This document shows positions 1 through 64,000 of a DNA stretch of 64,000 nucleotides, piece after piece. The notes beneath the pieces are model-generated. The model was not told the DNA's origin. It saw nothing but the letters and a program-made list of their open reading frames with translations, and made no database searches. Position numbers and translations under genes: made by a program. Source of the DNA: an uncultured Verrucomicrobiae bacterium (GTDB taxonomy: Bacteria > Verrucomicrobiota > Verrucomicrobiia > Chthoniobacterales > JAATET01); NCBI GenBank assembly GCA_963719495.1, contig CAVRCI010000002.1, positions 128,001 through 192,000 of the forward strand. Reading direction: 5' to 3'. Each line of letters begins with the position of its first letter. The stretch's first letter is position 1.

Positions 1-368
1 GGACATGATGGCCGGCCGTAGCATCCGACAGGGGCTAAACCGTGGAAGTCAGGAACAATTCAACCACATGGACCGAGGCTCGTGCCAGACTGGTCGTGGC
101 AATCTTTCCTCGTGATGGTGAAAATGTAGTCGAAACAGATCAATCAGCGAAGTCGCGGAGGCGCAAGCTCGACCCGGCTCTGCGGGTGGAGCGGCGAGAC
201 CCGGAACGGCGGAGTGAGATCGGAGAGGTGGAAGAGGGCGTCTGTGACGAGGGGAGTCGGCGGATGGAAGGGGAAAGGGGCATCCAGTCGAATTCTCTCG
301 GCTCAGTCGCCCGATCGAATCAAAAGCAAGCGTTTCTAAACCGAACTCAATCATTATTTTTTGTATAA
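1..368 (-). repeat. Repeated cassette family B copy (partial); 101-codon ORF 49-354
   Basis: Closely similar to 18513-18892 and 27218-27596. Confidence 0.85.
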
Positions 369-495
369 GGCGACCGTCAAGCTCAGCCACCCTGAGCGGG
401 TAATCGAGCCAACCCTGAGGTGAGCTGCCGATAGCGGGTCCGAGCAACCCCAGCCAGCGAAGCGGCTAGGGGTTGGCTGCAGCGCCTTGTTAGGC
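369..495 (-). other. attC site (representative of the dominant 127-bp type)
   Basis: R/L boxes: gct-cagcca-ccct pairs with aggggTtggctgCagc, leaving extrahelical C and T on the + (bottom) strand. Confidence 0.93.
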
Positions 496-954
496 CGCAT
501 TTTCAGCTTCTTCATTTCGGATTGGGTAATCCTTCAGAATTCGATTCAATTGAAGCAGTGCGTCATTGAGATATGACTGATCAATATCAAAAATAAATTT
601 GTGACTCTGAATCAAGGCATCAGGCGTGATTAAACAGGTTGCTTGGATTTGTCCGAGCCGGTTGCAATCGAGCGATAAAGCCAAATTTGGTTCTATCGTT
701 GGTAATGCTGCCTCTCCTTTACACGCGCCATTTAGAATCTGAACCTCATTTCGTAGAATTTCAATTTCATCGATCCGGATAAATGGTCCGTGAATGGAGA
801 CATCGGCTCCCTGATCTGAGCAATTTGCGGTGATATTGAGCCAGTTGCCGTCCCAAAAGTCTGATGAATCGGGAAATTGCCTTCCCGAAATCCATATTTT
901 CAGACGGCCGATTTGAATATCTGGACTTTCGGTCGGAAGCTGATTTATTTTCAC
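490..954 (-). CDS. Cassette hypothetical protein (possibly WapI-like immunity protein)
   Basis: Fills the cassette, TAA in R''; RQFP..WDGNWL motif. Confidence 0.75.
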   Translation of the reverse strand: MKINQLPTESPDIQIGRLKIWISGRQFPDSSDFWDGNWLNITANCSDQGADVSIHGPFIRIDEIEILRNEVQILNGACKGEAALPTIEPNLALSLDCNRLGQIQATCLITPDALIQSHKFIFDIDQSYLNDALLQLNRILKDYPIRNEEAENAA

Positions 955-1099
955 TCTTATGGCCTAACGTCAAGCTCAGCCACCCTGAGCGGGCAATCAA
1001 GCCAACGCCGAGGCGGGCTGCCAGTAGCGGGACCGAGCAACCCCAGCCAGCGAAGCGGCTAGGGGTTGGCTGCAGCGCCTTGTTCGGCTGTATCGCATT

Positions 1100-1528
1100 T
1101 TAGTTTCGATGGCTCAGTCCGGGGATTCTAAATTCTTGAAGGCACTTCTCGCAGCGGTGGACTCTCCAGCTTGCCGACTCAATCTCGATATATCGGGGAA
1201 GCTCGGAAAGCCGGTGCATGCAAACAGGGCAGTTGGGAACAGCGAGAACTGCTCGATATATGAGATACCCGACAAGCCAAACGGATAATCCGATAGCCGC
1301 GACCACCAGACAAGCGTTCGCCCAGTGATTGTCCTGAAGATGGTTACTAAAAGTCGGTCCTGCCATGATTATCACTATGACAATCGCAAAAATAGCAAGT
1401 GATTTAGCAAATGTCTCTCGATGGAATCCGGAGACTTCACGTGGTAACTCTTTATCTTCAAGCATTGTGGAAGTTGATGGACTTGGGTTCATGTCAGTCT
1501 CGAAAAGACAGAGTTGGTAATCGAACAA
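1100..1528 (-). CDS. Cassette membrane protein with C-terminal Zn ribbon
   Basis: 2 TM segments, CPVC...CEKC; start uncertain. Confidence 0.7.
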   Translation of the reverse strand: MFDYQLCLFETDMNPSPSTSTMLEDKELPREVSGFHRETFAKSLAIFAIVIVIIMAGPTFSNHLQDNHWANACLVVAAIGLSVWLVGYLIYRAVLAVPNCPVCMHRLSELPRYIEIESASWRVHRCEKCLQEFRIPGLSHRN

Positions 1529-1743
1529 CGAACTCGACTGGAGACAAATTGGACGATCCGAAGAGGTCCTGGGTCATGCAGCAAGTTGCTCAGAAATATC
1601 ATCCACCCGAGGTCGAGCCGAACGTCAAGCTCAGCCACCCTGAGCGGGCAATCAAGCCAACCCTGAGGTGAGCTGCCAATAGCGGGAACGAGCAACCCCA
1701 GCCAGCGAAGCGGCTAGGGGTTGGCTGCAGCGCCTTGTTCGAC

Positions 1744-2230
1744 GCGCATCTGTTCAAACTACGCATATCGTGACTTCCTCAAGCCAACCCCTCCGTATCT
1801 CTACCGAAGGCACTCCAATAATGAAGATCAAACCTTCGAAGAGGCTTCGTGATTGGAATCACTGAAATGCGATTGGAAGATTGTAGAGAGTAAAGGCTGA
1901 AGTGGAGCGGGAGGCTTGGGATCAAGCTCACAAATATACGTCTGGAAGTTTGTAGGGGGTAGAGGCTTAATTGGAATAGAGAGCGGGCATCAAGCTCACA
2001 AATAGAAGCTTAAAACGATTGTTGGGACATCTGGTGACTTCCGAACGATTGGTCGAAAATCAAAATATTCTATCCGTTGAGAAACTGTGTTTGTTGCCTA
2101 GGCCCCGATCCTCCGTCCTACGCTAGTCAAAAAAATAGAACCCGACCGCTTGAAACAAGATGTGGTGTTCCCTGACGGCGTCCGAATATGTAAGAGCGAA
2201 ATATAGTCATCCGCCGGAGGCTCACAATGA
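1744..2230 (-). repeat. Repeated gene-less cassette family C copy
   Basis: Matches 14606-15096 and 44336-44823. Confidence 0.85.
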
Positions 2231-2358
2231 GTCGAACGTCAAGCTCAGCCACCCTGAGCGGGTAGCCGAGCCGACCCTGAGGTGAGCTGCCGGTAGCGGG
2301 ACCGAGCAACCCCAGCCAGCGAAGCGGCTAGGGGTTGGCTGCAGCGCCTTGTTCGGCT

Positions 2359-2649
2359 TCATCCATGCAGCGCTTCTAATACGATCTTTGGATGCCGTTC
2401 GGTGACCATGAGAAGCGCCCTGGCTGCTCCTTCCGGTTCTCGTCTCTTTTGCTCCCAATTCTGGATGGTTCGAGCACTTACCCCGATCATCAAGGCAAAT
2501 TCGGTCTGACTCAATCCTAGGTTTCCGCGGATGTGCTGAACATCGGGATTTGAGACCTCGGTTACCCGAAAGTCTTGCTTGTCACCGCGCTGAAACGAAC
2601 GAGCTTGCTTGATGCTACCAACCAGTAGTGAAAAATCTTCAGTATTCAT
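2359..2649 (-). CDS. HTH-Xre antitoxin (HigA/NadS-like)
   Basis: LGLSQTEFALMIGVSARTIQNWEQ HTH; ATGA overlap with toxin. Confidence 0.9.
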   Translation of the reverse strand: MNTEDFSLLVGSIKQARSFQRGDKQDFRVTEVSNPDVQHIRGNLGLSQTEFALMIGVSARTIQNWEQKRREPEGAARALLMVTERHPKIVLEALHG

Positions 2650-2960
2650 GAGAGTTCTTGCTGAACAAGTGTTCGGAGCACCTTGAGTTGTTCGTTCGTG
2701 AAGTTGTCTTGTTTGTTCTTCGGGTATGCGAGAAGTAGAAATATCGATCCCTCGTGAAGGATGTAGTAGATGACCCGGATGCCTCCACGCTTGCCGCGGC
2801 CTTGTGCGGACCAGCGTATTTTGCGAAGGCCACCGCTTCCGCGGATAAGATCGCCCGATTCAGGATTGAGCGAGAGAGTGACTTGAAAGTGGTGAAAATC
2901 GGCGTCATTGAGGAGCGTGGTGACCTGCTTGGTGAAAATAGGAGTTTCGATGAACTGCAC
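2646..2960 (-). CDS. RelE/HigB-family toxin
   Basis: FIETPIF..GDLIRGSGGLRKIRW..GKRGGIRVIYY. Confidence 0.92.
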   Translation of the reverse strand: MQFIETPIFTKQVTTLLNDADFHHFQVTLSLNPESGDLIRGSGGLRKIRWSAQGRGKRGGIRVIYYILHEGSIFLLLAYPKNKQDNFTNEQLKVLRTLVQQELS

Positions 2961-3133
2961 ATCATGAAAGATACGCCAATGGCGTATGCATGCAACTGAT
3001 TTCAGAGCCGAACGTCAAGCTCAGCCACCCTGAGCGGGCAACCGAGCCAACCCCCAGGTGAGCTGCCAATGGCGGGACCGAGCAACCCCAGCGAGCGAAG
3101 CGGCTAGGGGTTGGCTGCAGCGCCTTGTTCGGA

Positions 3134-3401
3134 TCCGCCCGTCCGTGGTCCCGTTGGATCTGCTATCTACAGCCTTGCTCATTGTCTAGCCGACTGATGA
3201 TCGAGCCATACTAACGAGTGATACTGATGCTGGTCGATAGCGAAATACGCAACGAATGAGCTGGGTAAAATACCTTGGTTTGGGCCTTCGGATACTCAAA
3301 GCAACCTCATTGTGATCACCTTCCGAATACGCCAATTTTATACAAAGCAAACTACGAACGAGTTTGTTTGCAATTCGGGCGTCCGGCGACTGGGGCATAG
3401 G
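3134..3401 (-). repeat. Repeated cassette family D copy
   Basis: tccgcccgtccgtggtccc...ggggcataggtccgaac shared with 4 other copies. Confidence 0.85.
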
Positions 3402-3498
3402 TCCGAACGTCAAGCTCAGCCACCCTGAGCGGGCAATCAAGCCAACCCTGAGGTGAGCTGCCAGTAGCGGGACCGAGCAACGCCAGCCAGCGATGCGG

Positions 3499-3861
3499 CT
3501 AGGGGTTGGCTGCAGCGCCTTGTTCGGTCTCAGGGCTCAATAATGCCACGACTGCAGAAATGACTTCTTGGAATGAATCCTCATTCAGATTCCCAATTTC
3601 AGCTTTGAAGAGACTTGAATTGGCGGTGAATAGCTTTCCCGGTCGGACATAGCTGACAACTTGCAGTGCTCCAGATAAAAAATCAGAGTCGGATATCTGA
3701 ACCGCGCGTTGATCCGAATATGATTTGCTCGTGACTTGGCAAAGAATCCAGTCATCGCGTTCCGCAGATGCAAGAACTACCGCCGGTCGAACCTTCGATT
3801 TTGAGAGGTCCGAAAAGGGAAATGAGACCGTTACAACCGATCCTACTGAAGGTGTGCCCAT
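3499..3861 (-). CDS. PemK/MazF-family toxin
   Basis: FPFSDLSKSKVRPAVVL; stop lies inside attC. Confidence 0.9.
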   Translation of the reverse strand: MGTPSVGSVVTVSFPFSDLSKSKVRPAVVLASAERDDWILCQVTSKSYSDQRAVQISDSDFLSGALQVVSYVRPGKLFTANSSLFKAEIGNLNEDSFQEVISAVVALLSPETEQGAAANP

Positions 3862-4052
3862 GCAATGTCTTCCTCTGGTCGATTCCAGTCCTCCGCTAGC
3901 GCTGATTCGCTCAACAGAAGGGTATCCGATGCATTCGGCGAAGGTCCCTCGTCGAGAATGGTGACCAACGCTCGCCGAGCAGCCTGGAAATGAACAGGCT
4001 GCAAAAGATGAACGCCGCCTTCTGGTCCGACTATCGCTTCAACGGTCAACAT
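3843..4052 (-). CDS. Putative antitoxin
   Basis: Small acidic ORF overlapping the toxin; SESALAEDW..PEEDIAW motif. Confidence 0.8.
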   Translation of the reverse strand: MLTVEAIVGPEGGVHLLQPVHFQAARRALVTILDEGPSPNASDTLLLSESALAEDWNRPEEDIAWAHLQ

Positions 4053-4192
4053 TAACTCATGATATCGCTGGTTTGACGATCCACAAGGATTTATGACCGA
4101 ACGTCAAGCTCAGCCACCCTGAGCGGGTGACCAAGCCAACCCTGAGGTGAGCTGCCGGTAGCGGGTTCGAGCAACCCCAACCAGCGAAGCGG

Positions 4193-4987
4193 CTAGGGGT
4201 TGGCTGCAGCGCCTTGTTCGGTCCTCAGGATTTCACTCTGGAGTTGATCAATCGTTAGAAATGGCCTCGCTCGATGAATCATCCTATGACAATTAGAGCA
4301 TACGATAGCGAGATCGTTGAGACCTGTAGTTGCGGTTTCGCTGAGAGTATGAAGAGGCTGGAGATGATGCACCTCGCAGAATTCTGAGCCTATCGGTCCA
4401 TAGAAGCGCTCGAAGTCGAAATTACAGCATTCGCAAATCAGTTTCGCGCCCGTCGCTAGGATTGAGAGCCTCTTGGCTCTGATTGTTGATCGGTCCCTTT
4501 CCCTAACAAAATGCAATCTTGCTACCAACCTTCCTTCTTCTCGGCTTACAACATCGTCTAATTCCAAATCTGGCGCATGCTCGATCTTGTCATCAATATC
4601 TAGAAATTCGGGTGTAATGCAAATGGCGTAAGGCCGAAGAAAGTCGTCCCGGAGTGGCTCATTTGTGTTGGCGAGCGTGAGACTCGATAATGGTGGGACC
4701 AGAGAAATTGGTGTTAGGTCGTAATAGTCGACCTTTGTATGTCCACTTTCGTTGATCTCGAGTGATTGTATGCGCGCCCAATATCGAAGTCCGTCAATTC
4801 GCTCTCCGAAAGCCAAAATCAGTGGTAATTCTTGATCTAATTCTGTTGCTTTTCGGAGCATTGATACGGCAGTCATCCAGCTCTTACGTTCGATAAAAGA
4901 TCCCACTCCTCCGCTCATATAAACTGAGTCTAGCTCATTCGAATGACGGATTGTGTAAACCGATTTGGGGTATAGGGGCTCGTTCAT
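4193..4987 (-). CDS. HNH endonuclease (McrA-like C-terminus)
   Basis: CECC..FYG..EVHH..DLAIVCSNCHRMIH. Confidence 0.88.
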   Translation of the reverse strand: MNEPLYPKSVYTIRHSNELDSVYMSGGVGSFIERKSWMTAVSMLRKATELDQELPLILAFGERIDGLRYWARIQSLEINESGHTKVDYYDLTPISLVPPLSSLTLANTNEPLRDDFLRPYAICITPEFLDIDDKIEHAPDLELDDVVSREEGRLVARLHFVRERDRSTIRAKRLSILATGAKLICECCNFDFERFYGPIGSEFCEVHHLQPLHTLSETATTGLNDLAIVCSNCHRMIHRARPFLTIDQLQSEILRTEQGAAANP

Positions 4988-5126
4988 GATTTGTATGACC
5001 GAACGTCAAGCTCAGCCACCCTGAGCGGGGCAACGAATGTCTAGGAAAGGTGTTTGCGGGAGGGGGATCGGTCGGCCAAGGCTTGCCGTAGGCCGGCTAG
5101 GGGTTGGCTGCAGCGCCTTGTTCGTC

Positions 5127-5462
5127 GGAAGAGGTGACTGCACAATGGAGGACCCGATCGTCCGACAGGCCGACGATGGTCAAACCCAGCAAGCGGCTTC
5201 GTTAGAGCATTCAGTAGAAGAGGCTTCTGTGGTCCAGATTGACTACGCATTATAAATATATTGCTCGTGACAAGAGCAGGGCGGAACGGATTCTGGATGG
5301 ATTTACTCATGCCGCGTGAGCGCCCCAGGCGTCCATGGCAGGCGAATAACCGTTGGGGTCGAATCGGGAGTGATCAATGGAAAACTAGAATCGTGCTCAA
5401 TCGTATGCCGAAGGGAATCGAGCAACTCTGAACCTTCCCTTGATCTCCCCTCTAATAAATCA
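5127..5462 (-). repeat. Repeated cassette family A copy (336 bp)
   Basis: One of 13 copies. Confidence 0.9.
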
Positions 5463-5589
5463 GGCGAACGTCAAGCTCAGCCACCCTGAACGGACGACCG
5501 GAGACAACTGGTGATCAACTGCCGGTGGCGGGACCGCGCAACCCCAGCAGCGAAGCGGCTAGGGGTTGGCTGCAGCGCCTTGTTCGCTT

Positions 5590-6252
5590 TCATTCCTTCT
5601 TTTTTATCTCTTTGAGATAACGTTCATACTCTATGCCGAGTATCTTGAACTTTTGAGCAAATGGAATTACGACTAGAGCTACAACGATACCAAGAAGCGT
5701 CAGTCTGGTTGAGTCAACTAATTCAATTGCTGCCTGATCGCAGAAGAAGTCGACGATAGCTAGAATAAAAAAGATACCGGCGATCACCCAGCATACTGTT
5801 TGAAAGCGGTCTTTCGTCTGCTCGATGTCGGTAGCAATCTGTTCTTTCGTCGTCGCGACGGAATTAGCGGACAAAGAATGATACGAAGGAAATAATTCTG
5901 GACTTAAAGGTTGGACAGAATTCCCGCTATCGACGTAATAGAAATCGAAAGGCTTGTCAAATGCAGGTCCCTTGGCTCGAACGACCAAGTAGCAGGGTGC
6001 GCCAACAGCACGGGCCGCTTTGGAATATGCAATGAGCTGTGCAAAGACTTTTCGTTGGACAGAGTCATCAACCGCTCCTTTAACCTCGAAGAATGCAATC
6101 CGACGGTCTCTCGAAAGGTCGGTGATGGCAAAATCCGGTCGATATCGGTCACCAAGTCGGGCTTCGAATGCAATGGCATCCGCGGGATAGCCTTTCTTGA
6201 GAAGAAATTGATGAAATTCCTGTTCAAGTTCCGAGTGAAAAGATGGATTCAT
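5590..6252 (-). CDS. PD-(D/E)XK (HsdR-N-like) nuclease domain plus 2 C-terminal TM helices
   Basis: KGYP..RPDFAI..FFEVK; hydrophobic C-terminus. Confidence 0.75.
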   Translation of the reverse strand: MNPSFHSELEQEFHQFLLKKGYPADAIAFEARLGDRYRPDFAITDLSRDRRIAFFEVKGAVDDSVQRKVFAQLIAYSKAARAVGAPCYLVVRAKGPAFDKPFDFYYVDSGNSVQPLSPELFPSYHSLSANSVATTKEQIATDIEQTKDRFQTVCWVIAGIFFILAIVDFFCDQAAIELVDSTRLTLLGIVVALVVIPFAQKFKILGIEYERYLKEIKKKE

Positions 6253-6569
6253 TTATAAATAGCGAACGTCAAGCTCAGCCACCCTGAGCGGGCAATCAAG
6301 CCAACCCTGAGGTGAGCTGCCGTTAGCGGGACCGAGCAACCCCAGCCAGCGAAGCGGCTAGGGGTTGGCTGCAGCGCCTTGTTAGACCGCATTTATTTAT
6401 TTGGGCTGTAATCCGATCCAACGAATTCGTGCATGATTCTGCACCTCAATTCGTTGACGATGGTCCGAGAACGAGAATTACGAATTATTGCGGTAGGCAG
6501 GAGGCTGTGACCAAGCCGTTGGCGAAGAACTATTGTATCCGGAGCAAGCGTTTCGCATGACAGTCGCTT

Positions 6570-6920
6570 CTAAAAATCGTTTTTCAATTCGCCGAGTTTC
6601 GTGATCACCCATACCAGGTAGTAGATGGATAGTCCTCCATAGATGATCGAATAGTCGGTTCCGGTAGGAAGGGGAGCGAGTGTGAAAAACGCCACTGCTG
6701 ATGCGAAGCCGACGAGCGAGAGTCCCCAGGAATAGACTGATCGAAAAGGAACGAAGGTCCCAATGAGAAAAGAACCTAGGAAAATGAGAAGAACCAAAAG
6801 GGCTGCTGTCATCCATCCCGGCGGATAGACTAAGATGCTTCCGATCATGAATATGAAGACTCCAAGCGCGGAAAGCGCAGTAGCGATCGACAGGAGGATT
6901 CGAGCAGCGGAAAGAATCAT
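6570..6920 (-). CDS. Cassette membrane protein
   Basis: About 4 TM segments; ATG just after R'. Confidence 0.75.
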   Translation of the reverse strand: MILSAARILLSIATALSALGVFIFMIGSILVYPPGWMTAALLVLLIFLGSFLIGTFVPFRSVYSWGLSLVGFASAVAFFTLAPLPTGTDYSIIYGGLSIYYLVWVITKLGELKNDF

Positions 6921-7025
6921 TTTTTATGGTCTAACGTCAAGCTCAGCCACCCTGAGCTTGTATAGGGATTTGGCAAACGGAACAACTGCCTGTAGAGGGT
7001 TCCTCAACCCAAGTCGCGATAGCGG

Positions 7026-7397
7026 CTAGGGGTTGGCTGCAGCGCCTTGTTCGGCCTCATCCATTGGAGTCCGGGTATTGCTACGGTATAAGGGAATGAC
7101 GAGGAAGTAGATGATGGCACCAATGAAGTTTGTAAAAATAATCACCATCGTCCAAACGATTTTGTCTGTTGCCGAAAGGCCGCTATTCAGAAGCATGCAA
7201 ATAAGTGCCGCTATCCAAATTGCGAACAGAGCTACAGCCGACGCAAGCATCGCAACCGGAATCATTGAAACAAGGGTCTGTTCGATTCTTGTCTGGCCGT
7301 CGGGATCGGCAATCCCATAGGAGATACCCGTGTATAAAATACCTGCCGCGAATGCAAAAAATATAATAGAGATGAGAAGGAGGGAAGCGCGCTTCAT
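7026..7397 (-). CDS. Membrane protein with PLDc_N-like motif
   Basis: DKIVWTMVIIFTNFIGAIIYF. Confidence 0.75.
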   Translation of the reverse strand: MKRASLLLISIIFFAFAAGILYTGISYGIADPDGQTRIEQTLVSMIPVAMLASAVALFAIWIAALICMLLNSGLSATDKIVWTMVIIFTNFIGAIIYFLVIPLYRSNTRTPMDEAEQGAAANP

Positions 7398-7545
7398 ATG
7401 TAGTTATGTTTAATTGGCCGAACGTCAAGCTCAGCCACCCTGAGCGGGGCAACGAACGTCTAGGAAAGGTGTTTGCGGGAAGGGGATCGGTCGGCCAAGG
7501 CTTGCCTCAGGCCGGCTAGGGGTTGGCTGCAGCGCCTTGTTCGTC

Positions 7546-7881
7546 GGAAGAGGTGACTGCCCCATGGAGGACCCGATCGTCCGACAGGCCGACGATGGTC
7601 AAACCCAGCAAGCGGCTTCGTTAGAGCATTCAGTAGAAGAGGCTTCTGTGGTCCAGATCGACTCCGCATTATAAATATATTGCTCGTGACAAGAGAAGGG
7701 CGAAACGGATTCTGGATTGATCTACTCTTGCCGCGTGAGCGCCCGAAGCGTGCATGGCAGGGGAATAACCGTTGGCGTCGAATCGGGAGTGATGAATGGA
7801 AAACCAGAATCGTGCTCAATCGTATGCCGACGGGAATCGAATAACTCTGAACCTTCCCTTGATCTCAACTCCAATAAATCA
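7546..7881 (-). repeat. Family A copy (336 bp)
   Basis: One of 13 copies. Confidence 0.9.
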
Positions 7882-8014
7882 GGCGAACGTCAAGCTCAGC
7901 CACCCCGAACGGGTAATCGAGCCAACCCTGAGGTGAACTGCCAATAGCGGGAACGAGCAACCCCAGCCAGCGAAGCGGCTAGGGGTTGGCTGCAGCGCCT
8001 TGTTAGGCTGTATT

Positions 8015-8572
8015 TCACGTGAATTGATAGAGAATATCCTCGTCTAAAGTGAGAAGAGTTTCGCCCGTCAGTCCTGATCTATCGACACATTTTCTGCAGC
8101 ACATATTGACCTGTTCTGAGCAAATAGCTCCGCGGTAGAAATGGAGAAGCAATCCGAAAAAGCGCGCATTTTCAATTTTCAGGATTTGATTAATCAGTAG
8201 AATCCAGTCGTGAGTTGCACGTATGTCAGCCGACTTCCGTAACTCGCTCGTTCGCTCGTCACGAAGTTGAATGTTGGATTGCTGTTCGATCCAGCGAGAA
8301 ATCTTGGATTGCGACCATCCCTTGCGGCGGAGTGAGTCCGTCTTGCGATGAAAATCATTGTGCGGTGTCTTGAATCGATTGATTGATCCGAGAACGGATC
8401 CACAATCGCACATTCCCTTCGTTGTCGAAAAATACAAGTCGTCCTCTGATAATTGATCCTGAATGTATTGGTTTTCACAAATCGAAAATTTTCGGCCAAA
8501 GTTCGAGCCTATTCGTGCGATCTGTGAAAAATCGGCTCTTTTGGAGACGGTAGCAGTGATGTAGAGGCACAT
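8015..8572 (-). CDS. Cassette hypothetical protein (MC start, CDCGS motif)
   Basis: Fills the cassette. Confidence 0.75.
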   Translation of the reverse strand: MCLYITATVSKRADFSQIARIGSNFGRKFSICENQYIQDQLSEDDLYFSTTKGMCDCGSVLGSINRFKTPHNDFHRKTDSLRRKGWSQSKISRWIEQQSNIQLRDERTSELRKSADIRATHDWILLINQILKIENARFFGLLLHFYRGAICSEQVNMCCRKCVDRSGLTGETLLTLDEDILYQFT

Positions 8573-8581
8573 TTAATATAA

Positions 8582-8677
8582 GCCTAACGTTAGAAGTGTG
8601 GCACGGCGGGTGAATGGCGTCCAGAGCGAAGCGAACTAGAGGCGTTGTCCGCCGTTGCCACCATTGACTTGTTAGCC
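8582..8677 (-). other. attC site of a foreign type (96 bp)
   Basis: gcctaac...gtggca-cggcgg / ccgccgttgccac...gttagcc; unrelated to the local attC consensus. Confidence 0.8.
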
Positions 8678-8694
8678 ATCTTTGATTCCACGAT

Positions 8695-9108
8695 TTAGGT
8701 GGATAATCTTGGGTTGTTAAATTCGCCGCGGTCGTAGATCCGCTTGAATCTCTCAAGGTTCTCATCGTAATCGTAAATTTGTATCTGCGCTAAGCCGCTT
8801 GAATAAAACCGAATAGAACCTTTCGCGCCGTCCTGAGATTGAATGACCTGAATCATATCTCGAATGTGTCGGTATAATTGCTCGTTTTCTAGCCATGCTA
8901 AATTGATCGATCGTTGATGAAACCATTTGTATAATGTCCAGCCCTGAAACGTGGCAATTCTCTTTAGAAACAACGCATCCCCGTTAAAGCAAACCCACTT
9001 CGAAACATTACTAATAAAAAGTCTCCCTGTAAAAGGAAGTTCAAGATCGTGAGTGCCGTTAATCCACACGGAATCACGCCAGCCGTCTATTTTATTGAAT
9101 TGCACCAC
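8695..9108 (-). CDS. Cassette hypothetical protein
   Basis: Fills the cassette that carries the foreign attC. Confidence 0.65.
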   Translation of the reverse strand: MVQFNKIDGWRDSVWINGTHDLELPFTGRLFISNVSKWVCFNGDALFLKRIATFQGWTLYKWFHQRSINLAWLENEQLYRHIRDMIQVIQSQDGAKGSIRFYSSGLAQIQIYDYDENLERFKRIYDRGEFNNPRLST

Positions 9109-9276
9109 GCGATTCTGTGTGTTCTTTCACGTTCTAGTTTGGATTTTCCGGCTAACGTCAAGCTCAGCCACCCTGAGCGGGTAACCGAGCCAGCCCTGAG
9201 GTGAACTGCCAGTAGCGGGTCCGCGCAACCCCAGCCAGCGAAGCGGCTAGGGGTTGGCTGCAGCGCCTTGTTAGAC

Positions 9277-9655
9277 TCGTATTACTTTTCTCCGTTTCTG
9301 GATGTTCCGGCTTCTACGTATAATTGTGTGAGGGGAAGCTGCCTCGAATGTGGCGATCGTAGAGGAGTTAAGTTCAGTGAGCCAGTGGCATCAGTCCTCA
9401 TCGGATGAATTATGCAGAATTGCTCAAAAAAATTCGAGTGCTGCGCACATAATATGAGTTCGCCTTCGGATCACTTTTAATAACCGTTCTCGCTTCGCTC
9501 GACTTTGAATCCAAGCCACTCGTTGAATTCATCCACCGGAGGTCTAGATATCGACACAAAATCCGCAGGCTCCACTGCAATGTTCGGCTTGGCTGAAGCG
9601 CTTCCTGCATCTCATAATTTCATCCACCGGAGGTCTTCATGATTTTTGTATAAGA
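9277..9655 (-). repeat. Repeated cassette family E copy
   Basis: Matches 17368-17747. Confidence 0.85.
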
Positions 9656-9789
9656 GTCTAACGTCAAGCTCTCTGACCCCGAACGGGCGGGAGAAAAAGG
9701 AGTGAGTGATCAACTGCAAAACGCCACGTTGAATAACCCAGACAGCCAACCGGCTAGGGGTTCAGTGCAGCGCCTTGTTCGGCTGTATT

Positions 9790-10071
9790 TTATTCTTTTA
9801 CCGAGTTGGTTTGTATCATTCGCAAAACTTCTTCCCACGCATCTTTTGAAGGGGGGAAGACACCTTCTGATCGGAACGGTGAACTTAATTCAAGCAACAT
9901 TATTGGCTCGCCGCCACAAACCTCGTCCAATAAAGACGACAAAGAATCAAAATCCAAATCAGACGATAATAAGTGAACTGGCCAACTCATTAGCCAAGCC
10001 ATATACTCAGGTCTGTCTGGCATATCTTTGGTGTAGACTAATATATACGCTGAAGAATGTTGCGGGATCAT
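9790..10071 (-). CDS. Hypothetical protein
   Basis: ORF ending next to attC. Confidence 0.45.
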   Translation of the reverse strand: MIPQHSSAYILVYTKDMPDRPEYMAWLMSWPVHLLSSDLDFDSLSSLLDEVCGGEPIMLLELSSPFRSEGVFPPSKDAWEEVLRMIQTNSVKE

Positions 10072-10649
10072 GGAATAACTATTATTGGAGTGTGGAAGTA
10101 AACCGTATGCGCGAAGCGCCTAGAATAAATAGGTGGCGTGTCTCCGGGAAGAATTAACTTCACAAATTACACAACCCTAGCTGGTCTGGTGATGGTCGGC
10201 TCTGCGACCTTCGCCTGACGAGCGGTATCTGCGGAAAATAACGATGAATTGGAATGTTTGCGAAGCCTTCTGGAGAACACCAAGGAGGGCTGACGTAGCG
10301 AAGCGAAGTCAAGTCCTATCTGGTGGTCGGAAGATGGCTGGTCGAACTACCTAAAACAAGTGATGTTGATAGCAATTTAATCGAGCCGCAAGCTGGTAGC
10401 GGAAGGGGAATCGAGGGGTCGCGGGCGATCCCCTGAGCATACTAGCTGGAGGCGGTGGAACAAGATTTGGTGCTCGTGCGCCAATAAGAAAGAAAAACTG
10501 TAAAAAAAGATATATGGCTTATTATAGAAACGACGGAAAACTATGCATTGGCTGGCCCAACGCATATGAAGAATTCAAATGGAACTGCAAAAACCTCTTT
10601 TGCGAAGTGCTGTCTATTGCAACCCTTGGTAAGATAAACATTACTCCCG

Positions 10650-10823
10650 CTATTCCATCTCTAAAATAATCGTTAGATCATTTGGTTTGAGGTGAATGTC
10701 AAAAACAACCTTTCGGACGGAAAATGCGCCCCTGTTGGGGTGAATAATCTCACTTCCGATTTCAGGGATGATTGGGAAGTCACAGTGTTCTTCGCCTTCG
10801 GGGTATTTTAGTGTGATGTTCAT
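10650..10823 (-). CDS. Small hypothetical protein
   Basis: MNITLKYP..FPIIPEIGSEI; near the cassette start. Confidence 0.5.
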   Translation of the reverse strand: MNITLKYPEGEEHCDFPIIPEIGSEIIHPNRGAFSVRKVVFDIHLKPNDLTIILEME

Positions 10824-11006
10824 AGTATGCAAGTGAACTTTGATAGAAGAAATGTGAAAATGGAAGGTATAAATATGAAACCGAACGTCAAGCTCAGCCA
10901 CCCTGAGCGGGTAACCAAGCCAACCCTGAGGTGAACTGCCGGAAGCGGGACCGAGCAACCCCAGCCAGCGAAGCGGCTAGGGGTTGGCTGCAGCGCCTTG
11001 TTCGGA

Positions 11007-11265
11007 TCCGCCCGTCCGTGGTCCCGCTCAGCATCTTATTCGAGGGCATTGCTTGTTTCATGCATTGAATTGCTTCAGGTCGAACTTGATGGCTTGCGTG
11101 ATCTCGATTGAACGAACCCCCGAGGGTCAAACCTCATTCTCCGCTTCTTCTGCGCATTCACGACCCAATCTACTTGTGCGGATCGAGCGCATACACATCT
11201 CGACAAAAAGCAAATCCGGAGGCCGTCTGCAATCAAGTGGGAATATCGTAGTCGAAGGGGATAGG
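11007..11265 (-). repeat. Family D-related cassette with divergent interior
   Basis: Same ends as family D, unrelated middle. Confidence 0.6.
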
Positions 11266-11395
11266 TCCGAACGTCAAGTTCAGCCACCCCGAACGCGGGC
11301 ACGAGTTTGTCTGGTGATCATCTGCCTGTGGCGGGACCGAGCAACCCCAGCCAGCGAAGCGGCTAGGGGTTGGCTGCAGCGCCTTGTTCGGCATC

Positions 11396-11803
11396 TCATT
11401 TCATGTGGTGAGAGTATCCCTTCAAGACCTTTTTCGATGCTTTATCAAAGCGTTCCAGAAGCATCCATCCGTATTCTGGATGATCTTCATTGTAATGAAC
11501 TAGATATAAGGTCGAAATGCCTATAGGAAGCTTTGGAGCTATTGAAAGATATGCAACTTGCATTATTTCAGGCAGTGTCGTGCCTGAAGGAACTTTAAAC
11601 AATGTAATTGGAGTTACGGAGGAATAGAGATATTTTGAGCCAATGCCTTTTGTTAGGACGTTCGCCCTAATTACCAAGTCTGCTTTGTCATAAAGTTCTT
11701 GTTCATATGATTCAGCTTTTAGAGATGTGATCGCGAATGATGCTAGGAATGTAAAATAACAGACAAGTTTTCGTGCCACGATTGAGTGGAGTATTTTGTT
11801 CAT
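11396..11803 (-). CDS. Secreted hypothetical protein
   Basis: Signal-like N-terminus; ADLVIRANV. Confidence 0.75.
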   Translation of the reverse strand: MNKILHSIVARKLVCYFTFLASFAITSLKAESYEQELYDKADLVIRANVLTKGIGSKYLYSSVTPITLFKVPSGTTLPEIMQVAYLSIAPKLPIGISTLYLVHYNEDHPEYGWMLLERFDKASKKVLKGYSHHMK

Positions 11804-11946
11804 CCGCCGGAGGCTGAGCCGAACGTCAAGCTCAGCCACCCTGAGCGGAGCAACGAACGTCTAGGCGAGGTGTTTCCCGGAAGGGGATCGTTCGGCCAAG
11901 GCTTGCCGCTGGTCGGCTAGGGGTTGGCTGCAGCGCCTTGTTCGTC

Positions 11947-12282
11947 GGAAACGGTGACTGCACAATGGAGGACCAGAGCGTCCGACAGGCTGACGATGAT
12001 CAAATCCAGCAAGCGGCTTCGTTAGAGCATTCAGTCGAAGAGGCTTCTGTGGTCCAGATTGACTACGCATTATAAATATATTGCTCGTGACACGAAAAGG
12101 GCGGAACGGATTCTGGATGGATCTACTCATGCCGCGTGAGCGCCCCAAGCTTGCATGGCAGGCGAATAATCGTTGGCGTCGAATCGGGAGTGATCAATAG
12201 AAAACCAGAATCGTGCTCAATCGTATGCCGAATGGAATCGAACAACTCTGAACCGTTCCTTGTTCTCAACCCCAATAAATCA
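11947..12282 (-). repeat. Family A copy (336 bp)
   Basis: Tandem pair with the next cassette. Confidence 0.9.
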
Positions 12283-12411
12283 GGCGAACGTCAAGCTCAG
12301 CCACCCTGAGCGGGGCAACGAACGTCTAGGCAAGGTGTTTGCCGGAAGGGGATCGGTCGGCCAAGGCTTGCCTCAGGCCGGCTAGGGGTTGGCTGCAGCG
12401 CCTTGTTCGTC

Positions 12412-12747
12412 GGAAGAGGTGACTGCACAATGGAGGACCCGATCGTCCGACAGGCCGACGATGGTCAAACCCAGCAAGCGGCTTCGTTAGAGCATTCAGT
12501 AGAAGAGGTTTCTGTGGTCCAGATTGACTCCGCATTATAAATATATTGCTCGTGACAAGAGCAGGACGGAACGGATTTTGGATGGATCTACTCATGCCGC
12601 GTGAGCGCCCCAAGCGTGCATGGCAGGCGAATAATCGTTGGCGTCGAATCGGGAGTGATCAATAGAAAACCAGAATCGTGCTCAATCGTATGCCGAAGGG
12701 AATCGAACAACTCTGAACCTTCCCTTGATCTCAACCCCAATAAATCA
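12412..12747 (-). repeat. Family A copy (336 bp)
   Basis: One of 13 copies. Confidence 0.9.
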
Positions 12748-12844
12748 GGCGAACGTCAAGCTCAGCCACCCTGAACGGGCGACCAAAAACTACCGGTAAT
12801 CAGCTGCCGGTAGCGGGCCCGCGCAACCCCAGCCAGCGAAGCGG

Positions 12845-13132
12845 CTAGGGGTTGGCTGCAGCGCCTTGTTCGGTCTGTATTCGTTGCCTCTCGTAGGCTC
12901 GGAGCATATCGGATACAGCGATGCCGGAAATAGTCATATTCTCAATGTTTGCGTTTTTGATAGCCATCCCACTCAAATTGACGTTTTCAAAGACAGTATT
13001 TGTAAAGTCAACATCTTCAAACTTTGCATCTGACAACGCAATGTTCCGGAAGTCAGAGTGGCGCATTGAGACATTGAAATATTTTGAATAATCAATATTA
13101 GCGTCCTGCAAAATGCTTGGTTCGGAAGTCAT
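12845..13132 (-). CDS. Pentapeptide repeat protein
   Basis: ANIDY-SKYFN-VSMRH-SDFRN-IALSD-AKFED-VDFTN-TVFEN-VNLSG. Confidence 0.8.
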   Translation of the reverse strand: MTSEPSILQDANIDYSKYFNVSMRHSDFRNIALSDAKFEDVDFTNTVFENVNLSGMAIKNANIENMTISGIAVSDMLRAYERQRIQTEQGAAANP

Positions 13133-13154
13133 TTGATGTTTGGTGGGAGAGGTT

Positions 13155-13349
13155 TTACTCAAAAATTCCGAGAAAATACAAGAGCGTGCCTGTGATGATT
13201 GCAATGATCACAAGGACAAAGAGGATGTATTCCGATGTCTTGCGTGCTCGGCGGTCAAAATCAGATTCTCCCAGGCGTGGCTGATGGGAACTCGATGACG
13301 AGCCGATTGAAGAAATACTGTCGATAATGATTTCTAATATTATCCACAT
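13155..13349 (-). CDS. Small membrane protein
   Basis: C-terminal TM helix. Confidence 0.55.
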   Translation of the reverse strand: MWIILEIIIDSISSIGSSSSSHQPRLGESDFDRRARKTSEYILFVLVIIAIITGTLLYFLGIFE

Positions 13350-13517
13350 TCGATGTTGAATTGTTTTGTAGCTGTCGAGCGGCTTGTCAGCGTTGCTGGT
13401 GATGCATTATATTTCATAAGACCGAACGTCAAGCTCAGCCACTCCGAACGGGTGATCGAGCCAACCCTGAGGTGAGCTGCCGGTAGCGGGACCGATCAAC
13501 CCCAGCCAGCGAAGCGG

Positions 13518-13952
13518 CTAGGGGTTGGCTGCAGCGCCTTGTTCGGTGCATTTGTTACGTTGAAATAGGAAATATATGGCAGTGCTAACGATTGCTGCGC
13601 ACACGAGTGAAATCACTGATAAGAATCCATGTAGCATTGGAAACACTATGACGTGCATGTGAGCAGCTGAGTGTAGACTATCAGCCTTTCCGTTTGAGGC
13701 ATATAGCGCGTAGGTAGCGAGTCCGAATAGCGACGACAAGTATGCAACGACGCAGAAACAATAATCAATGCGGTTTCGGATCTTGGAGATGACTACAAAA
13801 GATAAAGATGCGAAGACGCCGGAAGCTATCGCCCCAACAACTGTGCTGATGAAAAACATGGTCGTAGGAAGCTCTTGTTCTGTGCTGTTCCAGCAAGCTA
13901 ATACAAAGGCCGCAATATTGATTGCTGACAATATTGCTATGTGAATTCTCAT
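13518..13952 (-). CDS. Cassette membrane protein
   Basis: About 4 TM segments. Confidence 0.75.
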   Translation of the reverse strand: MRIHIAILSAINIAAFVLACWNSTEQELPTTMFFISTVVGAIASGVFASLSFVVISKIRNRIDYCFCVVAYLSSLFGLATYALYASNGKADSLHSAAHMHVIVFPMLHGFLSVISLVCAAIVSTAIYFLFQRNKCTEQGAAANP

Positions 13953-14081
13953 GTTTTACCGAACGTCAAGCTCAGCCACCCCGAACGGGCGACCGAGTCT
14001 CGCTGATGTGAACTGCCATCTGGGCGTTCCTCAACCCCAGCCCCGAAGCGGCTAGGGGTTGGCTACAGCGCCTTGTTGGGC

Positions 14082-14478
14082 CTGCACCGCTCAAGCAACT
14101 AGTAGCGATCATACCTCGATGACAACCCCTCCGTATCAATACCGAAGGCTCTCAAAACTCCTCGTTCGAACCAATTTCAATGCAGCGAATCCAAAATCAC
14201 ATTTTTGCGGGTGCAAGGGTTGTCGGCACATAACGCCGATTTCACGAATGTAGATTGCATCTAGAATATTTTACTGACCGTTGCCCAGTGAGGAAGCTCG
14301 CAATTCCAGATTGGCCTCTAGCTGATGCATTTGAATTATTGTCGCGAAAACAGATGGCGAGTCCTGAGTGCAACGAGCTTCGGAACTCAGCTTTATATTG
14401 TCTACGTCGCAGGGAATTGATTGTTGGCTTGCAAGGGTGACGCCGCATTCGCATTTCTTTTTCAGGACTATTAATGGA
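14082..14478 (-). repeat. Gene-less cassette family G (related to 42750-43083)
   Basis: Shares caacccctYcgtatcaataccgaaggct and the gcccaac end. Confidence 0.55.
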
Positions 14479-14605
14479 GCCCAACGTCAAGCTCAGCCAC
14501 CCTGAGCGGATGATTGAGCCAACCCTGAGGTGAGCTGCCAGTAGCGGGACCGAGCAACCCCAGCCAGCGAAGCGGCTAGGGGTTGGCTGCAGCGTTTTGT
14601 TCGAC

Positions 14606-15096
14606 GCGCATCTGTTCAAACTACGCATATCGTGACTTCCTCTAGCCAACCCCTCCGTATTTCTACCGAAGGCACTTCCACAATGAAGATAGAATCTCTG
14701 AAAAGGCTCCGCAATCGTGGTTAGTAATTTGCGCCTAGAAGATTGTATGGGGGTTGAAGCGCAATTGGAAACAGGGGCGGGAATCAAGCTCACAAATATT
14801 CGCCTGGAAGATTGTTGGTAATGGGAAGTTGAATTAGAACGGAGGGATGGGAATCAGGCTCATCAATATGCGCTTGGAAGGATTGTGGGGGCTTCTGGTG
14901 ACTTCCAATTGATTGTTCGAAGTCACCAAAATATTATACACGGCGGGCAACTCTGAGCGCCGCCTAGCCTTTGCGTATACCTCCAACGCTGGTCGAAAAT
15001 AGAGGAACCGACGGTTTCAAACTGGATCTGGCCTAGTCTGATTTCGTCCAGACAACTGTAATCAAAAATTAGTCATCCGCCGGAGGCTCACAATGA
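14606..15096 (-). repeat. Family C copy (diverged)
   Basis: Same ends as 1744-2230. Confidence 0.85.
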
Positions 15097-15437
15097 GTCG
15101 AACGTCAAGCTCAGCCACCCTGAGCGGGTAATCGAGCCAACCCTGAGATGAGCTGCCAATGGCGGGAACGAGCAACCCCAGCCAGCGAAGCGGCTAGGGG
15201 TTGGCTGCAGCGCCTTGTTCGGCTGAATTGCTGGTAGGCTTAACCGGAAAATAATCGAATCGGTGGGTTCAAGGAGTTGGTGCGATAGGACGCAAACACG
15301 TATGAATGAGATACACTGCCGCTTCAACACGAGTCCAAAGTCCTCGGACATTAATATGGTCCGTCGGAGCAACAGAGTTTTGAGATGTAACTTGTCGATG
15401 AGGATATGGTAGTGTTTGGCGGGCATCAAAAACGAAG

Positions 15438-15836
15438 CTACTCTCTCAAGTGTGCTGTGGAACTAAATTTTGGCTTTCGAAAAACAAGCGAATAACCATC
15501 AGCTGGGGAAGTCATGGTCTTCACTTCAAGAAACTCGAACCCATCTTCGTTGAATATCTTCTCCCATTTCTGCTCTCGGGGGCCATGACCATTTACTCCA
15601 GTATTCATAGCATACACAGTGAGATATCCAGCATCATCCGATGTTCGAATGCTCTTGCCGTCCGGGTCAGGATTTCCATGTGCTTCGCCGACCATCTCGA
15701 CAAATTCCCACCCATTTTCTTGTTGAGCGGTGATTTCCGATCTTACGTCTGCACGCTTGGTAAAATCCCTCCGTTCACATCCAGAAAGAAGGAAGACGAA
15801 GATTGCCACGATGGAAGATGTGGGAAGGAATTTCAT
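15438..15836 (-). CDS. Lipoprotein
   Basis: Lipobox LLSGC. Confidence 0.75.
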   Translation of the reverse strand: MKFLPTSSIVAIFVFLLSGCERRDFTKRADVRSEITAQQENGWEFVEMVGEAHGNPDPDGKSIRTSDDAGYLTVYAMNTGVNGHGPREQKWEKIFNEDGFEFLEVKTMTSPADGYSLVFRKPKFSSTAHLRE

Positions 15837-15974
15837 AGAAATAGCCGAACGTCAAGCTCAGCCACCCCGAACGGATTAACCGAGCCAACCCTCAGATGAG
15901 CTGCCAGTGGCGGGTCCGAGGAACCCCAGCCAGCGAAGCGGCTAGGGGTTGGCTGCAGCGCCTTGTTCGGCATA

Positions 15975-16784
15975 TTATTTGGGTTCGGCTGTCAGAAATA
16001 GGCCGATCTCGTCTGAATACGTTTTCGTGTATGAAATGTCATCACGGACAAACGCTACCCTGTCATGAATATCCACGTCATCGTCCGTATACCCAAGATC
16101 TTTGAAAATTGACGATCGATCTTTAAGTGGCATGTTTGGATTTTCGATCGCCATGACGAACGCGGCAGATCCTATAATTACGTCCGCTCCAGAACCGAAT
16201 GTCCCGTCACCACTAGCGAGAAATGTGACGCTTTGCAAAATCTGGGTTTGTTGGGTAGCTCTGACGATTACTGCAACATTTCTGTTTGATTCTAATTGAG
16301 CCGTAATGAACTCACCGTTATCGTCTCTCGATTTCAGGCTCAGGCGGATATCAGAATCTACTGTCTCAGCCGAGGAGTTGTATCGTTCGATGAATTGGTC
16401 GATGGTAAAGCTGAACTCCAGTGGTTGATCTTCTGGTATGGCTTTGACTTCAACGGCGGGCTGACGCGGTAGGTCAAGCTGACTGGATGGACTACTTGTA
16501 GATGATGAGGAGCTGGATACGGAGGGCGGCGTGGAAGGGGACAAGCTAGAAATAATAAAAATTAATAACCATGCGAATGAAAATATCCTCGCGAGGTTCG
16601 AATGCCCTTTGCGTAGGGTGAACCAAGAGAAGGCGAATGGTAGAAGAACAATTCCGATGCCAAGTAAAATCGAAACCTTGCGTTTTGGGGGTCCTGCTCC
16701 GTTTTGCGGACGTCCGCATTCAGGACACGAGCCAGCTGAATCTGAAATTTGTTTGCTACAGTCGAGGCAAGTTATTAACGGCAT
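15975..16784 (-). CDS. Zn-ribbon membrane protein
   Basis: MPLITCLDC..CPECG, 2 TM segments, Ser-rich linker. Confidence 0.8.
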   Translation of the reverse strand: MPLITCLDCSKQISDSAGSCPECGRPQNGAGPPKRKVSILLGIGIVLLPFAFSWFTLRKGHSNLARIFSFAWLLIFIISSLSPSTPPSVSSSSSSTSSPSSQLDLPRQPAVEVKAIPEDQPLEFSFTIDQFIERYNSSAETVDSDIRLSLKSRDDNGEFITAQLESNRNVAVIVRATQQTQILQSVTFLASGDGTFGSGADVIIGSAAFVMAIENPNMPLKDRSSIFKDLGYTDDDVDIHDRVAFVRDDISYTKTYSDEIGLFLTAEPK

Positions 16785-16971
16785 AAAATCGAGAATAGAT
16801 GATATAATTAATGTGGAAGCGTCAATGCCTTTTGGCCTAAGGCTGCCGAACGTCAAGCTCAGCCACCCTGAGCGGGCATTCAAGCCAACCCTGAGGTGAG
16901 CTGCCGATAGCGGGACCGAGCAACCCCAGCCAGCGAAGCGGCTAGGGGTTGGCTGCAGCGCCTTGTTCGGA

Positions 16972-17240
16972 TCCGCCCGTTCGTGGTCCCGTCGGATCTA
17001 CAATTTGCAGCCTTGCTCGTCGCCATGCCGATTGATAATCGAGCCATACCAGCGAGTCAGACCGATGCGCTTCGCTACGAAAATTGACGTCGAATGGACT
17101 GCGCAAAAATACCTTGGTTTGGGCTTTCAGATACGCAAATTCACCTCATTGTGGACCCCTTCCGAATACGCCAAGTTTATACAAAGCAAATTACGAACGA
17201 GCTTGCTTGCAGTTTGGGCTTCGAAGACCAGGGGCATAGG
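16972..17240 (-). repeat. Family D copy
   Basis: Similar to 32559-32827. Confidence 0.85.
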
Positions 17241-17367
17241 TCCGAACGTCAAGCTCAGCCACCCCGAGCGGGCGGTCGAGCCAATCCTGAGGTGAACTGC
17301 CAATAGCGGGTCCGAGCAACCCCAGCCAGCGAAGCGGCTAGGGGTTGGCTGCAGCGCCTTGTTAGAC

Positions 17368-17747
17368 TCGTATTGCTTTTCTCCGTTTCTGGATGCTCTG
17401 TTTTCTAAGTATAATTGTGTGAGATGAAGCTGTCTCAAATGTGGCGATGGTGAAGGGGTTGAGTTCAGTGAGCCAGTGGCATCAGTCCTGATTGGATGAA
17501 TTACGCAAAATGGCTCAAAAAAATTCGAGTGCTGCGCACGAAATATGAGTTCACCTTCGGATCACTTCTAATAACCGTTCTCGCTCCGCTCGACTCTGAA
17601 TTCAAGCCGGCCAGTGAATTCATCCACCGGAGGTCTAGATATCGATACATAATCCCCAGGCTCAGTTGCAAATGTTCGGCTTGGCAGGAGTGCTTCATAC
17701 ATCTCATTATTTTATCCACCGGAGGTCTTCATGAATTTTGTATAAGA
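17368..17747 (-). repeat. Family E copy
   Basis: Matches 9277-9655. Confidence 0.85.
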
Positions 17748-17868
17748 GTCTAACGTCAAGCTCAGCCACCCTGAACGGGCAATAAAGCCAACCCTGAGGT
17801 GAGCTGCCGGAAGCGGGGCCGAGCAACCCCAGCCAGCGAAGCGGCTAGGGGTTGGCTGCAGCGCCTTG

Positions 17869-18381
17869 TTAGGGCTGTATTCTTGCTGTTGATATTGCTT
17901 GATCCACTTGTTCCGAGATGCTGGCTAGTCTTGAAAATTCGGTCGTCATAATCTCAATAAAGGATCCAGGCGTCACTTGAGCTCTCTTGGAGAATGGCTG
18001 CATTGTATAGTTTTCTTTTATTTGGAATCCATCCCACGCCACAATTTGTTCTGCAGAGGATTCAAGAAGACTCTTTGCAAGTGTCTTTCCATTGATCCCT
18101 GTTCGTTGCTTGCTGGATTCAATATGCAACACAATCGAGGCCGTCCCTCGTTTAACATCTGCGTTCGTCATCCAGCTCTCGAAATGAATTCCCTTACCAT
18201 CCTCGTTAAACCATGAGTCTTTGAAGACCTGAATTGCGACACTCTTAGGGGAGACGCTGCTCGGATGGAGTCCTGCCTTCGTCCTCCAGACGCTCGTGAA
18301 CCAAGATTCACTTTTCAGGGCAGACTCAAGTTCAAAAAATAATGGTTCGTATTCTTGGATGGATGTCATAATTGTATACAT
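17869..18381 (-). CDS. Cassette hypothetical protein
   Basis: Fills the cassette; WFN..GIHFESW. Confidence 0.78.
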   Translation of the reverse strand: MYTIMTSIQEYEPLFFELESALKSESWFTSVWRTKAGLHPSSVSPKSVAIQVFKDSWFNEDGKGIHFESWMTNADVKRGTASIVLHIESSKQRTGINGKTLAKSLLESSAEQIVAWDGFQIKENYTMQPFSKRAQVTPGSFIEIMTTEFSRLASISEQVDQAISTARIQP

Positions 18382-18512
18382 AATGCCCTAACGCCAAGCT
18401 CAGCCACCCCGAACGGGGGACCAAACTCTGAGCTTGATGTGATGGAATCGCCGGAAGTCAGGACAAGAGCGCCGGGTGACGGCTAGGGGTTGGCTGCAGC
18501 GTTCTGGTCGTC

Positions 18513-18892
18513 GGGACGGTTCGTGGACAAGATGGCCGGCCGTAGCATCCGACAGGGGCTAAACCGTGGAAGTCAGGAACAATTCAACCACATGGACCGA
18601 GGCTCGAGCCAGACTGGTCGTGGAAATATTTTATCGTGATGGTTAAAATGTAGTCGAAACAGATCAATCAGCGAAGTCGCCGGGGCGCAAGCTCGACCCG
18701 GCTCTGCGGGTGGAGCGGCGAGACTCGGAACGGCGGAAGGAGATCGGAGAGGTGGACGAGGGCGTCTGTGACGAGGGGAGTCGGCGGATGGAAGGGGAAA
18801 GGGGCATCCAGTCGAACTCCCTCGGCTCAGTCGCTCGATCGAATCAAAAGCGAGCGTTCTTAAACCGAACTCAATCATTATTTTTTGTATAA
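18513..18892 (-). repeat. Family B copy; 101-codon ORF 18573-18878
   Basis: Matches 1-368. Confidence 0.85.
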
Positions 18893-18989
18893 GGCGACCG
18901 TCAAGCTCAGCCACCCTGAGCGGGTGATCGAGCCAACCCTGAGGTGAACTGCCGGTAGCGGGTTCGAGCAACCCCAGCCAGCGAAGCGG

Positions 18990-19262
18990 CTAGGGGTTGG
19001 CTGCAGCGCCTTGTTGGACACGCATTTCATTCTGTCCAAAGTCGCCAAATGCAATCCCTCGAAATGACAGGTCTTCGTCAAGCTCGGACCAATGGATACC
19101 AAATGGTGAAAGCTCGTATTGTCTGAGCTGTGTGTCTGTTGCTGACGCTAATCGTGGATTCTCCGAAACTGGAAACTTCAACTTGCTGCCATCCGTCATT
19201 GAAATGATAACATGACGATTGGAGATCAGTGCTGACAATGGTCTATTGATTAAGGTGTTCAT
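18990..19262 (-). CDS. DUF2442-type protein (putative antitoxin)
   Basis: PRLASAT..GIHWSELDEDLS. Confidence 0.85.
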   Translation of the reverse strand: MNTLINRPLSALISNRHVIISMTDGSKLKFPVSENPRLASATDTQLRQYELSPFGIHWSELDEDLSFRGIAFGDFGQNEMRVQQGAAANP

Positions 19263-19479
19263 TCCAAACTTTGACGATGAGTTCCTTGTTTTCCTCCGCG
19301 AGTTCTTGCGCTTTCGATAATTCTTTAACCTTCAGTCCAGATGATTCACGCAACTCCACAATAATATCAAGGTTAAAAACCGCTTCCCCTCCACCCTTTC
19401 GGACGTGAACGTGAATCGGTTCATGATCATTGCTGTAGAAAAAGAATTTGAATCCGTCTTTTTTGAAAACAACAGGCAT
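19243..19479 (-). CDS. DUF4160-type protein (putative toxin)
   Basis: GFKFFFYSNDHEPIHVHV. Confidence 0.88.
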   Translation of the reverse strand: MPVVFKKDGFKFFFYSNDHEPIHVHVRKGGGEAVFNLDIIVELRESSGLKVKELSKAQELAEENKELIVKVWNEHLNQ

Positions 19480-19736
19480 ATTTGAGAAATACAGTCTTAC
19501 CTGTGCCCGCGCACGTAAATTCTCGTGGCGGGCTTCCCCCGGTGCTGCCTGACTAATTTGCGCGATGTAATTGCGTCTTGTCGGCTCGGCGGCTGCACTT
19601 CATCCGCCAGGGGCTGTCCAACGTCAAGCTCAGCCACCCTGAGCGGGCATGCAAGCCAACCCTGAGGTGAGCTGCCGGTAGCGGGACCGAGCAACCCCAG
19701 CCAGCGAAGCGGCTAGGGGTTGGCTGCAGCGCCTTG

Positions 19737-20249
19737 TTAGCCCTGTATTGCCTTCGTTGATGGGTGTATCTGGATCTCCGATTTGCCCTCGGGTTGAACT
19801 ATAATTCCTTCCTCGTTCTGCTCCATGTTGTTGCGCCAGATTCTCCAGAAATCCCCGATAGGTCCGACCTCACGATATCTGTATTTTCGGGGCTTCGAGG
19901 CTTCGGCGTAGGAAATGCGCACTGTCTCTCCGTCATCGTTGAAGATGACTATAGCGTCTTTCTGAAAATCGTCTTCCTGCACAAACCTCCAAGCTACCCA
20001 GAAAGCTGCCTTCCCATCATTTGTGAGAAATAGGGAATCAAATTGGAAATCGTGGGAGAAAGACCAAAGCTTCAGCCATGGAATGGTCGTTGATCTAATC
20101 GAATGATTGCCTGATTCGGGATCCACTAATATAAAATGCTCTTTGTCCGGCGAATATACGCGATGCTTCTTCGGTTCCTCGTATGATGTTGCGCGGGCAC
20201 AAACGAGCGAAAACAATAAGAGTGTTGGGGCAATGAATCCTTTTTTCAT
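19737..20249 (-). CDS. Secreted hypothetical protein
   Basis: Signal peptide; fills the cassette. Confidence 0.78.
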   Translation of the reverse strand: MKKGFIAPTLLLFSLVCARATSYEEPKKHRVYSPDKEHFILVDPESGNHSIRSTTIPWLKLWSFSHDFQFDSLFLTNDGKAAFWVAWRFVQEDDFQKDAIVIFNDDGETVRISYAEASKPRKYRYREVGPIGDFWRIWRNNMEQNEEGIIVQPEGKSEIQIHPSTKAIQG

Positions 20250-20381
20250 GGGCTAACGTCAAGCTCAGTCACCCCGATCGGGTGTCCGAACTACTGGTTT
20301 GTGATCAGCTGCAATCTGATCGTCCGCCAACCCCGAGAGCGAAGCGGCTAGGGGTTGACTGCAGCGCCTTGTTAGACCGTA

Positions 20382-20831
20382 TTATTCTTTTCTTAATACA
20401 TAAACGCCCCACGACTTCACCTTGTCGTTCTGTAGAAACTCAATCTGATTCAATACAAGCGTATCAGACTCAAATTTCATTTCATATAGATTGGCGGCTG
20501 CAACTGTTGGCGTTCCCTGTAATAGTAGCGTCTTTCCCTCTGCGTCTTCCACAATGCGAAAAACCCCATAGTCCATCTTGTCGCCCCCAAGAGGAAATCT
20601 CATCAATCCATCCTTCGCGAATGAAAAGAAGAATTTTGAAGCTTCTGCAATCTCGGCTGAGTCGAGTTCTTGAATAGCACTGTCTTTAGGGCTTTGCTTT
20701 TGAGACGCAGAAAAATCGATGCGCCATGTTCCGATCAATTCAGTCTTAAGTTGATCGAGCGTAGCGCCAGTGGCGGGAGTGGGTCCGATGGCGAGAATGG
20801 CAGCGACTATAAGCAATAATGTGTATTTCAT
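20382..20831 (-). CDS. Secreted protein, possibly lipocalin-like
   Basis: Signal peptide; LIGTW motif. Confidence 0.75.
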   Translation of the reverse strand: MKYTLLLIVAAILAIGPTPATGATLDQLKTELIGTWRIDFSASQKQSPKDSAIQELDSAEIAEASKFFFSFAKDGLMRFPLGGDKMDYGVFRIVEDAEGKTLLLQGTPTVAAANLYEMKFESDTLVLNQIEFLQNDKVKSWGVYVLRKE

Positions 20832-21138
20832 GTGATTAGTGGGTTATTGTAGAGATTTCTTGGAAGCTGTCTTTTCCGATTTACTTGAGAGTTGGTTCTT
20901 TTGGTCTGATTATCGGATGCCGGATTTTCATGGTCTAACGTCAAGCTCAGCCACCCTGAGCGGATAATCGGGCCAACCCTGAGGTGAGCTGCCGGTAGAG
21001 GGTCCGAGCAACCCCAGCCAGCGGAGCGGCTAGGGGTTGGCTGCAGCGCCTTGTTCGGCTGTATTGAGACAGTTGATTATATCTTTAGTGATACCTAGCG
21101 AGGTTATGGTGGATTGTCCGTAGGTAGAGATCTCAGAG

Positions 21139-21537
21139 TCAATATTCGGGAACAATATAAGTTCTTGGAAAAATTCTCCAAAATTGTGTTTCAAGAGCGC
21201 GAAGGGGAAGAAAGACGAAACTCGCAGCATGAAGCACTGGTAATAAATCGGCAGATTTGGAGCTAAAATTGAGAAATTGCGCTGGCCCTACGTCATGAAA
21301 ATAGACCTTCTCTGTGTATAAGGTTCCGAACGTGACCGTGTGGATGAATGCTCCGCTCATCCGGAGAACGGAATAACCCAAAAAATATAAAGTGATTAGG
21401 ACGAGGACCACGGGAATGATCTTTAGGCGTATCCTATACTTTCTGCTCCGCGACCGTCTTCTTGGACGAAGACGCGGCAGTCTCCCATGCCGTTTTATAA
21501 ATGCGATATGGCTTTCATTCGTGATTGGCTGATTCAT
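21139..21537 (-). CDS. Membrane hypothetical protein
   Basis: Basic stretch followed by a TM helix. Confidence 0.65.
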   Translation of the reverse strand: MNQPITNESHIAFIKRHGRLPRLRPRRRSRSRKYRIRLKIIPVVLVLITLYFLGYSVLRMSGAFIHTVTFGTLYTEKVYFHDVGPAQFLNFSSKSADLLPVLHAASFVFLPLRALETQFWRIFPRTYIVPEY

Positions 21538-21706
21538 GGCGGATTCGGATTCGTGGACATCTACAAGCGTCCGAAAGCGAACAAAATCATCCGCCGGAGG
21601 CTACTTATTGAGCCGAACGTCAAGCTCAGTCACCCCGAACGGGCGATGAGAAACGAGGAGTGATCATCTGCAATCTGGTCGTCCGCCAACCCCGAGAGCG
21701 AAGCGG

Positions 21707-22141
21707 CTAGGGGTTGACTGCAGCGCCTTGTTCGGTCTTTCTGTGAACGAGTTGGATGAGATCCGCCATAGTTTTTGAATGAAGCGCTTCATGATCTGTG
21801 ATCTTGATATTGAATCTATTCTCGAGTTCGACAACTATCTCGACGTCTGCCATCGAATCAATATCCCAGATAGCTCGAAAATCTGATGAGAAGTCATCTG
21901 TTGGTTCAAGTCCAGTAAGATCTATATCCAGTTGTTCGAAAATGACTTCTCTTACTCCAAGGACGACGTGCTTTGGATAGTTTGTGTCTCGGAAGAATTT
22001 GTTGTAAAATTCGTCGCCCGATCGGTCTGGTCGCGTTTTTAGTAGATTTTGAATTGTTTTTTTTGGCTCGACTTCAAATTTGAAGTAGAGAAACAAAAGA
22101 ACACCACAGGTCACAATTGCAGCTATTGTTGTGAGCATCAA
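21707..22141 (-). CDS. Membrane-anchored acyl carrier protein-like domain protein
   Basis: N-terminal TM; DIDSMADVEIVVELENRFNIKI phosphopantetheine-site motif. Confidence 0.8.
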   Translation of the reverse strand: MMLTTIAAIVTCGVLLFLYFKFEVEPKKTIQNLLKTRPDRSGDEFYNKFFRDTNYPKHVVLGVREVIFEQLDIDLTGLEPTDDFSSDFRAIWDIDSMADVEIVVELENRFNIKITDHEALHSKTMADLIQLVHRKTEQGAAVNP

Positions 22142-22335
22142 TATTTGCTAGTTGGCCTGCGTTAATCGTGAGCTTCGTATTTTATCCGCCGGAGGCTGTA
22201 TGACCGAACGTCAAGCTCAGCCACCCCGAACGGGCGAGCGAATTTGTCTGGTGATCTTCTGGAAGTTGTGGGTCCGCGCAACCCCAAGAGCGAAGCGGCT
22301 AGGGGTTGGCTGCAGCGCCTTGTTCGGCTGTATTG

Positions 22336-22728
22336 CTATCCTGATATCGAATACCAGTAGATGCCGGGTTCAATCTTTTCATATCTTACGCCTTCAGTTT
22401 GTTCGTGATCCAATGGGTCGTAGCCAGCAGGTGGAATGTAAAAACCTTGCTCTTTGCTGACCCACTTGAAAAATAGAATCGTTGTTCCGTAATCTGTAGA
22501 TCGAACAAACTTCGGATCTACTTCACGAATTTCGTTGGGCCAGTCGCTTTCCGGAATGTCATATTGATAACTCTGTTCTTGTTCGAGAGCTTTCAAATTT
22601 AACGAGCGGGTGCTTGTGACGAGTGCTCGGGTATCGATCGAACTGAGCTTGCGCAAAGCTGATGGCTTCGGGCTACACCCAGAGACGATTAGCGCGAATG
22701 CCAGATATGCTGCTATTCGAATTATCAT
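22336..22728 (-). CDS. Lipoprotein
   Basis: Lipobox IVSGC. Confidence 0.75.
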   Translation of the reverse strand: MIIRIAAYLAFALIVSGCSPKPSALRKLSSIDTRALVTSTRSLNLKALEQEQSYQYDIPESDWPNEIREVDPKFVRSTDYGTTILFFKWVSKEQGFYIPPAGYDPLDHEQTEGVRYEKIEPGIYWYSISG

Positions 22729-22892
22729 AAATTGTTGAGCGCGTTAAGCAGTGCATTACAGACGACTCACCAATATATCATCCGCCGGAGGCTGAGCCGA
22801 ACGTCAAGCTCAGCCACCCTGAGCGGGCAATCAATCCAACCCCACGGTGAGCTGCCGGAAGCGGGACCGAGCAACCCCAGCCAGCGAAGCGG

Positions 22893-23558
22893 CTAGGGGT
22901 TGGCTGCAGCGCCTTGTTCGGTCCGCTCGGTCGATCCGAGTCTAGCGCACAGTTGTCGATATACCCATATCGCCGCAATGATTGGAATAATCAATCCGAG
23001 TATTCCCCACGGCTCTTTCGGAACATAGGTAAAACCCTCCTTGGTAGGAATGATGGCTGAAGCTACGTCGGTCATCCACAGCCAAAACACAACGCATGTT
23101 GCAGCGAACGATACGCGACTAAACAACTGATTGGATGGTGGGGTAGTAATCGAAAGAAATTTCAGAATGAGAGAAATGAGAAGAAGGTAGGCGGGATAAG
23201 CGAGCAGACATCCGAAAAGAGACGAGGTTGAGAATGCTATTTCTTCAGGGAGGAACCGTGGAGTAATAGTTGAAAGGCATGATAACGTTAAGAGCGCGCA
23301 GAACACCGATAAAATTCCCGCAATCCATCTTAGGGATGAGATACTGCATCTTTTGATTAGCTTTATGCCATGAACAACCGGAATGATCCCCAAAATGACC
23401 ATCAATGGCGAAGTCGTGAGAATGAATGCGACATTGATCGCTTGGATGTCCGCAACACGGAATTGTTCTATAAGTGGCTGCAGGGCAAGTGCTACCCATA
23501 AAGCCCCGAATATTGTAGATGATCCTCCTATGAGCTTACGACGTTGACTTGTATTCAT
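22893..23558 (-). CDS. Polytopic membrane protein
   Basis: About 6 TM segments. Confidence 0.75.
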   Translation of the reverse strand: MNTSQRRKLIGGSSTIFGALWVALALQPLIEQFRVADIQAINVAFILTTSPLMVILGIIPVVHGIKLIKRCSISSLRWIAGILSVFCALLTLSCLSTITPRFLPEEIAFSTSSLFGCLLAYPAYLLLISLILKFLSITTPPSNQLFSRVSFAATCVVFWLWMTDVASAIIPTKEGFTYVPKEPWGILGLIIPIIAAIWVYRQLCARLGSTERTEQGAAANP

Positions 23559-23685
23559 ATTTTGAGACCGAACGTCAAGCTCAGTCACCCCGAACGGGTG
23601 CTGAGGAAAATGGTGTGATCAACTGCAATTTGACCGTCCGCCAACCCCGAGAGCGAAGCGGCTAGGGGTTGACTGCAGCGCCTTG

Positions 23686-23910
23686 TTAGACCCGCATTGT
23701 ATTATCTATGAAAGTTTCTCCGCCTGCTTGGTTCTGCGGCATCAATACTTCATATTTTGGTCGCTCTCCCTTTTTTTCCAATTGGATGTGAATGTCAGAT
23801 ACCATTTTTTCAATCTTATCTTTTTCCTCTGGAAGCTTTGCGTCCTGCAATAAACGCTGAAAGAACAATAGGGCGTTCTGCTCATCTCCTTTGGTGTATG
23901 CGTATGTCAT
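23686..23910 (-). CDS. Small helical protein coupled to the Ntn hydrolase
   Basis: ATGA overlap; TAA in R''. Confidence 0.7.
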   Translation of the reverse strand: MTYAYTKGDEQNALLFFQRLLQDAKLPEEKDKIEKMVSDIHIQLEKKGERPKYEVLMPQNQAGGETFIDNTMRV

Positions 23911-24728
23911 AGTTTTGAGTTCGTTTCTTGGTCTAGTAGCTTGTAGAGTTCCTTCTGTGCAATCCATTGGAAGCCGCGATAGTTTGTTACGAGTGCGATA
24001 TCAATATCGCCTCCAACAGTCGGCATTCGACCGGAAAATCGCTGGTAATCTGCCGTAGTCCTTATCAAGAAGCGCGCGTAATCGATGGCGTCTTGAAGCG
24101 AAAAGACCGTGTAGTTAGCACCGGTTCCCTGCTGTCCCCATAAAAGACTTACCACTGATCCATCCCCGGACCAAGTGCAGCCGATGGAATCGTATGTTTC
24201 GTGTGTGACCTGTTTTCCAATATGAATCAGTCTCGTTTGTGCGATTGGGTCGCCGTGTGCATCTTTGGAAAAACCGACAAAATGAAAACCAAGTGGTGCC
24301 CAAGTATCTGGAATAAGGTCTAGCGATAAGTTTGATTTGCTGAGTTCCGTGACTAACTGATTGTGAAAATACGTTGAGACTGCCTCCGAAAGTAGCTCAA
24401 ACTCGTCTTCTCCATCGGGAGCAGTCGGCAGAGTTGGATTTAATGCCGTAACGTGGTTGTAGATGCTTCTACCATTGACGTAAGCATTCCCATTGGTGGC
24501 GATTCCAAATTTGGAACTTATTGGAAAAAGTTTTTGGGCATACGGCCAAGTTGAGACGGGAACAGAAAGAGGTGGGGCAGCAACATCCTCAATCAACATA
24601 TCCTCACCGCAAGCCTTACACTGAGCGTTGAGATTCATCTTCTGGTTGATCGGGCTACTTACAGTAGAGAGGCTGTCGGATGCGATAACGATTCCGTCCG
24701 GAACTCTAAGAGATACATTTAATGTCAT
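23907..24728 (-). CDS. Proteasome-beta-like Ntn hydrolase
   Basis: M-T-LNVSL..DGIVIASDS, QKLF, TVGGDIDIALVT; CxxC insert. Confidence 0.75.
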   Translation of the reverse strand: MTLNVSLRVPDGIVIASDSLSTVSSPINQKMNLNAQCKACGEDMLIEDVAAPPLSVPVSTWPYAQKLFPISSKFGIATNGNAYVNGRSIYNHVTALNPTLPTAPDGEDEFELLSEAVSTYFHNQLVTELSKSNLSLDLIPDTWAPLGFHFVGFSKDAHGDPIAQTRLIHIGKQVTHETYDSIGCTWSGDGSVVSLLWGQQGTGANYTVFSLQDAIDYARFLIRTTADYQRFSGRMPTVGGDIDIALVTNYRGFQWIAQKELYKLLDQETNSKL

Positions 24729-24845
24729 AAGTGGGTATTGTATAATTGGTCTAACGTCAAGCTCAGCCACCCTGAGCGGACAATCAAGCCAACCCGGAGG
24801 TGAGCTGCCGATAGCGAGACCGAGCAACCCCAGCCAGCGGAGCGG

Positions 24846-25214
24846 CTAGGGGTTGGCTGCAGCGCCTTGTTGGGTCTTTCCTTCTTCTATAAACTCGGCA
24901 AGTCGTGTCAATAGACGATCATATCGCTCTTCAGTGATGTGACCGAGTGTTCCAGCGAAGCTGTCTGTTGGAAGGACTGCGAGATACCCAAGTCTGATTA
25001 CAGAAGTCTTCTTCAAACCAGTTTCGGGGAAGTCATCGTCGTCAGCCGAAATGATCTCGTCGAAATCAGGGACAGCCTGACGGAGTTGAGTGCTGACTCC
25101 GCAGACAAGAAGGTCGTTGAATGGCGGAACCACGCGTAGAACAACTACGGGCCGATTCTTGATCCGTCCGTCGGATTGTGGCAGGGGTGTAAGCAGAATA
25201 TCTCTTTCTGTCAT
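24846..25214 (-). CDS. PemK/MazF-family toxin
   Basis: PLPQSDGRIKNRPVVVL..TGLKKTSVIR. Confidence 0.88.
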   Translation of the reverse strand: MTERDILLTPLPQSDGRIKNRPVVVLRVVPPFNDLLVCGVSTQLRQAVPDFDEIISADDDDFPETGLKKTSVIRLGYLAVLPTDSFAGTLGHITEERYDRLLTRLAEFIEEGKTQQGAAANP

Positions 25215-25423
25215 GACCGGAGATCAGACAGAAGGTATTCGGGTTCTTCATCACTGTAAGCTTTAGCGAGTGAGGAGATTGCGATTGCCGAGAAGTCAGA
25301 TCTCTCGGATGACTGTTCTCTCAGAACCGTAATAAACAGACTACAGTTGTTTGGAAGCGCATATGGCTCATCCAACAGAATTTGCTGACCGTCGAAGTGG
25401 GCTTTGAGAGTGACATTCGGCAT
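25211..25423 (-). CDS. Putative antitoxin
   Basis: LKAHFDG..ILLDEP..LAKAYSDEEPEY; ATGA overlap. Confidence 0.82.
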   Translation of the reverse strand: MPNVTLKAHFDGQQILLDEPYALPNNCSLFITVLREQSSERSDFSAIAISSLAKAYSDEEPEYLLSDLRS

Positions 25424-25602
25424 GCGATATTTCTACCGGATTTTCGAATATCGTGCAAGAAATCGTTCATGGACCCAACGTCAAGCTCAGCCACCCTGAG
25501 CGGGGCAACGAACGTCTAGGCAAGGTGTTTGCTGGAAGGGGGATCGGTCGGCCAAGGCTTGCCTCAGGCCGGCTAGGGGTTGGCTGCAGCGCCTTGTTCG
25601 TC

Positions 25603-25938
25603 GGAAACGGTGACTGCACAATGGAGGACCTGAGCGTCCGACAGGCTGACGATGATCAAATCCAGCAAGCGGCTTCGTTAGAGCATTCAGTCGAAGAGGC
25701 CTCTGTGGTCCAGATTGACGACGCATTATAACTATATTGCTCGTGACACGAGAAGGGCGGAACGGATTCTGGATTGGTCTACTCTTGCCGCGTGAGCGCC
25801 CCAAGCGTGCATGGCAGGCGAAAAACCCTTGGCGTCGAATCGGGAGTGATCAATGGAAAGCCAGAATCGTGCTCAATCGTATGCCGAAGGGAATCGAGCA
25901 ACTCTAAACTTTCCCTTGATTTTAACCCCAATAAATCA
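25603..25938 (-). repeat. Family A copy (336 bp)
   Basis: Tandem pair with the next cassette. Confidence 0.9.
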
Positions 25939-26067
25939 GGCGAACGTCAAGCTCAGCCACCCTGAGCGGGGCAACGAACGTCTAGGCAAGGTGTTTGCCG
26001 GAAGGGGATCGGTCGGCCAAGGCTTGCCTTTGGTCGGCTAGGGGTTGGCTGCAGCGCCTTGTTCGTC

Positions 26068-26403
26068 GGAAACGGTGACTGCACAATGGAGGACCAGAGC
26101 GTCCGACAGGCTGAGGATGATCAAATCCAGCAAACGGCTTCGTTAGAGCATTCAGTAGAAAATGCTTCTGTGGTCCAGATTGACTCCGCATTATAAATAT
26201 ATTGTTCGTGACAAGAGCAGTGCGGAACGGATTCTGGATGGATCTACTCATGCCGCGTGAGCGCCCCAAGCGTGCATGGCAGGCGAATAGCCGTTGGCGT
26301 CGAATCGAGAGTGATCAATGGAAAATTAGAATCGTGCTCAATCGTATGCCGAAGGGAATCGAGCAACTCTGAACCTTCCCTTGATCTCCACTACAATAAA
26401 TCA
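26068..26403 (-). repeat. Family A copy (336 bp)
   Basis: One of 13 copies. Confidence 0.9.
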
Positions 26404-26475
26404 GGCGAACGTCAAGCTCAGCCACCCCGAACGGGGGACCGAACTCTCAGGTTGGTGTGATGGAATGGACGGAAG

Positions 26476-27084
26476 TCAGAGCAACAGTGCCGGGTAGCGG
26501 CTAGGGGTTGGCTGCAGCGCCTTGTTGGATCGCATTTCTCTGTTTTTCGACAATCTTAAAAGTGCACAGATACTCCCGACGAAGATGAGAGTCAGAACAG
26601 TAGGTTCAGGTATGGCGGCAATGGCCTGGGGATTCTCCGTAAAGAAGGGATCCGTGTCAAAATAGATGACCGGAATCTCATCATCTCGCATGTCAAAAGA
26701 GTTGTTGGGAACGAGATTCGCATCCAAGCGGCGTTCCCATTTGATTGCTAGATCGCGGCCTGGACGATTTAGAAGAAATACCAATACACTCCCTTCTGAG
26801 ATTGAAATCGAATCAGTTGTAGCGAAGAGGCTTGTTGAATGAGTTCGAACTTCGTGATTCGTAAAGGATGAATCAAAATTTAGTGTATCACTCCCGTCAG
26901 TCGAGGTGATGGACCATCCGGTTATGTTGGTATCTGTGATCGCACCCAATGTTCCATCAGTCGAAATGAAGCCTGAAGTGAAAAATCCATTCTGGGTTCC
27001 GAAATCGGATAATTGATAAGTTAGAGCAGAAGCACTATGGGCAAGAGCGAGTGCGGAGATAAGAAATGTGAGTGAGGTTTTCAT
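26476..27084 (-). CDS. PEP-CTERM sorting-domain protein
   Basis: Signal peptide; AIPEPT + TM + basic tail; reads into attC. Confidence 0.8.
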   Translation of the reverse strand: MKTSLTFLISALALAHSASALTYQLSDFGTQNGFFTSGFISTDGTLGAITDTNITGWSITSTDGSDTLNFDSSFTNHEVRTHSTSLFATTDSISISEGSVLVFLLNRPGRDLAIKWERRLDANLVPNNSFDMRDDEIPVIYFDTDPFFTENPQAIAAIPEPTVLTLIFVGSICALLRLSKNREMRSNKALQPTPSRYPALLL

Positions 27085-27217
27085 AAATAGATCCAACGCC
27101 AAGCTCAGCCACCCCGAACCGGGGACCAAACTCTGAGCTTGATGTGATGGAATTGACGGAAATCAGAACAAGAGCGCCAGGTGACGGCTAGGGGTTGGCT
27201 GCAGCGCCCTGGTCGTC

Positions 27218-27596
27218 GGGACGGCTCGTAGAGACAACGGTGCGCCGTAGCATCCGACAGGGGCTGAACCGTGGAAGTCAGGACCAACGCGACCATAGCG
27301 ACCGAGGCTCGAGCCAGACTGGTCGCGGCAATATCTTCTCGTGATGGTGAAAAGGTAGCCGAAGCGAATCAATCAACGAAGTCACTGAAACGGAAGCTCG
27401 ACCCGGCTCTGCGGCTGGAGCGGCGAGACACGGAACGGCGGAGGGAGATCGGAGAGGTGGAAGAGGGCGGCTGTGACGAGGAGAGTCGGCGGATGGAAGG
27501 GGAAAAGGGCATCCAGTCGAAGCTGCTCGGCTCAGTCGCCCGCCCGAATCTAAAGCCGACGTCCCTGATCCGAACTCAATCATTATTTTTGTAATA
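27218..27596 (-). repeat. Family B copy (diverged); 101-codon ORF 27278-27583
   Basis: Matches the other B copies. Confidence 0.85.
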
Positions 27597-27755
27597 GGCG
27601 ACCGTCAAGCTCTGCCACCCTGAACGGATGTGCGAACCACTGATAATGATCTGCTGAAGGTGACGCTTCCGAGCGTCTGAAACGGAGTGCGGCTAGGGGT
27701 TGGCTGCAGCGCCTTGTTAGGGCCTTCAGAGCGTTGATGAGTATGGTTGTTTTTC

Positions 27756-27998
27756 CTACTCCAAAAACTCGATTCCGAAAGTTTCTTCGATCGAACCTCG
27801 GTAATTCGATGCAGCTACGCCGTCAATTTTCAGGACTGAGCCGTCAGAAAATCCCAATTCCAATCTGGAGTAGTCGACGATCTCGTTGTTTATCTCATTT
27901 CCATCAGGCTCGCCCTCGCTGAAAATATCTTCCTTGTATTTTGCCCAGACCAACGCCTGGAGTAAATATGTGCGGCCTTCGTGTAGTATGGTTTTCAT
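27756..27998 (-). CDS. Small acidic hypothetical protein
   Basis: Main ORF of the cassette. Confidence 0.6.
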   Translation of the reverse strand: MKTILHEGRTYLLQALVWAKYKEDIFSEGEPDGNEINNEIVDYSRLELGFSDGSVLKIDGVAASNYRGSIEETFGIEFLE

Positions 27999-28188
27999 AT
28001 AATTTGATTTGCGTCGTTCCTAGATTTTAGATGAATAGATGAGAAACCAATTTTCATGCCCTAACGTCAAGCTCAGCCACCCTGAACGGGCGACCGCAGA
28101 CAACTGGTGATCAACTGCCGGTAGTGGGTGGCGCAACCCCAGGAGCGAAGCGGATAGGGGTTGGCTGCAGCGCCTTGTTCGGCTGTAT

Positions 28189-28746
28189 TTAATATTTCTT
28201 CTGAATATATACAAGCCTTTCGGCCATGCATTTGAAGCAGTGAAAGAGCACCTGTTCAGGTATAAGTTCGAAATCAACTTTTGGATCTGCTGTGTTTGTT
28301 CTGGTGTCCACCGAGTTGGCCAATGAATCACGATACATTCGCGTTATCGACTTAAAACTTGGGTTTTCGGACGATACAGCATTGCTTGAAAAATCTTCCG
28401 CAATAAATCCGACCGCCTCTGCTAGAATTGTAGGGCAGATATCTTTGATGTCGGAAAGAGCAACTTTCGGATCGGAGGTTGGTTCCACGAGAGCGTGACC
28501 AGCAATCTGGTAACATGAGATACGAAGAGTCTTCTCTTGATCTTCTGATTTCGCTGTTGGCGAATATGCACAGTATCCAAAGCTCATAGCGATAGTCCGG
28601 ACTTTTAATAGACCGATTCCAGAAACTGGAAATGGCGATACATGGTTTCGATAGACCCTCTCTATTTCGGATGCGAATCCTGGTGCCCACCGAAATAGGT
28701 CTTCAATGGGATCTTGTTTGCTAAAAATGAGTTTGAGTAATGACAT
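28189..28746 (-). CDS. Cassette hypothetical protein
   Basis: Fills the cassette. Confidence 0.75.
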   Translation of the reverse strand: MSLLKLIFSKQDPIEDLFRWAPGFASEIERVYRNHVSPFPVSGIGLLKVRTIAMSFGYCAYSPTAKSEDQEKTLRISCYQIAGHALVEPTSDPKVALSDIKDICPTILAEAVGFIAEDFSSNAVSSENPSFKSITRMYRDSLANSVDTRTNTADPKVDFELIPEQVLFHCFKCMAERLVYIQKKY

Positions 28747-28908
28747 GATGATTTATGAATTTATTTCTAAGCCGAACGTCAAGCTCAGCCACCCTGAGCG
28801 GGTAACCGAGCCAACCCTGAGGTGAGCTGCCAATAGCGGGACCGAGCAACCCCAGCCAGCGAAGCGGCTAGGGGTTGGCTGCAGCGCCTTGTTGGACTCG
28901 CATTCGCT

Positions 28909-29538
28909 TTACACGAAGCGTTCGAGTCCGTCCCAATCTGATTTCAATGGCATTCTCTTACGAGGATCATGCAGACCTACTTCTTCCAGCAAATGGCTGC
29001 ATCTTCCGTAGTTGCAGGGCGCACATGTTATGACCATGTTTTGAAGGTCGTTGCATCCACCGCGGGCGTGGGGTAGCAGGTGGTCATACTGAACCCACAT
29101 TGCCTGAAATGCTGCATGTTGGCTTTGATTCGTGGATCCCCAACCTACTGATTCTGGATACTTAGATGCGATTTTGTGGCGGATGTCTTTCCGAATGATT
29201 GGAATGGAACAAAACCGACAATGGTAACCGTCGCGATCGAGAAGTGCCTGTTTCTCGGCAGTGGTGGGCATCCGGACAGGAATTCGATCTTCCTTGGCTA
29301 GTGAAATTGGAGCGTTCTCGATAGACCGAAGTCGAATATATGGGCTGTTGGTGCCCCATAGTGATTCGGTCCAATCTCGGATTGTAGGCATGTCAGCGAG
29401 CTTGAAATAGTAGTTCGCTTTTTCTCTATCGTTGTTCAAATGTGATGCAACTGCTGACTGCAAATAGTCTGCTGCTTCATATATTTCTGGTATTGGGTCG
29501 CGTAGGCACCAGCGGTTTTCGGAAAAGGGAGTGGTCAT
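28909..29538 (-). CDS. HNH endonuclease
   Basis: RDGYHCRFC..DHLLPHARGG..NMVITCAPCN. Confidence 0.9.
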   Translation of the reverse strand: MTTPFSENRWCLRDPIPEIYEAADYLQSAVASHLNNDREKANYYFKLADMPTIRDWTESLWGTNSPYIRLRSIENAPISLAKEDRIPVRMPTTAEKQALLDRDGYHCRFCSIPIIRKDIRHKIASKYPESVGWGSTNQSQHAAFQAMWVQYDHLLPHARGGCNDLQNMVITCAPCNYGRCSHLLEEVGLHDPRKRMPLKSDWDGLERFV

Positions 29539-29659
29539 AGTGATTTGTATTTATTGTATAGGAGTCCAACGTCAAGCTCAGCCACCCCGAACGGGCGACC
29601 GAATACTACTGATGATCAACTGCCTGTTGCGGGTCCGCGCAACCCCAGCCGCGCAGCGG

Positions 29660-30136
29660 CTAGGGGTTGGCTGCAGCGCCTTGTTCGGCTGTATTTGCTA
29701 TCGAATAGAGAAAGCGTTCGCGAAATGCGAAATGATTGTCGACGATAGATGACAGCAACAATTGACTTGATCCCCCCGATGGTTCTGCGAAGTCACCATC
29801 CCAGCAACTATAAAGCTCGATTGAATCTGCTGTCTGAAGTAGTCCGATAAGAATGCATTCAAGTTGAATGTGGTTTGGCTGCTTGTCCCCGTCGGAATAC
29901 TCTTCGGAATCTGACATGCTTTCTTCGGGCCATTCACCGTTCTGGAAGGTGACATGACGGAAGCCGCAACCACAACCCTGATCTGAACCAATGTATCCTA
30001 TATGCTGTTTGGAGAAATGGCCCTGAATAGGTAACTCGTATTCTGACAGATTTTGCGAATAGACGCGCTTGTCGTCCTCGTTCCATGGGATGAGCGGGAT
30101 GGGATTGTCAGCACCAATAAAGAGAGAAAAACACAT
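29660..30136 (-). CDS. Cassette hypothetical protein (MC start, GCGCGF motif)
   Basis: Fills the cassette. Confidence 0.78.
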   Translation of the reverse strand: MCFSLFIGADNPIPLIPWNEDDKRVYSQNLSEYELPIQGHFSKQHIGYIGSDQGCGCGFRHVTFQNGEWPEESMSDSEEYSDGDKQPNHIQLECILIGLLQTADSIELYSCWDGDFAEPSGGSSQLLLSSIVDNHFAFRERFLYSIANTAEQGAAANP

Positions 30137-30272
30137 GACTATGAATCGCAGTAAACACTCCTAACAACTTTATGAAGCCGAACGTCAAGCTCAGCCACCC
30201 TGAACGGGTAAGCGAATTTGTCTGGTGATCTTCTGGAAGTTGACGGTCCGCGCAACCCCAAGAGCGAAGCGG

Positions 30273-31043
30273 CTAGGGGTTGGCTGCAGCGCCTTGTTCG
30301 GCATATTTAATTCTGTGACGGATGCCTACATAAAACAGAACTCCAAGACCTAGGAGAAGAGCTGATGAAGAAGGTTCTGGAACTGCTACCGCATCTAGCC
30401 GGACATCATCAAAGTTCACTTCAATCCCACTTCCATTCAGGTTCACCAAGCGAATGCGGAGATTCTCGCCTGAATTAAGATGAGATAGTCCCGTTGTAAA
30501 AGAGACCGTAGATGTGGCGTATGCCCCCTCTGAAATCGATAAGCCGTTATTGTCTGATGCCAGAACTGAGCCTCCTGCCATCAGATCAATACGATAACCG
30601 GGGAAGCCTGTAAAATTAAATGAACTGTGCGGCGGATTAGGATCATTGGCGATATTACCTACCTCGACGGTCAAAGTGTATTCGTTGTTTAATTGGAGGG
30701 TGTCACTCAAAGTTTGCTGTAACCCACCTTCTCCGGCTGTTCCCAACAAGAATACCACACCAATATTAGCGCCATCAGGAACCATCCCGCCCACATAAAG
30801 CGTCGTCATGGCAGGATTGAGCACGCCAAACTGTCTATTGGAAGCGGTCGGCCCGTAGATGTTCCAACCCGATGGACCTGACGAATCGCTTGTGATAAAT
30901 GTGCCTACAGATGTCACGGGGTCTTCAAAGCTATGATTGGAGATCAGGAGCGGGGCTGAGTATCCAGTGGATATGAAGACCAGGGTCAGTGATACTAAAG
31001 AAACAAATAATATATTTGAATGTTGTTTCGTGATATGTTTGAT
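30273..31043 (-). CDS. PEP-CTERM sorting-domain protein (no ATG in cassette)
   Basis: NHSFE..FDDVRL-DAVAVPEPSS + TM + RHR; in-frame ATC at 31043 or GTG in the upstream attC. Confidence 0.8.
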   Translation of the reverse strand: MKHITKQHSNILFVSLVSLTLVFISTGYSAPLLISNHSFEDPVTSVGTFITSDSSGPSGWNIYGPTASNRQFGVLNPAMTTLYVGGMVPDGANIGVVFLLGTAGEGGLQQTLSDTLQLNNEYTLTVEVGNIANDPNPPHSSFNFTGFPGYRIDLMAGGSVLASDNNGLSISEGAYATSTVSFTTGLSHLNSGENLRIRLVNLNGSGIEVNFDDVRLDAVAVPEPSSSALLLGLGVLFYVGIRHRIKYAEQGAAANP

Positions 31044-31181
31044 GTTGTTTTTTTGCCGAACGTCAAGCTCAGCCACCCCGAACGGGCGACCGAGCTGCGC
31101 AACGCAGTTGCGCCAAGTGGCGTATACGAGTTTGGTGTGACAGCCAGAGGCTAGGGGTTGGCTGCAGCGCCTTGTTAGACC

Positions 31182-31652
31182 TCATTTGTATTTGATTACA
31201 TAAAAGCGAGAATTTCGGCGATTGATGTTCTGCGTCATTCCTGAGCTTGTGGTCGTCGACGTTCCGTACGCACGAGCATATCCCGGCGATCCATATGCGG
31301 TTGCTTGGCCTGATGTGAACGCACTTCCTGAGGAGTAGGTGCCTACAAATTGGCTTTCATCAAACTTGAATAGAATCGCATCTCCTCCATTTTTCTCGGC
31401 GAGTGACGTGATCTGGCCTTTTCGCGTTGCCATCGGGATCGGGCCGCCTGGACGGTTATCGGTGATGACTCCGATTATGGTGAATGGTCTCGGTGGAGTT
31501 CCTTCGATCCAAATATCAATATCGTTGACCGTCTCCGAGGCGCCACCTGTTCCCTGAAAGGTTTCGCTGCCGGAGTAATTATAATACTTGGTTGCGCAAC
31601 CGCCCAAAAGAAAAGCTGCGACAAGGACTAAAGATATTCGAATCGAGAGCAT
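31182..31652 (-). CDS. Lipoprotein
   Basis: Lipobox LLGGC; GGDAI motif. Confidence 0.8.
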   Translation of the reverse strand: MLSIRISLVLVAAFLLGGCATKYYNYSGSETFQGTGGASETVNDIDIWIEGTPPRPFTIIGVITDNRPGGPIPMATRKGQITSLAEKNGGDAILFKFDESQFVGTYSSGSAFTSGQATAYGSPGYARAYGTSTTTSSGMTQNINRRNSRFYVIKYK

Positions 31653-31757
31653 AAATTATTGGTCTAACGTCAAGCTCAGCCACCCCGAACGGGCAACCGA
31701 ATTTGTCTGGTGATCTTCTGGAAGTTGACGGTCCGCGCAACCCCAGCAGCGAAGCGG

Positions 31758-32426
31758 CTAGGGGTTGGCTGCAGCGCCTTGTTCGGTGTATTTGAGTTCG
31801 AACTTACTAGTGAGTGATGAAAAAACAATTTCTTCATCATTCCAAAAGAAGCGAATATGAGGCGTCGGGCGAAAGATGTAGTCAGAGTAGGAAATGAAAC
31901 TGTCGCGCTCGTTTTCGGAAATGACACCCATTTTAGAGTATTCAGATATCGAATGACGATATTTGTATGCTGTGGACGCGTAATGAAAAAGTATCTTATC
32001 AATCGCTCTTCGCTGCATTTTACATTCCGCGCTTTCGGGATCTACAGGACTTTGATATGAACTCCTGCTTAGAGAGGGGCGGATACGGATAATTAACCGC
32101 CCGTTGCTTCTTAAAAGTCCATTCTCCACGTAACCGCCCATGCGCCCATCGGATGAACTAGCTCCTAGAGCTTGGGCATAGCCAGTGCGCGTCGTCAGGG
32201 AGAAGTGACCTTGACCATCGGTGAGGCCCTCTCCTACTGACTGTGACATCATAGGGAAGAATGCAATAGGTGCCCCATATCTTGATGCGCTGACGTTGGC
32301 GAAAGGTTCTGGTCGCTGAAGTGGTTCATTGTAAACGTGACCTTCATAGGTTGTGGGGGGCATGTCCGGGCTCCATGCACAACCAGCGAGTGACGTTGCA
32401 AAAAGAACAGACGCAAACAATTTCAT
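31758..32426 (-). CDS. Lipoprotein
   Basis: Lipobox SLAGC; TDGQGHFSL. Confidence 0.78.
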   Translation of the reverse strand: MKLFASVLFATSLAGCAWSPDMPPTTYEGHVYNEPLQRPEPFANVSASRYGAPIAFFPMMSQSVGEGLTDGQGHFSLTTRTGYAQALGASSSDGRMGGYVENGLLRSNGRLIIRIRPSLSRSSYQSPVDPESAECKMQRRAIDKILFHYASTAYKYRHSISEYSKMGVISENERDSFISYSDYIFRPTPHIRFFWNDEEIVFSSLTSKFELKYTEQGAAANP

Positions 32427-32558
32427 AATTTACCGAACGTCAAGCTCAGCCACCCTGAGCGGGCAATCAAGCCAACCCTGAGGTGAGCTGCCAATAGCGG
32501 GAGCGAGCAACCCCAGCCAGCGAAGCGGCTAGGGGTTGGCTGCAGCGCCTTGTTCGGA

Positions 32559-32827
32559 TCCGCATCTTCGTGGTCCCGTCGGATCTAAAATCTGCAGCCT
32601 TGCTCGCCGCCATGCCGAGTGATGATCGAGCCATACCAGCGAGTCAGACCGATGCGCTTCGATACGGAAATTGACGTCGAACGGACTGCGCAAAAATACC
32701 TTGGTTTGGGCTTCCGGCCAGGAAAATCAACCTTATTGTGGACACCTTCCGAATACACCCAATTTATACAAAGCAAATTACAAACGAGCTTGTCTGCAGT
32801 TTGGGCGCCGTAGAACAGGGGCATAGG
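32559..32827 (-). repeat. Family D copy
   Basis: Similar to 16972-17240. Confidence 0.85.
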
Positions 32828-32956
32828 TCCGAACGTCAAGCTCAGCCACCCTGAGCGGGGCAACGAACGTCTAGGCAAGGTGTTTGCCGGAAGGGGATCG
32901 GTCGGCCAAGGCTTGCCTCAGGCCGGCTAGGGGTTGGCTGCAGCGCCTTGTTCGTC

Positions 32957-33292
32957 GGAAGAGGTGACTGCACAATGGAGGACCCGATCGTCCGACAGGC
33001 CGACGATGGTCAAACCCAGCAAGCGGCTTCGTTAGAGCATTCAGTAGAAGAGGCTTCTGTGGTCCAGATTGACTACGCATTATAAATATATTGCTCGTGA
33101 CAAGAGCAGGCCGGAACGGATTCTGGATGGATCTACTCATGCCGCGTGAGCGCCCCAAGCGTGCATGGCAGGCGAATAATCGTTGGCGTCGAATCGGGAG
33201 TGATCAATAGAAAACCAGAATCGTGCTCAATCGTATGCCGAAGGGAATCGAACAACTCTGAACCTTCCCTTGATCTCAACCCCAATAAATCA
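32957..33292 (-). repeat. Family A copy (336 bp)
   Basis: Tandem pair with the next cassette. Confidence 0.9.
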
Positions 33293-33421
33293 GGCGAACG
33301 TCAAGCTCAGCCACCCTGAGCGGAGCAACGAACGTCCAGGCAAGGTGTTTGCTGGAGGGGGATCGGTCGGCCAAGGCTTGCCTCAGGCCGGCTAGGGGTT
33401 GGCTGCAGCGCCTTGTTCGTC

Positions 33422-33757
33422 GGAAACGGTGACTGCACAATGGAGGACCAGAGCGTCCGACAGGCTGAGGATGATCAAATCCAGCAAACGGCTTCGTTAG
33501 AGCATTCAGTAGAAGATGCTTCTGAGGTCCAGATTGACTCCGCATTATAAATATATTGCTCGTGATAGGAGCAGGCCGGAACGGAATTTGGATGGATCTA
33601 CTCATGCCGCGTGAGCGCCCCAAGCGTGCATGGCAGGCGAATAATTCTTTGCGTCGAATCGGGAGTGATCAATGGAAAACCAGAATCGTGCTCAATCGTA
33701 TGCCGAAGTGAATCGAGCAAATCTGAAATTTTCCTTGATCTAAACCCCAATATATCA
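33422..33757 (-). repeat. Family A copy (336 bp)
   Basis: One of 13 copies. Confidence 0.9.
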
Positions 33758-33910
33758 GGCGAACGTCAAGCTCAGCCACCCTGAGCGGGTAGCCGAGCCG
33801 ACCCTGAGGTGAGCTGCCGGTAGCGGGACCGAGCAACCCCAGCCAGCGAAGCGGCTAGGGGTTGGCTGCAGCGCCTTGTTCGGCTGTATTGTATTGTATT
33901 GTATTGTATT

Positions 33911-34177
33911 TTATTTATTTAGAGATCCGAATGACCAGTGAGTTGTAATTGATCCATCTTCCTGCGTTCGGGTCGACGACGTGCCATACCCGAAAGGATA
34001 ATTGTATCCGCCAAACAGTATGAATGAAATGAGCAGGATTTTAACTGTGGTCCAGTAGGATATTCGCTTCCAGCCGAACAGATCCGGAAAGGTGCTATTC
34101 CACAGGAGTTTTAGTAACAGGCATGCGAGTAGAAAGAATAAAGCAATGACTGGCAGGACGAATAAAAGGGGATTCAT
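33911..34177 (-). CDS. Small membrane protein
   Basis: LWN..PDLFGWKRISYW. Confidence 0.72.
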   Translation of the reverse strand: MNPLLFVLPVIALFFLLACLLLKLLWNSTFPDLFGWKRISYWTTVKILLISFILFGGYNYPFGYGTSSTRTQEDGSITTHWSFGSLNK

Positions 34178-34485
34178 TATCTTGATTTTCTATCGTGGTC
34201 AGTCGTACGTTGCGAGGATATGCGAGTTATAGTGACCGAGTCCAAGAACAGTGTGCGAACAGCAAAGGGTATGCCGCTAACAAAACATTTTATTCCTAAG
34301 TTTTTCGGATCTCGAACGTCTCAAGGCTTCTTAAACCTCCGAAGCCATTTACATGAGCCGAACGTCAAGCTCAGCCACCCTGAGCGGGGCAACGAACGTC
34401 TAGGAAAGGTGTTTGCGGGAAGGGGATCGGTCGGCCAAGGCTTGCCTCAGGCCGGCTAGGGGTTGGCTGCAGCGCCTTGTTCGTC

Positions 34486-34821
34486 GGAAACGGTGACTGC
34501 ACAATGGAGGACCCGATCGTCCGACAGGTCGACGATGGTCAAACCCAGCAAGCGGCTTCGTTAGAGCATTCAGTAGAAGAAACTTCCGAGGTCCAGATTG
34601 ACTCCGCATTATTAATATATTGCTCACGACAGGAGCCGGGCGTAACGGATTTTGGATTGATCTACTCTTGCCGCGTGAGCGCCCCATGAGTACATGGCAG
34701 GGGAATAACCGTTGGCGTCGAATCGGGAAAGATCAATGGAAAACCAGAATCGTGCTCAATCGTATGCCGAAGGGAATCGAGCAACCCTGAACTTGCCCTT
34801 GATCTCAACTTCAATAAATCA
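34486..34821 (-). repeat. Family A copy (336 bp)
   Basis: One of 13 copies. Confidence 0.9.
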
Positions 34822-34942
34822 GGCGAACGTCAAGCTCAGCCACCCTGAGCGGGCGATCAAGCCAACCCTGAGGTGAGCTGCCAATAGCGGGACCGAGCAA
34901 CCCCAGCCAGCGAAGCGGCTAGGGGTTGGCTGCAGCGCCTTG

Positions 34943-35482
34943 TTAGCCCTCATTTGATATTTTCATGTATTGAAACATTGGATACCCCGCCCATCCGTTG
35001 GGGAGAACAATCACTCTTGCATGAACGGGTTGCTCTGGTGAATCGGATTGCGAAGGAGCGTAGGTGTGAATGATATGGACATAATAAGAATATTTTCCTC
35101 TTGGTTTGTCTTTGTTCGTGGTTGAGGTGGAAGATATACGTTCAATTGAGACAAGCTCTGTCGATAGGAGCTTATTCTTACTTTTGCTCGAACTTGGTAG
35201 GTTATCTCCGTGGAAAGATTCTGCGCGGTTATAGGCATCTTTGAACGTAAAACCATATGCAGAGGGATCGTCCAAATCTACTGGCTCGATCGAGTCCCAT
35301 AGCTTCTTCGGGGCTATGAATGTCATGAAGACCTTCTCCGAACGTATAACTTCTTCTTTGGTGGATAAGACCGTATCCCCGCCTTGTGGGATAAACGGGA
35401 TGCAATAGCGCTCCTCTGCAGAACGTGTAATGTGCGCGGTGGAAAGAAGTAGTGCAGCGAGTAGGATTGGATGTGTATTCAT
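34943..35482 (-). CDS. Secreted hypothetical protein
   Basis: Signal peptide; TAA in R''. Confidence 0.72.
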   Translation of the reverse strand: MNTHPILLAALLLSTAHITRSAEERYCIPFIPQGGDTVLSTKEEVIRSEKVFMTFIAPKKLWDSIEPVDLDDPSAYGFTFKDAYNRAESFHGDNLPSSSKSKNKLLSTELVSIERISSTSTTNKDKPRGKYSYYVHIIHTYAPSQSDSPEQPVHARVIVLPNGWAGYPMFQYMKISNEG

Positions 35483-35612
35483 GTGATTATGGGCTAACGT
35501 CAAGCTCAGCCACCCTGAGCGGGTAATCAAGCCAACCCCCGGGTGAGCTGCCAATAGCGGGACCGAGCAACCCCGGCCAGCGAAGCGGCTAGGGGTTGGC
35601 TGCAGCGCCTTG

Positions 35613-36098
35613 TTAGCCCTGTATTTTTTCAGGTTCTACAAGTTCAATCGTAGCGTTATTCCGTAGGGTTTCGATAAACTGATCAAGAGTAGGTTGAGTG
35701 GCATCCTTCCTATTCTCTGTTTTGATGGCTTGACGGAGTGCTTGGACCGCCAATTTGTCGGTTTCGACCTGCGTGAAGGAATTCATTGTATAACCTTGGT
35801 CAGCGAGGGATTTATCGAACGCTTCCTGATCTCCCTTGAATTCTTCGTTGAGGATCGTAGTTGTCCGGTCGTTTATCAGTGTGTCAGGAATCGTGTATTT
35901 ACGCCTTTGAAATTCCAGTAATATCAATTTACGATGGATGGCATCGTTACGAAATGTTTCAAAGTCAGGTTTTGATAAGTCATCGATGGATACCATGACT
36001 GGGCTTTTGTCGACGTATGCGCAAACGACCTGCTCTGCAGCCGATGTGATAGCAACTTGAGTCAATAGGAGTAGTGTTGTGACGATGTTTGTTTTCAT
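35613..36098 (-). CDS. SurA N-terminal-domain-like protein
   Basis: Signal peptide; EEFKGDQEAFDKSLADQGYT..LRNNATIE. Confidence 0.7.
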   Translation of the reverse strand: MKTNIVTTLLLLTQVAITSAAEQVVCAYVDKSPVMVSIDDLSKPDFETFRNDAIHRKLILLEFQRRKYTIPDTLINDRTTTILNEEFKGDQEAFDKSLADQGYTMNSFTQVETDKLAVQALRQAIKTENRKDATQPTLDQFIETLRNNATIELVEPEKIQG

Positions 36099-36238
36099 AG
36101 AATTTTATGGGCTAACGTCAAGCTCAGCCACCCTGAGCGGGGAAACGAGCGTCTAGGAAAGGTGTTTGCTGGAGGGGGATCGGTCGGCCAAGGCTTGCCG
36201 TAGGCCGGCTAGGGGTTGGCTGCAGCGCCTTGTTCGTC

Positions 36239-36574
36239 GGAAACGGTGACTGCACAATGGAGGACCTGAGCGTCCGACAGGCTGACGATGATCAAATCCA
36301 GCAAGCGGCTTCGTTAGAGCATTCAGTCGAAGAGGCTTCTGTGGTCCAGATTGACTACGCATTATAAATATATTGCTCGTGACACGAGAAGGGCGGAACG
36401 GATTCTGGATTGATCTACTCTAGCCGCGTGAGCGCCCCAAGCGTGCAGGGCGGGCGAATAACCGTTGGCGTCGAATCGGGAGTGATCAATAGAAAACCAG
36501 AATCGTGCTCAATCGTATGCCGAAGGGAATCGAACAACTCTGAACCTTCCCTTGATCTCAACCCCAATAAATCA
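36239..36574 (-). repeat. Family A copy (336 bp)
   Basis: One of 13 copies. Confidence 0.9.
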
Positions 36575-36701
36575 GGCGAACGTCAAGCTCAGCCACCCTG
36601 AGCGGGCAACCGAGCCAACCCCCAGGTGAGCTGCCAATGGCGGGAACGAGCAACCCCAGCCAGCGAAGCGGCTAGGGGTTGGCTGCAGCGCCTTGTTCGG
36701 A

Positions 36702-36969
36702 TCCGCCCGTCCGTGGTCCCGTTGGATCTGCTATCTACAGCCTTGCTCATTGTCTAGCCGACTGATGATCGAACCATGCCAACGAGTGATACTGATGCTG
36801 GTCGATAGCGAAATACGCAACGAATGAGCTGGGTAAAATACCTTGGTTTGGGCATTCGGATACTCAAAGCAACCTCATTGTGAACACCTTCCGAATACGC
36901 CAATTTTATACAAAGCAAACTACGAACGAGTTTGTTTGCAATTCGGGCGTCCGGCGACTGGGGCATAGG
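36702..36969 (-). repeat. Family D copy
   Basis: Nearly identical to 3134-3401. Confidence 0.85.
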
Positions 36970-37097
36970 TCCGAACGTCAAGCTCAGCCACCCTGAGCGG
37001 GCAATCGAGCCAACCCCCAGGTGAGCTGCCGATAGAGGGACCGAGCAACCCCAGCCAGCGAAGCGGCTAGGGGTTGGCTGCAGCGCCTTGTTAGGCG

Positions 37098-37604
37098 TCA
37101 CAGCTTCTTTAGTCTAGCAGCATACGATGAAGGAAGCAGTGGCTTATGCCTTGAGGCGAGACTGCTGATCATGAAGGCGTAGTCCGAGCTAAACTCCATG
37201 TAACGCATGACCAAGGCAATGTTCTCTCTTCGTTTGACTTCGCTATTGTTGACTGAAGCAAACCACGGAGAATTCGGAATGGGTCCAGAATGATTTGATT
37301 GTCCTGTAGATTCTATTTCTTCACCGGATTTCGCAAAATAGGTGCGAATCGTGCCTCTGATCTTTGAGACTGCGTTCTCGAATCCGTCGCTGTCAGCGTG
37401 AAATAAAACACTCAGTATCCCTAAATATCTCACTCCATATCTGAATGAAGTTGGAAGATTTGAGGTATCCAAAAGAATAGGTTCCACTGATCTACGTCCT
37501 CCACTAAGTCGAATTACATCTTCCGGTGTTAGAACATATTTTACGGCATGTTCGCAGACGGCAACGAACGTCTCGGCAGCGAGGGCGGGAGGCTGGTATT
37601 TCAT
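37098..37604 (-). CDS. SeqA C-terminal-domain-like protein
   Basis: ILSVLF..F..IRGTIRTYFA..PIPNSPWF..NNS..VM..MEF resembles the SeqA DNA-binding domain (by recall). Confidence 0.7.
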   Translation of the reverse strand: MKYQPPALAAETFVAVCEHAVKYVLTPEDVIRLSGGRRSVEPILLDTSNLPTSFRYGVRYLGILSVLFHADSDGFENAVSKIRGTIRTYFAKSGEEIESTGQSNHSGPIPNSPWFASVNNSEVKRRENIALVMRYMEFSSDYAFMISSLASRHKPLLPSSYAARLKKL

Positions 37605-37738
37605 ATTATTTCGCCTAACGTCAAGCTCAGCCACCCTGAACGGGCGAACTGAGGCAACTGGTGATCAACTGCCGGTAGAAGGTCCGCGCAACCCCAGGAG
37701 CGAAGCGGATAGGGGTTGGCTGCAGCGCCTTGTTCGGC

Positions 37739-38045
37739 CAACAGCGCCCAAATAACCGAAAGCTCTGCCATCCTACCATAGGTTTCGTGGTATCAAAAGT
37801 TATCATGATGGAATTGAAATGAGCTGTTGGCTCTTCGAAGATATCTCAAGTTGGCAAAAATAAATTTTTCGCTCCGCGAGTGTTTGATGCAGCGATCGTG
37901 ACAGACTGAAGCCCCGATAAGCCGGAGGAAGCATTGCTGATCGCGGGCCGTCCGCCTTGAGATCGCGGGCCGTCCGCCTTGAGATCTCGTGTAGATGGGG
38001 AGAAGGCGAGCGAGCTACCAATATATTCCTCCGCCGGAGGCTGAA
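37739..38045 (-). repeat. Gene-less cassette family F copy
   Basis: Matches 38811-39096; internal 21-bp duplication. Confidence 0.8.
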
Positions 38046-38182
38046 GCCGAACGTCAAGCTCAGCCACCCTGAGCGGGCAATCAAGCCAACCCTGAGGTGA
38101 GCTGCCGATAGCGGGACCGAGCAACCCCAGCCAGCGAAGCGGCTAGGGGTTGGCTGCAGCGCCTTGTTCGGCTGTATTTGTA

Positions 38183-38470
38183 TCAGAGTAACCGCGCACT
38201 ATGCCAGAATCGAGAAATGAGCACTGCCCGGCGTTGGTGATCTACGCGATAAATGATCCGGTAGGCTCCGTAAACGAGTTGCCGAGTTCTGCCATCATCG
38301 AACTCGGGAACAAGATTGCCCCTATCCGGCAGAATGCAGAGTGAAAGGGCCTCATCAATGAGTTGGTTTCCGAATCTTTCAGCGGCTCTCGGATCGTCAA
38401 AGGAAATATACCGGGCAATCTGACCAAGATCGCGGATTGCCCGTGGCGAGATTAAGACCTTGAAATCCAC
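38183..38470 (-). CDS. ParE/RelE-family toxin
   Basis: SPRAIRDL..YI..PDRG..VPE..YRIIY..WHSAR. Confidence 0.9.
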   Translation of the reverse strand: MDFKVLISPRAIRDLGQIARYISFDDPRAAERFGNQLIDEALSLCILPDRGNLVPEFDDGRTRQLVYGAYRIIYRVDHQRRAVLISRFWHSARLL

Positions 38471-38640
38471 GAGGGAATCATCTGGCGAACGTCCTCAGCG
38501 GGAATACCTTCTCCTCTCTCTAACTCATCGAATCCCTCTCGGACTCCAGCAATGAAGTCAATTTCGCGGGCAATGTCGGCCAGCGAAACCTCGGTTGGAA
38601 GACGCTGAATCAGATCGATTGCGATGTCTTGGCTGCTCAT
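38452..38640 (-). CDS. Putative antitoxin
   Basis: Small acidic ORF overlapping the toxin. Confidence 0.8.
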   Translation of the reverse strand: MSSQDIAIDLIQRLPTEVSLADIAREIDFIAGVREGFDELERGEGIPAEDVRQMIPSWISRS

Positions 38641-38810
38641 GCGATCAAGATGGACGGTGAAACAGATTTTGCAAGACAATCAGAGCCGAACGTCAAGCTC
38701 AGCCACCCTGAACGGGCGATCTGAGGCTGCTGGTGATCAACTGCCGGTAGAAGGTCCGCGCAACCCCAGGAGCGAAGCGGATAGGGGTTGGCTGCAGCGC
38801 CTTGTTCGGC

Positions 38811-39096
38811 CAAAACCGCCCAAACAACCGAAACGTCAGCCAGCCTGCCATAACTTTCATAGTATCAAGAGCATTCATGATAGAATCGAAATGAGCTGAT
38901 TGCTCTTCGGTGATATCTCAAGTTGGCAAAAAATAAATTTTTCGCTCCGCGAGAGGTTGATGCAGCGATCGTGACAGACTGAAGCCCCGATAAGCCGGAA
39001 GAAGCATTGCTGATCGCGGGCCGTCTGCCTTGAGATCTCGTGTAGATGGGGAGAAGGCGACCGAGCTACCAACATATTCCTCCGCCGGAGGCTGAA
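38811..39096 (-). repeat. Family F copy
   Basis: Matches 37739-38045. Confidence 0.8.
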
Positions 39097-39227
39097 GCCG
39101 AACGTCAAGCTCAGCCACCCTGAACGGGCGAACTGAGGCTACTGGTGATCAACTGCCGGTAGAAGGTCCGCGCAACCCCAGGAGCGAAGCGGATAGGGGT
39201 TGGCTGCAGCGCCTTGTTCGGTCTGTA

Positions 39228-39644
39228 TTATCGTGATTGCTCTTTGATGGTTTCAAGCAGCTTCGTATAGGGTGTCCAGATGACCTCTAAACTGGTTGGA
39301 TCGGAGGGAACCACGAAGAATGCATAGCCGACGTGAAGCTCTTCGTGAATAACCGCAACTTTGAGCTCTGGATTTTTAATTGAGCTATACCAAGTGACAA
39401 TACGAACACCTGATTCCTTTTGAGTTGGAAGAATGAAATTGTTGCCTTTTGGAGCTTCTGTAACTGCAAAGCCATTGCTGAGCAAAGCTGACTTGAACTT
39501 GCTTTCAGACTGTGTCGCGTCAGAAGTGGAATTGCTGGTCTGCCCCCAACTGAATGACGCGGAATCTACAATGGGAAGCTTCTTATCTGCGGCGTGGCAG
39601 ACTGAAACTGTGAGCATAACTAAAGATGCGATTTGGATTTTCAT
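39228..39644 (-). CDS. Secreted hypothetical protein
   Basis: Signal peptide. Confidence 0.75.
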   Translation of the reverse strand: MKIQIASLVMLTVSVCHAADKKLPIVDSASFSWGQTSNSTSDATQSESKFKSALLSNGFAVTEAPKGNNFILPTQKESGVRIVTWYSSIKNPELKVAVIHEELHVGYAFFVVPSDPTSLEVIWTPYTKLLETIKEQSR

Positions 39645-39830
39645 AAATTTAATGACCGAACGTCAAGCTCAGCCACCCTGAGCGGGCGACCAAGCCAACC
39701 CCACGGTGAGCTGCAGGTAGCGGGACCGAGCAACCCCAGCCAGCGAAGCGGCTAGGGGTTGGCTGCAGCGCCTTGTTAGGACTGTATTTCCACGTTTCCC
39801 GTTCATTGGAAAGTGCATTGGAACAGTCAC

Positions 39831-40256
39831 TTATTTGAAGTTGTCTGGATTTTGAACATGGTCGATGGCTACCCCCTTCTTTTTGGAGCTTCTCTTTGAA
39901 TAAGTGCAGATGCAAATTAGAAAAGATGCTACGCATGCCGCTTTCAGAATAAGCAGCAAGATCGGCTGAAACCAAGCTCTCGTAAATACCTCGATAAAAT
40001 CTGATAGTCCGAATAAAGCAAATGAGATCGTGCATGCCATCAATATGTCCTGATCTCCCCGACTCTTTTTGCGGTTATTGAGAAATGCAAAGGCGATCGC
40101 CAGCCAGAATACTCCTTCGATGAGATTGAATATCTGGTCTAATTCAAGTCGGGGTATTCGAATAGCGATAAATCCAAGAATCATTGAAGCGATTGCGACT
40201 CCCCATATTCCGAATTCCAAAAATGCGGTAGGGAATGCAGTGTATTGCTTCTTCAT
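39831..40256 (-). CDS. Membrane protein
   Basis: FNLIEG.FW..FGLSDFIEV motif. Confidence 0.78.
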   Translation of the reverse strand: MKKQYTAFPTAFLEFGIWGVAIASMILGFIAIRIPRLELDQIFNLIEGVFWLAIAFAFLNNRKKSRGDQDILMACTISFALFGLSDFIEVFTRAWFQPILLLILKAACVASFLICICTYSKRSSKKKGVAIDHVQNPDNFK

Positions 40257-40398
40257 GAGTCCTAACGTCAAGCTCAGCCACCCTGAACGGGTGATCGAGC
40301 CAACCCTGAGGTGAACTGCCAATAGCGTGACCGAGCAACCCCAGCCAGCGAAGCGGCTAGGGGTTGGCTGCAGCGCCTTGTTAGGTCTGCATCGTGTT

Positions 40399-40674
40399 TT
40401 ATACCAACGTGAATAGTTCTACCGTTCCTCCGGATTTATGAATAGGACTTTGAACCATGATACTCTTGGCAGTATCAATATCTGGAACTTCAATGGCGAT
40501 GTATCCAGTAACTGTCTCTGAAATGCATGAATCAAATCTATTGTTTTTTAGCGAGATGCCATTGTCCAGAGCAGAGCCGCCAATGATGTATCCCTTTTCA
40601 TGGAGCATCGAAAAATAGTCATCCCAGTCATTCGACTGTCCGACGCCATGGTTGATCATGATGTATTTATTCAT
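40399..40674 (-). CDS. YCII-related domain protein
   Basis: GGSAL..TGYIAIE..GGTVEL. Confidence 0.75.
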   Translation of the reverse strand: MNKYIMINHGVGQSNDWDDYFSMLHEKGYIIGGSALDNGISLKNNRFDSCISETVTGYIAIEVPDIDTAKSIMVQSPIHKSGGTVELFTLV

Positions 40675-40870
40675 TTTTGGATTCGAGTCCGGTAAAACTC
40701 TATGTGTTATTTGCAAACTTGCTGTGTGTTTAAATGCATTATTTTGAATGACCTAACGTCAAGCTCAGCCACCCTGAACGGGCGAGCGGAGGCAACTGGT
40801 GATCAGCTGCAGGTAGAGGGTCCGCGCAACCCCAAGAGCGAAGCGGATAGGGGTTGGCTGCAGCGCCTTG

Positions 40871-41185
40871 TTAGGGCTGTATTATGATATAGCTTCCAGG
40901 GTCCGCCGTATCCACCGCTGTGACAATCTTCGGAATGAAGGGCTTGAGAAATGGCCAGCGAATCGTGAAGAGTTCGACAATAGCGATCTTGCGGTTGGAC
41001 AAGTTTTGCTGATACCGGAGGTTCTTGTCTCCGAGGACAAAAACATCGAAGCGGGCGTCAATCAGCTTCATCAACTCACCATTTTTAACGCCGGCCCAAC
41101 CCTGATGTTGCACCGAAGTGGTGGAATGGTGATCGAGATACTTCAGTAGCGGATGAGGAACATTCTCATCAATGATGACCGTCAT
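40871..41185 (-). CDS. PIN-like toxin (DUF5615/VapC45-like)
   Basis: IIDENVP..GW.G.KNGEL..DKNL.YQQNL. Confidence 0.88.
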   Translation of the reverse strand: MTVIIDENVPHPLLKYLDHHSTTSVQHQGWAGVKNGELMKLIDARFDVFVLGDKNLRYQQNLSNRKIAIVELFTIRWPFLKPFIPKIVTAVDTADPGSYIIIQP

Positions 41186-41388
41186 GAATCTGATTGTGCC
41201 AGTCGTAGAAGCTCTTCCGCATCCACTTTTTGAACCGAGGGGAAAAAGCTGATGAAGTCATCCAGAGAGTATCCATCAGTCACGTAGTCCAAAAGCGTCT
41301 GAGCTGGAACGCGACTACCTCTGAAAACGATCGTGCCACCCAGAATTTCTGGGTCGGAGTGAACTGGACTGTGATCTAGCGAGATCAT
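41182..41388 (-). CDS. DUF433 antitoxin
   Basis: DPEILGGTIVFRGSRVP. Confidence 0.9.
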   Translation of the reverse strand: MISLDHSPVHSDPEILGGTIVFRGSRVPAQTLLDYVTDGYSLDDFISFFPSVQKVDAEELLRLAQSDS

Positions 41389-41559
41389 GGCTGGAAGTTA
41401 CTCTAGCTGGGCCTATCTGCAATCTCATATTGCCTCATGCCCTAACGTCAAGCTCAGTCACCCCGAACGGGCGATCTGAGACTCCTTGTGATCAACTGCC
41501 GGCAGAATGTTCGCGCAACCACAGGAGCGAAGCGGCTAGGGGTTGGCTGCAGCGCCTTG

Positions 41560-41985
41560 TTAGGCCGCATTGTATGTGTGTCCTACAGTTTGAACGAGCT
41601 GTGAGAAGAGATCGCTATCATCCTGAATCATTTGTTCAGCGCTTATGAGTCTTGCGGATTTCCCGGCTCCAGTCTTCGTGAATCTGACGCAAATCTGAAA
41701 GATATGAGTAATCTGCATGGGGGTTCTAGATCGCGGCCAGCTACGCTCGTAGAAAACAAAATATGTTGCTTCTTCGTTGCGGAGCTGTCCGGTCCTCAGA
41801 TGCTCTGATTCAGTGGCGCTGATCTTGTCCGATATGTCTGTTGAATCAATTCCATCGGGGATGGATAGGAAAAAGAGCTTTCCATAAATTTCTGGGAGGA
41901 TCTCTAGCTCTGATGAATTCATCATTCCAATCGGATCTCCAACTCCGGCGATCGAATATCTCTGGGTTGCGAGAATGTATGTCAT
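41560..41985 (-). CDS. Cassette hypothetical protein
   Basis: Fills the cassette; TAA in R''. Confidence 0.72.
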   Translation of the reverse strand: MTYILATQRYSIAGVGDPIGMMNSSELEILPEIYGKLFFLSIPDGIDSTDISDKISATESEHLRTGQLRNEEATYFVFYERSWPRSRTPMQITHIFQICVRFTKTGAGKSARLISAEQMIQDDSDLFSQLVQTVGHTYNAA

Positions 41986-42123
41986 AAATTTTTGGCCTAA
42001 CGTCAAGCTCAGCCACCCTGAGCGGGTGACCGAGCCAATCTTGAGGTGAGCTGCCGGTAGCGGGTTCGAGTAACCCCAGCCAGCGAAGCGGCTAGGGGTT
42101 GGCTGCAGCGCCTTGTTAGGCCC

Positions 42124-42381
42124 TCATTTGTCAGCGGACGCGAACGCAAGGATCTTCACATGGCGATCAGCGAAGTCGATCCAGTAGTGTATCGCGAAGC
42201 CGTCAATCACTGAAACATCCAGCAGTCGACCTGTAGAATCGTTCTCGGAGAAGTCCGAATGGCTATCCGGTGATTCCCGAATTCTGTCAAAATGAGTTAG
42301 TAGTCTTAGACGCTTTCGCTTCGTCAGGGAGTCGATATCTCGAACTACTTCAAGATCCACCAGTAGCTTATATGATCTCAA
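42124..42381 (-). CDS. RelE-like toxin
   Basis: I.YWIDFAD..VKIL; paired with a small upstream ORF. Confidence 0.7.
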   Translation of the reverse strand: MRSYKLLVDLEVVRDIDSLTKRKRLRLLTHFDRIRESPDSHSDFSENDSTGRLLDVSVIDGFAIHYWIDFADRHVKILAFASADK

Positions 42382-42383
42382 CT

Positions 42384-42578
42384 CTAGTTCTGATAGCGCT
42401 TCTTCAAGTCATCGAGCTCAATCCAATTGTTCGAGTCCCCGTCGTCAATCTTGTCCGACATACGTTGCTTGAATGTGCCGTCTCTGTTCGCTTGGATTGA
42501 TACGATGTATGCGACTAATTGGCGCTGCTCGCCCACCTCAAGATGTGCGATTTCGTCTTTGAGTTGGTTGAAGGACAT
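42384..42578 (-). CDS. Putative antitoxin
   Basis: Ends WIELDDLKKR; 2 bp from the toxin. Confidence 0.7.
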   Translation of the reverse strand: MSFNQLKDEIAHLEVGEQRQLVAYIVSIQANRDGTFKQRMSDKIDDGDSNNWIELDDLKKRYQN

Positions 42579-42749
42579 CCCTTACAGTGATTTTGGAAAT
42601 CTCGCGTGTCAAGCTCGTATATGGCCTAACGTCAAGCTCAGCCACCCTGAGCGGGCGTTTGTGTTCGACCGATGTCCGGCTGGAAGTTGTGGGTCCGCGC
42701 AACCCAAGCCGCGAAGCGGCTAGGGGTTGGCTGCAGCGCCTTGTTGGGC

Positions 42750-43083
42750 TAGCAACCGCCCAAAACTACTGAAGGCGATCTTATCTCGTTGCCAACCCCT
42801 TCGTATCAATACCGAAGGCTTTTGAATTGTAAGCGATCCTATTTGAACGTTGGCATCGAATTCGGAATCACCCATGTGCGTGTGCAATTGTTGTGGGCAG
42901 ATGACGCTGATCTCAACATCACATTTTTCATCCATCGGAGATTATTGCTTGTTGCCGAGTGAGAATATGACCGGATCAAAAGTTGTCGCCGATGAAGTAT
43001 CAAATATTACTCGTCCGAGCATCAGACGGTTGCGGAATGCTGCGGCATCCGGAAGTCTGACTTGTATTTTCAGGATTCATCGA
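42750..43083 (-). repeat. Family G cassette
   Basis: Shares a motif with 14082-14478. Confidence 0.5.
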
Positions 43084-43215
43084 GCCCAACGTCAAGCTCA
43101 GCCACCCTGAGCGGGCAATCAAGCCAACCCTGAGGTGAGCTGCCAGTAGAGGGAACGAGCAACCCCAGCCAGCGAAGCGGCTAGGGGTTGGCTGCAGCGC
43201 CTTGTTAGCCTGAAT

Positions 43216-43743
43216 TCAATTTCTTCGCATATGTTTAGAGGCAGACCCAAGAACTTCTGAGATATCTCCCAAAGCTTTGGTGGTGATGTCATAGACCACT
43301 GTTTTGGATGTTCGACTTTCGAATACGGCCGCCTCATGGCAACCGAAGCATATTAGAAGTGAGTATCCAGCACTTTCAGCATTCCATATGATCATATAGT
43401 CCGCGTGAAATCAGCCGCAGCTTTTCGGGCCACTGTATGGCCTCAGAGCTATAGCATTCGTCAAAATCCTATTTAATTGTTCCGTCCCTTTTTTGTCGAC
43501 CTGAACTGGCTTGCTGTAGAAGTAGAAATCAAGAGACGTAAACAAGAGCTCCTCAGATAAATCTCTTTTGTATTGAGCCCTGTGTTTCCGTGGGTTTGGT
43601 AAACCTTCGAACACCTTGATTGAGTCTGCAGAAGAAATGAATTCCTGAAACCAAATCCGATTGGTTTCAGAGAAAATTGCGTCTTCGCTATAGGAAACGC
43701 AAATGGTTCCGGCGAGTGCGATGATGGTGAGCAACTTTCTCAT
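43216..43743 (-). pseudogene. Secreted protein gene interrupted by an in-frame TGA at 43411-43413
   Basis: KSCG*FHADY...LLICFGCHEA continues in frame to a stop at 43216. Confidence 0.75.
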
Positions 43744-43873
43744 AGGCTAACGTCAAGCTCAGCCACCCTGAGCGGGGCTACGAACGTCTAGGCAAGGTGT
43801 TTGCCGGAAGGGGATCGGTCGGCCAAGGCTTGCCTCTGGTCGGCTAGGGGTTGGCTGCAGCGCCTTGTTCGTC

Positions 43874-44209
43874 GGAAACGGTGACTGCACAATGGAGGAC
43901 CAGAGCGTCCGACAGGCCGACGATGGTCAAATCCAGCAAGCGGCTTCGTTAGAGCATTCAGTAGAAGAGGCTTCTGTGGTCCAGATTGACTTCGCATTAT
44001 AAATATATTGCTCGTGACACGAGAAGGGCGGAACGGATTCTGGATGGATCTACTCAGGCCGCGTGAGCGCCCCAAGCGTGCATGGCAGGCGAATAATTCT
44101 TGGGGCCGAATCGGGAGTGATCAATGAAAAACCAGAATCGTGCTCAATCGTATGCCGAAGGGAATCGAGCAACTCTGAACTTTCCCTTGATCTTAACTCC
44201 AATAAATCA
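43874..44209 (-). repeat. Family A copy (336 bp)
   Basis: One of 13 copies. Confidence 0.9.
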
Positions 44210-44335
44210 GGCGAACGTCAAGCTCAGCCACCCTGAGCGGGCAATCAAGCCAACCCTGAGGTGAGCTGCCAATAGCGGGTCCGCGCAACCCCCGCCGCGA
44301 AGCGGCTAGGGGTTGGCTGCAGCGCCTTGTTCGAC

Positions 44336-44823
44336 GCGCATTTGTTCAAACTACGCATATCGTGACTTCCTCAAGCCAACCCCTCCGTATTTCTACCGAA
44401 GGCACTCCAATAATGAAGATCAAACCTTCGAAGAGGCTTCGCGATTGGAATCACTGAAATGCGATTGGAAGATTGTAGAGAGTAGAGCCTGAATTGGAGC
44501 GGGGGACTTGGGATCGAGCTCACAAATATCCGCCTGGAAGATTGTATAGGGGTAGAGGCTGTAGTTGAATAGAAAGGGGGTATCAAGCTCACAAATAGAA
44601 GCTTGGAACGATTGTTGGGACATCTGGTGACTTCCGAACGATTGGTCGAAAATCAAAATATTCTACCCGTTGAGAAACTGTGTTGGTCGCCTAGGCCCCG
44701 ATCCTCCGTCCTACGCTGGTCGAAAAAATAGAACCCGACCGCTTGAAACAAGACGTGGTGTCCCCTGACGGCGTCCGAATATGTGAGAGCGAAATATAGT
44801 CATCCGCCGGAGGCTCACAATGA
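44336..44823 (-). repeat. Family C copy
   Basis: Matches 1744-2230. Confidence 0.85.
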
Positions 44824-44920
44824 GTCGAACGTCAAGCTCAGCCACCCTGAGCGGGCGACCAAGCCAACCCTGAGGTGAGCTGCCGGTAGCGGGACCGAGC
44901 AACCCCAGCCAGCGAAGCGG

Positions 44921-45492
44921 CTAGGGGTTGGCTGCAGCGCCTCGTTCGGTCTGTATTTCCCACACCCGTTTAGTGATCCGAAGCATGTCTTCATGTATCT
45001 CTACATCATTCTTTATGAATGCGTTGGGAATGTGGTGCGAAAACGACATACCGATCTTTTGGAGGATTTTCCTGCTGGAATGATTCCATACTGCGTGTGT
45101 TGCAGAAATTTCGGTGGCGTGGAGAACACGGAATCCGAATGATAGAATGCACCTGCATGCTTCAGTCATATATCCTCGGTTTTGAAATAATGGATGGGTC
45201 CAGAATCCTATGTCCCAGATATCTGAGTTCGGAGAGCAACTCGTCCGATGCGCTTTCCGTTGTCGAGATCACATATGGTAAATACGAAAGCAGTTCCTAA
45301 GTCCCATGCAATCTTGTTATTTTGGAAGGGTTTTAATAGCTCGTCCATCGAATCAGGCGGATCCCTGCGCATCCCATCGCAAAAATTTGGATGACGACTA
45401 GCAGAAAATACAAATTGAATATCTTCTCTTGTGAACTTCCGCAGAACTAAGCGATCGGTTAGCAAGATTGTGTCCGATGGAATTATTTTCAT
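44921..45492 (-). pseudogene. RimJ/RimL-type GNAT acetyltransferase, frameshifted near 45225
   Basis: TDRLVLR... in one frame, WDIGFWTHP..NRGYMTEA..N.SS.KILQKIGM in another. Confidence 0.8.
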
Positions 45493-45622
45493 GAGACCGA
45501 ACGTCAAGCTCAGCCACCCTGAGCGGGCAATCGAGCCAACCCCCGGGTGAGCTGCCGGTAACGGGTTCGAGCAACCCCAGCCAGCGAAGCGGCTAGGGGT
45601 TGGCTGCAGCGCCTTGTTCGGA

Positions 45623-45891
45623 TCCGCCCGTCCGTGGTCCCGTCGAATCTGCTATCTACAGCCTTGCTCATTGTCTAGCCGACTGATGATCGAACCATAC
45701 CAACGAGTGACACTGATGCGGGTCGATGGGGAAATACGCAACGCATGGGCTCGGTAAAAATACCCTGGTTTGGGCCTTCGGATACTCAACGCAACGTCAT
45801 TGTGAACACTTTCCGAATACGCCAATTTTATACAAAGCAAATCACGAACGATCTTTTTTGCAATTTGGGCGTCCAGAAACTGGGGCATAGG
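45623..45891 (-). repeat. Family D copy
   Basis: Similar to 3134-3401. Confidence 0.85.
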
Positions 45892-46020
45892 TCCGAACGT
45901 CAAGCTCAGCCACCCTAAGCGGAGCAACGAACGTCTAGGCAAGGTGTTTGCCGGAAGGGGATCGGTCGGCCAAGGCTTGGCGCAGGCCGGCTAGGGGTTG
46001 GCTGCAGCGCCTTGTTCGTC

Positions 46021-46356
46021 GGAAACGGTGACTGCACAATGGAGGACCCGATCGTCCGACAGGCCCACGATGGTCAAACCCAGCAAGCGGCTTCGTTAGA
46101 GCATTCAGTAGAAGAGGCTTCTGTGGTCCAGATTGACTTCGCATTATGAATATATTGCTCGTGACACGAGAAGGGCGGAACGGATTCTGGATGGATCTAC
46201 TCATGCCGCGTGAGCGCCCCAAGCGTGCATGGCAGGCGAATAATTCTTGGGGTCGAATCGGGAGTGATCAATAGAAAACCAGAATCGTGCTCAACCGTAT
46301 GCCGAAGGGAATCGAACAACTCTGAACCTTCCCTTGATCTCAACCCCAATAAATCA
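46021..46356 (-). repeat. Family A copy (336 bp)
   Basis: One of 13 copies. Confidence 0.9.
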
Positions 46357-46484
46357 GGCGAACGTCAAGCTCAGCCACCCTGAGCGGGCAGTCGAGCCAA
46401 CCCTGAGGTGAACTGCCAGTAGAGGGTCCGAGCAACCCCAGCCAGCGAAGCGGCTAGGGGTTGGCTGCAGCGCCTTGTTCGGCT

Positions 46485-47006
46485 TCACCGTGGTCCTTCA
46501 TACTGTAGACTCTTCCTTATACTGGAGCGAACGCCAAATTCTATATTTGTCAAAATATCATCAATCTTCCACTCGTCCTCGATTCGGTGTAGCACAAGAA
46601 TATCAGTCCAAAATCGATCAGCGAGCGGTGGCTTGCCGCTAAAGCGAACTGTTGCGTAGGCTCGATCAGTAGCGGTAATGACGACTACTACTTCGACAAA
46701 GTTTCCGCCCTCCAAGAGGTTTGTAAAGAGGGGGCCTTCGTCCGGTGGAGGTTTGAGTTCCCTATATTTTTCTGGATTCCGTAGCGCGGCTTCTGTCCAA
46801 GCGTCCACGGTATCCTGTGCCGAAGCTATCGCGGCGCAGAAGCTCGGAGTAAGTGCTTCGAGACAATGTGCAATATCCTTCTGTTCAACCGTCCCTCGGA
46901 TTTCGAGTGCTTGCTTCTCTCTATAAAAGTTGTTGATCAGTGTTTCGATATCGCTTGCTCGAGCATCAGTTGTCCAAAGCAGTAAAATAAAAAAATATGC
47001 CTTCAT
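46485..47006 (-). CDS. Secreted protein (NTF2-like/DUF3828-like)
   Basis: Signal peptide; WTDILVL..WKIDDI. Confidence 0.72.
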   Translation of the reverse strand: MKAYFFILLLWTTDARASDIETLINNFYREKQALEIRGTVEQKDIAHCLEALTPSFCAAIASAQDTVDAWTEAALRNPEKYRELKPPPDEGPLFTNLLEGGNFVEVVVVITATDRAYATVRFSGKPPLADRFWTDILVLHRIEDEWKIDDILTNIEFGVRSSIRKSLQYEGPR

Positions 47007-47148
47007 GTGGAAATCCAAAGCCGAACCTCAAGCTCAGCCACCCTGAGCGGGGCAACGAACGTCTAGGAAAGGTGTTTGCGGGAGGGGGATCGGTCGGCCA
47101 AGGCTTGCCGTAGGCCGGCTAGGGGTTGGCTGCAGCGCCTTGTTCGTC

Positions 47149-47484
47149 GAAAGAGGTGACTGCACGATGGAGGACCCGATCGTCCGACAGGCCGACGATG
47201 GTCAAACCCAGCAAGCGGCTTCGTTAGAGCATTCACTCGAAGAGGCTTCTGTGGTCCAGATTGACTACGCATTATAAATATATTGCTCGTGACAAGAGCA
47301 GGCCGCAACGCATTCTGGATGGATCTACTCATGCCGCGTGAGCGCCCCAAGCGTGCATGGCAGGCGAATAATCGTTGGCGTCGAATCGGGAATGATCAAT
47401 AGAAAACCAGAATCGTGCTCAATCGTATACCGAAGGGAATCGAGCAAATCTGAACTTTTCCTTGATCTAAACTCCAATAGATCA
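47149..47484 (-). repeat. Family A copy in first position at attI
   Basis: One of 13 copies. Confidence 0.9.
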
Positions 47485-47520
47485 GGCGAACAGTATATTG
47501 GATGGAATTTTGGTTTCCGA
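47485..47520 (-). other. attI site (crossover G|TT at 47491/47490 on the minus strand)
   Basis: The first cassette ends in ggcgaac but is followed by unique sequence instead of an attC; lies just upstream of intI. Confidence 0.8.
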
Positions 47521-47744
47521 GATAGGTGGGGGTTTGTTGTTTGGGGTGAGTTGGCGGCGCGATTGCGAAAGTAGTCAAGGAGAATGAGGTAACGCGCGGC
47601 GCGACGTTCCCTACCCAATTGGTAACCAGTCGACTTTTTCGTAACCACGGCCGTGAGTTGGGGGGAGTTGGAGAATCTTCTCGTCTTGTTGGATTTGCAT
47701 GAGATAGATGGAATTATGCATATTGCAATTGTGGTGGTTTTGAA

Positions 47745-49352
47745 ATGATGGGTCTGAAGCGCGAAGAGGCTGGCGAGGGTCTTCGCCCGTTGGTTCGGTT
47801 GACGGTATTGGGTGAACTGCTTTCCGGGGAGTGGGACGACTGGATGGGTTTTGCGGTTGCTGGGTATGTCGAGGGCGTTGATTCGGTTGAGCGGGGCGGT
47901 GATGAGTTTGGCGGGGAGCGGGTTGCTGTTGCGGAGGGGGAGCGGGATCCGGGCTGGCGGGTGGCTTTTACCCGAGCGGAGGCTGATTTATGGGTCGAGG
48001 CTTTGCAGCGGCGGATCTTTCGGGATTCGGAGCGGCTTTGGGCGGGGATTTGGTTGGGGCGGTTCGTTCGGTCGATTGGGGGTCGGCGATTGGATGAGGT
48101 TCTTGCGGCTGACGTGGAGCGGTTTTTGGATCGAGCGGTGGTGGTCGGCGGGGAGGACTGGCAGATTTTGCAGGGTGACCGGGCGGTCAAAATTGCTTTG
48201 CAGGATGTGCTGTCGTTGGATTGGGCTCGGAGGTGGCCGAAGTTTGAAGTGGTCGTGCAGGCTCGGGCGACGGTCGAAGCGAGGATGGCGGGTCGATTGC
48301 CGGAGGGGGCGGGGGTGGAGGCTGCCGTTAGTAAGCTCAGGGTGTCGGGGCCGAAAGGGATGGCTCGGTTTGAGGGGCGGACGGACGATGGGGTGTTGCC
48401 GAAGCGGTATGAGGGGTTTCTGGAGGAGGTTCGGGGGGCTTTGCGGAAGCTGCATTACGCGGACCGGACGGAGGAGACTTACGTGGATTGGGTTCGGCGG
48501 TTTCTGGTGTTCACTCGACCGATTGGGCGGGATGCTTTGGCTGCGTCGGACGTGGCTTTGTTTTTGGAGTATCTGGCGGTGGTGCGGAAGGTGGGTCCGG
48601 CTACTCAGAATCAGGCTCTCAACGGGCTGGTCTTTGTTTTCCGTGAGGTGCTGGAGCGGGATTTGGGGGAGATCGGGGGGGTGGAGCGGGCGAAGCAGAA
48701 GCGGCGATTGCCGGTGGTGTTGAGCCGGGATGAGGTGCGGGTTCTCATCGAGGCGGCTCCGGAACCTTATGCGCTGATGATTCGATTGCTGTATGGGACG
48801 GGGATGCGGTTGATGGAGTGTCTGCGGCTGCGGGTGAAGGACGTGGATTTCGACCATCAGCAGATCATGGTTCGGAGTGGCAAGGGGGATAAGGATCGGG
48901 TGACGACTTTGCCGGGTTCGATGAGTGCTGATTTAGTCGAGCAGGTGGCGAGGGTGCGGGTGCTGCACGAAAAGGATCTCGCGGACGGACATGGATCGGT
49001 CTTTATGCCTCAGGCTTTGAACAGAAAGTGGCCGAAGGCGGCTCGGGAGCTGGGTTGGCAATACGTGTTTCCGGCGGGGCGGTTGAGTGTGGATGGCGCG
49101 GAGGTTCGGCGGCACCACGTGAACGAGAATTCTTTGCAGAAGGTGGTGAAGGATTCGGCGGTGCGGGCGGGTTTGAACAAGCGGGTTAGCTGTCATGCTT
49201 TGCGGCATAGCTTTGCGACGCATTTGTTGGAGTCTGGGTATGACATTCGGACGGTGCAGGAGTTGCTTGGGCACTCGGATGTGAGCACGACGATGATTTA
49301 CACTCACGTGCTCAATCGACCGGGGTTGGCGGTGCGGAGTCCTTTGGATTGA
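47745..49352 (+). CDS. intI: Integron integrase (tyrosine recombinase) with N-terminal extension
   Basis: [47 protein letters not shown]; integron-specific insert [22 protein letters not shown]; start uncertain. Confidence 0.97.
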
Positions 49353-49442
49353 GGCTTTTTTCTTCGGGGGGGACGCGAGCTGGGGTTGTTGTGCCTGCGG
49401 TAGGGAATGTTTTGGTTTCGCTGGGTTTCGGTCGCCTCGCTT

Positions 49443-51135
49443 GGACTCGGGGGCGGTGTGGCTGTCGAGCGATTTGGGACGGAGTGTAGGCCAGAGATGC
49501 TTCGCTTTGCTCAGCATGACAGGGTTTGGAAAGGGGGGGAGAGTGCGGCTTTGCCGTTTGGGTTGGTTCGGCGATTGCAAATCGCCGCTCCTTGAAGCTT
49601 GGCGTGCGAGTTGGGTGGAGTGGCTTTGGGTTGGATGGCTCTGGGCGCGAGGCTCTTGTGGCTGGGATATGAATTGTCGGCTTTGCCGCGCCGGGGATGG
49701 GCGGTTGGAGGTTGCGGTGCCTGGACTCGGGGGCGGTGGGTTTGTCGAGCGTTTTGGGTGAGAGTGTAGGCCAGAGATGCTTCGCTTTGCTCAGCATGAC
49801 AGGGTTTGGAGGGGGGGAGAGTGCGGCTTTGCCGTTTGGGTTGGTTCGGCGATTACAAATCGCCGCTCCTTGAAGCTTGGCGTGCGAGTTGGGTGGAGTG
49901 GCTTTGGGTTGGATGGCTCTGGGCGCGAGGCTCTTGTGGCTGGGGTTTGATCTGTCGGCTTTGCTGCTTGGTGGGACGGGCGGCTGGAGGTTGCGGTGCC
50001 TGGACTCGGGGGCGGTGGGTTTGTCGAGCGTTTTGGGTGAGAGTGTATGCTAGAGATGTTTCGCTTCGCTCAGCATGACAGGGTTTGGAGGGGGGAGAGT
50101 GCGGCTTTGCCGTTTGGGTTGGTTCGGCGATTACAAATCGCCGCTCCTTGAAGCTTGGCGTGCGAGTTGGGTGGAGTGGCTTTGGGTTGGATGGCTCTGG
50201 GCGCGAGGCTCTTGTGGCTGGGATATGAATTGTCGGCTTTGCCGCGCCGGGGATGGGCGGTTGGAGGTTGCGGTGCCTGGACTCGGGGGCGGTGGGTTTG
50301 TCGAGCGTTTTGGGTGAGAGTGTAGGCCAGAGATGCTTCGCTTCGCTCAGCATGACAGGGTTTGGAAGGGAGGAAGAGTGCGGCTTTGCCGTTTGGGTTG
50401 GTTCGGCGATTGGAAATTGCCGCTCCTTGAAGCTTGGCGTGCGAGTTGGGTGGAGTGGCTTTGGGTTGGACGGCTGTGGGCGCGAGGCTCTTGTGGCTGG
50501 GATATGAATTGTCGGCTTTGTCGCTTGGTGGGACGGGCGGCTGGAGGTTGCGGTGCCTGGACTCGGGGGCGGTGGGTTTGTCGAGCGTTTTGGGTGAGAG
50601 TGTAGGCTAGAGATGCTTCGCTTTGCTCAGCATGACAGGGTTTGGAAAGGGGGGGAGAGTGCGGCTTTGCCGTTTGGGTTGGTTCGGCGATTGCAAATCG
50701 CCGCTCCTTGAAGCTTGGCGTGCGAGTTGGGTGGAGTGGCTTTGGGTTGGATGGCTCTGGGCGCGAGGCTCTTGTGGCTGGGGTTTGATCTGTCGGCTTT
50801 GCCGCTTGGTGGGACGGGCGGCTGGAGGTTGCGGTGCCTGGACTCGGGGGCGGTGGGTTCGTCGAGCGTTTTGGGTGAGAGTGTAAGCCAGAGATGCTTC
50901 GCTTTGCTCAGCATGACAGGGTTTGGAGGGGGGGAAGAGTGCGGCTTTGCCGTTTGGGTTGGTTCGGCGATTGCAAATCGCCGGTCCTTGAAACTTGGTT
51001 TGTGGGGTGGAGGACGTGGGTGGGAGTGTAAGCCAGAGATGCTTCGCTTTGCTCAACATGACAGGGTTTGGAGGGGGGGAGAGTGCGGCTTTGCCGTTGG
51101 GTGGGGTCGGCGATTGCAAATCGCCGTTCCTTGAG
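49443..51135 (+). repeat. Tandem repeat, ~280-bp unit, 5 full units plus partial copies
   Basis: ggactcgggggcggtg at 49443,49723,50002,50279,50559,50840; each unit has gatgcttcgctttgctcagcatgaca and a cggcgatt-N3-aatcgccg hairpin. Confidence 0.92.
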
Positions 51136-51324
51136 CGGATTTGTAGAGACGCTGCCGCACTTGGTCGCCGCGGGGGTTGCGGGATTGTTTCAGCGGATTT
51201 GCTGGGACTGATTTTATGGCGACTCGTTGCGGGGATGACGAGATCCAATGATGTAGGGGATTCCCCGATATCTGGATTTGCTCGCTGGCTTGGCAAGGCG
51301 CGGATGGCGGGCTAGCTCTTTTGA

Positions 51325-53190
51325 ATGGAGGTGTCGAACTGGCGGGTTATCAAGCGGTTGCTGGTGATGACTTGGGTTTATCGGCGGGATTGTGTGCTGG
51401 TGCTGGTGTGCCAGGTGCTGCTGTTGTCTTTTGGCTTGGCGGGTTTGGGGTTGGCGGGAGTGGCGATTGATTTTGTTCGCTGGAAGGTGGAGCCGGGGGC
51501 GGCGGTGCCGGCCTGGCCTTTTGGGGTGGCTCCCCCGGGGGATTGGTCGGCGATGGGGGTGCTTTTTGCGATTTCGGGGGCGATGGTGGTGCTGGCTGCT
51601 TTGCGGGCGGTGTTGAATTATTTGAATCAGACGCTGTTGAATGTGCTGACCCAGGGGCGGATCGTGGTGGAGGTGCGGGCTCGGGTTTACGAGAAGTTGC
51701 AGCGGTTGAGTTTCCGGTTTTTTGACGCGAACGCGACGAGTTCGTTGATCAACCGGGTGACGGGGGACGTGCAGGCGCTGCGGATGTTTGTGGATCAGGT
51801 GCTGATTCAGGCGGTGATCATGGTGATCTCGCTGACGGTTTACGTGGTGTATCTGGTGAACATCGACTGGCGGCTGGCGGTGGCTTGTCTGGCGGTGACT
51901 CCGTTGCTTTGGATGGTGTCGGCGCAGTTCTCGCGGGTGGTGCGGGTGGCTTACGGGCGGAGTCGGGAGTTGGCGGATGGGATGGTGGCGCAGTTGGTGG
52001 AGACGATTCGGGGGGTGCAGGTGGTGAAGGCTTTTGGGCGGGAGGGGGATCGGGTGGCGCGATTTGATGAGGCGAATGACGTGGTGCGGGATCAGCAGCG
52101 GTGGATCTTCTGGCGGGTGAGCACGTTCGGGCCGACGGTGGGGCTCCTCAGTCAGTTTCCGCTGGTGGTGCTGCTGGGGTATGGTGGGTATCTGGCGGTG
52201 CGGGGGGAGATTGCGATTGGGACGGGGTTGGTGGTGTTTGCGGCGATTTTGCAGCAGTTTTCGGGTCAGGTGAGCAGCATTGCGCAGGTGGCGAATACGA
52301 TGCACCAGAGTCTGCGGGGGGCGCGGCGGGTCTTCGAGGTGCTGGATACGCCGGTGGAGGTGGAGTCGCCGGTGGAGGCGGTGCGGACGGGGCGGCTGGT
52401 GGGGCGGGTGCGGTTCGACGGGGTGTGGTTCGATCACCGGAGTGGGCCGGTGCTGCAGGGGGTGGATTTCGAGGTGGAGGCGGGACGGTGCGTGGCGGTG
52501 ATCGGGCCGACGGGTTCGGGGAAGAGTGCGCTGATGAGCTTGTTGCCGCGGTTTTACGATCCGACGGCTGGGGTGATTTCGATCGACGGGATCGATTTGC
52601 GGCGGATGGATTTGGATGATCTGCGGCGGTCAATCGGGGTGGTGTTTCAGGAGAGCTTTCTTTTCAGCACGACGGTGGCGGCGAACATTGCGTTTGGGCA
52701 TCCGGACGCGACGGATGAGCAGATCGAGCGGGCGGCGCGGATTGCGTCGGCGCATGAGTTCATCGTGGGGTTGCCGGATGGGTACGAGACGGTGCTGGGG
52801 GAGGCGGGGGTGGGGTTGTCGGGGGGGCAGCGGCAGCGGTTGGCGATTGCTCGGGCGGTGTTGTTGGATCCGCCGATTTTGGTGCTGGATGATCCGACGG
52901 CGGCGGTGGATCCGGGGACGGAGCGGGAGATTGCGGGGGCAATCGAGGGGGCGATGGCGGGGCGGACGACGTTTATCGTGGCGCATCGGCCGACGATGCT
53001 GAGGAGGGCGGATTTCGCGGTGGTGCTGGATCATGGCCGGGTGGTGCAGATCGGGACGCACGCGGAGCTGGTGGGGTCGGGGCGGGGGTATTATTTTGAC
53101 GCGATGGAGGCTGTTGGTGGGGGTGGGGGTGAGGTTTTTGAACAGAAGGGCGCGAAGGTCGCTAAGGTGATGAAAGGGGGGGGCGTGTGA
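51325..53190 (+). CDS. ABC exporter, fused permease/ATPase
   Basis: GPTGSGKS, LSGGQRQR, ILVLDD. Confidence 0.95.
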   Translation: MEVSNWRVIKRLLVMTWVYRRDCVLVLVCQVLLLSFGLAGLGLAGVAIDFVRWKVEPGAAVPAWPFGVAPPGDWSAMGVLFAISGAMVVLAALRAVLNYLNQTLLNVLTQGRIVVEVRARVYEKLQRLSFRFFDANATSSLINRVTGDVQALRMFVDQVLIQAVIMVISLTVYVVYLVNIDWRLAVACLAVTPLLWMVSAQFSRVVRVAYGRSRELADGMVAQLVETIRGVQVVKAFGREGDRVARFDEANDVVRDQQRWIFWRVSTFGPTVGLLSQFPLVVLLGYGGYLAVRGEIAIGTGLVVFAAILQQFSGQVSSIAQVANTMHQSLRGARRVFEVLDTPVEVESPVEAVRTGRLVGRVRFDGVWFDHRSGPVLQGVDFEVEAGRCVAVIGPTGSGKSALMSLLPRFYDPTAGVISIDGIDLRRMDLDDLRRSIGVVFQESFLFSTTVAANIAFGHPDATDEQIERAARIASAHEFIVGLPDGYETVLGEAGVGLSGGQRQRLAIARAVLLDPPILVLDDPTAAVDPGTEREIAGAIEGAMAGRTTFIVAHRPTMLRRADFAVVLDHGRVVQIGTHAELVGSGRGYYFDAMEAVGGGGGEVFEQKGAKVAKVMKGGGV

Positions 53191-53239
53191 GTGGGGGCTT
53201 GGGGTTCGGGGGTTTGCGGGTTGGGTTGCTGGCTATGGG

Positions 53240-53685
53240 CGGGGAGGAGTGTATGCCAGAGTTGCTTCGCTTTGCTCAGCATGACAGGATTTGGGATTGG
53301 GGGTGTCGTTTGCGGAGGCGTGCTGGTGATTCGTTGGGGTGGTGGGGGTGGGGGATTACCCGTGATTGGTGAATGGTGAATGGTGAATGGTGGGTGATGG
53401 GTCCGGCTGGTGTTGGATTGGGTTGGTTCGGCGATTGGGGGTCGCCGCTCGTTGTGTTGGCGTCGAAGATGGGGGTCTTTGGCATGACGGCGTTCCAAGT
53501 GAATTGGCAGCAAACTTGGAGGCGACGGCTCGGCGGAGCCTCGCCCTCCAGATGCCAGATGGGGGCGGCTGGTGCCGCTTGTTTGTCGAGACTTCTTGGG
53601 ACGGTGAAGCCGGTTTCCAGTTACCGGGTGGTAGGGAGAGTGAGTCGGAGGTGTTTCGCTTTGCTCGGCATGACAGGGTTTGGGA
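53240..53685 (+). repeat. Intergenic cluster of REP-like elements and heptamer repeats
   Basis: cttcgctttgctcagcatgaca, (tggtgaa)n, ggaggcgacggctcggcggagcctcgccctcc. Confidence 0.65.
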
Positions 53686-53700
53686 TGGGGAGATCTTGCT

Positions 53701-55653
53701 TTGAAGGTTGATCGGGAGCGGCGGCGGGCTTTGACGGCTTCGAGCCTTCGGGTGGAGGCGGGGGAGCGGGTGGTTCGGGCTTCGTTGGATACGGTGGGGT
53801 TGCTGAAGCGGCTCTTTTCCCACATGCGGCCTTACGCACGGGTGCGGAATTGGCTGGTGTCGGTGGTGGTGTTGCGGGCTTTGCTGCTGCCGATGGGGGC
53901 TTGGGCGATTGGGGCGACGATCAATGGGCCAATTTCGCGGGGGGATGTGGGGGGGATCGTTTGGGCGACTTTGGGGTTTGCGGGGCTGGTGCTGGTGACT
54001 CAGCTCGGGATGCATTTTCGGATGCGGTTGGCTTTGGATTTGGGGGAGTGGGTGATTCACGATCTGAGGCGGGATGCGTTTCGGCATTTGCTGACGCTGA
54101 AGATGGGGTTTTTCGATCGGAACAAGCTGGGGAGTCTCATTGGGAAGTTGACGACGGATTTGGACGCGGCGCGGATGGGGGTGCAGGACATCGTCTTCGT
54201 GAGCATGGTGCAGGGGGGGCAGATGCTGGTGACGGCGGTTCTGATGGCGTGGTATGATTGGGTGCTCTTTCTGATCGTGCTGGCGATCGCTCCGGTGATC
54301 TGGCGGTTGAACGTGTATTTTACGCGGAAGATCACGGAGCAGCAGCGGCTGGGGCAGGAGAGTTTCAGCCGGGTGACGGCGGTGCTGGCGGAGTCGGTGA
54401 ACGGGATCCGGGTGACGCAGGGGTTCGTACGGCAGGAGGTGAACGCGGGATTTTTTCGCAATCTGGTGGCGGATCATTCGAAATACAGCGTGGGGGCGGG
54501 GCACACGTCGGCGGTGTTTTTGCCGCTACTGGAGTTGAACAGTCAGTTTTTCGTCGCGCTGCTGGTGGTGGTCGGGGGGTATCGGGCGATCGATCCGGAG
54601 ATTGCGCGGCCGGTGGGGGATCTGGTGGTGTTTTTCTTCCTGGCGAATTTGTTTTTCGATCCGATTCGGGTGCTGGGGATGCAGTACAACAACGCGCTGA
54701 CGGCGATGGTGGGGGCGGAGCGGGTGTTTGCGCTGCTTGATACGAAGCCGGAGTGGGAGGATGCGTTGGGGGCGGTGGAGCTGACGGATGTGCGGGGGCG
54801 GGTGGAGTTTGCGGACGTTTCGTTTCGGTATGGTGAGGTCTCACGCAGAGGCGCAGAGGCGCGGAGTGAGGGGAAGGGGGCGGGAGGGCGCGAGGGCGAG
54901 AGGGGGGGAGATACGGGTGAAGGCTCACGCGAAGGCGCGAAGCCGCAAAGGGACGCGGGGGCGGATCGGCTGGTGCTGCGGGGGATTGATTTTGTGGCGG
55001 AGGTGGGGCAGACGGTGGCGCTGGTGGGGCAGACGGGGAGTGGGAAAAGCTCGATCATCAATCTGGTGGCGAGGCTGTATTTGGCGACGAGTGGGGTGGT
55101 GCGGGTCGACGGTTTGGACGTGAAGGGGGTGCGGTCGGAGTCGTTGCACCGGCATCTGGGGATGGTGCATCAGCAGAGTTTTCTCTTCGATGGGTCGGTG
55201 ATGGAGAATATCCGTTTCGCTCGGCCGGAGGCTTCGGCGAAGGAGGTGATCGAGTGCGTGCGGCGGCTGGATTGCCTGGATCTCATTGAGTCGCTGCCGG
55301 AGGGGTTTCGGACGGAGGTGGGGGAGGCGGGGAAGAATCTGTCGGCGGGCCAGCGGCAGATTGTGTCGTTCGCTCGGGCGATGATGGCGGATCCGCGGAT
55401 CTTGATCTTGGACGAGGCGACGAGCGCGATCGACGCGCTGACGGAGGCGCGGCTGCAGGTGGCGTTGGGGCGGTTGCTGGAGGGGCGGACGAGTTTCGTG
55501 GTGGCTCATCGGTTGAGCACGATCCGGGGGGCGGATCTGATTTTGGTTTTGAGCGAGGGGGAGATTGTGGAGCGGGGGACGCACGGGGAGCTGGTGGCGG
55601 CAGGTGGGGTTTATGCGGGGTTGGATCGGCACTTTTCGGGGGAGGGTTCTTGA
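53701..55653 (+). CDS. ABC exporter, fused permease/ATPase (heterodimer partner)
   Basis: GQTGSGKS, LSAGQRQ, ILILDEATS; start TTG 53701 or ATG-equivalent at 53680. Confidence 0.95.
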   Translation: MKVDRERRRALTASSLRVEAGERVVRASLDTVGLLKRLFSHMRPYARVRNWLVSVVVLRALLLPMGAWAIGATINGPISRGDVGGIVWATLGFAGLVLVTQLGMHFRMRLALDLGEWVIHDLRRDAFRHLLTLKMGFFDRNKLGSLIGKLTTDLDAARMGVQDIVFVSMVQGGQMLVTAVLMAWYDWVLFLIVLAIAPVIWRLNVYFTRKITEQQRLGQESFSRVTAVLAESVNGIRVTQGFVRQEVNAGFFRNLVADHSKYSVGAGHTSAVFLPLLELNSQFFVALLVVVGGYRAIDPEIARPVGDLVVFFFLANLFFDPIRVLGMQYNNALTAMVGAERVFALLDTKPEWEDALGAVELTDVRGRVEFADVSFRYGEVSRRGAEARSEGKGAGGREGERGGDTGEGSREGAKPQRDAGADRLVLRGIDFVAEVGQTVALVGQTGSGKSSIINLVARLYLATSGVVRVDGLDVKGVRSESLHRHLGMVHQQSFLFDGSVMENIRFARPEASAKEVIECVRRLDCLDLIESLPEGFRTEVGEAGKNLSAGQRQIVSFARAMMADPRILILDEATSAIDALTEARLQVALGRLLEGRTSFVVAHRLSTIRGADLILVLSEGEIVERGTHGELVAAGGVYAGLDRHFSGEGS

Positions 55654-56138
55654 GCTGGTGATTGGTGATTGGTGAGTAGTGATTGGTGGGGTGATTGCTG
55701 GTTGGCGGTGGCTTTTTGGGTGGGGCGGAGCTTGTTGGTGGGTGGGCGGTATTTGAGTGTAAGCCAGAGATGCTTCGCTGTGCTCAGCATGACAGGCGGG
55801 TGTGGGGGCTGGGTGTGGTGGGGGCGGGAGCGAGCGAGTCAACGGAACGAAGAGAACGATGGGGAAGACGGATACCAATGCGGCTTTGAATAGAAGGCCG
55901 CAAAGGTCGCAGAGATTTGGAAGAATGGGCTTCGCTGCCGTTGATCGAGTCATCCCCGGCTTCTTGACGCGCTTGCGTTTTCGTCGTCCTGAGTATGACA
56001 GCGGGGCTGGGGGCGGGGTGGGTCGGCGATTGCAAATCGCGGGTTCTCGAGGGGGGGCGGCTTGCTTGGATTGGCGGGTTCTCGTTTTTTGGGACCGGAT
56101 TCTTTCGGTAGCCGAATCTATGGGTCATAGATGATGTT

Positions 56139-57317
56139 GTGAAAAATGACGGATGGATGGAACCGGCGACGGAGGAAACGGTGAGGGGGGTCCTGGAGGG
56201 ATTGTTGGCCGAGTCGTGGTGGGAAGGGAACTCGGTGGAGACGCTGGTTAATGGGGATGAAATTTTCCCCGCTTTGTTGAAGGCGATCCGGGGTGCCGAG
56301 CGGACGATCAATCTGGAAACCTACATCTATTGGTCGGGGAAAATCGCCCACGAGGTGGCGGACGCTCTGAGTGAACGGGCGCGGGCGGGGGTGGCTGTGA
56401 ACGTGGTGCTGGATTGGTTTGGCTGCGCGAAGATGGACGATTCGCTGGTCGCGACGATGCGGGAGGCTGGGGTGAGGGTGACGATCTACAATCGGCCGCG
56501 GTGGTGGCGGTTCTGGGAGGGGAATCACCGAACGCATCGGAAGATTCTGGTGGCGGATGGGCGGATTGGGTTCACGGGCGGGGTGGGGATTGCGGACTGT
56601 TGGCTGGGAGATGCGCGGGACGAGACGGAGTGGCGGGACGATCATTTTCGGATCGAGGGTCCGGCGGTCGGGGCGCTGCAACGGGTTTTCGAGCAAAATT
56701 GGCGGCGGGAGAACGATGATGCGCTTGCGGGAGAGGGATATTATCCTGGATTGACCGAAGCGGGGGAGGTCGCGGTGCAGGTTTATTCGAGTTCGCCGGG
56801 GGAGGGCGTGACGGAGGCTTACGCGGCGAACCGGTTGGCGCTACGGTCGGCGACGCGTCATTTGCGGTTGAATCCGGCGTATTTCGTGCCGGATCCGACG
56901 ATGGAGGCGGACCTGATCGGCGCGGTGGAGCGCGGGGTGGAGGTCGAGGTGATCGTGCCGGGGAAGCACATCGACGAGACGGCGGTGAGGCTGGCTTCGC
57001 GGGCGCGCTGGGGGCGGCTGCTCGAGGGCGGGGTGGCGATTTATGAGTTCAAGCCGACGATGATCCACCGGAAGGGGGTGATCGTGGACGATTATTGGCT
57101 GATGACGGGGTCGGCGAACTTCGACAATCGGTCGTTTCGAATCAACGACGAGGCGAATTTCAACACGGTGGATCGCGAGGTGGTGGCGAAGGCCGTGCGG
57201 TTGTTCGAGGCGGACCGGAATCGGTGCGAGCGGATCACGCTCGAGGGTTGGCGGGGGCGGCCTTGGTCCGAGAAGGTGAGCGACTGGTCGGCGAATTTGT
57301 TTCGCGGGCAGTTGTGA
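56139..57317 (+). CDS. cls: Cardiolipin synthase / PLD family
   Basis: Two HKD motifs: HRKILVADG and HRKGVIVDD. Confidence 0.9.
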   Translation: MKNDGWMEPATEETVRGVLEGLLAESWWEGNSVETLVNGDEIFPALLKAIRGAERTINLETYIYWSGKIAHEVADALSERARAGVAVNVVLDWFGCAKMDDSLVATMREAGVRVTIYNRPRWWRFWEGNHRTHRKILVADGRIGFTGGVGIADCWLGDARDETEWRDDHFRIEGPAVGALQRVFEQNWRRENDDALAGEGYYPGLTEAGEVAVQVYSSSPGEGVTEAYAANRLALRSATRHLRLNPAYFVPDPTMEADLIGAVERGVEVEVIVPGKHIDETAVRLASRARWGRLLEGGVAIYEFKPTMIHRKGVIVDDYWLMTGSANFDNRSFRINDEANFNTVDREVVAKAVRLFEADRNRCERITLEGWRGRPWSEKVSDWSANLFRGQL

Positions 57318-57530
57318 CTGGTGGCTGGTGGTTGTGCGGGTGGCGGGTGGCGGGTGGCGGGTGGTTTTAATTGGGCCGGCGGCCGGAGCGAAGCGGAGAC
57401 AGGCGAAGCCAATCGCAAATCGTCGCTCCTCGAGCGGATTCGGCTCTCTCGCTTCGCTCGACTTGCCTCTTGATGCGGCGGGACGCCGCATCTCGCACGC
57501 GGGGACGCGTGCGCTCCCCGGCTGATTTGC

Positions 57531-57884
57531 TTATTCGATGTAGGTGTCTTCGTGGTCGTAGGGAGGGGCGCAGGCGCAGAGGAAGGTCAGATCCTGGGTG
57601 GCGGTGATCTGGTGGTAGGTGCCGGGGGGGATGAGGATGGCGTCGCCGGGGTGGACCTGGCGCTCTTCGCCGTCGATTTCCATGGTGCCGGTGCCGGCGA
57701 GGAGGAAGTAAATTTCTTCGGAGAGCTTGTGGTAGTGACGGTCGGTGGCCTGGCCGGTGGGGAGGGTGGCTTCGGCGAGGCTTTGGTTTTGGACCGGGGC
57801 GTTGGTGCGGTCGAGGATGCTGCGGATGGTGGAGCCGTCCTTGGTGGTGAAGGGTTTTTGGCTGGATAGGGTGGAAACGTTCAT
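57531..57884 (-). CDS. Cupin domain protein
   Basis: HYHKLSEEIY..GDAILIPPGTYHQI. Confidence 0.9.
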   Translation of the reverse strand: MNVSTLSSQKPFTTKDGSTIRSILDRTNAPVQNQSLAEATLPTGQATDRHYHKLSEEIYFLLAGTGTMEIDGEERQVHPGDAILIPPGTYHQITATQDLTFLCACAPPYDHEDTYIE

Positions 57885-57899
57885 GGAGTGTCCGAGCGT

Positions 57900-58709
57900 A
57901 TGAAATTCTTCGAGGGGTGCACAGCTTTGGTTACGGGGGCTTCGGCGGGGCTGGGGGCGGAATTTGCGCGGCAATTGGCTCCGGTGGCGGGTTCGCTGGT
58001 GCTGGTGGCGCGGCGGAACGAGCGGCTGGAGGAGTTGCGGGCGGAGTTGACGGAGAAATTTCCGAGGTTGTCGGTCTTCATTTACGCGGCGGATCTGGCG
58101 GACGAGGGGAAGCGGGTGGCGCTGGCTGAGTGGTTGAAGGAGCACGGGATCGCGGTCGATTTCCTGATCAACAACGCGGGGTTGGGCGATCACGGGGAGT
58201 TCGAGTCGAGCGAGTGGGAGCGGGTGCGGGCGATGCTGGACGTGAACGTCGCGGCGTTGACGCATTTGACGCATTTGCTGCTGCCGACTTTGCGGGCGGC
58301 GGATCGGGCGGCGATTCTCAACGTGAGCTCGGTGGCGAGTTTTTTTCCGCTGCCGAATCTGGGGGTTTACGCGGCGACGAAGGCTTACGTGACGAGCTTC
58401 TCGGAGGCGCTGCGGATGGAGCTGCTCGACTCGGGGGTGTCGGTGACGGCGCTGTGTCCGGGGCCGGTCGGGACGGAGTTCTCGGCGGTGGCGACGCGGT
58501 CGGGGAAGAACGATCTGGCTCACGCAGAGCAGATGGGCTTGATCGCGCAGACTCCGGCCATGGTGGTAAGGACGGGACTGGAGGCCGTGGTGGCGGGGCG
58601 GGCGCGGATCGTGCCGGGATTCCTGTTGGCGGCGGCGGTGGTCGTGGCCGGGGTGATCCCTTTCGTGATCGTTCGGGGAATCCTCTCGGCGAGCCGCGGG
58701 CGTATTTGA
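57900..58709 (+). CDS. Short-chain dehydrogenase/reductase
   Basis: TGASAGLG, NNAG, YAATK. Confidence 0.95.
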   Translation: MKFFEGCTALVTGASAGLGAEFARQLAPVAGSLVLVARRNERLEELRAELTEKFPRLSVFIYAADLADEGKRVALAEWLKEHGIAVDFLINNAGLGDHGEFESSEWERVRAMLDVNVAALTHLTHLLLPTLRAADRAAILNVSSVASFFPLPNLGVYAATKAYVTSFSEALRMELLDSGVSVTALCPGPVGTEFSAVATRSGKNDLAHAEQMGLIAQTPAMVVRTGLEAVVAGRARIVPGFLLAAAVVVAGVIPFVIVRGILSASRGRI

Positions 58710-58760
58710 TCGTGTGACTGAGGATTTGAATTTGTTGGCGGGATCGCGGAAGGTGGGCTT

Positions 58761-59789
58761 GTGAAAAATTTCACAAAGTATGTCGGAGGGGTGTCCGAGA
58801 TGGACGTGGGGTCGGCCTTCAAGCAGACGTTCGAGCTGATCAATCCGCACCTTTACACGGTGGAGGAGCGGATTCGGCAGCAGGCGAGGGTGTTCGATCC
58901 GGCGGTGGAGGGTTACGTGGCGTATGCGATCAATTCCGGTGGGAAGCGGATTCGTCCGGCGTTGGCGTTGCTGGCGGGCGGGGCGACGGGGAAGATCACT
59001 TCGAGCCACGTGGATCTGGCGGTGATCCTGGAGCTGATTCACGTGGCGACGTTGGTGCACGACGACATCATGGATGACGCGGAGACGCGGCGGGACCAGC
59101 CGACTCCGAACGCGAAGTGGGGGAATTCGTTGAGCGTGTTGCTGGGGGATTGTCTGTTTGCGCACGCTCTGCGGCTCTCGACGAATTTTTCGAACACGGA
59201 CATCAGCCGCCGGATTGCGGACGCTTCGGCGGACGTGTGCCAGGGTGAGATCATTCAGACTCAGCGGCGGTTCGATCTGAAATTGTCGACGACGGATTAC
59301 TACAAGATCATCGAGATGAAGACGGCGGCGCTGTTTTCGACGGCGTGCGAGTTGGGGGCGTTCATCAGCGAGGCGAGCCCGGAGACGATCGGGGCGATGC
59401 GGACATTCGGGACCCGGCTGGGGACGGCTTACCAGATTTACGATGACATTCTGGACATCGTGGGGGACGAGGTGCGAGCTGGGAAGACGCTGGGGACGGA
59501 TTTGGTGAAGGGGAAATTGACGTTGCCGGTGATCCTGATGCTGCAGTCGGCGCGAAACAAGGAGCGGGAGCGGCTGCGGGAGTTGTTGCTGCACGACAAT
59601 GGGGATGGTCACGCGGAGATCACGGAATTGCTCGAGCGGAGCGGGGCTCTGAAGACTTCGGTCGAGACGGCTCGGCGGATGGTTGGGGAGGCCCGGGGGG
59701 AGCTCGAGATTGTTCCGGCGAACCGGTATCTCAATGGGCTGGTGGCGGTGACTCGGCATTTGGATGGGTTGTTGGATCAGTTTGTTTGA
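58761..59789 (+). CDS. Polyprenyl diphosphate synthase (IspB-like)
   Basis: GGKRIRP, LVHDDIMD, QIYDDILD; may start at ATG 58800. Confidence 0.95.
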   Translation: MKNFTKYVGGVSEMDVGSAFKQTFELINPHLYTVEERIRQQARVFDPAVEGYVAYAINSGGKRIRPALALLAGGATGKITSSHVDLAVILELIHVATLVHDDIMDDAETRRDQPTPNAKWGNSLSVLLGDCLFAHALRLSTNFSNTDISRRIADASADVCQGEIIQTQRRFDLKLSTTDYYKIIEMKTAALFSTACELGAFISEASPETIGAMRTFGTRLGTAYQIYDDILDIVGDEVRAGKTLGTDLVKGKLTLPVILMLQSARNKERERLRELLLHDNGDGHAEITELLERSGALKTSVETARRMVGEARGELEIVPANRYLNGLVAVTRHLDGLLDQFV

Positions 59790-60033
59790 GGCGGGGCGTT
59801 TTCGGTGAGGGGAGTGTCCGGCTTCGCCGGATTGGGTTGGTTCGGCGATTGCAAATCGCCGCTCCTCGAGTTGCGGCTCTCTCGCTGCGCTCGACTTGCC
59901 GGGTGATGCGGCGGGACGCCGCATCTCGCACGCGGGGACGCGTGCGCTCCCCGGCGGCTGGAGCCGCCGCTTGTTGAACTGATTGTTGCTCGATCTTTGC
60001 GGTTGGTGGTGGTTTCGTGTTGGTCCGTTGTCG

Positions 60034-60864
60034 ATGCAGAGTTTCGAAGCTGAGTCCCCCGTTGCGACCGAGAGGTCGTTGGTCGATGCCCGTGAGGCGG
60101 GCGACTCGGCGTGGAATTGGACGGTGCGGCGGACTTGGGATTACGGGATGCAGTTGGCGAGTCTCCTGTATCTTTTCGTGGGCGGGGTGCTGGTGACGCT
60201 GATTTCTCCGATCGTGAGGATTGCGCTGGGGGGGCGGAAGGGGGCGGGCGCCGAATGGGTGGCGGGGCTGTTTCGCGGATACGTGCGGTGGTTGACCTGG
60301 CTGGGGCAGTTCGAGGTGAAATACGAGGGGCTCGAGAAGGTGGGCGATGTGCGCGGGGCGATCATTGCGGCGAATCATCCCGGGATTCTCGACGCGGTGT
60401 TTTTGATCAGTCGAGTGCCGCGGGCGGCCTGCATCATGCGGGCGAGTCTGATGCGGAACTGGGCGTTTGCGGGCTGCGCGAAGTTGGCGGAATACGTGCC
60501 GAACGATCGGGGGGCGGACTCGATCCGGCAGTGCCGGGAGAAGCTGGCGGCGGGCGAAAATTTGCTGATTTTTCCGGAGGGCACGCGGACCTGGCCGGGG
60601 GCGCGGGGGGTGAATCGGTTCAAAACCGGGTTTGCGCTGACGTCGGTGCTGTCGGGGACGCCGATCCACACGGTGCTGATCGAGCGGCAGGGGGATTACC
60701 TCGGGAAGGGGAGGAATTTATGGCTGCCCGCGGTGCCGCCGATTCGGATGACGATCCGGACTGGTGCCGTTTTTGCGCCGAGGGAGGGCGAAAGCGCGAA
60801 GGAGCTTTCGGCCAGGCTGGAACGGTATTTTCGGGATGAGCTGGATCATCCCGTCGGGGCGTGA
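60034..60864 (+). CDS. Lysophospholipid acyltransferase (PlsC family)
   Basis: NHPGILD, FPEGTR. Confidence 0.9.
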   Translation: MQSFEAESPVATERSLVDAREAGDSAWNWTVRRTWDYGMQLASLLYLFVGGVLVTLISPIVRIALGGRKGAGAEWVAGLFRGYVRWLTWLGQFEVKYEGLEKVGDVRGAIIAANHPGILDAVFLISRVPRAACIMRASLMRNWAFAGCAKLAEYVPNDRGADSIRQCREKLAAGENLLIFPEGTRTWPGARGVNRFKTGFALTSVLSGTPIHTVLIERQGDYLGKGRNLWLPAVPPIRMTIRTGAVFAPREGESAKELSARLERYFRDELDHPVGA

Positions 60865-60874
60865 TCGGAGTGGG

Positions 60875-61630
60875 ATGACGGGAGGAGTCAGTGAGACGCA
60901 GTGTGTGATCATCCCGAGCTACAACAGCGGACCGCTGCTGGCCGAGGTCGTGGGAGCGGTGGCGGCGAGGTGGTTGCCGGTGTGGGTGGTGGTCGATGGG
61001 AGCACGGATGGGAGCGAGGCGGCGGTTGTCGCGATGGCGGAATCTTCCGGCGTGAGGTGCCTGGTGCTGGGGGAGAACGTGGGCAAGGGCGGTGCGGTTC
61101 TGGAGGGGCTGCGGGCCGCTCGGAAGGCGGGAATGACTCAGGCGCTGGTGATGGATGGGGATGGGCAGCACGACGTGGGGGCGATCGAGGAGTTCATGGC
61201 GGTGGGCGCGGCGGAGGGGAATGGGGCCATGATTCTCGGGAAGCCGGTGTTCGGTCCGGAGGCTCCCGGTGAGCGGGTGAAGGGGCGGCGGATAGGGAAT
61301 TTCTTCGCGGATCTGGAGACGGACTTTGGGGGGATCGGGGATTCGTTGTTCGGGTTTCGGATTTATCCGGTTGGGACGACGCTGGAGGTGCTGGAGTCCG
61401 TGAAAACGGCGCGGCGGTTCGACTTCGATACCGAGGTGGTGGTGCGGCTTTTCTGGCGAGGGGTGCGTCCGGTCAATCGCGACGTGGCGGTGTATTATCC
61501 ACCGAAGGCGGCGGGAGGGGTGACGCATTTTCGGTATTTGCGGGATAATCTGGTGCTGATTTGGGCGCACGCCCGGTTGTTGATTGGCTCGGTGGGTTGG
61601 CGGGTGGGGCGGTGGGGCGCCGGGGGCTAG
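60875..61630 (+). CDS. Glycosyltransferase family 2
   Basis: IIPSYN, DGSTD, GKGGA, MDGDGQH. Confidence 0.92.
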   Translation: MTGGVSETQCVIIPSYNSGPLLAEVVGAVAARWLPVWVVVDGSTDGSEAAVVAMAESSGVRCLVLGENVGKGGAVLEGLRAARKAGMTQALVMDGDGQHDVGAIEEFMAVGAAEGNGAMILGKPVFGPEAPGERVKGRRIGNFFADLETDFGGIGDSLFGFRIYPVGTTLEVLESVKTARRFDFDTEVVVRLFWRGVRPVNRDVAVYYPPKAAGGVTHFRYLRDNLVLIWAHARLLIGSVGWRVGRWGAGG

Positions 61631-61633
61631 TGA

Positions 61634-62521
61634 ATGGTGGAGGGTGATGTGATGGGTCGGAGAGTCGGAAAGCCGGGAGGTTGGAAGGGCGGAGGTCTGG
61701 ACTGGCGCTGCGCGCTTTTGTCGGGACTTGGTGTCTTCGGGGTGGCTCACGGGGCGGTGCTTTATGGGAGTCTGCGGCGAAACTCGGGTTGGTTTGGGCC
61801 GCTGGTTCGGGGGTTCGAGACGGCGGGGAAGGAGGTGTGGCTGACGATCGACGACGGGCCGGAGCCTCGGGACACGCCCGGGATGCTGGACGTGTTGGCG
61901 GAGCACGGGGCGCGGGCGACGTTTTTTTTCGTCGGGCGAAAGGCGGAGCGGGAACGGGATTTGGTCTGGCGGGCTCGGCGGGAGGGGCACGGGATCGGGA
62001 ATCACACGTATTCGCACCCGGCGGGGGCGTTTTGGACGTTGCCGCCTGGGATGATGGCGCGGGAGATTCGGCGGGGGGCGGACGCGCTGGAGGCGGCTTC
62101 GGGAGTTCGACCGACGCTGTTTCGGTCGCCGGTGGGGATGACGAATCCGTTCGTTCACCCGGTGCTTCGGCGGGAGGGGGCGGCGCTCGTGGGTTGGTCG
62201 GTGAGTGGGGTGGATGGGTTGGGCGATCGCGGCGAAGTTGTGGTGCGGCGGATCGTGGCGGGGCTGCGGCCCGGGGGGATCGCGGTGCTGCACGAGGGGG
62301 GGGCTCCGGGGCGGGTGGAGACTTTGCGGATGTTGCTGGAGGAGCTGGGTCGGTTGGGTTGGCGGTGCGTGGTGCCGGAGATTGGGCGGGTGATTTTTCA
62401 CGCAGAGCACCGGAGCCTGGGAAGGCTCGGGGCAGCTCCCGGCTCTGCGGGACCCGAAGGGCGAGACGAGCGGGAGCGAGCGAGGCAAGCGCAGAGGCGC
62501 AGAGGGGATGAAATTCGATGA
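61634..62521 (+). CDS. Polysaccharide deacetylase (NodB-like)
   Basis: LTIDDGP, GNHTYSH, FRSPVG, VLHEG. Confidence 0.9.
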   Translation: MVEGDVMGRRVGKPGGWKGGGLDWRCALLSGLGVFGVAHGAVLYGSLRRNSGWFGPLVRGFETAGKEVWLTIDDGPEPRDTPGMLDVLAEHGARATFFFVGRKAERERDLVWRARREGHGIGNHTYSHPAGAFWTLPPGMMAREIRRGADALEAASGVRPTLFRSPVGMTNPFVHPVLRREGAALVGWSVSGVDGLGDRGEVVVRRIVAGLRPGGIAVLHEGGAPGRVETLRMLLEELGRLGWRCVVPEIGRVIFHAEHRSLGRLGAAPGSAGPEGRDERERARQAQRRRGDEIR

Positions 62522-63432
62522 GTGGGGGGACGAAGCCTCATTACGAGAAGTGGTTTTTCAAGACGCTTTACACGCCGGCGGTCTTTGAGCTGATGGCGCG
62601 GTTGTCGGGGGTGTTTGGGCGGAGGTTTTGCCGGTGGGTGGGGCGGACGATTTCGTTGGGTTATGGACTGACGCAGACGGGGGTTCGCGAGACGGTGCAA
62701 CGGAATTTGAGCCTCCTGGGGGAAGAGGTGGCGACTCGGGAGAATGCGTTGGGGGTGTTCGCGGAGTTTGGCGAGACGATTGCGGATCTGGTGCGGTTGG
62801 GGGCGATCGATCCGGCCGACGCGGAGGCGATCTGTCCGGAGCGCGGGGGCGTGGAGCACATCGATGAGGCTCTGGCCCACGGGAAGGGGGCAATCCTGGC
62901 GACGGGGCACTTTGGTTTTTTCGAGTTCGGGGCATTGTTGCTGGGTCAGATGGGGTTGCCGATTTCGGTGGTGACTTTGTCGGAACACGTTCCGGCGCTG
63001 ACGGAATGGAGGGCGGACTTTCGGCGGAAATGGGGTGCGGACACGATCGAGATCGGGCCGGATGCGTTTTCCTCGCTGCGGGTCGTGAAGGTGCTCAACG
63101 GCGGTGGGCTGGCGGCGATGCTGGTGGACCGGCCGCACGATCATGCGGCGGTGGTGGCGGCTCCGAATGGGCGGACCCGGTTTTCGGAATCACCGGCGCT
63201 GCTGGCTTATCTGGGGGATTGTCCGGTGATCCCGGTGACGATTTCGCGGCGCGCGGACGGAAATTACCGGATGGTGGCGCGGCCTTGCGTCTGGCCGCGG
63301 CGGCTCGGGGAAAACCGGGCGGAGTGCGTGCGGCTGGGGACGGAGGCGGTGGCGGCGGGGTTGTTTGCGGAGTTCCAGCGGGAGCCTCGGCAGTGGTTTC
63401 ACTTTGTGCCGGTGGGGGTTGGGGGGGCGTGA
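62518..63432 (+). CDS. LpxL/HtrB-family acyltransferase
   Basis: GKGAILATGHFGFFE, LVDR, PRQWFHF. Confidence 0.88.
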   Translation: MSGGTKPHYEKWFFKTLYTPAVFELMARLSGVFGRRFCRWVGRTISLGYGLTQTGVRETVQRNLSLLGEEVATRENALGVFAEFGETIADLVRLGAIDPADAEAICPERGGVEHIDEALAHGKGAILATGHFGFFEFGALLLGQMGLPISVVTLSEHVPALTEWRADFRRKWGADTIEIGPDAFSSLRVVKVLNGGGLAAMLVDRPHDHAAVVAAPNGRTRFSESPALLAYLGDCPVIPVTISRRADGNYRMVARPCVWPRRLGENRAECVRLGTEAVAAGLFAEFQREPRQWFHFVPVGVGGA

Positions 63433-63684
63433 TTGGTGATTGGTGATTGGTGACTGGTGACTGGTGATTGGTGGGTGAGGGGGGAGTGTCCGGCTTTGCC
63501 GGATTGGGTTGGGTCGGTAGCCGGAGCGAAGCGGAGATAGGCGGAGCCAATTGCAAATTGCCTCTTCTTGGAATGCGGGCGGCTCCCCGGCTTTGCCGGG
63601 GTTGCCTTGTTGATGCGGCGGGACGCCGCATCTCGCACGCGGGGACGCGTGCGCTCCCCAGCGGCTGGAGCCGCCGCTCTTGAA

Positions 63685-64000
63685 TCAGCCTTTTTTTGTC
63701 GTTTGGATGTGGAGGTCTCTTAGTTGGCGGGGTTCGACCCCTGCCGGGCTGTGGGACATGAGGTCCTGGCCTCGGTTGTTTTTGGGGAACGCGATGACGT
63801 CGCGGATGGATTCCGCGCCCGCCAGGAGCATGACCAATCTGTCCAAGCCGAAGGCGATTCCGCCGTGGGGTGGGGCTCCGAAGCGGAAGGCGTCGAGGAT
63901 GTGGCCGAAGAGTTCGGTCTGCTCTTCGTCGCTGACGCCGAGGGCGGTGAACATTTTCTTTTGAAGGTCGCCTTCGTGAATTCGGAGGCTGCCGCCGCCG
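63685..64000 (-). CDS. aspS: Aspartate-tRNA ligase, 3' end (partial)
   Basis: [32 protein letters not shown]. Confidence 0.95.

Follow-up and report, generated by a model that had tools for sequence, protein, structure and literature searches.

A multi-copy gene-less cassette family in the integron array of an uncultured Verrucomicrobiae bacterium

A stretch of 64,000 nucleotides from an uncultured Verrucomicrobiae bacterium (the window) contains 13 copies of one 465-bp unit, named family A, in a large integron array. The locus raises two questions: how the unit was multiplied, and whether it serves its host. The original prediction described a selected, repeatedly re-integrated unit and offered four options, namely promoter, RNA, small protein or selfish cassette. 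The last of these is favoured by the current work. We lean towards the view that family A is a gene-less cassette amplified by integrase copy-and-paste, probably as a selfish or passenger element.

Cassette structure and position in the array

Each unit consists of an attC of 129 bp and a body of 336 bp. A repeat finder detected 13 copies in the window, with a spacing of 465 bp occurring three times, and direct extraction returned a 336-bp body at 13/13 of the predicted starts; the number and positions of the copies were thus correctly foreseen. The body length, described as invariant, is constant within the window; elsewhere in the genome, one body of 337 bp and one of 338 bp were found. The cassettes of the window lie on the minus strand. 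The copies of family A occupy 5004..5468 (attC 5004-5126, body 5127-5462 and, from the split core site, 6 nt), 7423..7887 (body start 7546), 11824..12288 (body start 11947), 12289..12753 (body start 12412; the reference copy in searches), 25479..25944 (body start 25603, with an extra G in attC), 25945..26409 (body start 26068), 32834..33298 (body start 32957), 33299..33763 (body start 33422), 34363..34827 (body start 34486; the most diverged in the window), 36116..36580 (body start 36239), 43751..44215 (body start 43874), 45898..46362 (body start 46021) and 47026..47490 (body start 47149; position 1, with the attI joint at 47490/47491).

In all 13 units the R''/R' core sites read GTT CGTC… at one end and …GGCGAA|C at the opposite end, and the 6 nt TTCGCC move with the cassette regardless of its neighbour. 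The unit is delimited, as an integron cassette is, by the inverse core (…AAC) and core (GTT…) sites of an attC, and the crossover falls at G|TT. In the window there are 77 attC sites in a single orientation, the last of them 600 bp from an ORF (47745..49352, plus strand) in which a Pfam scan identified the tyrosine-recombinase domains PF00589 and PF13495 at residues 225-523. This is the integron integrase ORF, whose true start is uncertain. From the first cassette to intI extends non-cassette sequence with GTTAC-type repeats (47491..47700), which is the putative attI region as read from the sequence. Family A is a canonical cassette, and its array runs on the minus strand beside attI and intI.

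Genome-wide, 31 copies of family A are dispersed across the whole of an array of about 148 kb with about 213 attC sites. In the main array they take 29/196 positions, and one copy lies within an inverted block of 10 attC sites (C2:49.7-55.3 kb). The three tandem pairs noted originally (11947/12412, 25603/26068 and 32957/33422) are real and their members are non-identical, and the 47149 copy is indeed the first cassette, adjacent to non-attC sequence and then the recombinase ORF. As cues to a special unit, however, neither carries a signal. The main array has five tandem A-A pairs, and 2046 of 5000 permutations reach at least five, so tandem pairing was rejected as a signal. A family A copy in position 1 is not surprising, since the family fills 29 of the 196 positions. 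The attI copy lacks a close twin: even the copy most like it differs at 20 positions. It was therefore moved or imported and did not arise by a fresh duplication.

The attC centre of family A (type A) was predicted to be a private type. Within the window this stands, for the type-A centre is present in 13/13 family A copies and in 0/64 other attC sites (13 of 77 sites in all). In the genome it does not, because 33 attC sites carry the centre, 31 in family A and two on a related gene-less cassette of 272 bp. The centre is also not letter-identical among the copies; several have 1-3 substitutions and the 25603 copy has one extra G. On the plus (bottom) strand, the family A attC folds into a long bulged hairpin of -29 kcal/mol (4/200 shuffles are as low), in which the R and L boxes are paired and bulges occur, as expected of an attC site, one strand of which forms a bulged hairpin with extrahelical bases. 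The opposite strand folds at -23.5 kcal/mol. A hyper-recombinogenic type-A site finds no support in the folding, which is no better than that of the common attC type: the median minimum free energy is -25.1 kcal/mol for type A against -28.2 for the common type, and the pairing probability of the R boxes is no higher.

Relationships among copies and constraint on the body

Identity between copies ranges from 89 to 99.8%, with differences at 1-53 positions, and their neighbours differ. Nine near-identical pairings have 1-5 differences in 473 columns and join copies up to about 126 kb apart. In 9/9 of these pairings, identity of at least 98% begins at a cassette boundary and stops at the other boundary or at the neighbouring generic attC. 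Near-identical copies at a distance, with homology stopping at the boundaries, fit integrase-mediated copy-and-paste, and these cassette-precise copies bear out the claim of a real, repeatedly re-integrated cassette. The copies are in addition mosaics of a few haplotype blocks.

The amplification may be pictured as follows. Excision and re-insertion by IntI, in a semi-conservative copy-and-paste process, would have produced the 31 copies through attC x attI events and probably also attC x attC events. Between the copies, homologous recombination or gene conversion would afterwards have created the mosaics. Spread over the whole array would also need attC x attC insertion, a long history or rearrangement, and family A would have no function for the host.

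An alignment of 32 copies over 465 bp contains three indel events in total, one in attC and two in the body, where they compare with 157 distinct substitutions. All three lie within or beside short runs or AT repeats, and gap columns are equally few in other repeated, non-coding-looking families of the array. Variable columns of the body number 96/336 among the 13 window copies and 132/336 in the full comparison. The longest invariant run is 13 columns, a length matched in 753/5000 permutations, and no over-dispersion of the variable columns was found in the permutation comparison. Per column, the R''/L'' arm has 0.06 changes (2 in 33 columns), the other attC arm 0.29 and the attC centre 0.41; within the body, the module half has 0.41 and the 5' half 0.52, so that the body changes as fast as the attC centre or faster. 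An AATCG motif occurring five times in the 5' half is marginal (207/5000 shuffles reach this number).

Coding signals were equally lacking. In the six frames the synonymous fraction is 0.21-0.30, where 0.26-0.27 is expected (all p >= 0.22), and the null result was repeated with 28 copies and held for four named ORFs; a cassette pair from the same array, serving as a coding control, has differences of 2/2/19 by codon position. Clear conservation is confined to the attC arms, and the body varies as if at random. The body as a selected unit thus finds no support, given the missing synonymous excess, the random-like variation and a rate at or above that of the attC centre. The variation fits neutral drift, which had been listed originally among the outcomes that would speak against selection. 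A promoter or a short RNA would fix no more than a few positions, so that a body lacking constraint says little against either.

A further feature of the body is a module of about 150 nt next to attC, common to the gene-less families A, fam3 and fam4 and to the G001 variant described below. Outside the module, the three families are unrelated. The window contains two copies of fam3, a gene-less cassette with a 384-bp body, at 18392..18898 and 27097..27602, both on the minus strand. The motif CTGYCGGAYG lies 46-47 nt from the body end. Within family A, variable columns make up 13/51 of those conserved across families and 47/111 of the others (Fisher p = 0.053). The module and the lower variation at its conserved columns hint at some selected cis element. 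A possible hairpin that pairs CGTCGGA, at the edge of attC, with TCCGAC at a distance of 40 nt was considered and rejected as a property of the module; it is possible in family A, possible in fam3 if a bulge is allowed, and absent in fam4 and the G001 variant. That the module acts in cis to promote copy-and-paste by the integrase, whether through accessory binding, through help in folding or otherwise, is a speculative proposal to which we give little credence.

Other readings of the repeats

The strongest competing explanation, which we regard as possible but clearly the less probable, is a regulatory non-coding cassette: a promoter, small RNA or insulator acting on neighbouring cassettes or on the integron, with many copies re-activating or silencing stretches of the 148-kb array beyond the reach of one Pc. 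Copies are present over the whole array, and two reports describe cassettes that lack a gene but have promoter activity, sense and antisense (PMC11014356, PMC6557892). The TATAAT predicted for most copies is intact in 11/13 window copies on the minus strand (e.g. 12534-12539), a weak terminator-like hairpin is found on the sense strand at 12563-12547, and the module of three families keeps a fixed distance to attC with marginal constraint (p = 0.053). The TATAAT is nevertheless about as variable as its surroundings. The nearby TTGTCA that was noted, upstream of the TATAAT, is the sole -35-like hexamer; its spacing of 13 nt was given correctly, but it is present in only 6/13 copies. A scan of two copies for sigma-70 -35 and -10 elements with a 16-18 nt spacer gave no sites on either strand (0 found, 0.4 expected), which counts against the promoter idea.

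Evidence for an RNA was similarly negative. Rfam 15 gave no match at E <= 10 in 11700-13000, which covers two copies, and none at the gathering score in the whole window. Alignments of the body, and likewise of the cross-family module, were folded on both strands and have covariation terms near zero, within the family as well as across families, and a comparison of all column pairs for compensatory changes returned only G-T noise and haplotype linkage. The single copy in the related array of G004 also argues against a regulatory role.

It is improbable that the copies form a homology scaffold, that is, dispersed 465-bp direct repeats kept for RecA-dependent deletion, duplication and inversion of array segments, and so for a second route of cassette reshuffling. 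The mosaic structure, the high identity of the copies and the one copy inside the inverted 10-attC block at C2:49.7-55.3 kb agree with such recombination. Recombination of this kind would, however, come with any repeat, even without selection, and between direct repeats it mostly deletes cassettes; a selected role and a side effect look alike in the present data.

A small-protein cassette is very unlikely. Its candidate products are an acidic 36-codon ORF on the plus strand (antisense), which has a Shine-Dalgarno-like GAGGTGA lying 7 nt upstream; a sense ORF of 40-50 codons at the cassette's 5' end; and a 95-codon sense ORF, Arg/Ser/Pro-rich, which runs from the body into attC. The 36-codon and 95-codon ORFs are each open in 12/13 window copies, and the stop codon of the 5' sense ORF is kept in 32/32 copies and followed by a weak hairpin. 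Against a product stand synonymous changes of 9/40, 8/51 and 28/88, where a fraction of 0.26-0.29 is expected, a 1-nt insertion that in one copy shifts the frame of the 36-codon ORF, the G001 relative's stop after 11 codons, and the lack of a frame common across families. No Pfam match was obtained for four candidate ORFs, and protein-collection searches with three ORFs gave 1, 0 and 0 matches, the one being a near-identical 79-aa entry. An origin as a pseudogene was rejected, as no protein homologues were found in these searches.

An assembly artefact, or plain segmental duplication in place of cassette-level mobility, can practically be dismissed: assembly is difficult in arrays rich in repeats, and the array does contain duplicates of a few blocks of several cassettes (D13, D15, D18), but the copies differ at 1-53 positions and in their neighbours, their homology stops at cassette boundaries, and a same-genus genome has a copy in another context. 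Short-read contigs from two sediment runs, placed on 30000-49400, have many joints inside attC repeats, whose shorter side is only 25-36 nt and which are unreadable as cassette gain or loss.

Distribution and relation to known cassette families

The search for homologues proposed originally succeeded in part. The same-genus genome G004 has one family A copy in a different context, and G001 has one chimeric, partial relative. No family A was found in G002, G003 or G005, and a model of the module had no match in these three or in 11 other genomes of the family that were searched. A pattern scan of genome contigs found one carrier (L069, an uncultured Verrucomicrobiae MAG), and a scan of metagenome contigs gave one unrelated chance match (L070) and no family A. 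The burst of family A thus appears specific to its lineage.

Families of non-coding cassettes were described in Vibrio by Boucher et al. (2006, PMC1382264), where V. vulnificus CMCP6 has 45 copies in an array of 151 kb and YJ016 has 34 in one of 138 kb; the paper offers a selfish element or a regulatory function. As in Vibrio, family A is multi-copy, lacks a coding pattern, is scattered through a very large array, is homologous over its full length, and is found only in close relatives. Of the rules given there, it departs from the absence of any ORF above 150 bp, through the mechanical 95-codon ORF. Its candidate ORFs lack protein matches apart from the 79-aa entry, its 32 copies are alike over the full length without the synonymous pattern of the coding control, and its paralogues are many in one array, with homologues in relatives only (31 in G000, 1 in G004). 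Unlike the Vibrio families, with which it is likened by description, it resides in a verrucomicrobium, has its own attC centre and has a module in common with two other gene-less families.

Gene-less cassettes inside arrays can carry sense or antisense promoters (2024, PMC11014356; Tansirichaiya et al. 2019, PMC6557892). Family A differs in having no promoter consensus, and the cassettes tested in those reports are mostly single-copy. Replicative copy-and-paste duplication of cassettes by semi-conservative recombination has also been reported (Loot et al. 2012, PMC3458562; Souque et al. 2021, PMC8024014). As in those reports, the duplicates of family A end exactly at the cassette recombination points and one copy is at attI; the published cases are selected resistance genes in 2-3 copies inserted at attI, whereas family A is gene-less and has 31 copies throughout the array.

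Empty multi-copy cassettes are known from Vibrio, and family A is a new example rather than a new kind. What is new here is the module common to three gene-less families; the remainder of the finding is ordinary. Bursts of empty cassettes, seen in Vibrio superintegrons since 2006, also occur in a Verrucomicrobial integron of a size like the biggest Vibrio arrays. The 32 aligned copies, which come with an internal control for coding and show constraint in the attC arms alone, provide a clean data set for the old question of selfish versus regulatory cassettes, and the module is a concrete element for mutation in recombination and reporter assays. Should the module promote copy-and-paste, it would mark out 'parasitic cassettes', self-propagating and exploiting integrons, as a class.

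The integron array and its integrase

The window (C2:128001-192000) belongs to a very large chromosomal integron, of which it covers the end nearest the integrase. Searching with the two conserved attC arms gave 77 attC sites there, between 373 and 47144, all in a single orientation. The next ORF to the right of the array (47745-49352, plus strand) encodes an integrase with the tyrosine-recombinase domains PF00589 and PF13495. Coding cassettes have their genes on the minus strand, and it is the right-hand arm of the plus strand that contains the extra attC bases; thus, the cassettes are read from right to left and attI is placed at 47490/47491. Across contig C2 of the source genome (G000), the array yielded 201 forward and 10 inverted arm matches over about 148 kb. 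Five more attC sites were found on contig C7 and one on C4, and 213 sites could be paired genome-wide. An array of this extent in a Verrucomicrobium (window 1-47490; G000:C2:~25900-175490; about 213 attC sites) is on a par with the top of the size range that Boucher et al. 2006 (PMC1382264) give for Vibrio arrays (151 kb, 219 cassettes). Multi-copy families take in 84 of the 195 cassettes.

Several other features of the locus were observed. About 224 codons of the integrase ORF (47745-48416) precede the first Pfam domain and match no family; at the DNA level they are conserved in two related genomes (G004 and G005) and not in two others (G001 and G002), and they may be an N-terminal extension or the product of a mis-set start. 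Directly downstream of intI lies a 278-bp tandem repeat of 5.6 copies with 93% matches (49442-50998), pieces of which, about 50-60 nt long, recur many times, with 85-97% identity, in related genomes, in the manner of dispersed REP-type repeats. An inverted block of 10 attC sites within the array (G000:C2:49700-55300) and a separate cluster of five (G000:C7:38000-40900) each hold one family A copy.

Anatomy, distribution and movement of family A

The original prediction described family A as a selected, repeatedly re-integrated unit. Its basic anatomy was reproduced: 13 copies in the window, a start-to-start spacing of 465 bp occurring three times, one copy joined straight to attI, and a TATAAT on the cassette strand, intact in 11 of the 13 copies, with TTGTCA 13 nt upstream in six. 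The genome contains 31 copies in total, 29 forward on C2, one in the inverted C2 block and one on C7. The claimed invariance of the body holds for the window, where all 13 bodies measure exactly 336 bp despite 96 variable columns, but not for the alignment of the 31 copies with one same-genus copy, in which one body has one extra base and another has two in an AT repeat. These, with an extra G in the attC G-run of four copies, are the only three indel events in the alignment. The attC centre is likewise private within the window (13/13 family A sites, 0/64 others) but not in the genome, where two of its 33 occurrences belong to copies of a 272-bp gene-less cassette.

Other cues lost their force. 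Indels are equally few in the array's remaining repeated families of non-coding appearance (1-6 gap columns for 70-167 variable columns), so their rarity is no special mark of family A. As for tandem pairs, the main array has five cases of A next to A, a number that random placement also gives (2046 of 5000 permutations). The copy at attI is not a fresh duplicate, since even the copy most like it differs from it at 20 positions.

Any two copies differ at 1-53 of 473 columns (median 33). Several pairs and trios are nearly identical though distant, such as C2:35982 and 162359 (2 differences) and C2:37151 and 161293 (1 difference). For each of the nine near-identical pairings examined, the flanking cassettes are unrelated, and identity of at least 98% starts at the copy's own cassette boundary and stops at the other boundary or in the adjoining generic attC. 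Identity limited in this manner is the footprint of site-specific cassette movement and not of segmental duplication. Excision has been shown to be semi-conservative, which means that a cassette is duplicated when it re-inserts (PMC3458562, PMC8024014). The copies moreover combine a small number of haplotype blocks in mosaic fashion, a sign that they have recombined with one another. The predicted fold of the type-A attC is no better than that of the common type (median MFE -25.1 vs -28.2 kcal/mol), and its R-box pairing probability is no higher. Family A is a genuine cassette that has been amplified cassette-precisely, and the underlying observation is real.

Repeats resembling attC were detected in 15 of 40 related genomes. 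Among these 40, the body occurs only in two of the same genus, as one copy in G004 (94% identical to the query) and a partial copy in G001. The G004 copy differs from one G000 copy at just 5 positions, and other cassettes are common to both genomes at 92-97% identity (G004:C7:1165916-1169251), whereas the flanking core genes are only 75-82% identical. This disparity indicates that the two species take their cassettes from a single pool. An exact-pattern scan of a genome contig collection returned one carrier, the record of an uncultured Verrucomicrobiae MAG (L069); the same scan of a metagenome contig collection gave a chance match only.

Coding, regulatory and selfish readings of the body

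No frame of the family A body showed a sign of coding. Among 157 distinct changes in 32 copies, the synonymous share in the six frames was 0.21-0.30, compared with 0.26-0.27 expected from the observed transition bias, and the differences were evenly distributed over codon positions; both results were the same on 28 copies. Three candidate ORFs performed no better than the frames as a whole: a 36-codon acidic ORF on the plus strand (9 of 40 changes synonymous), a 40-codon sense ORF at the cassette 5' end (8 of 51) and a 95-codon sense ORF extending into attC (28 of 88). The test has power in this array, since a 651-bp coding cassette present twice showed 2/2/19 differences at codon positions 1/2/3. 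None of four candidate ORFs matched Pfam. The 95-codon ORF had one near-identical 79-aa entry in a large protein collection, in which two other family A ORFs had no match.

A regulatory role, as promoter or RNA, is a less likely reading. Some gene-less cassettes have been shown to possess promoter activity (PMC11014356, PMC6557892). In family A, a consensus scan detected a single terminator-like hairpin, a weak one, on the cassette strand and no sigma-70-type promoter on either strand. Rfam gave no match at E <= 10 for two copies and none at gathering score for the whole window. Alignment folding of the body on both strands left the covariation term near zero, and compensatory changes over all column pairs comprised only G-T intermediates and linkage between the two main haplotypes.

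Of the 336 body columns, 132 are variable; when the variable columns were permuted, 753 of 5000 trials gave an invariant run at least as long as the longest one observed (13 columns), and counts per 12-nt window were not over-dispersed. Within the attC, the R''/L'' arm had 0.06 changes per column (2 changes over 33 columns), the other arm 0.29 and the centre 0.41; within the body, the attC-proximal half had 0.41 and the 5' half 0.52. Visible constraint thus falls on the recombination site and not on the cargo; we suppose that the arms could in part be kept alike by gene conversion with the roughly 200 other attC sites. The body behaves like unconstrained DNA, and for this reason a selfish or passenger cassette is the best-supported reading, one that we favor by a modest degree.

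Such cassettes have precedent. In Vibrio arrays, Boucher et al. 2006 (PMC1382264) noted a tendency of non-coding cassettes to be paralogous, one family having 45 copies in V. vulnificus CMCP6 and 34 in YJ016; their close homologues are confined to vibrios, and they are regarded as selfish elements or as carriers of promoters or regulatory RNAs. Family A matches that description except for its mechanical rule, no ORF over 150 bp, and joins a kind of cassette already described.

Other gene-less families and the shared module

The 195 main-array cassettes form 130 clusters. Family A has 28 copies in this set; next in size come families with bodies of 273 bp (12 copies), 491 bp (7) and 384 bp (4). 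Most repeated families tested have flat codon-position counts like those of A. The 273-bp family (window 3013-3405, 16851-17240, 32438-32831, 36581-36973 and 45502-45895, with 7 more copies in the genome) carries a 79-codon sense ORF, yet it also looks non-coding because its counts are flat (52/52/56 of 160 changes).

About 150 nt adjoining attC are common to family A, the gene-less 384-bp and 272-bp families (fam3 and fam4) and a variant in G001, which are unrelated to one another towards the 5' end. All 35 main-array cassettes with the motif CTGYCGGAYG have it 46-47 nt from the body end; a second motif, TCACGAG…ATAT, is found at 129-149 nt. A sequence-only model of the module found 42 places in G000, one in G004 and one in G001, with no match in the 14 other genomes of the family that it was run on. 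Two fam4 copies carry the type-A centre (G000:C2:37620-37741 and 77359-77480) and the other two a different one; the inverse core triplet reads GGT, not GTT, in every fam3 and fam4 copy seen. Neither a reading frame nor a fold is common to A, fam3, fam4 and the G001 variant. Columns conserved across families are less variable within A (13/51 vs 47/111, p = 0.053), which hints at constraint on the module and falls short of a demonstration. The module next to attC is the one feature of family A that merits experiment.
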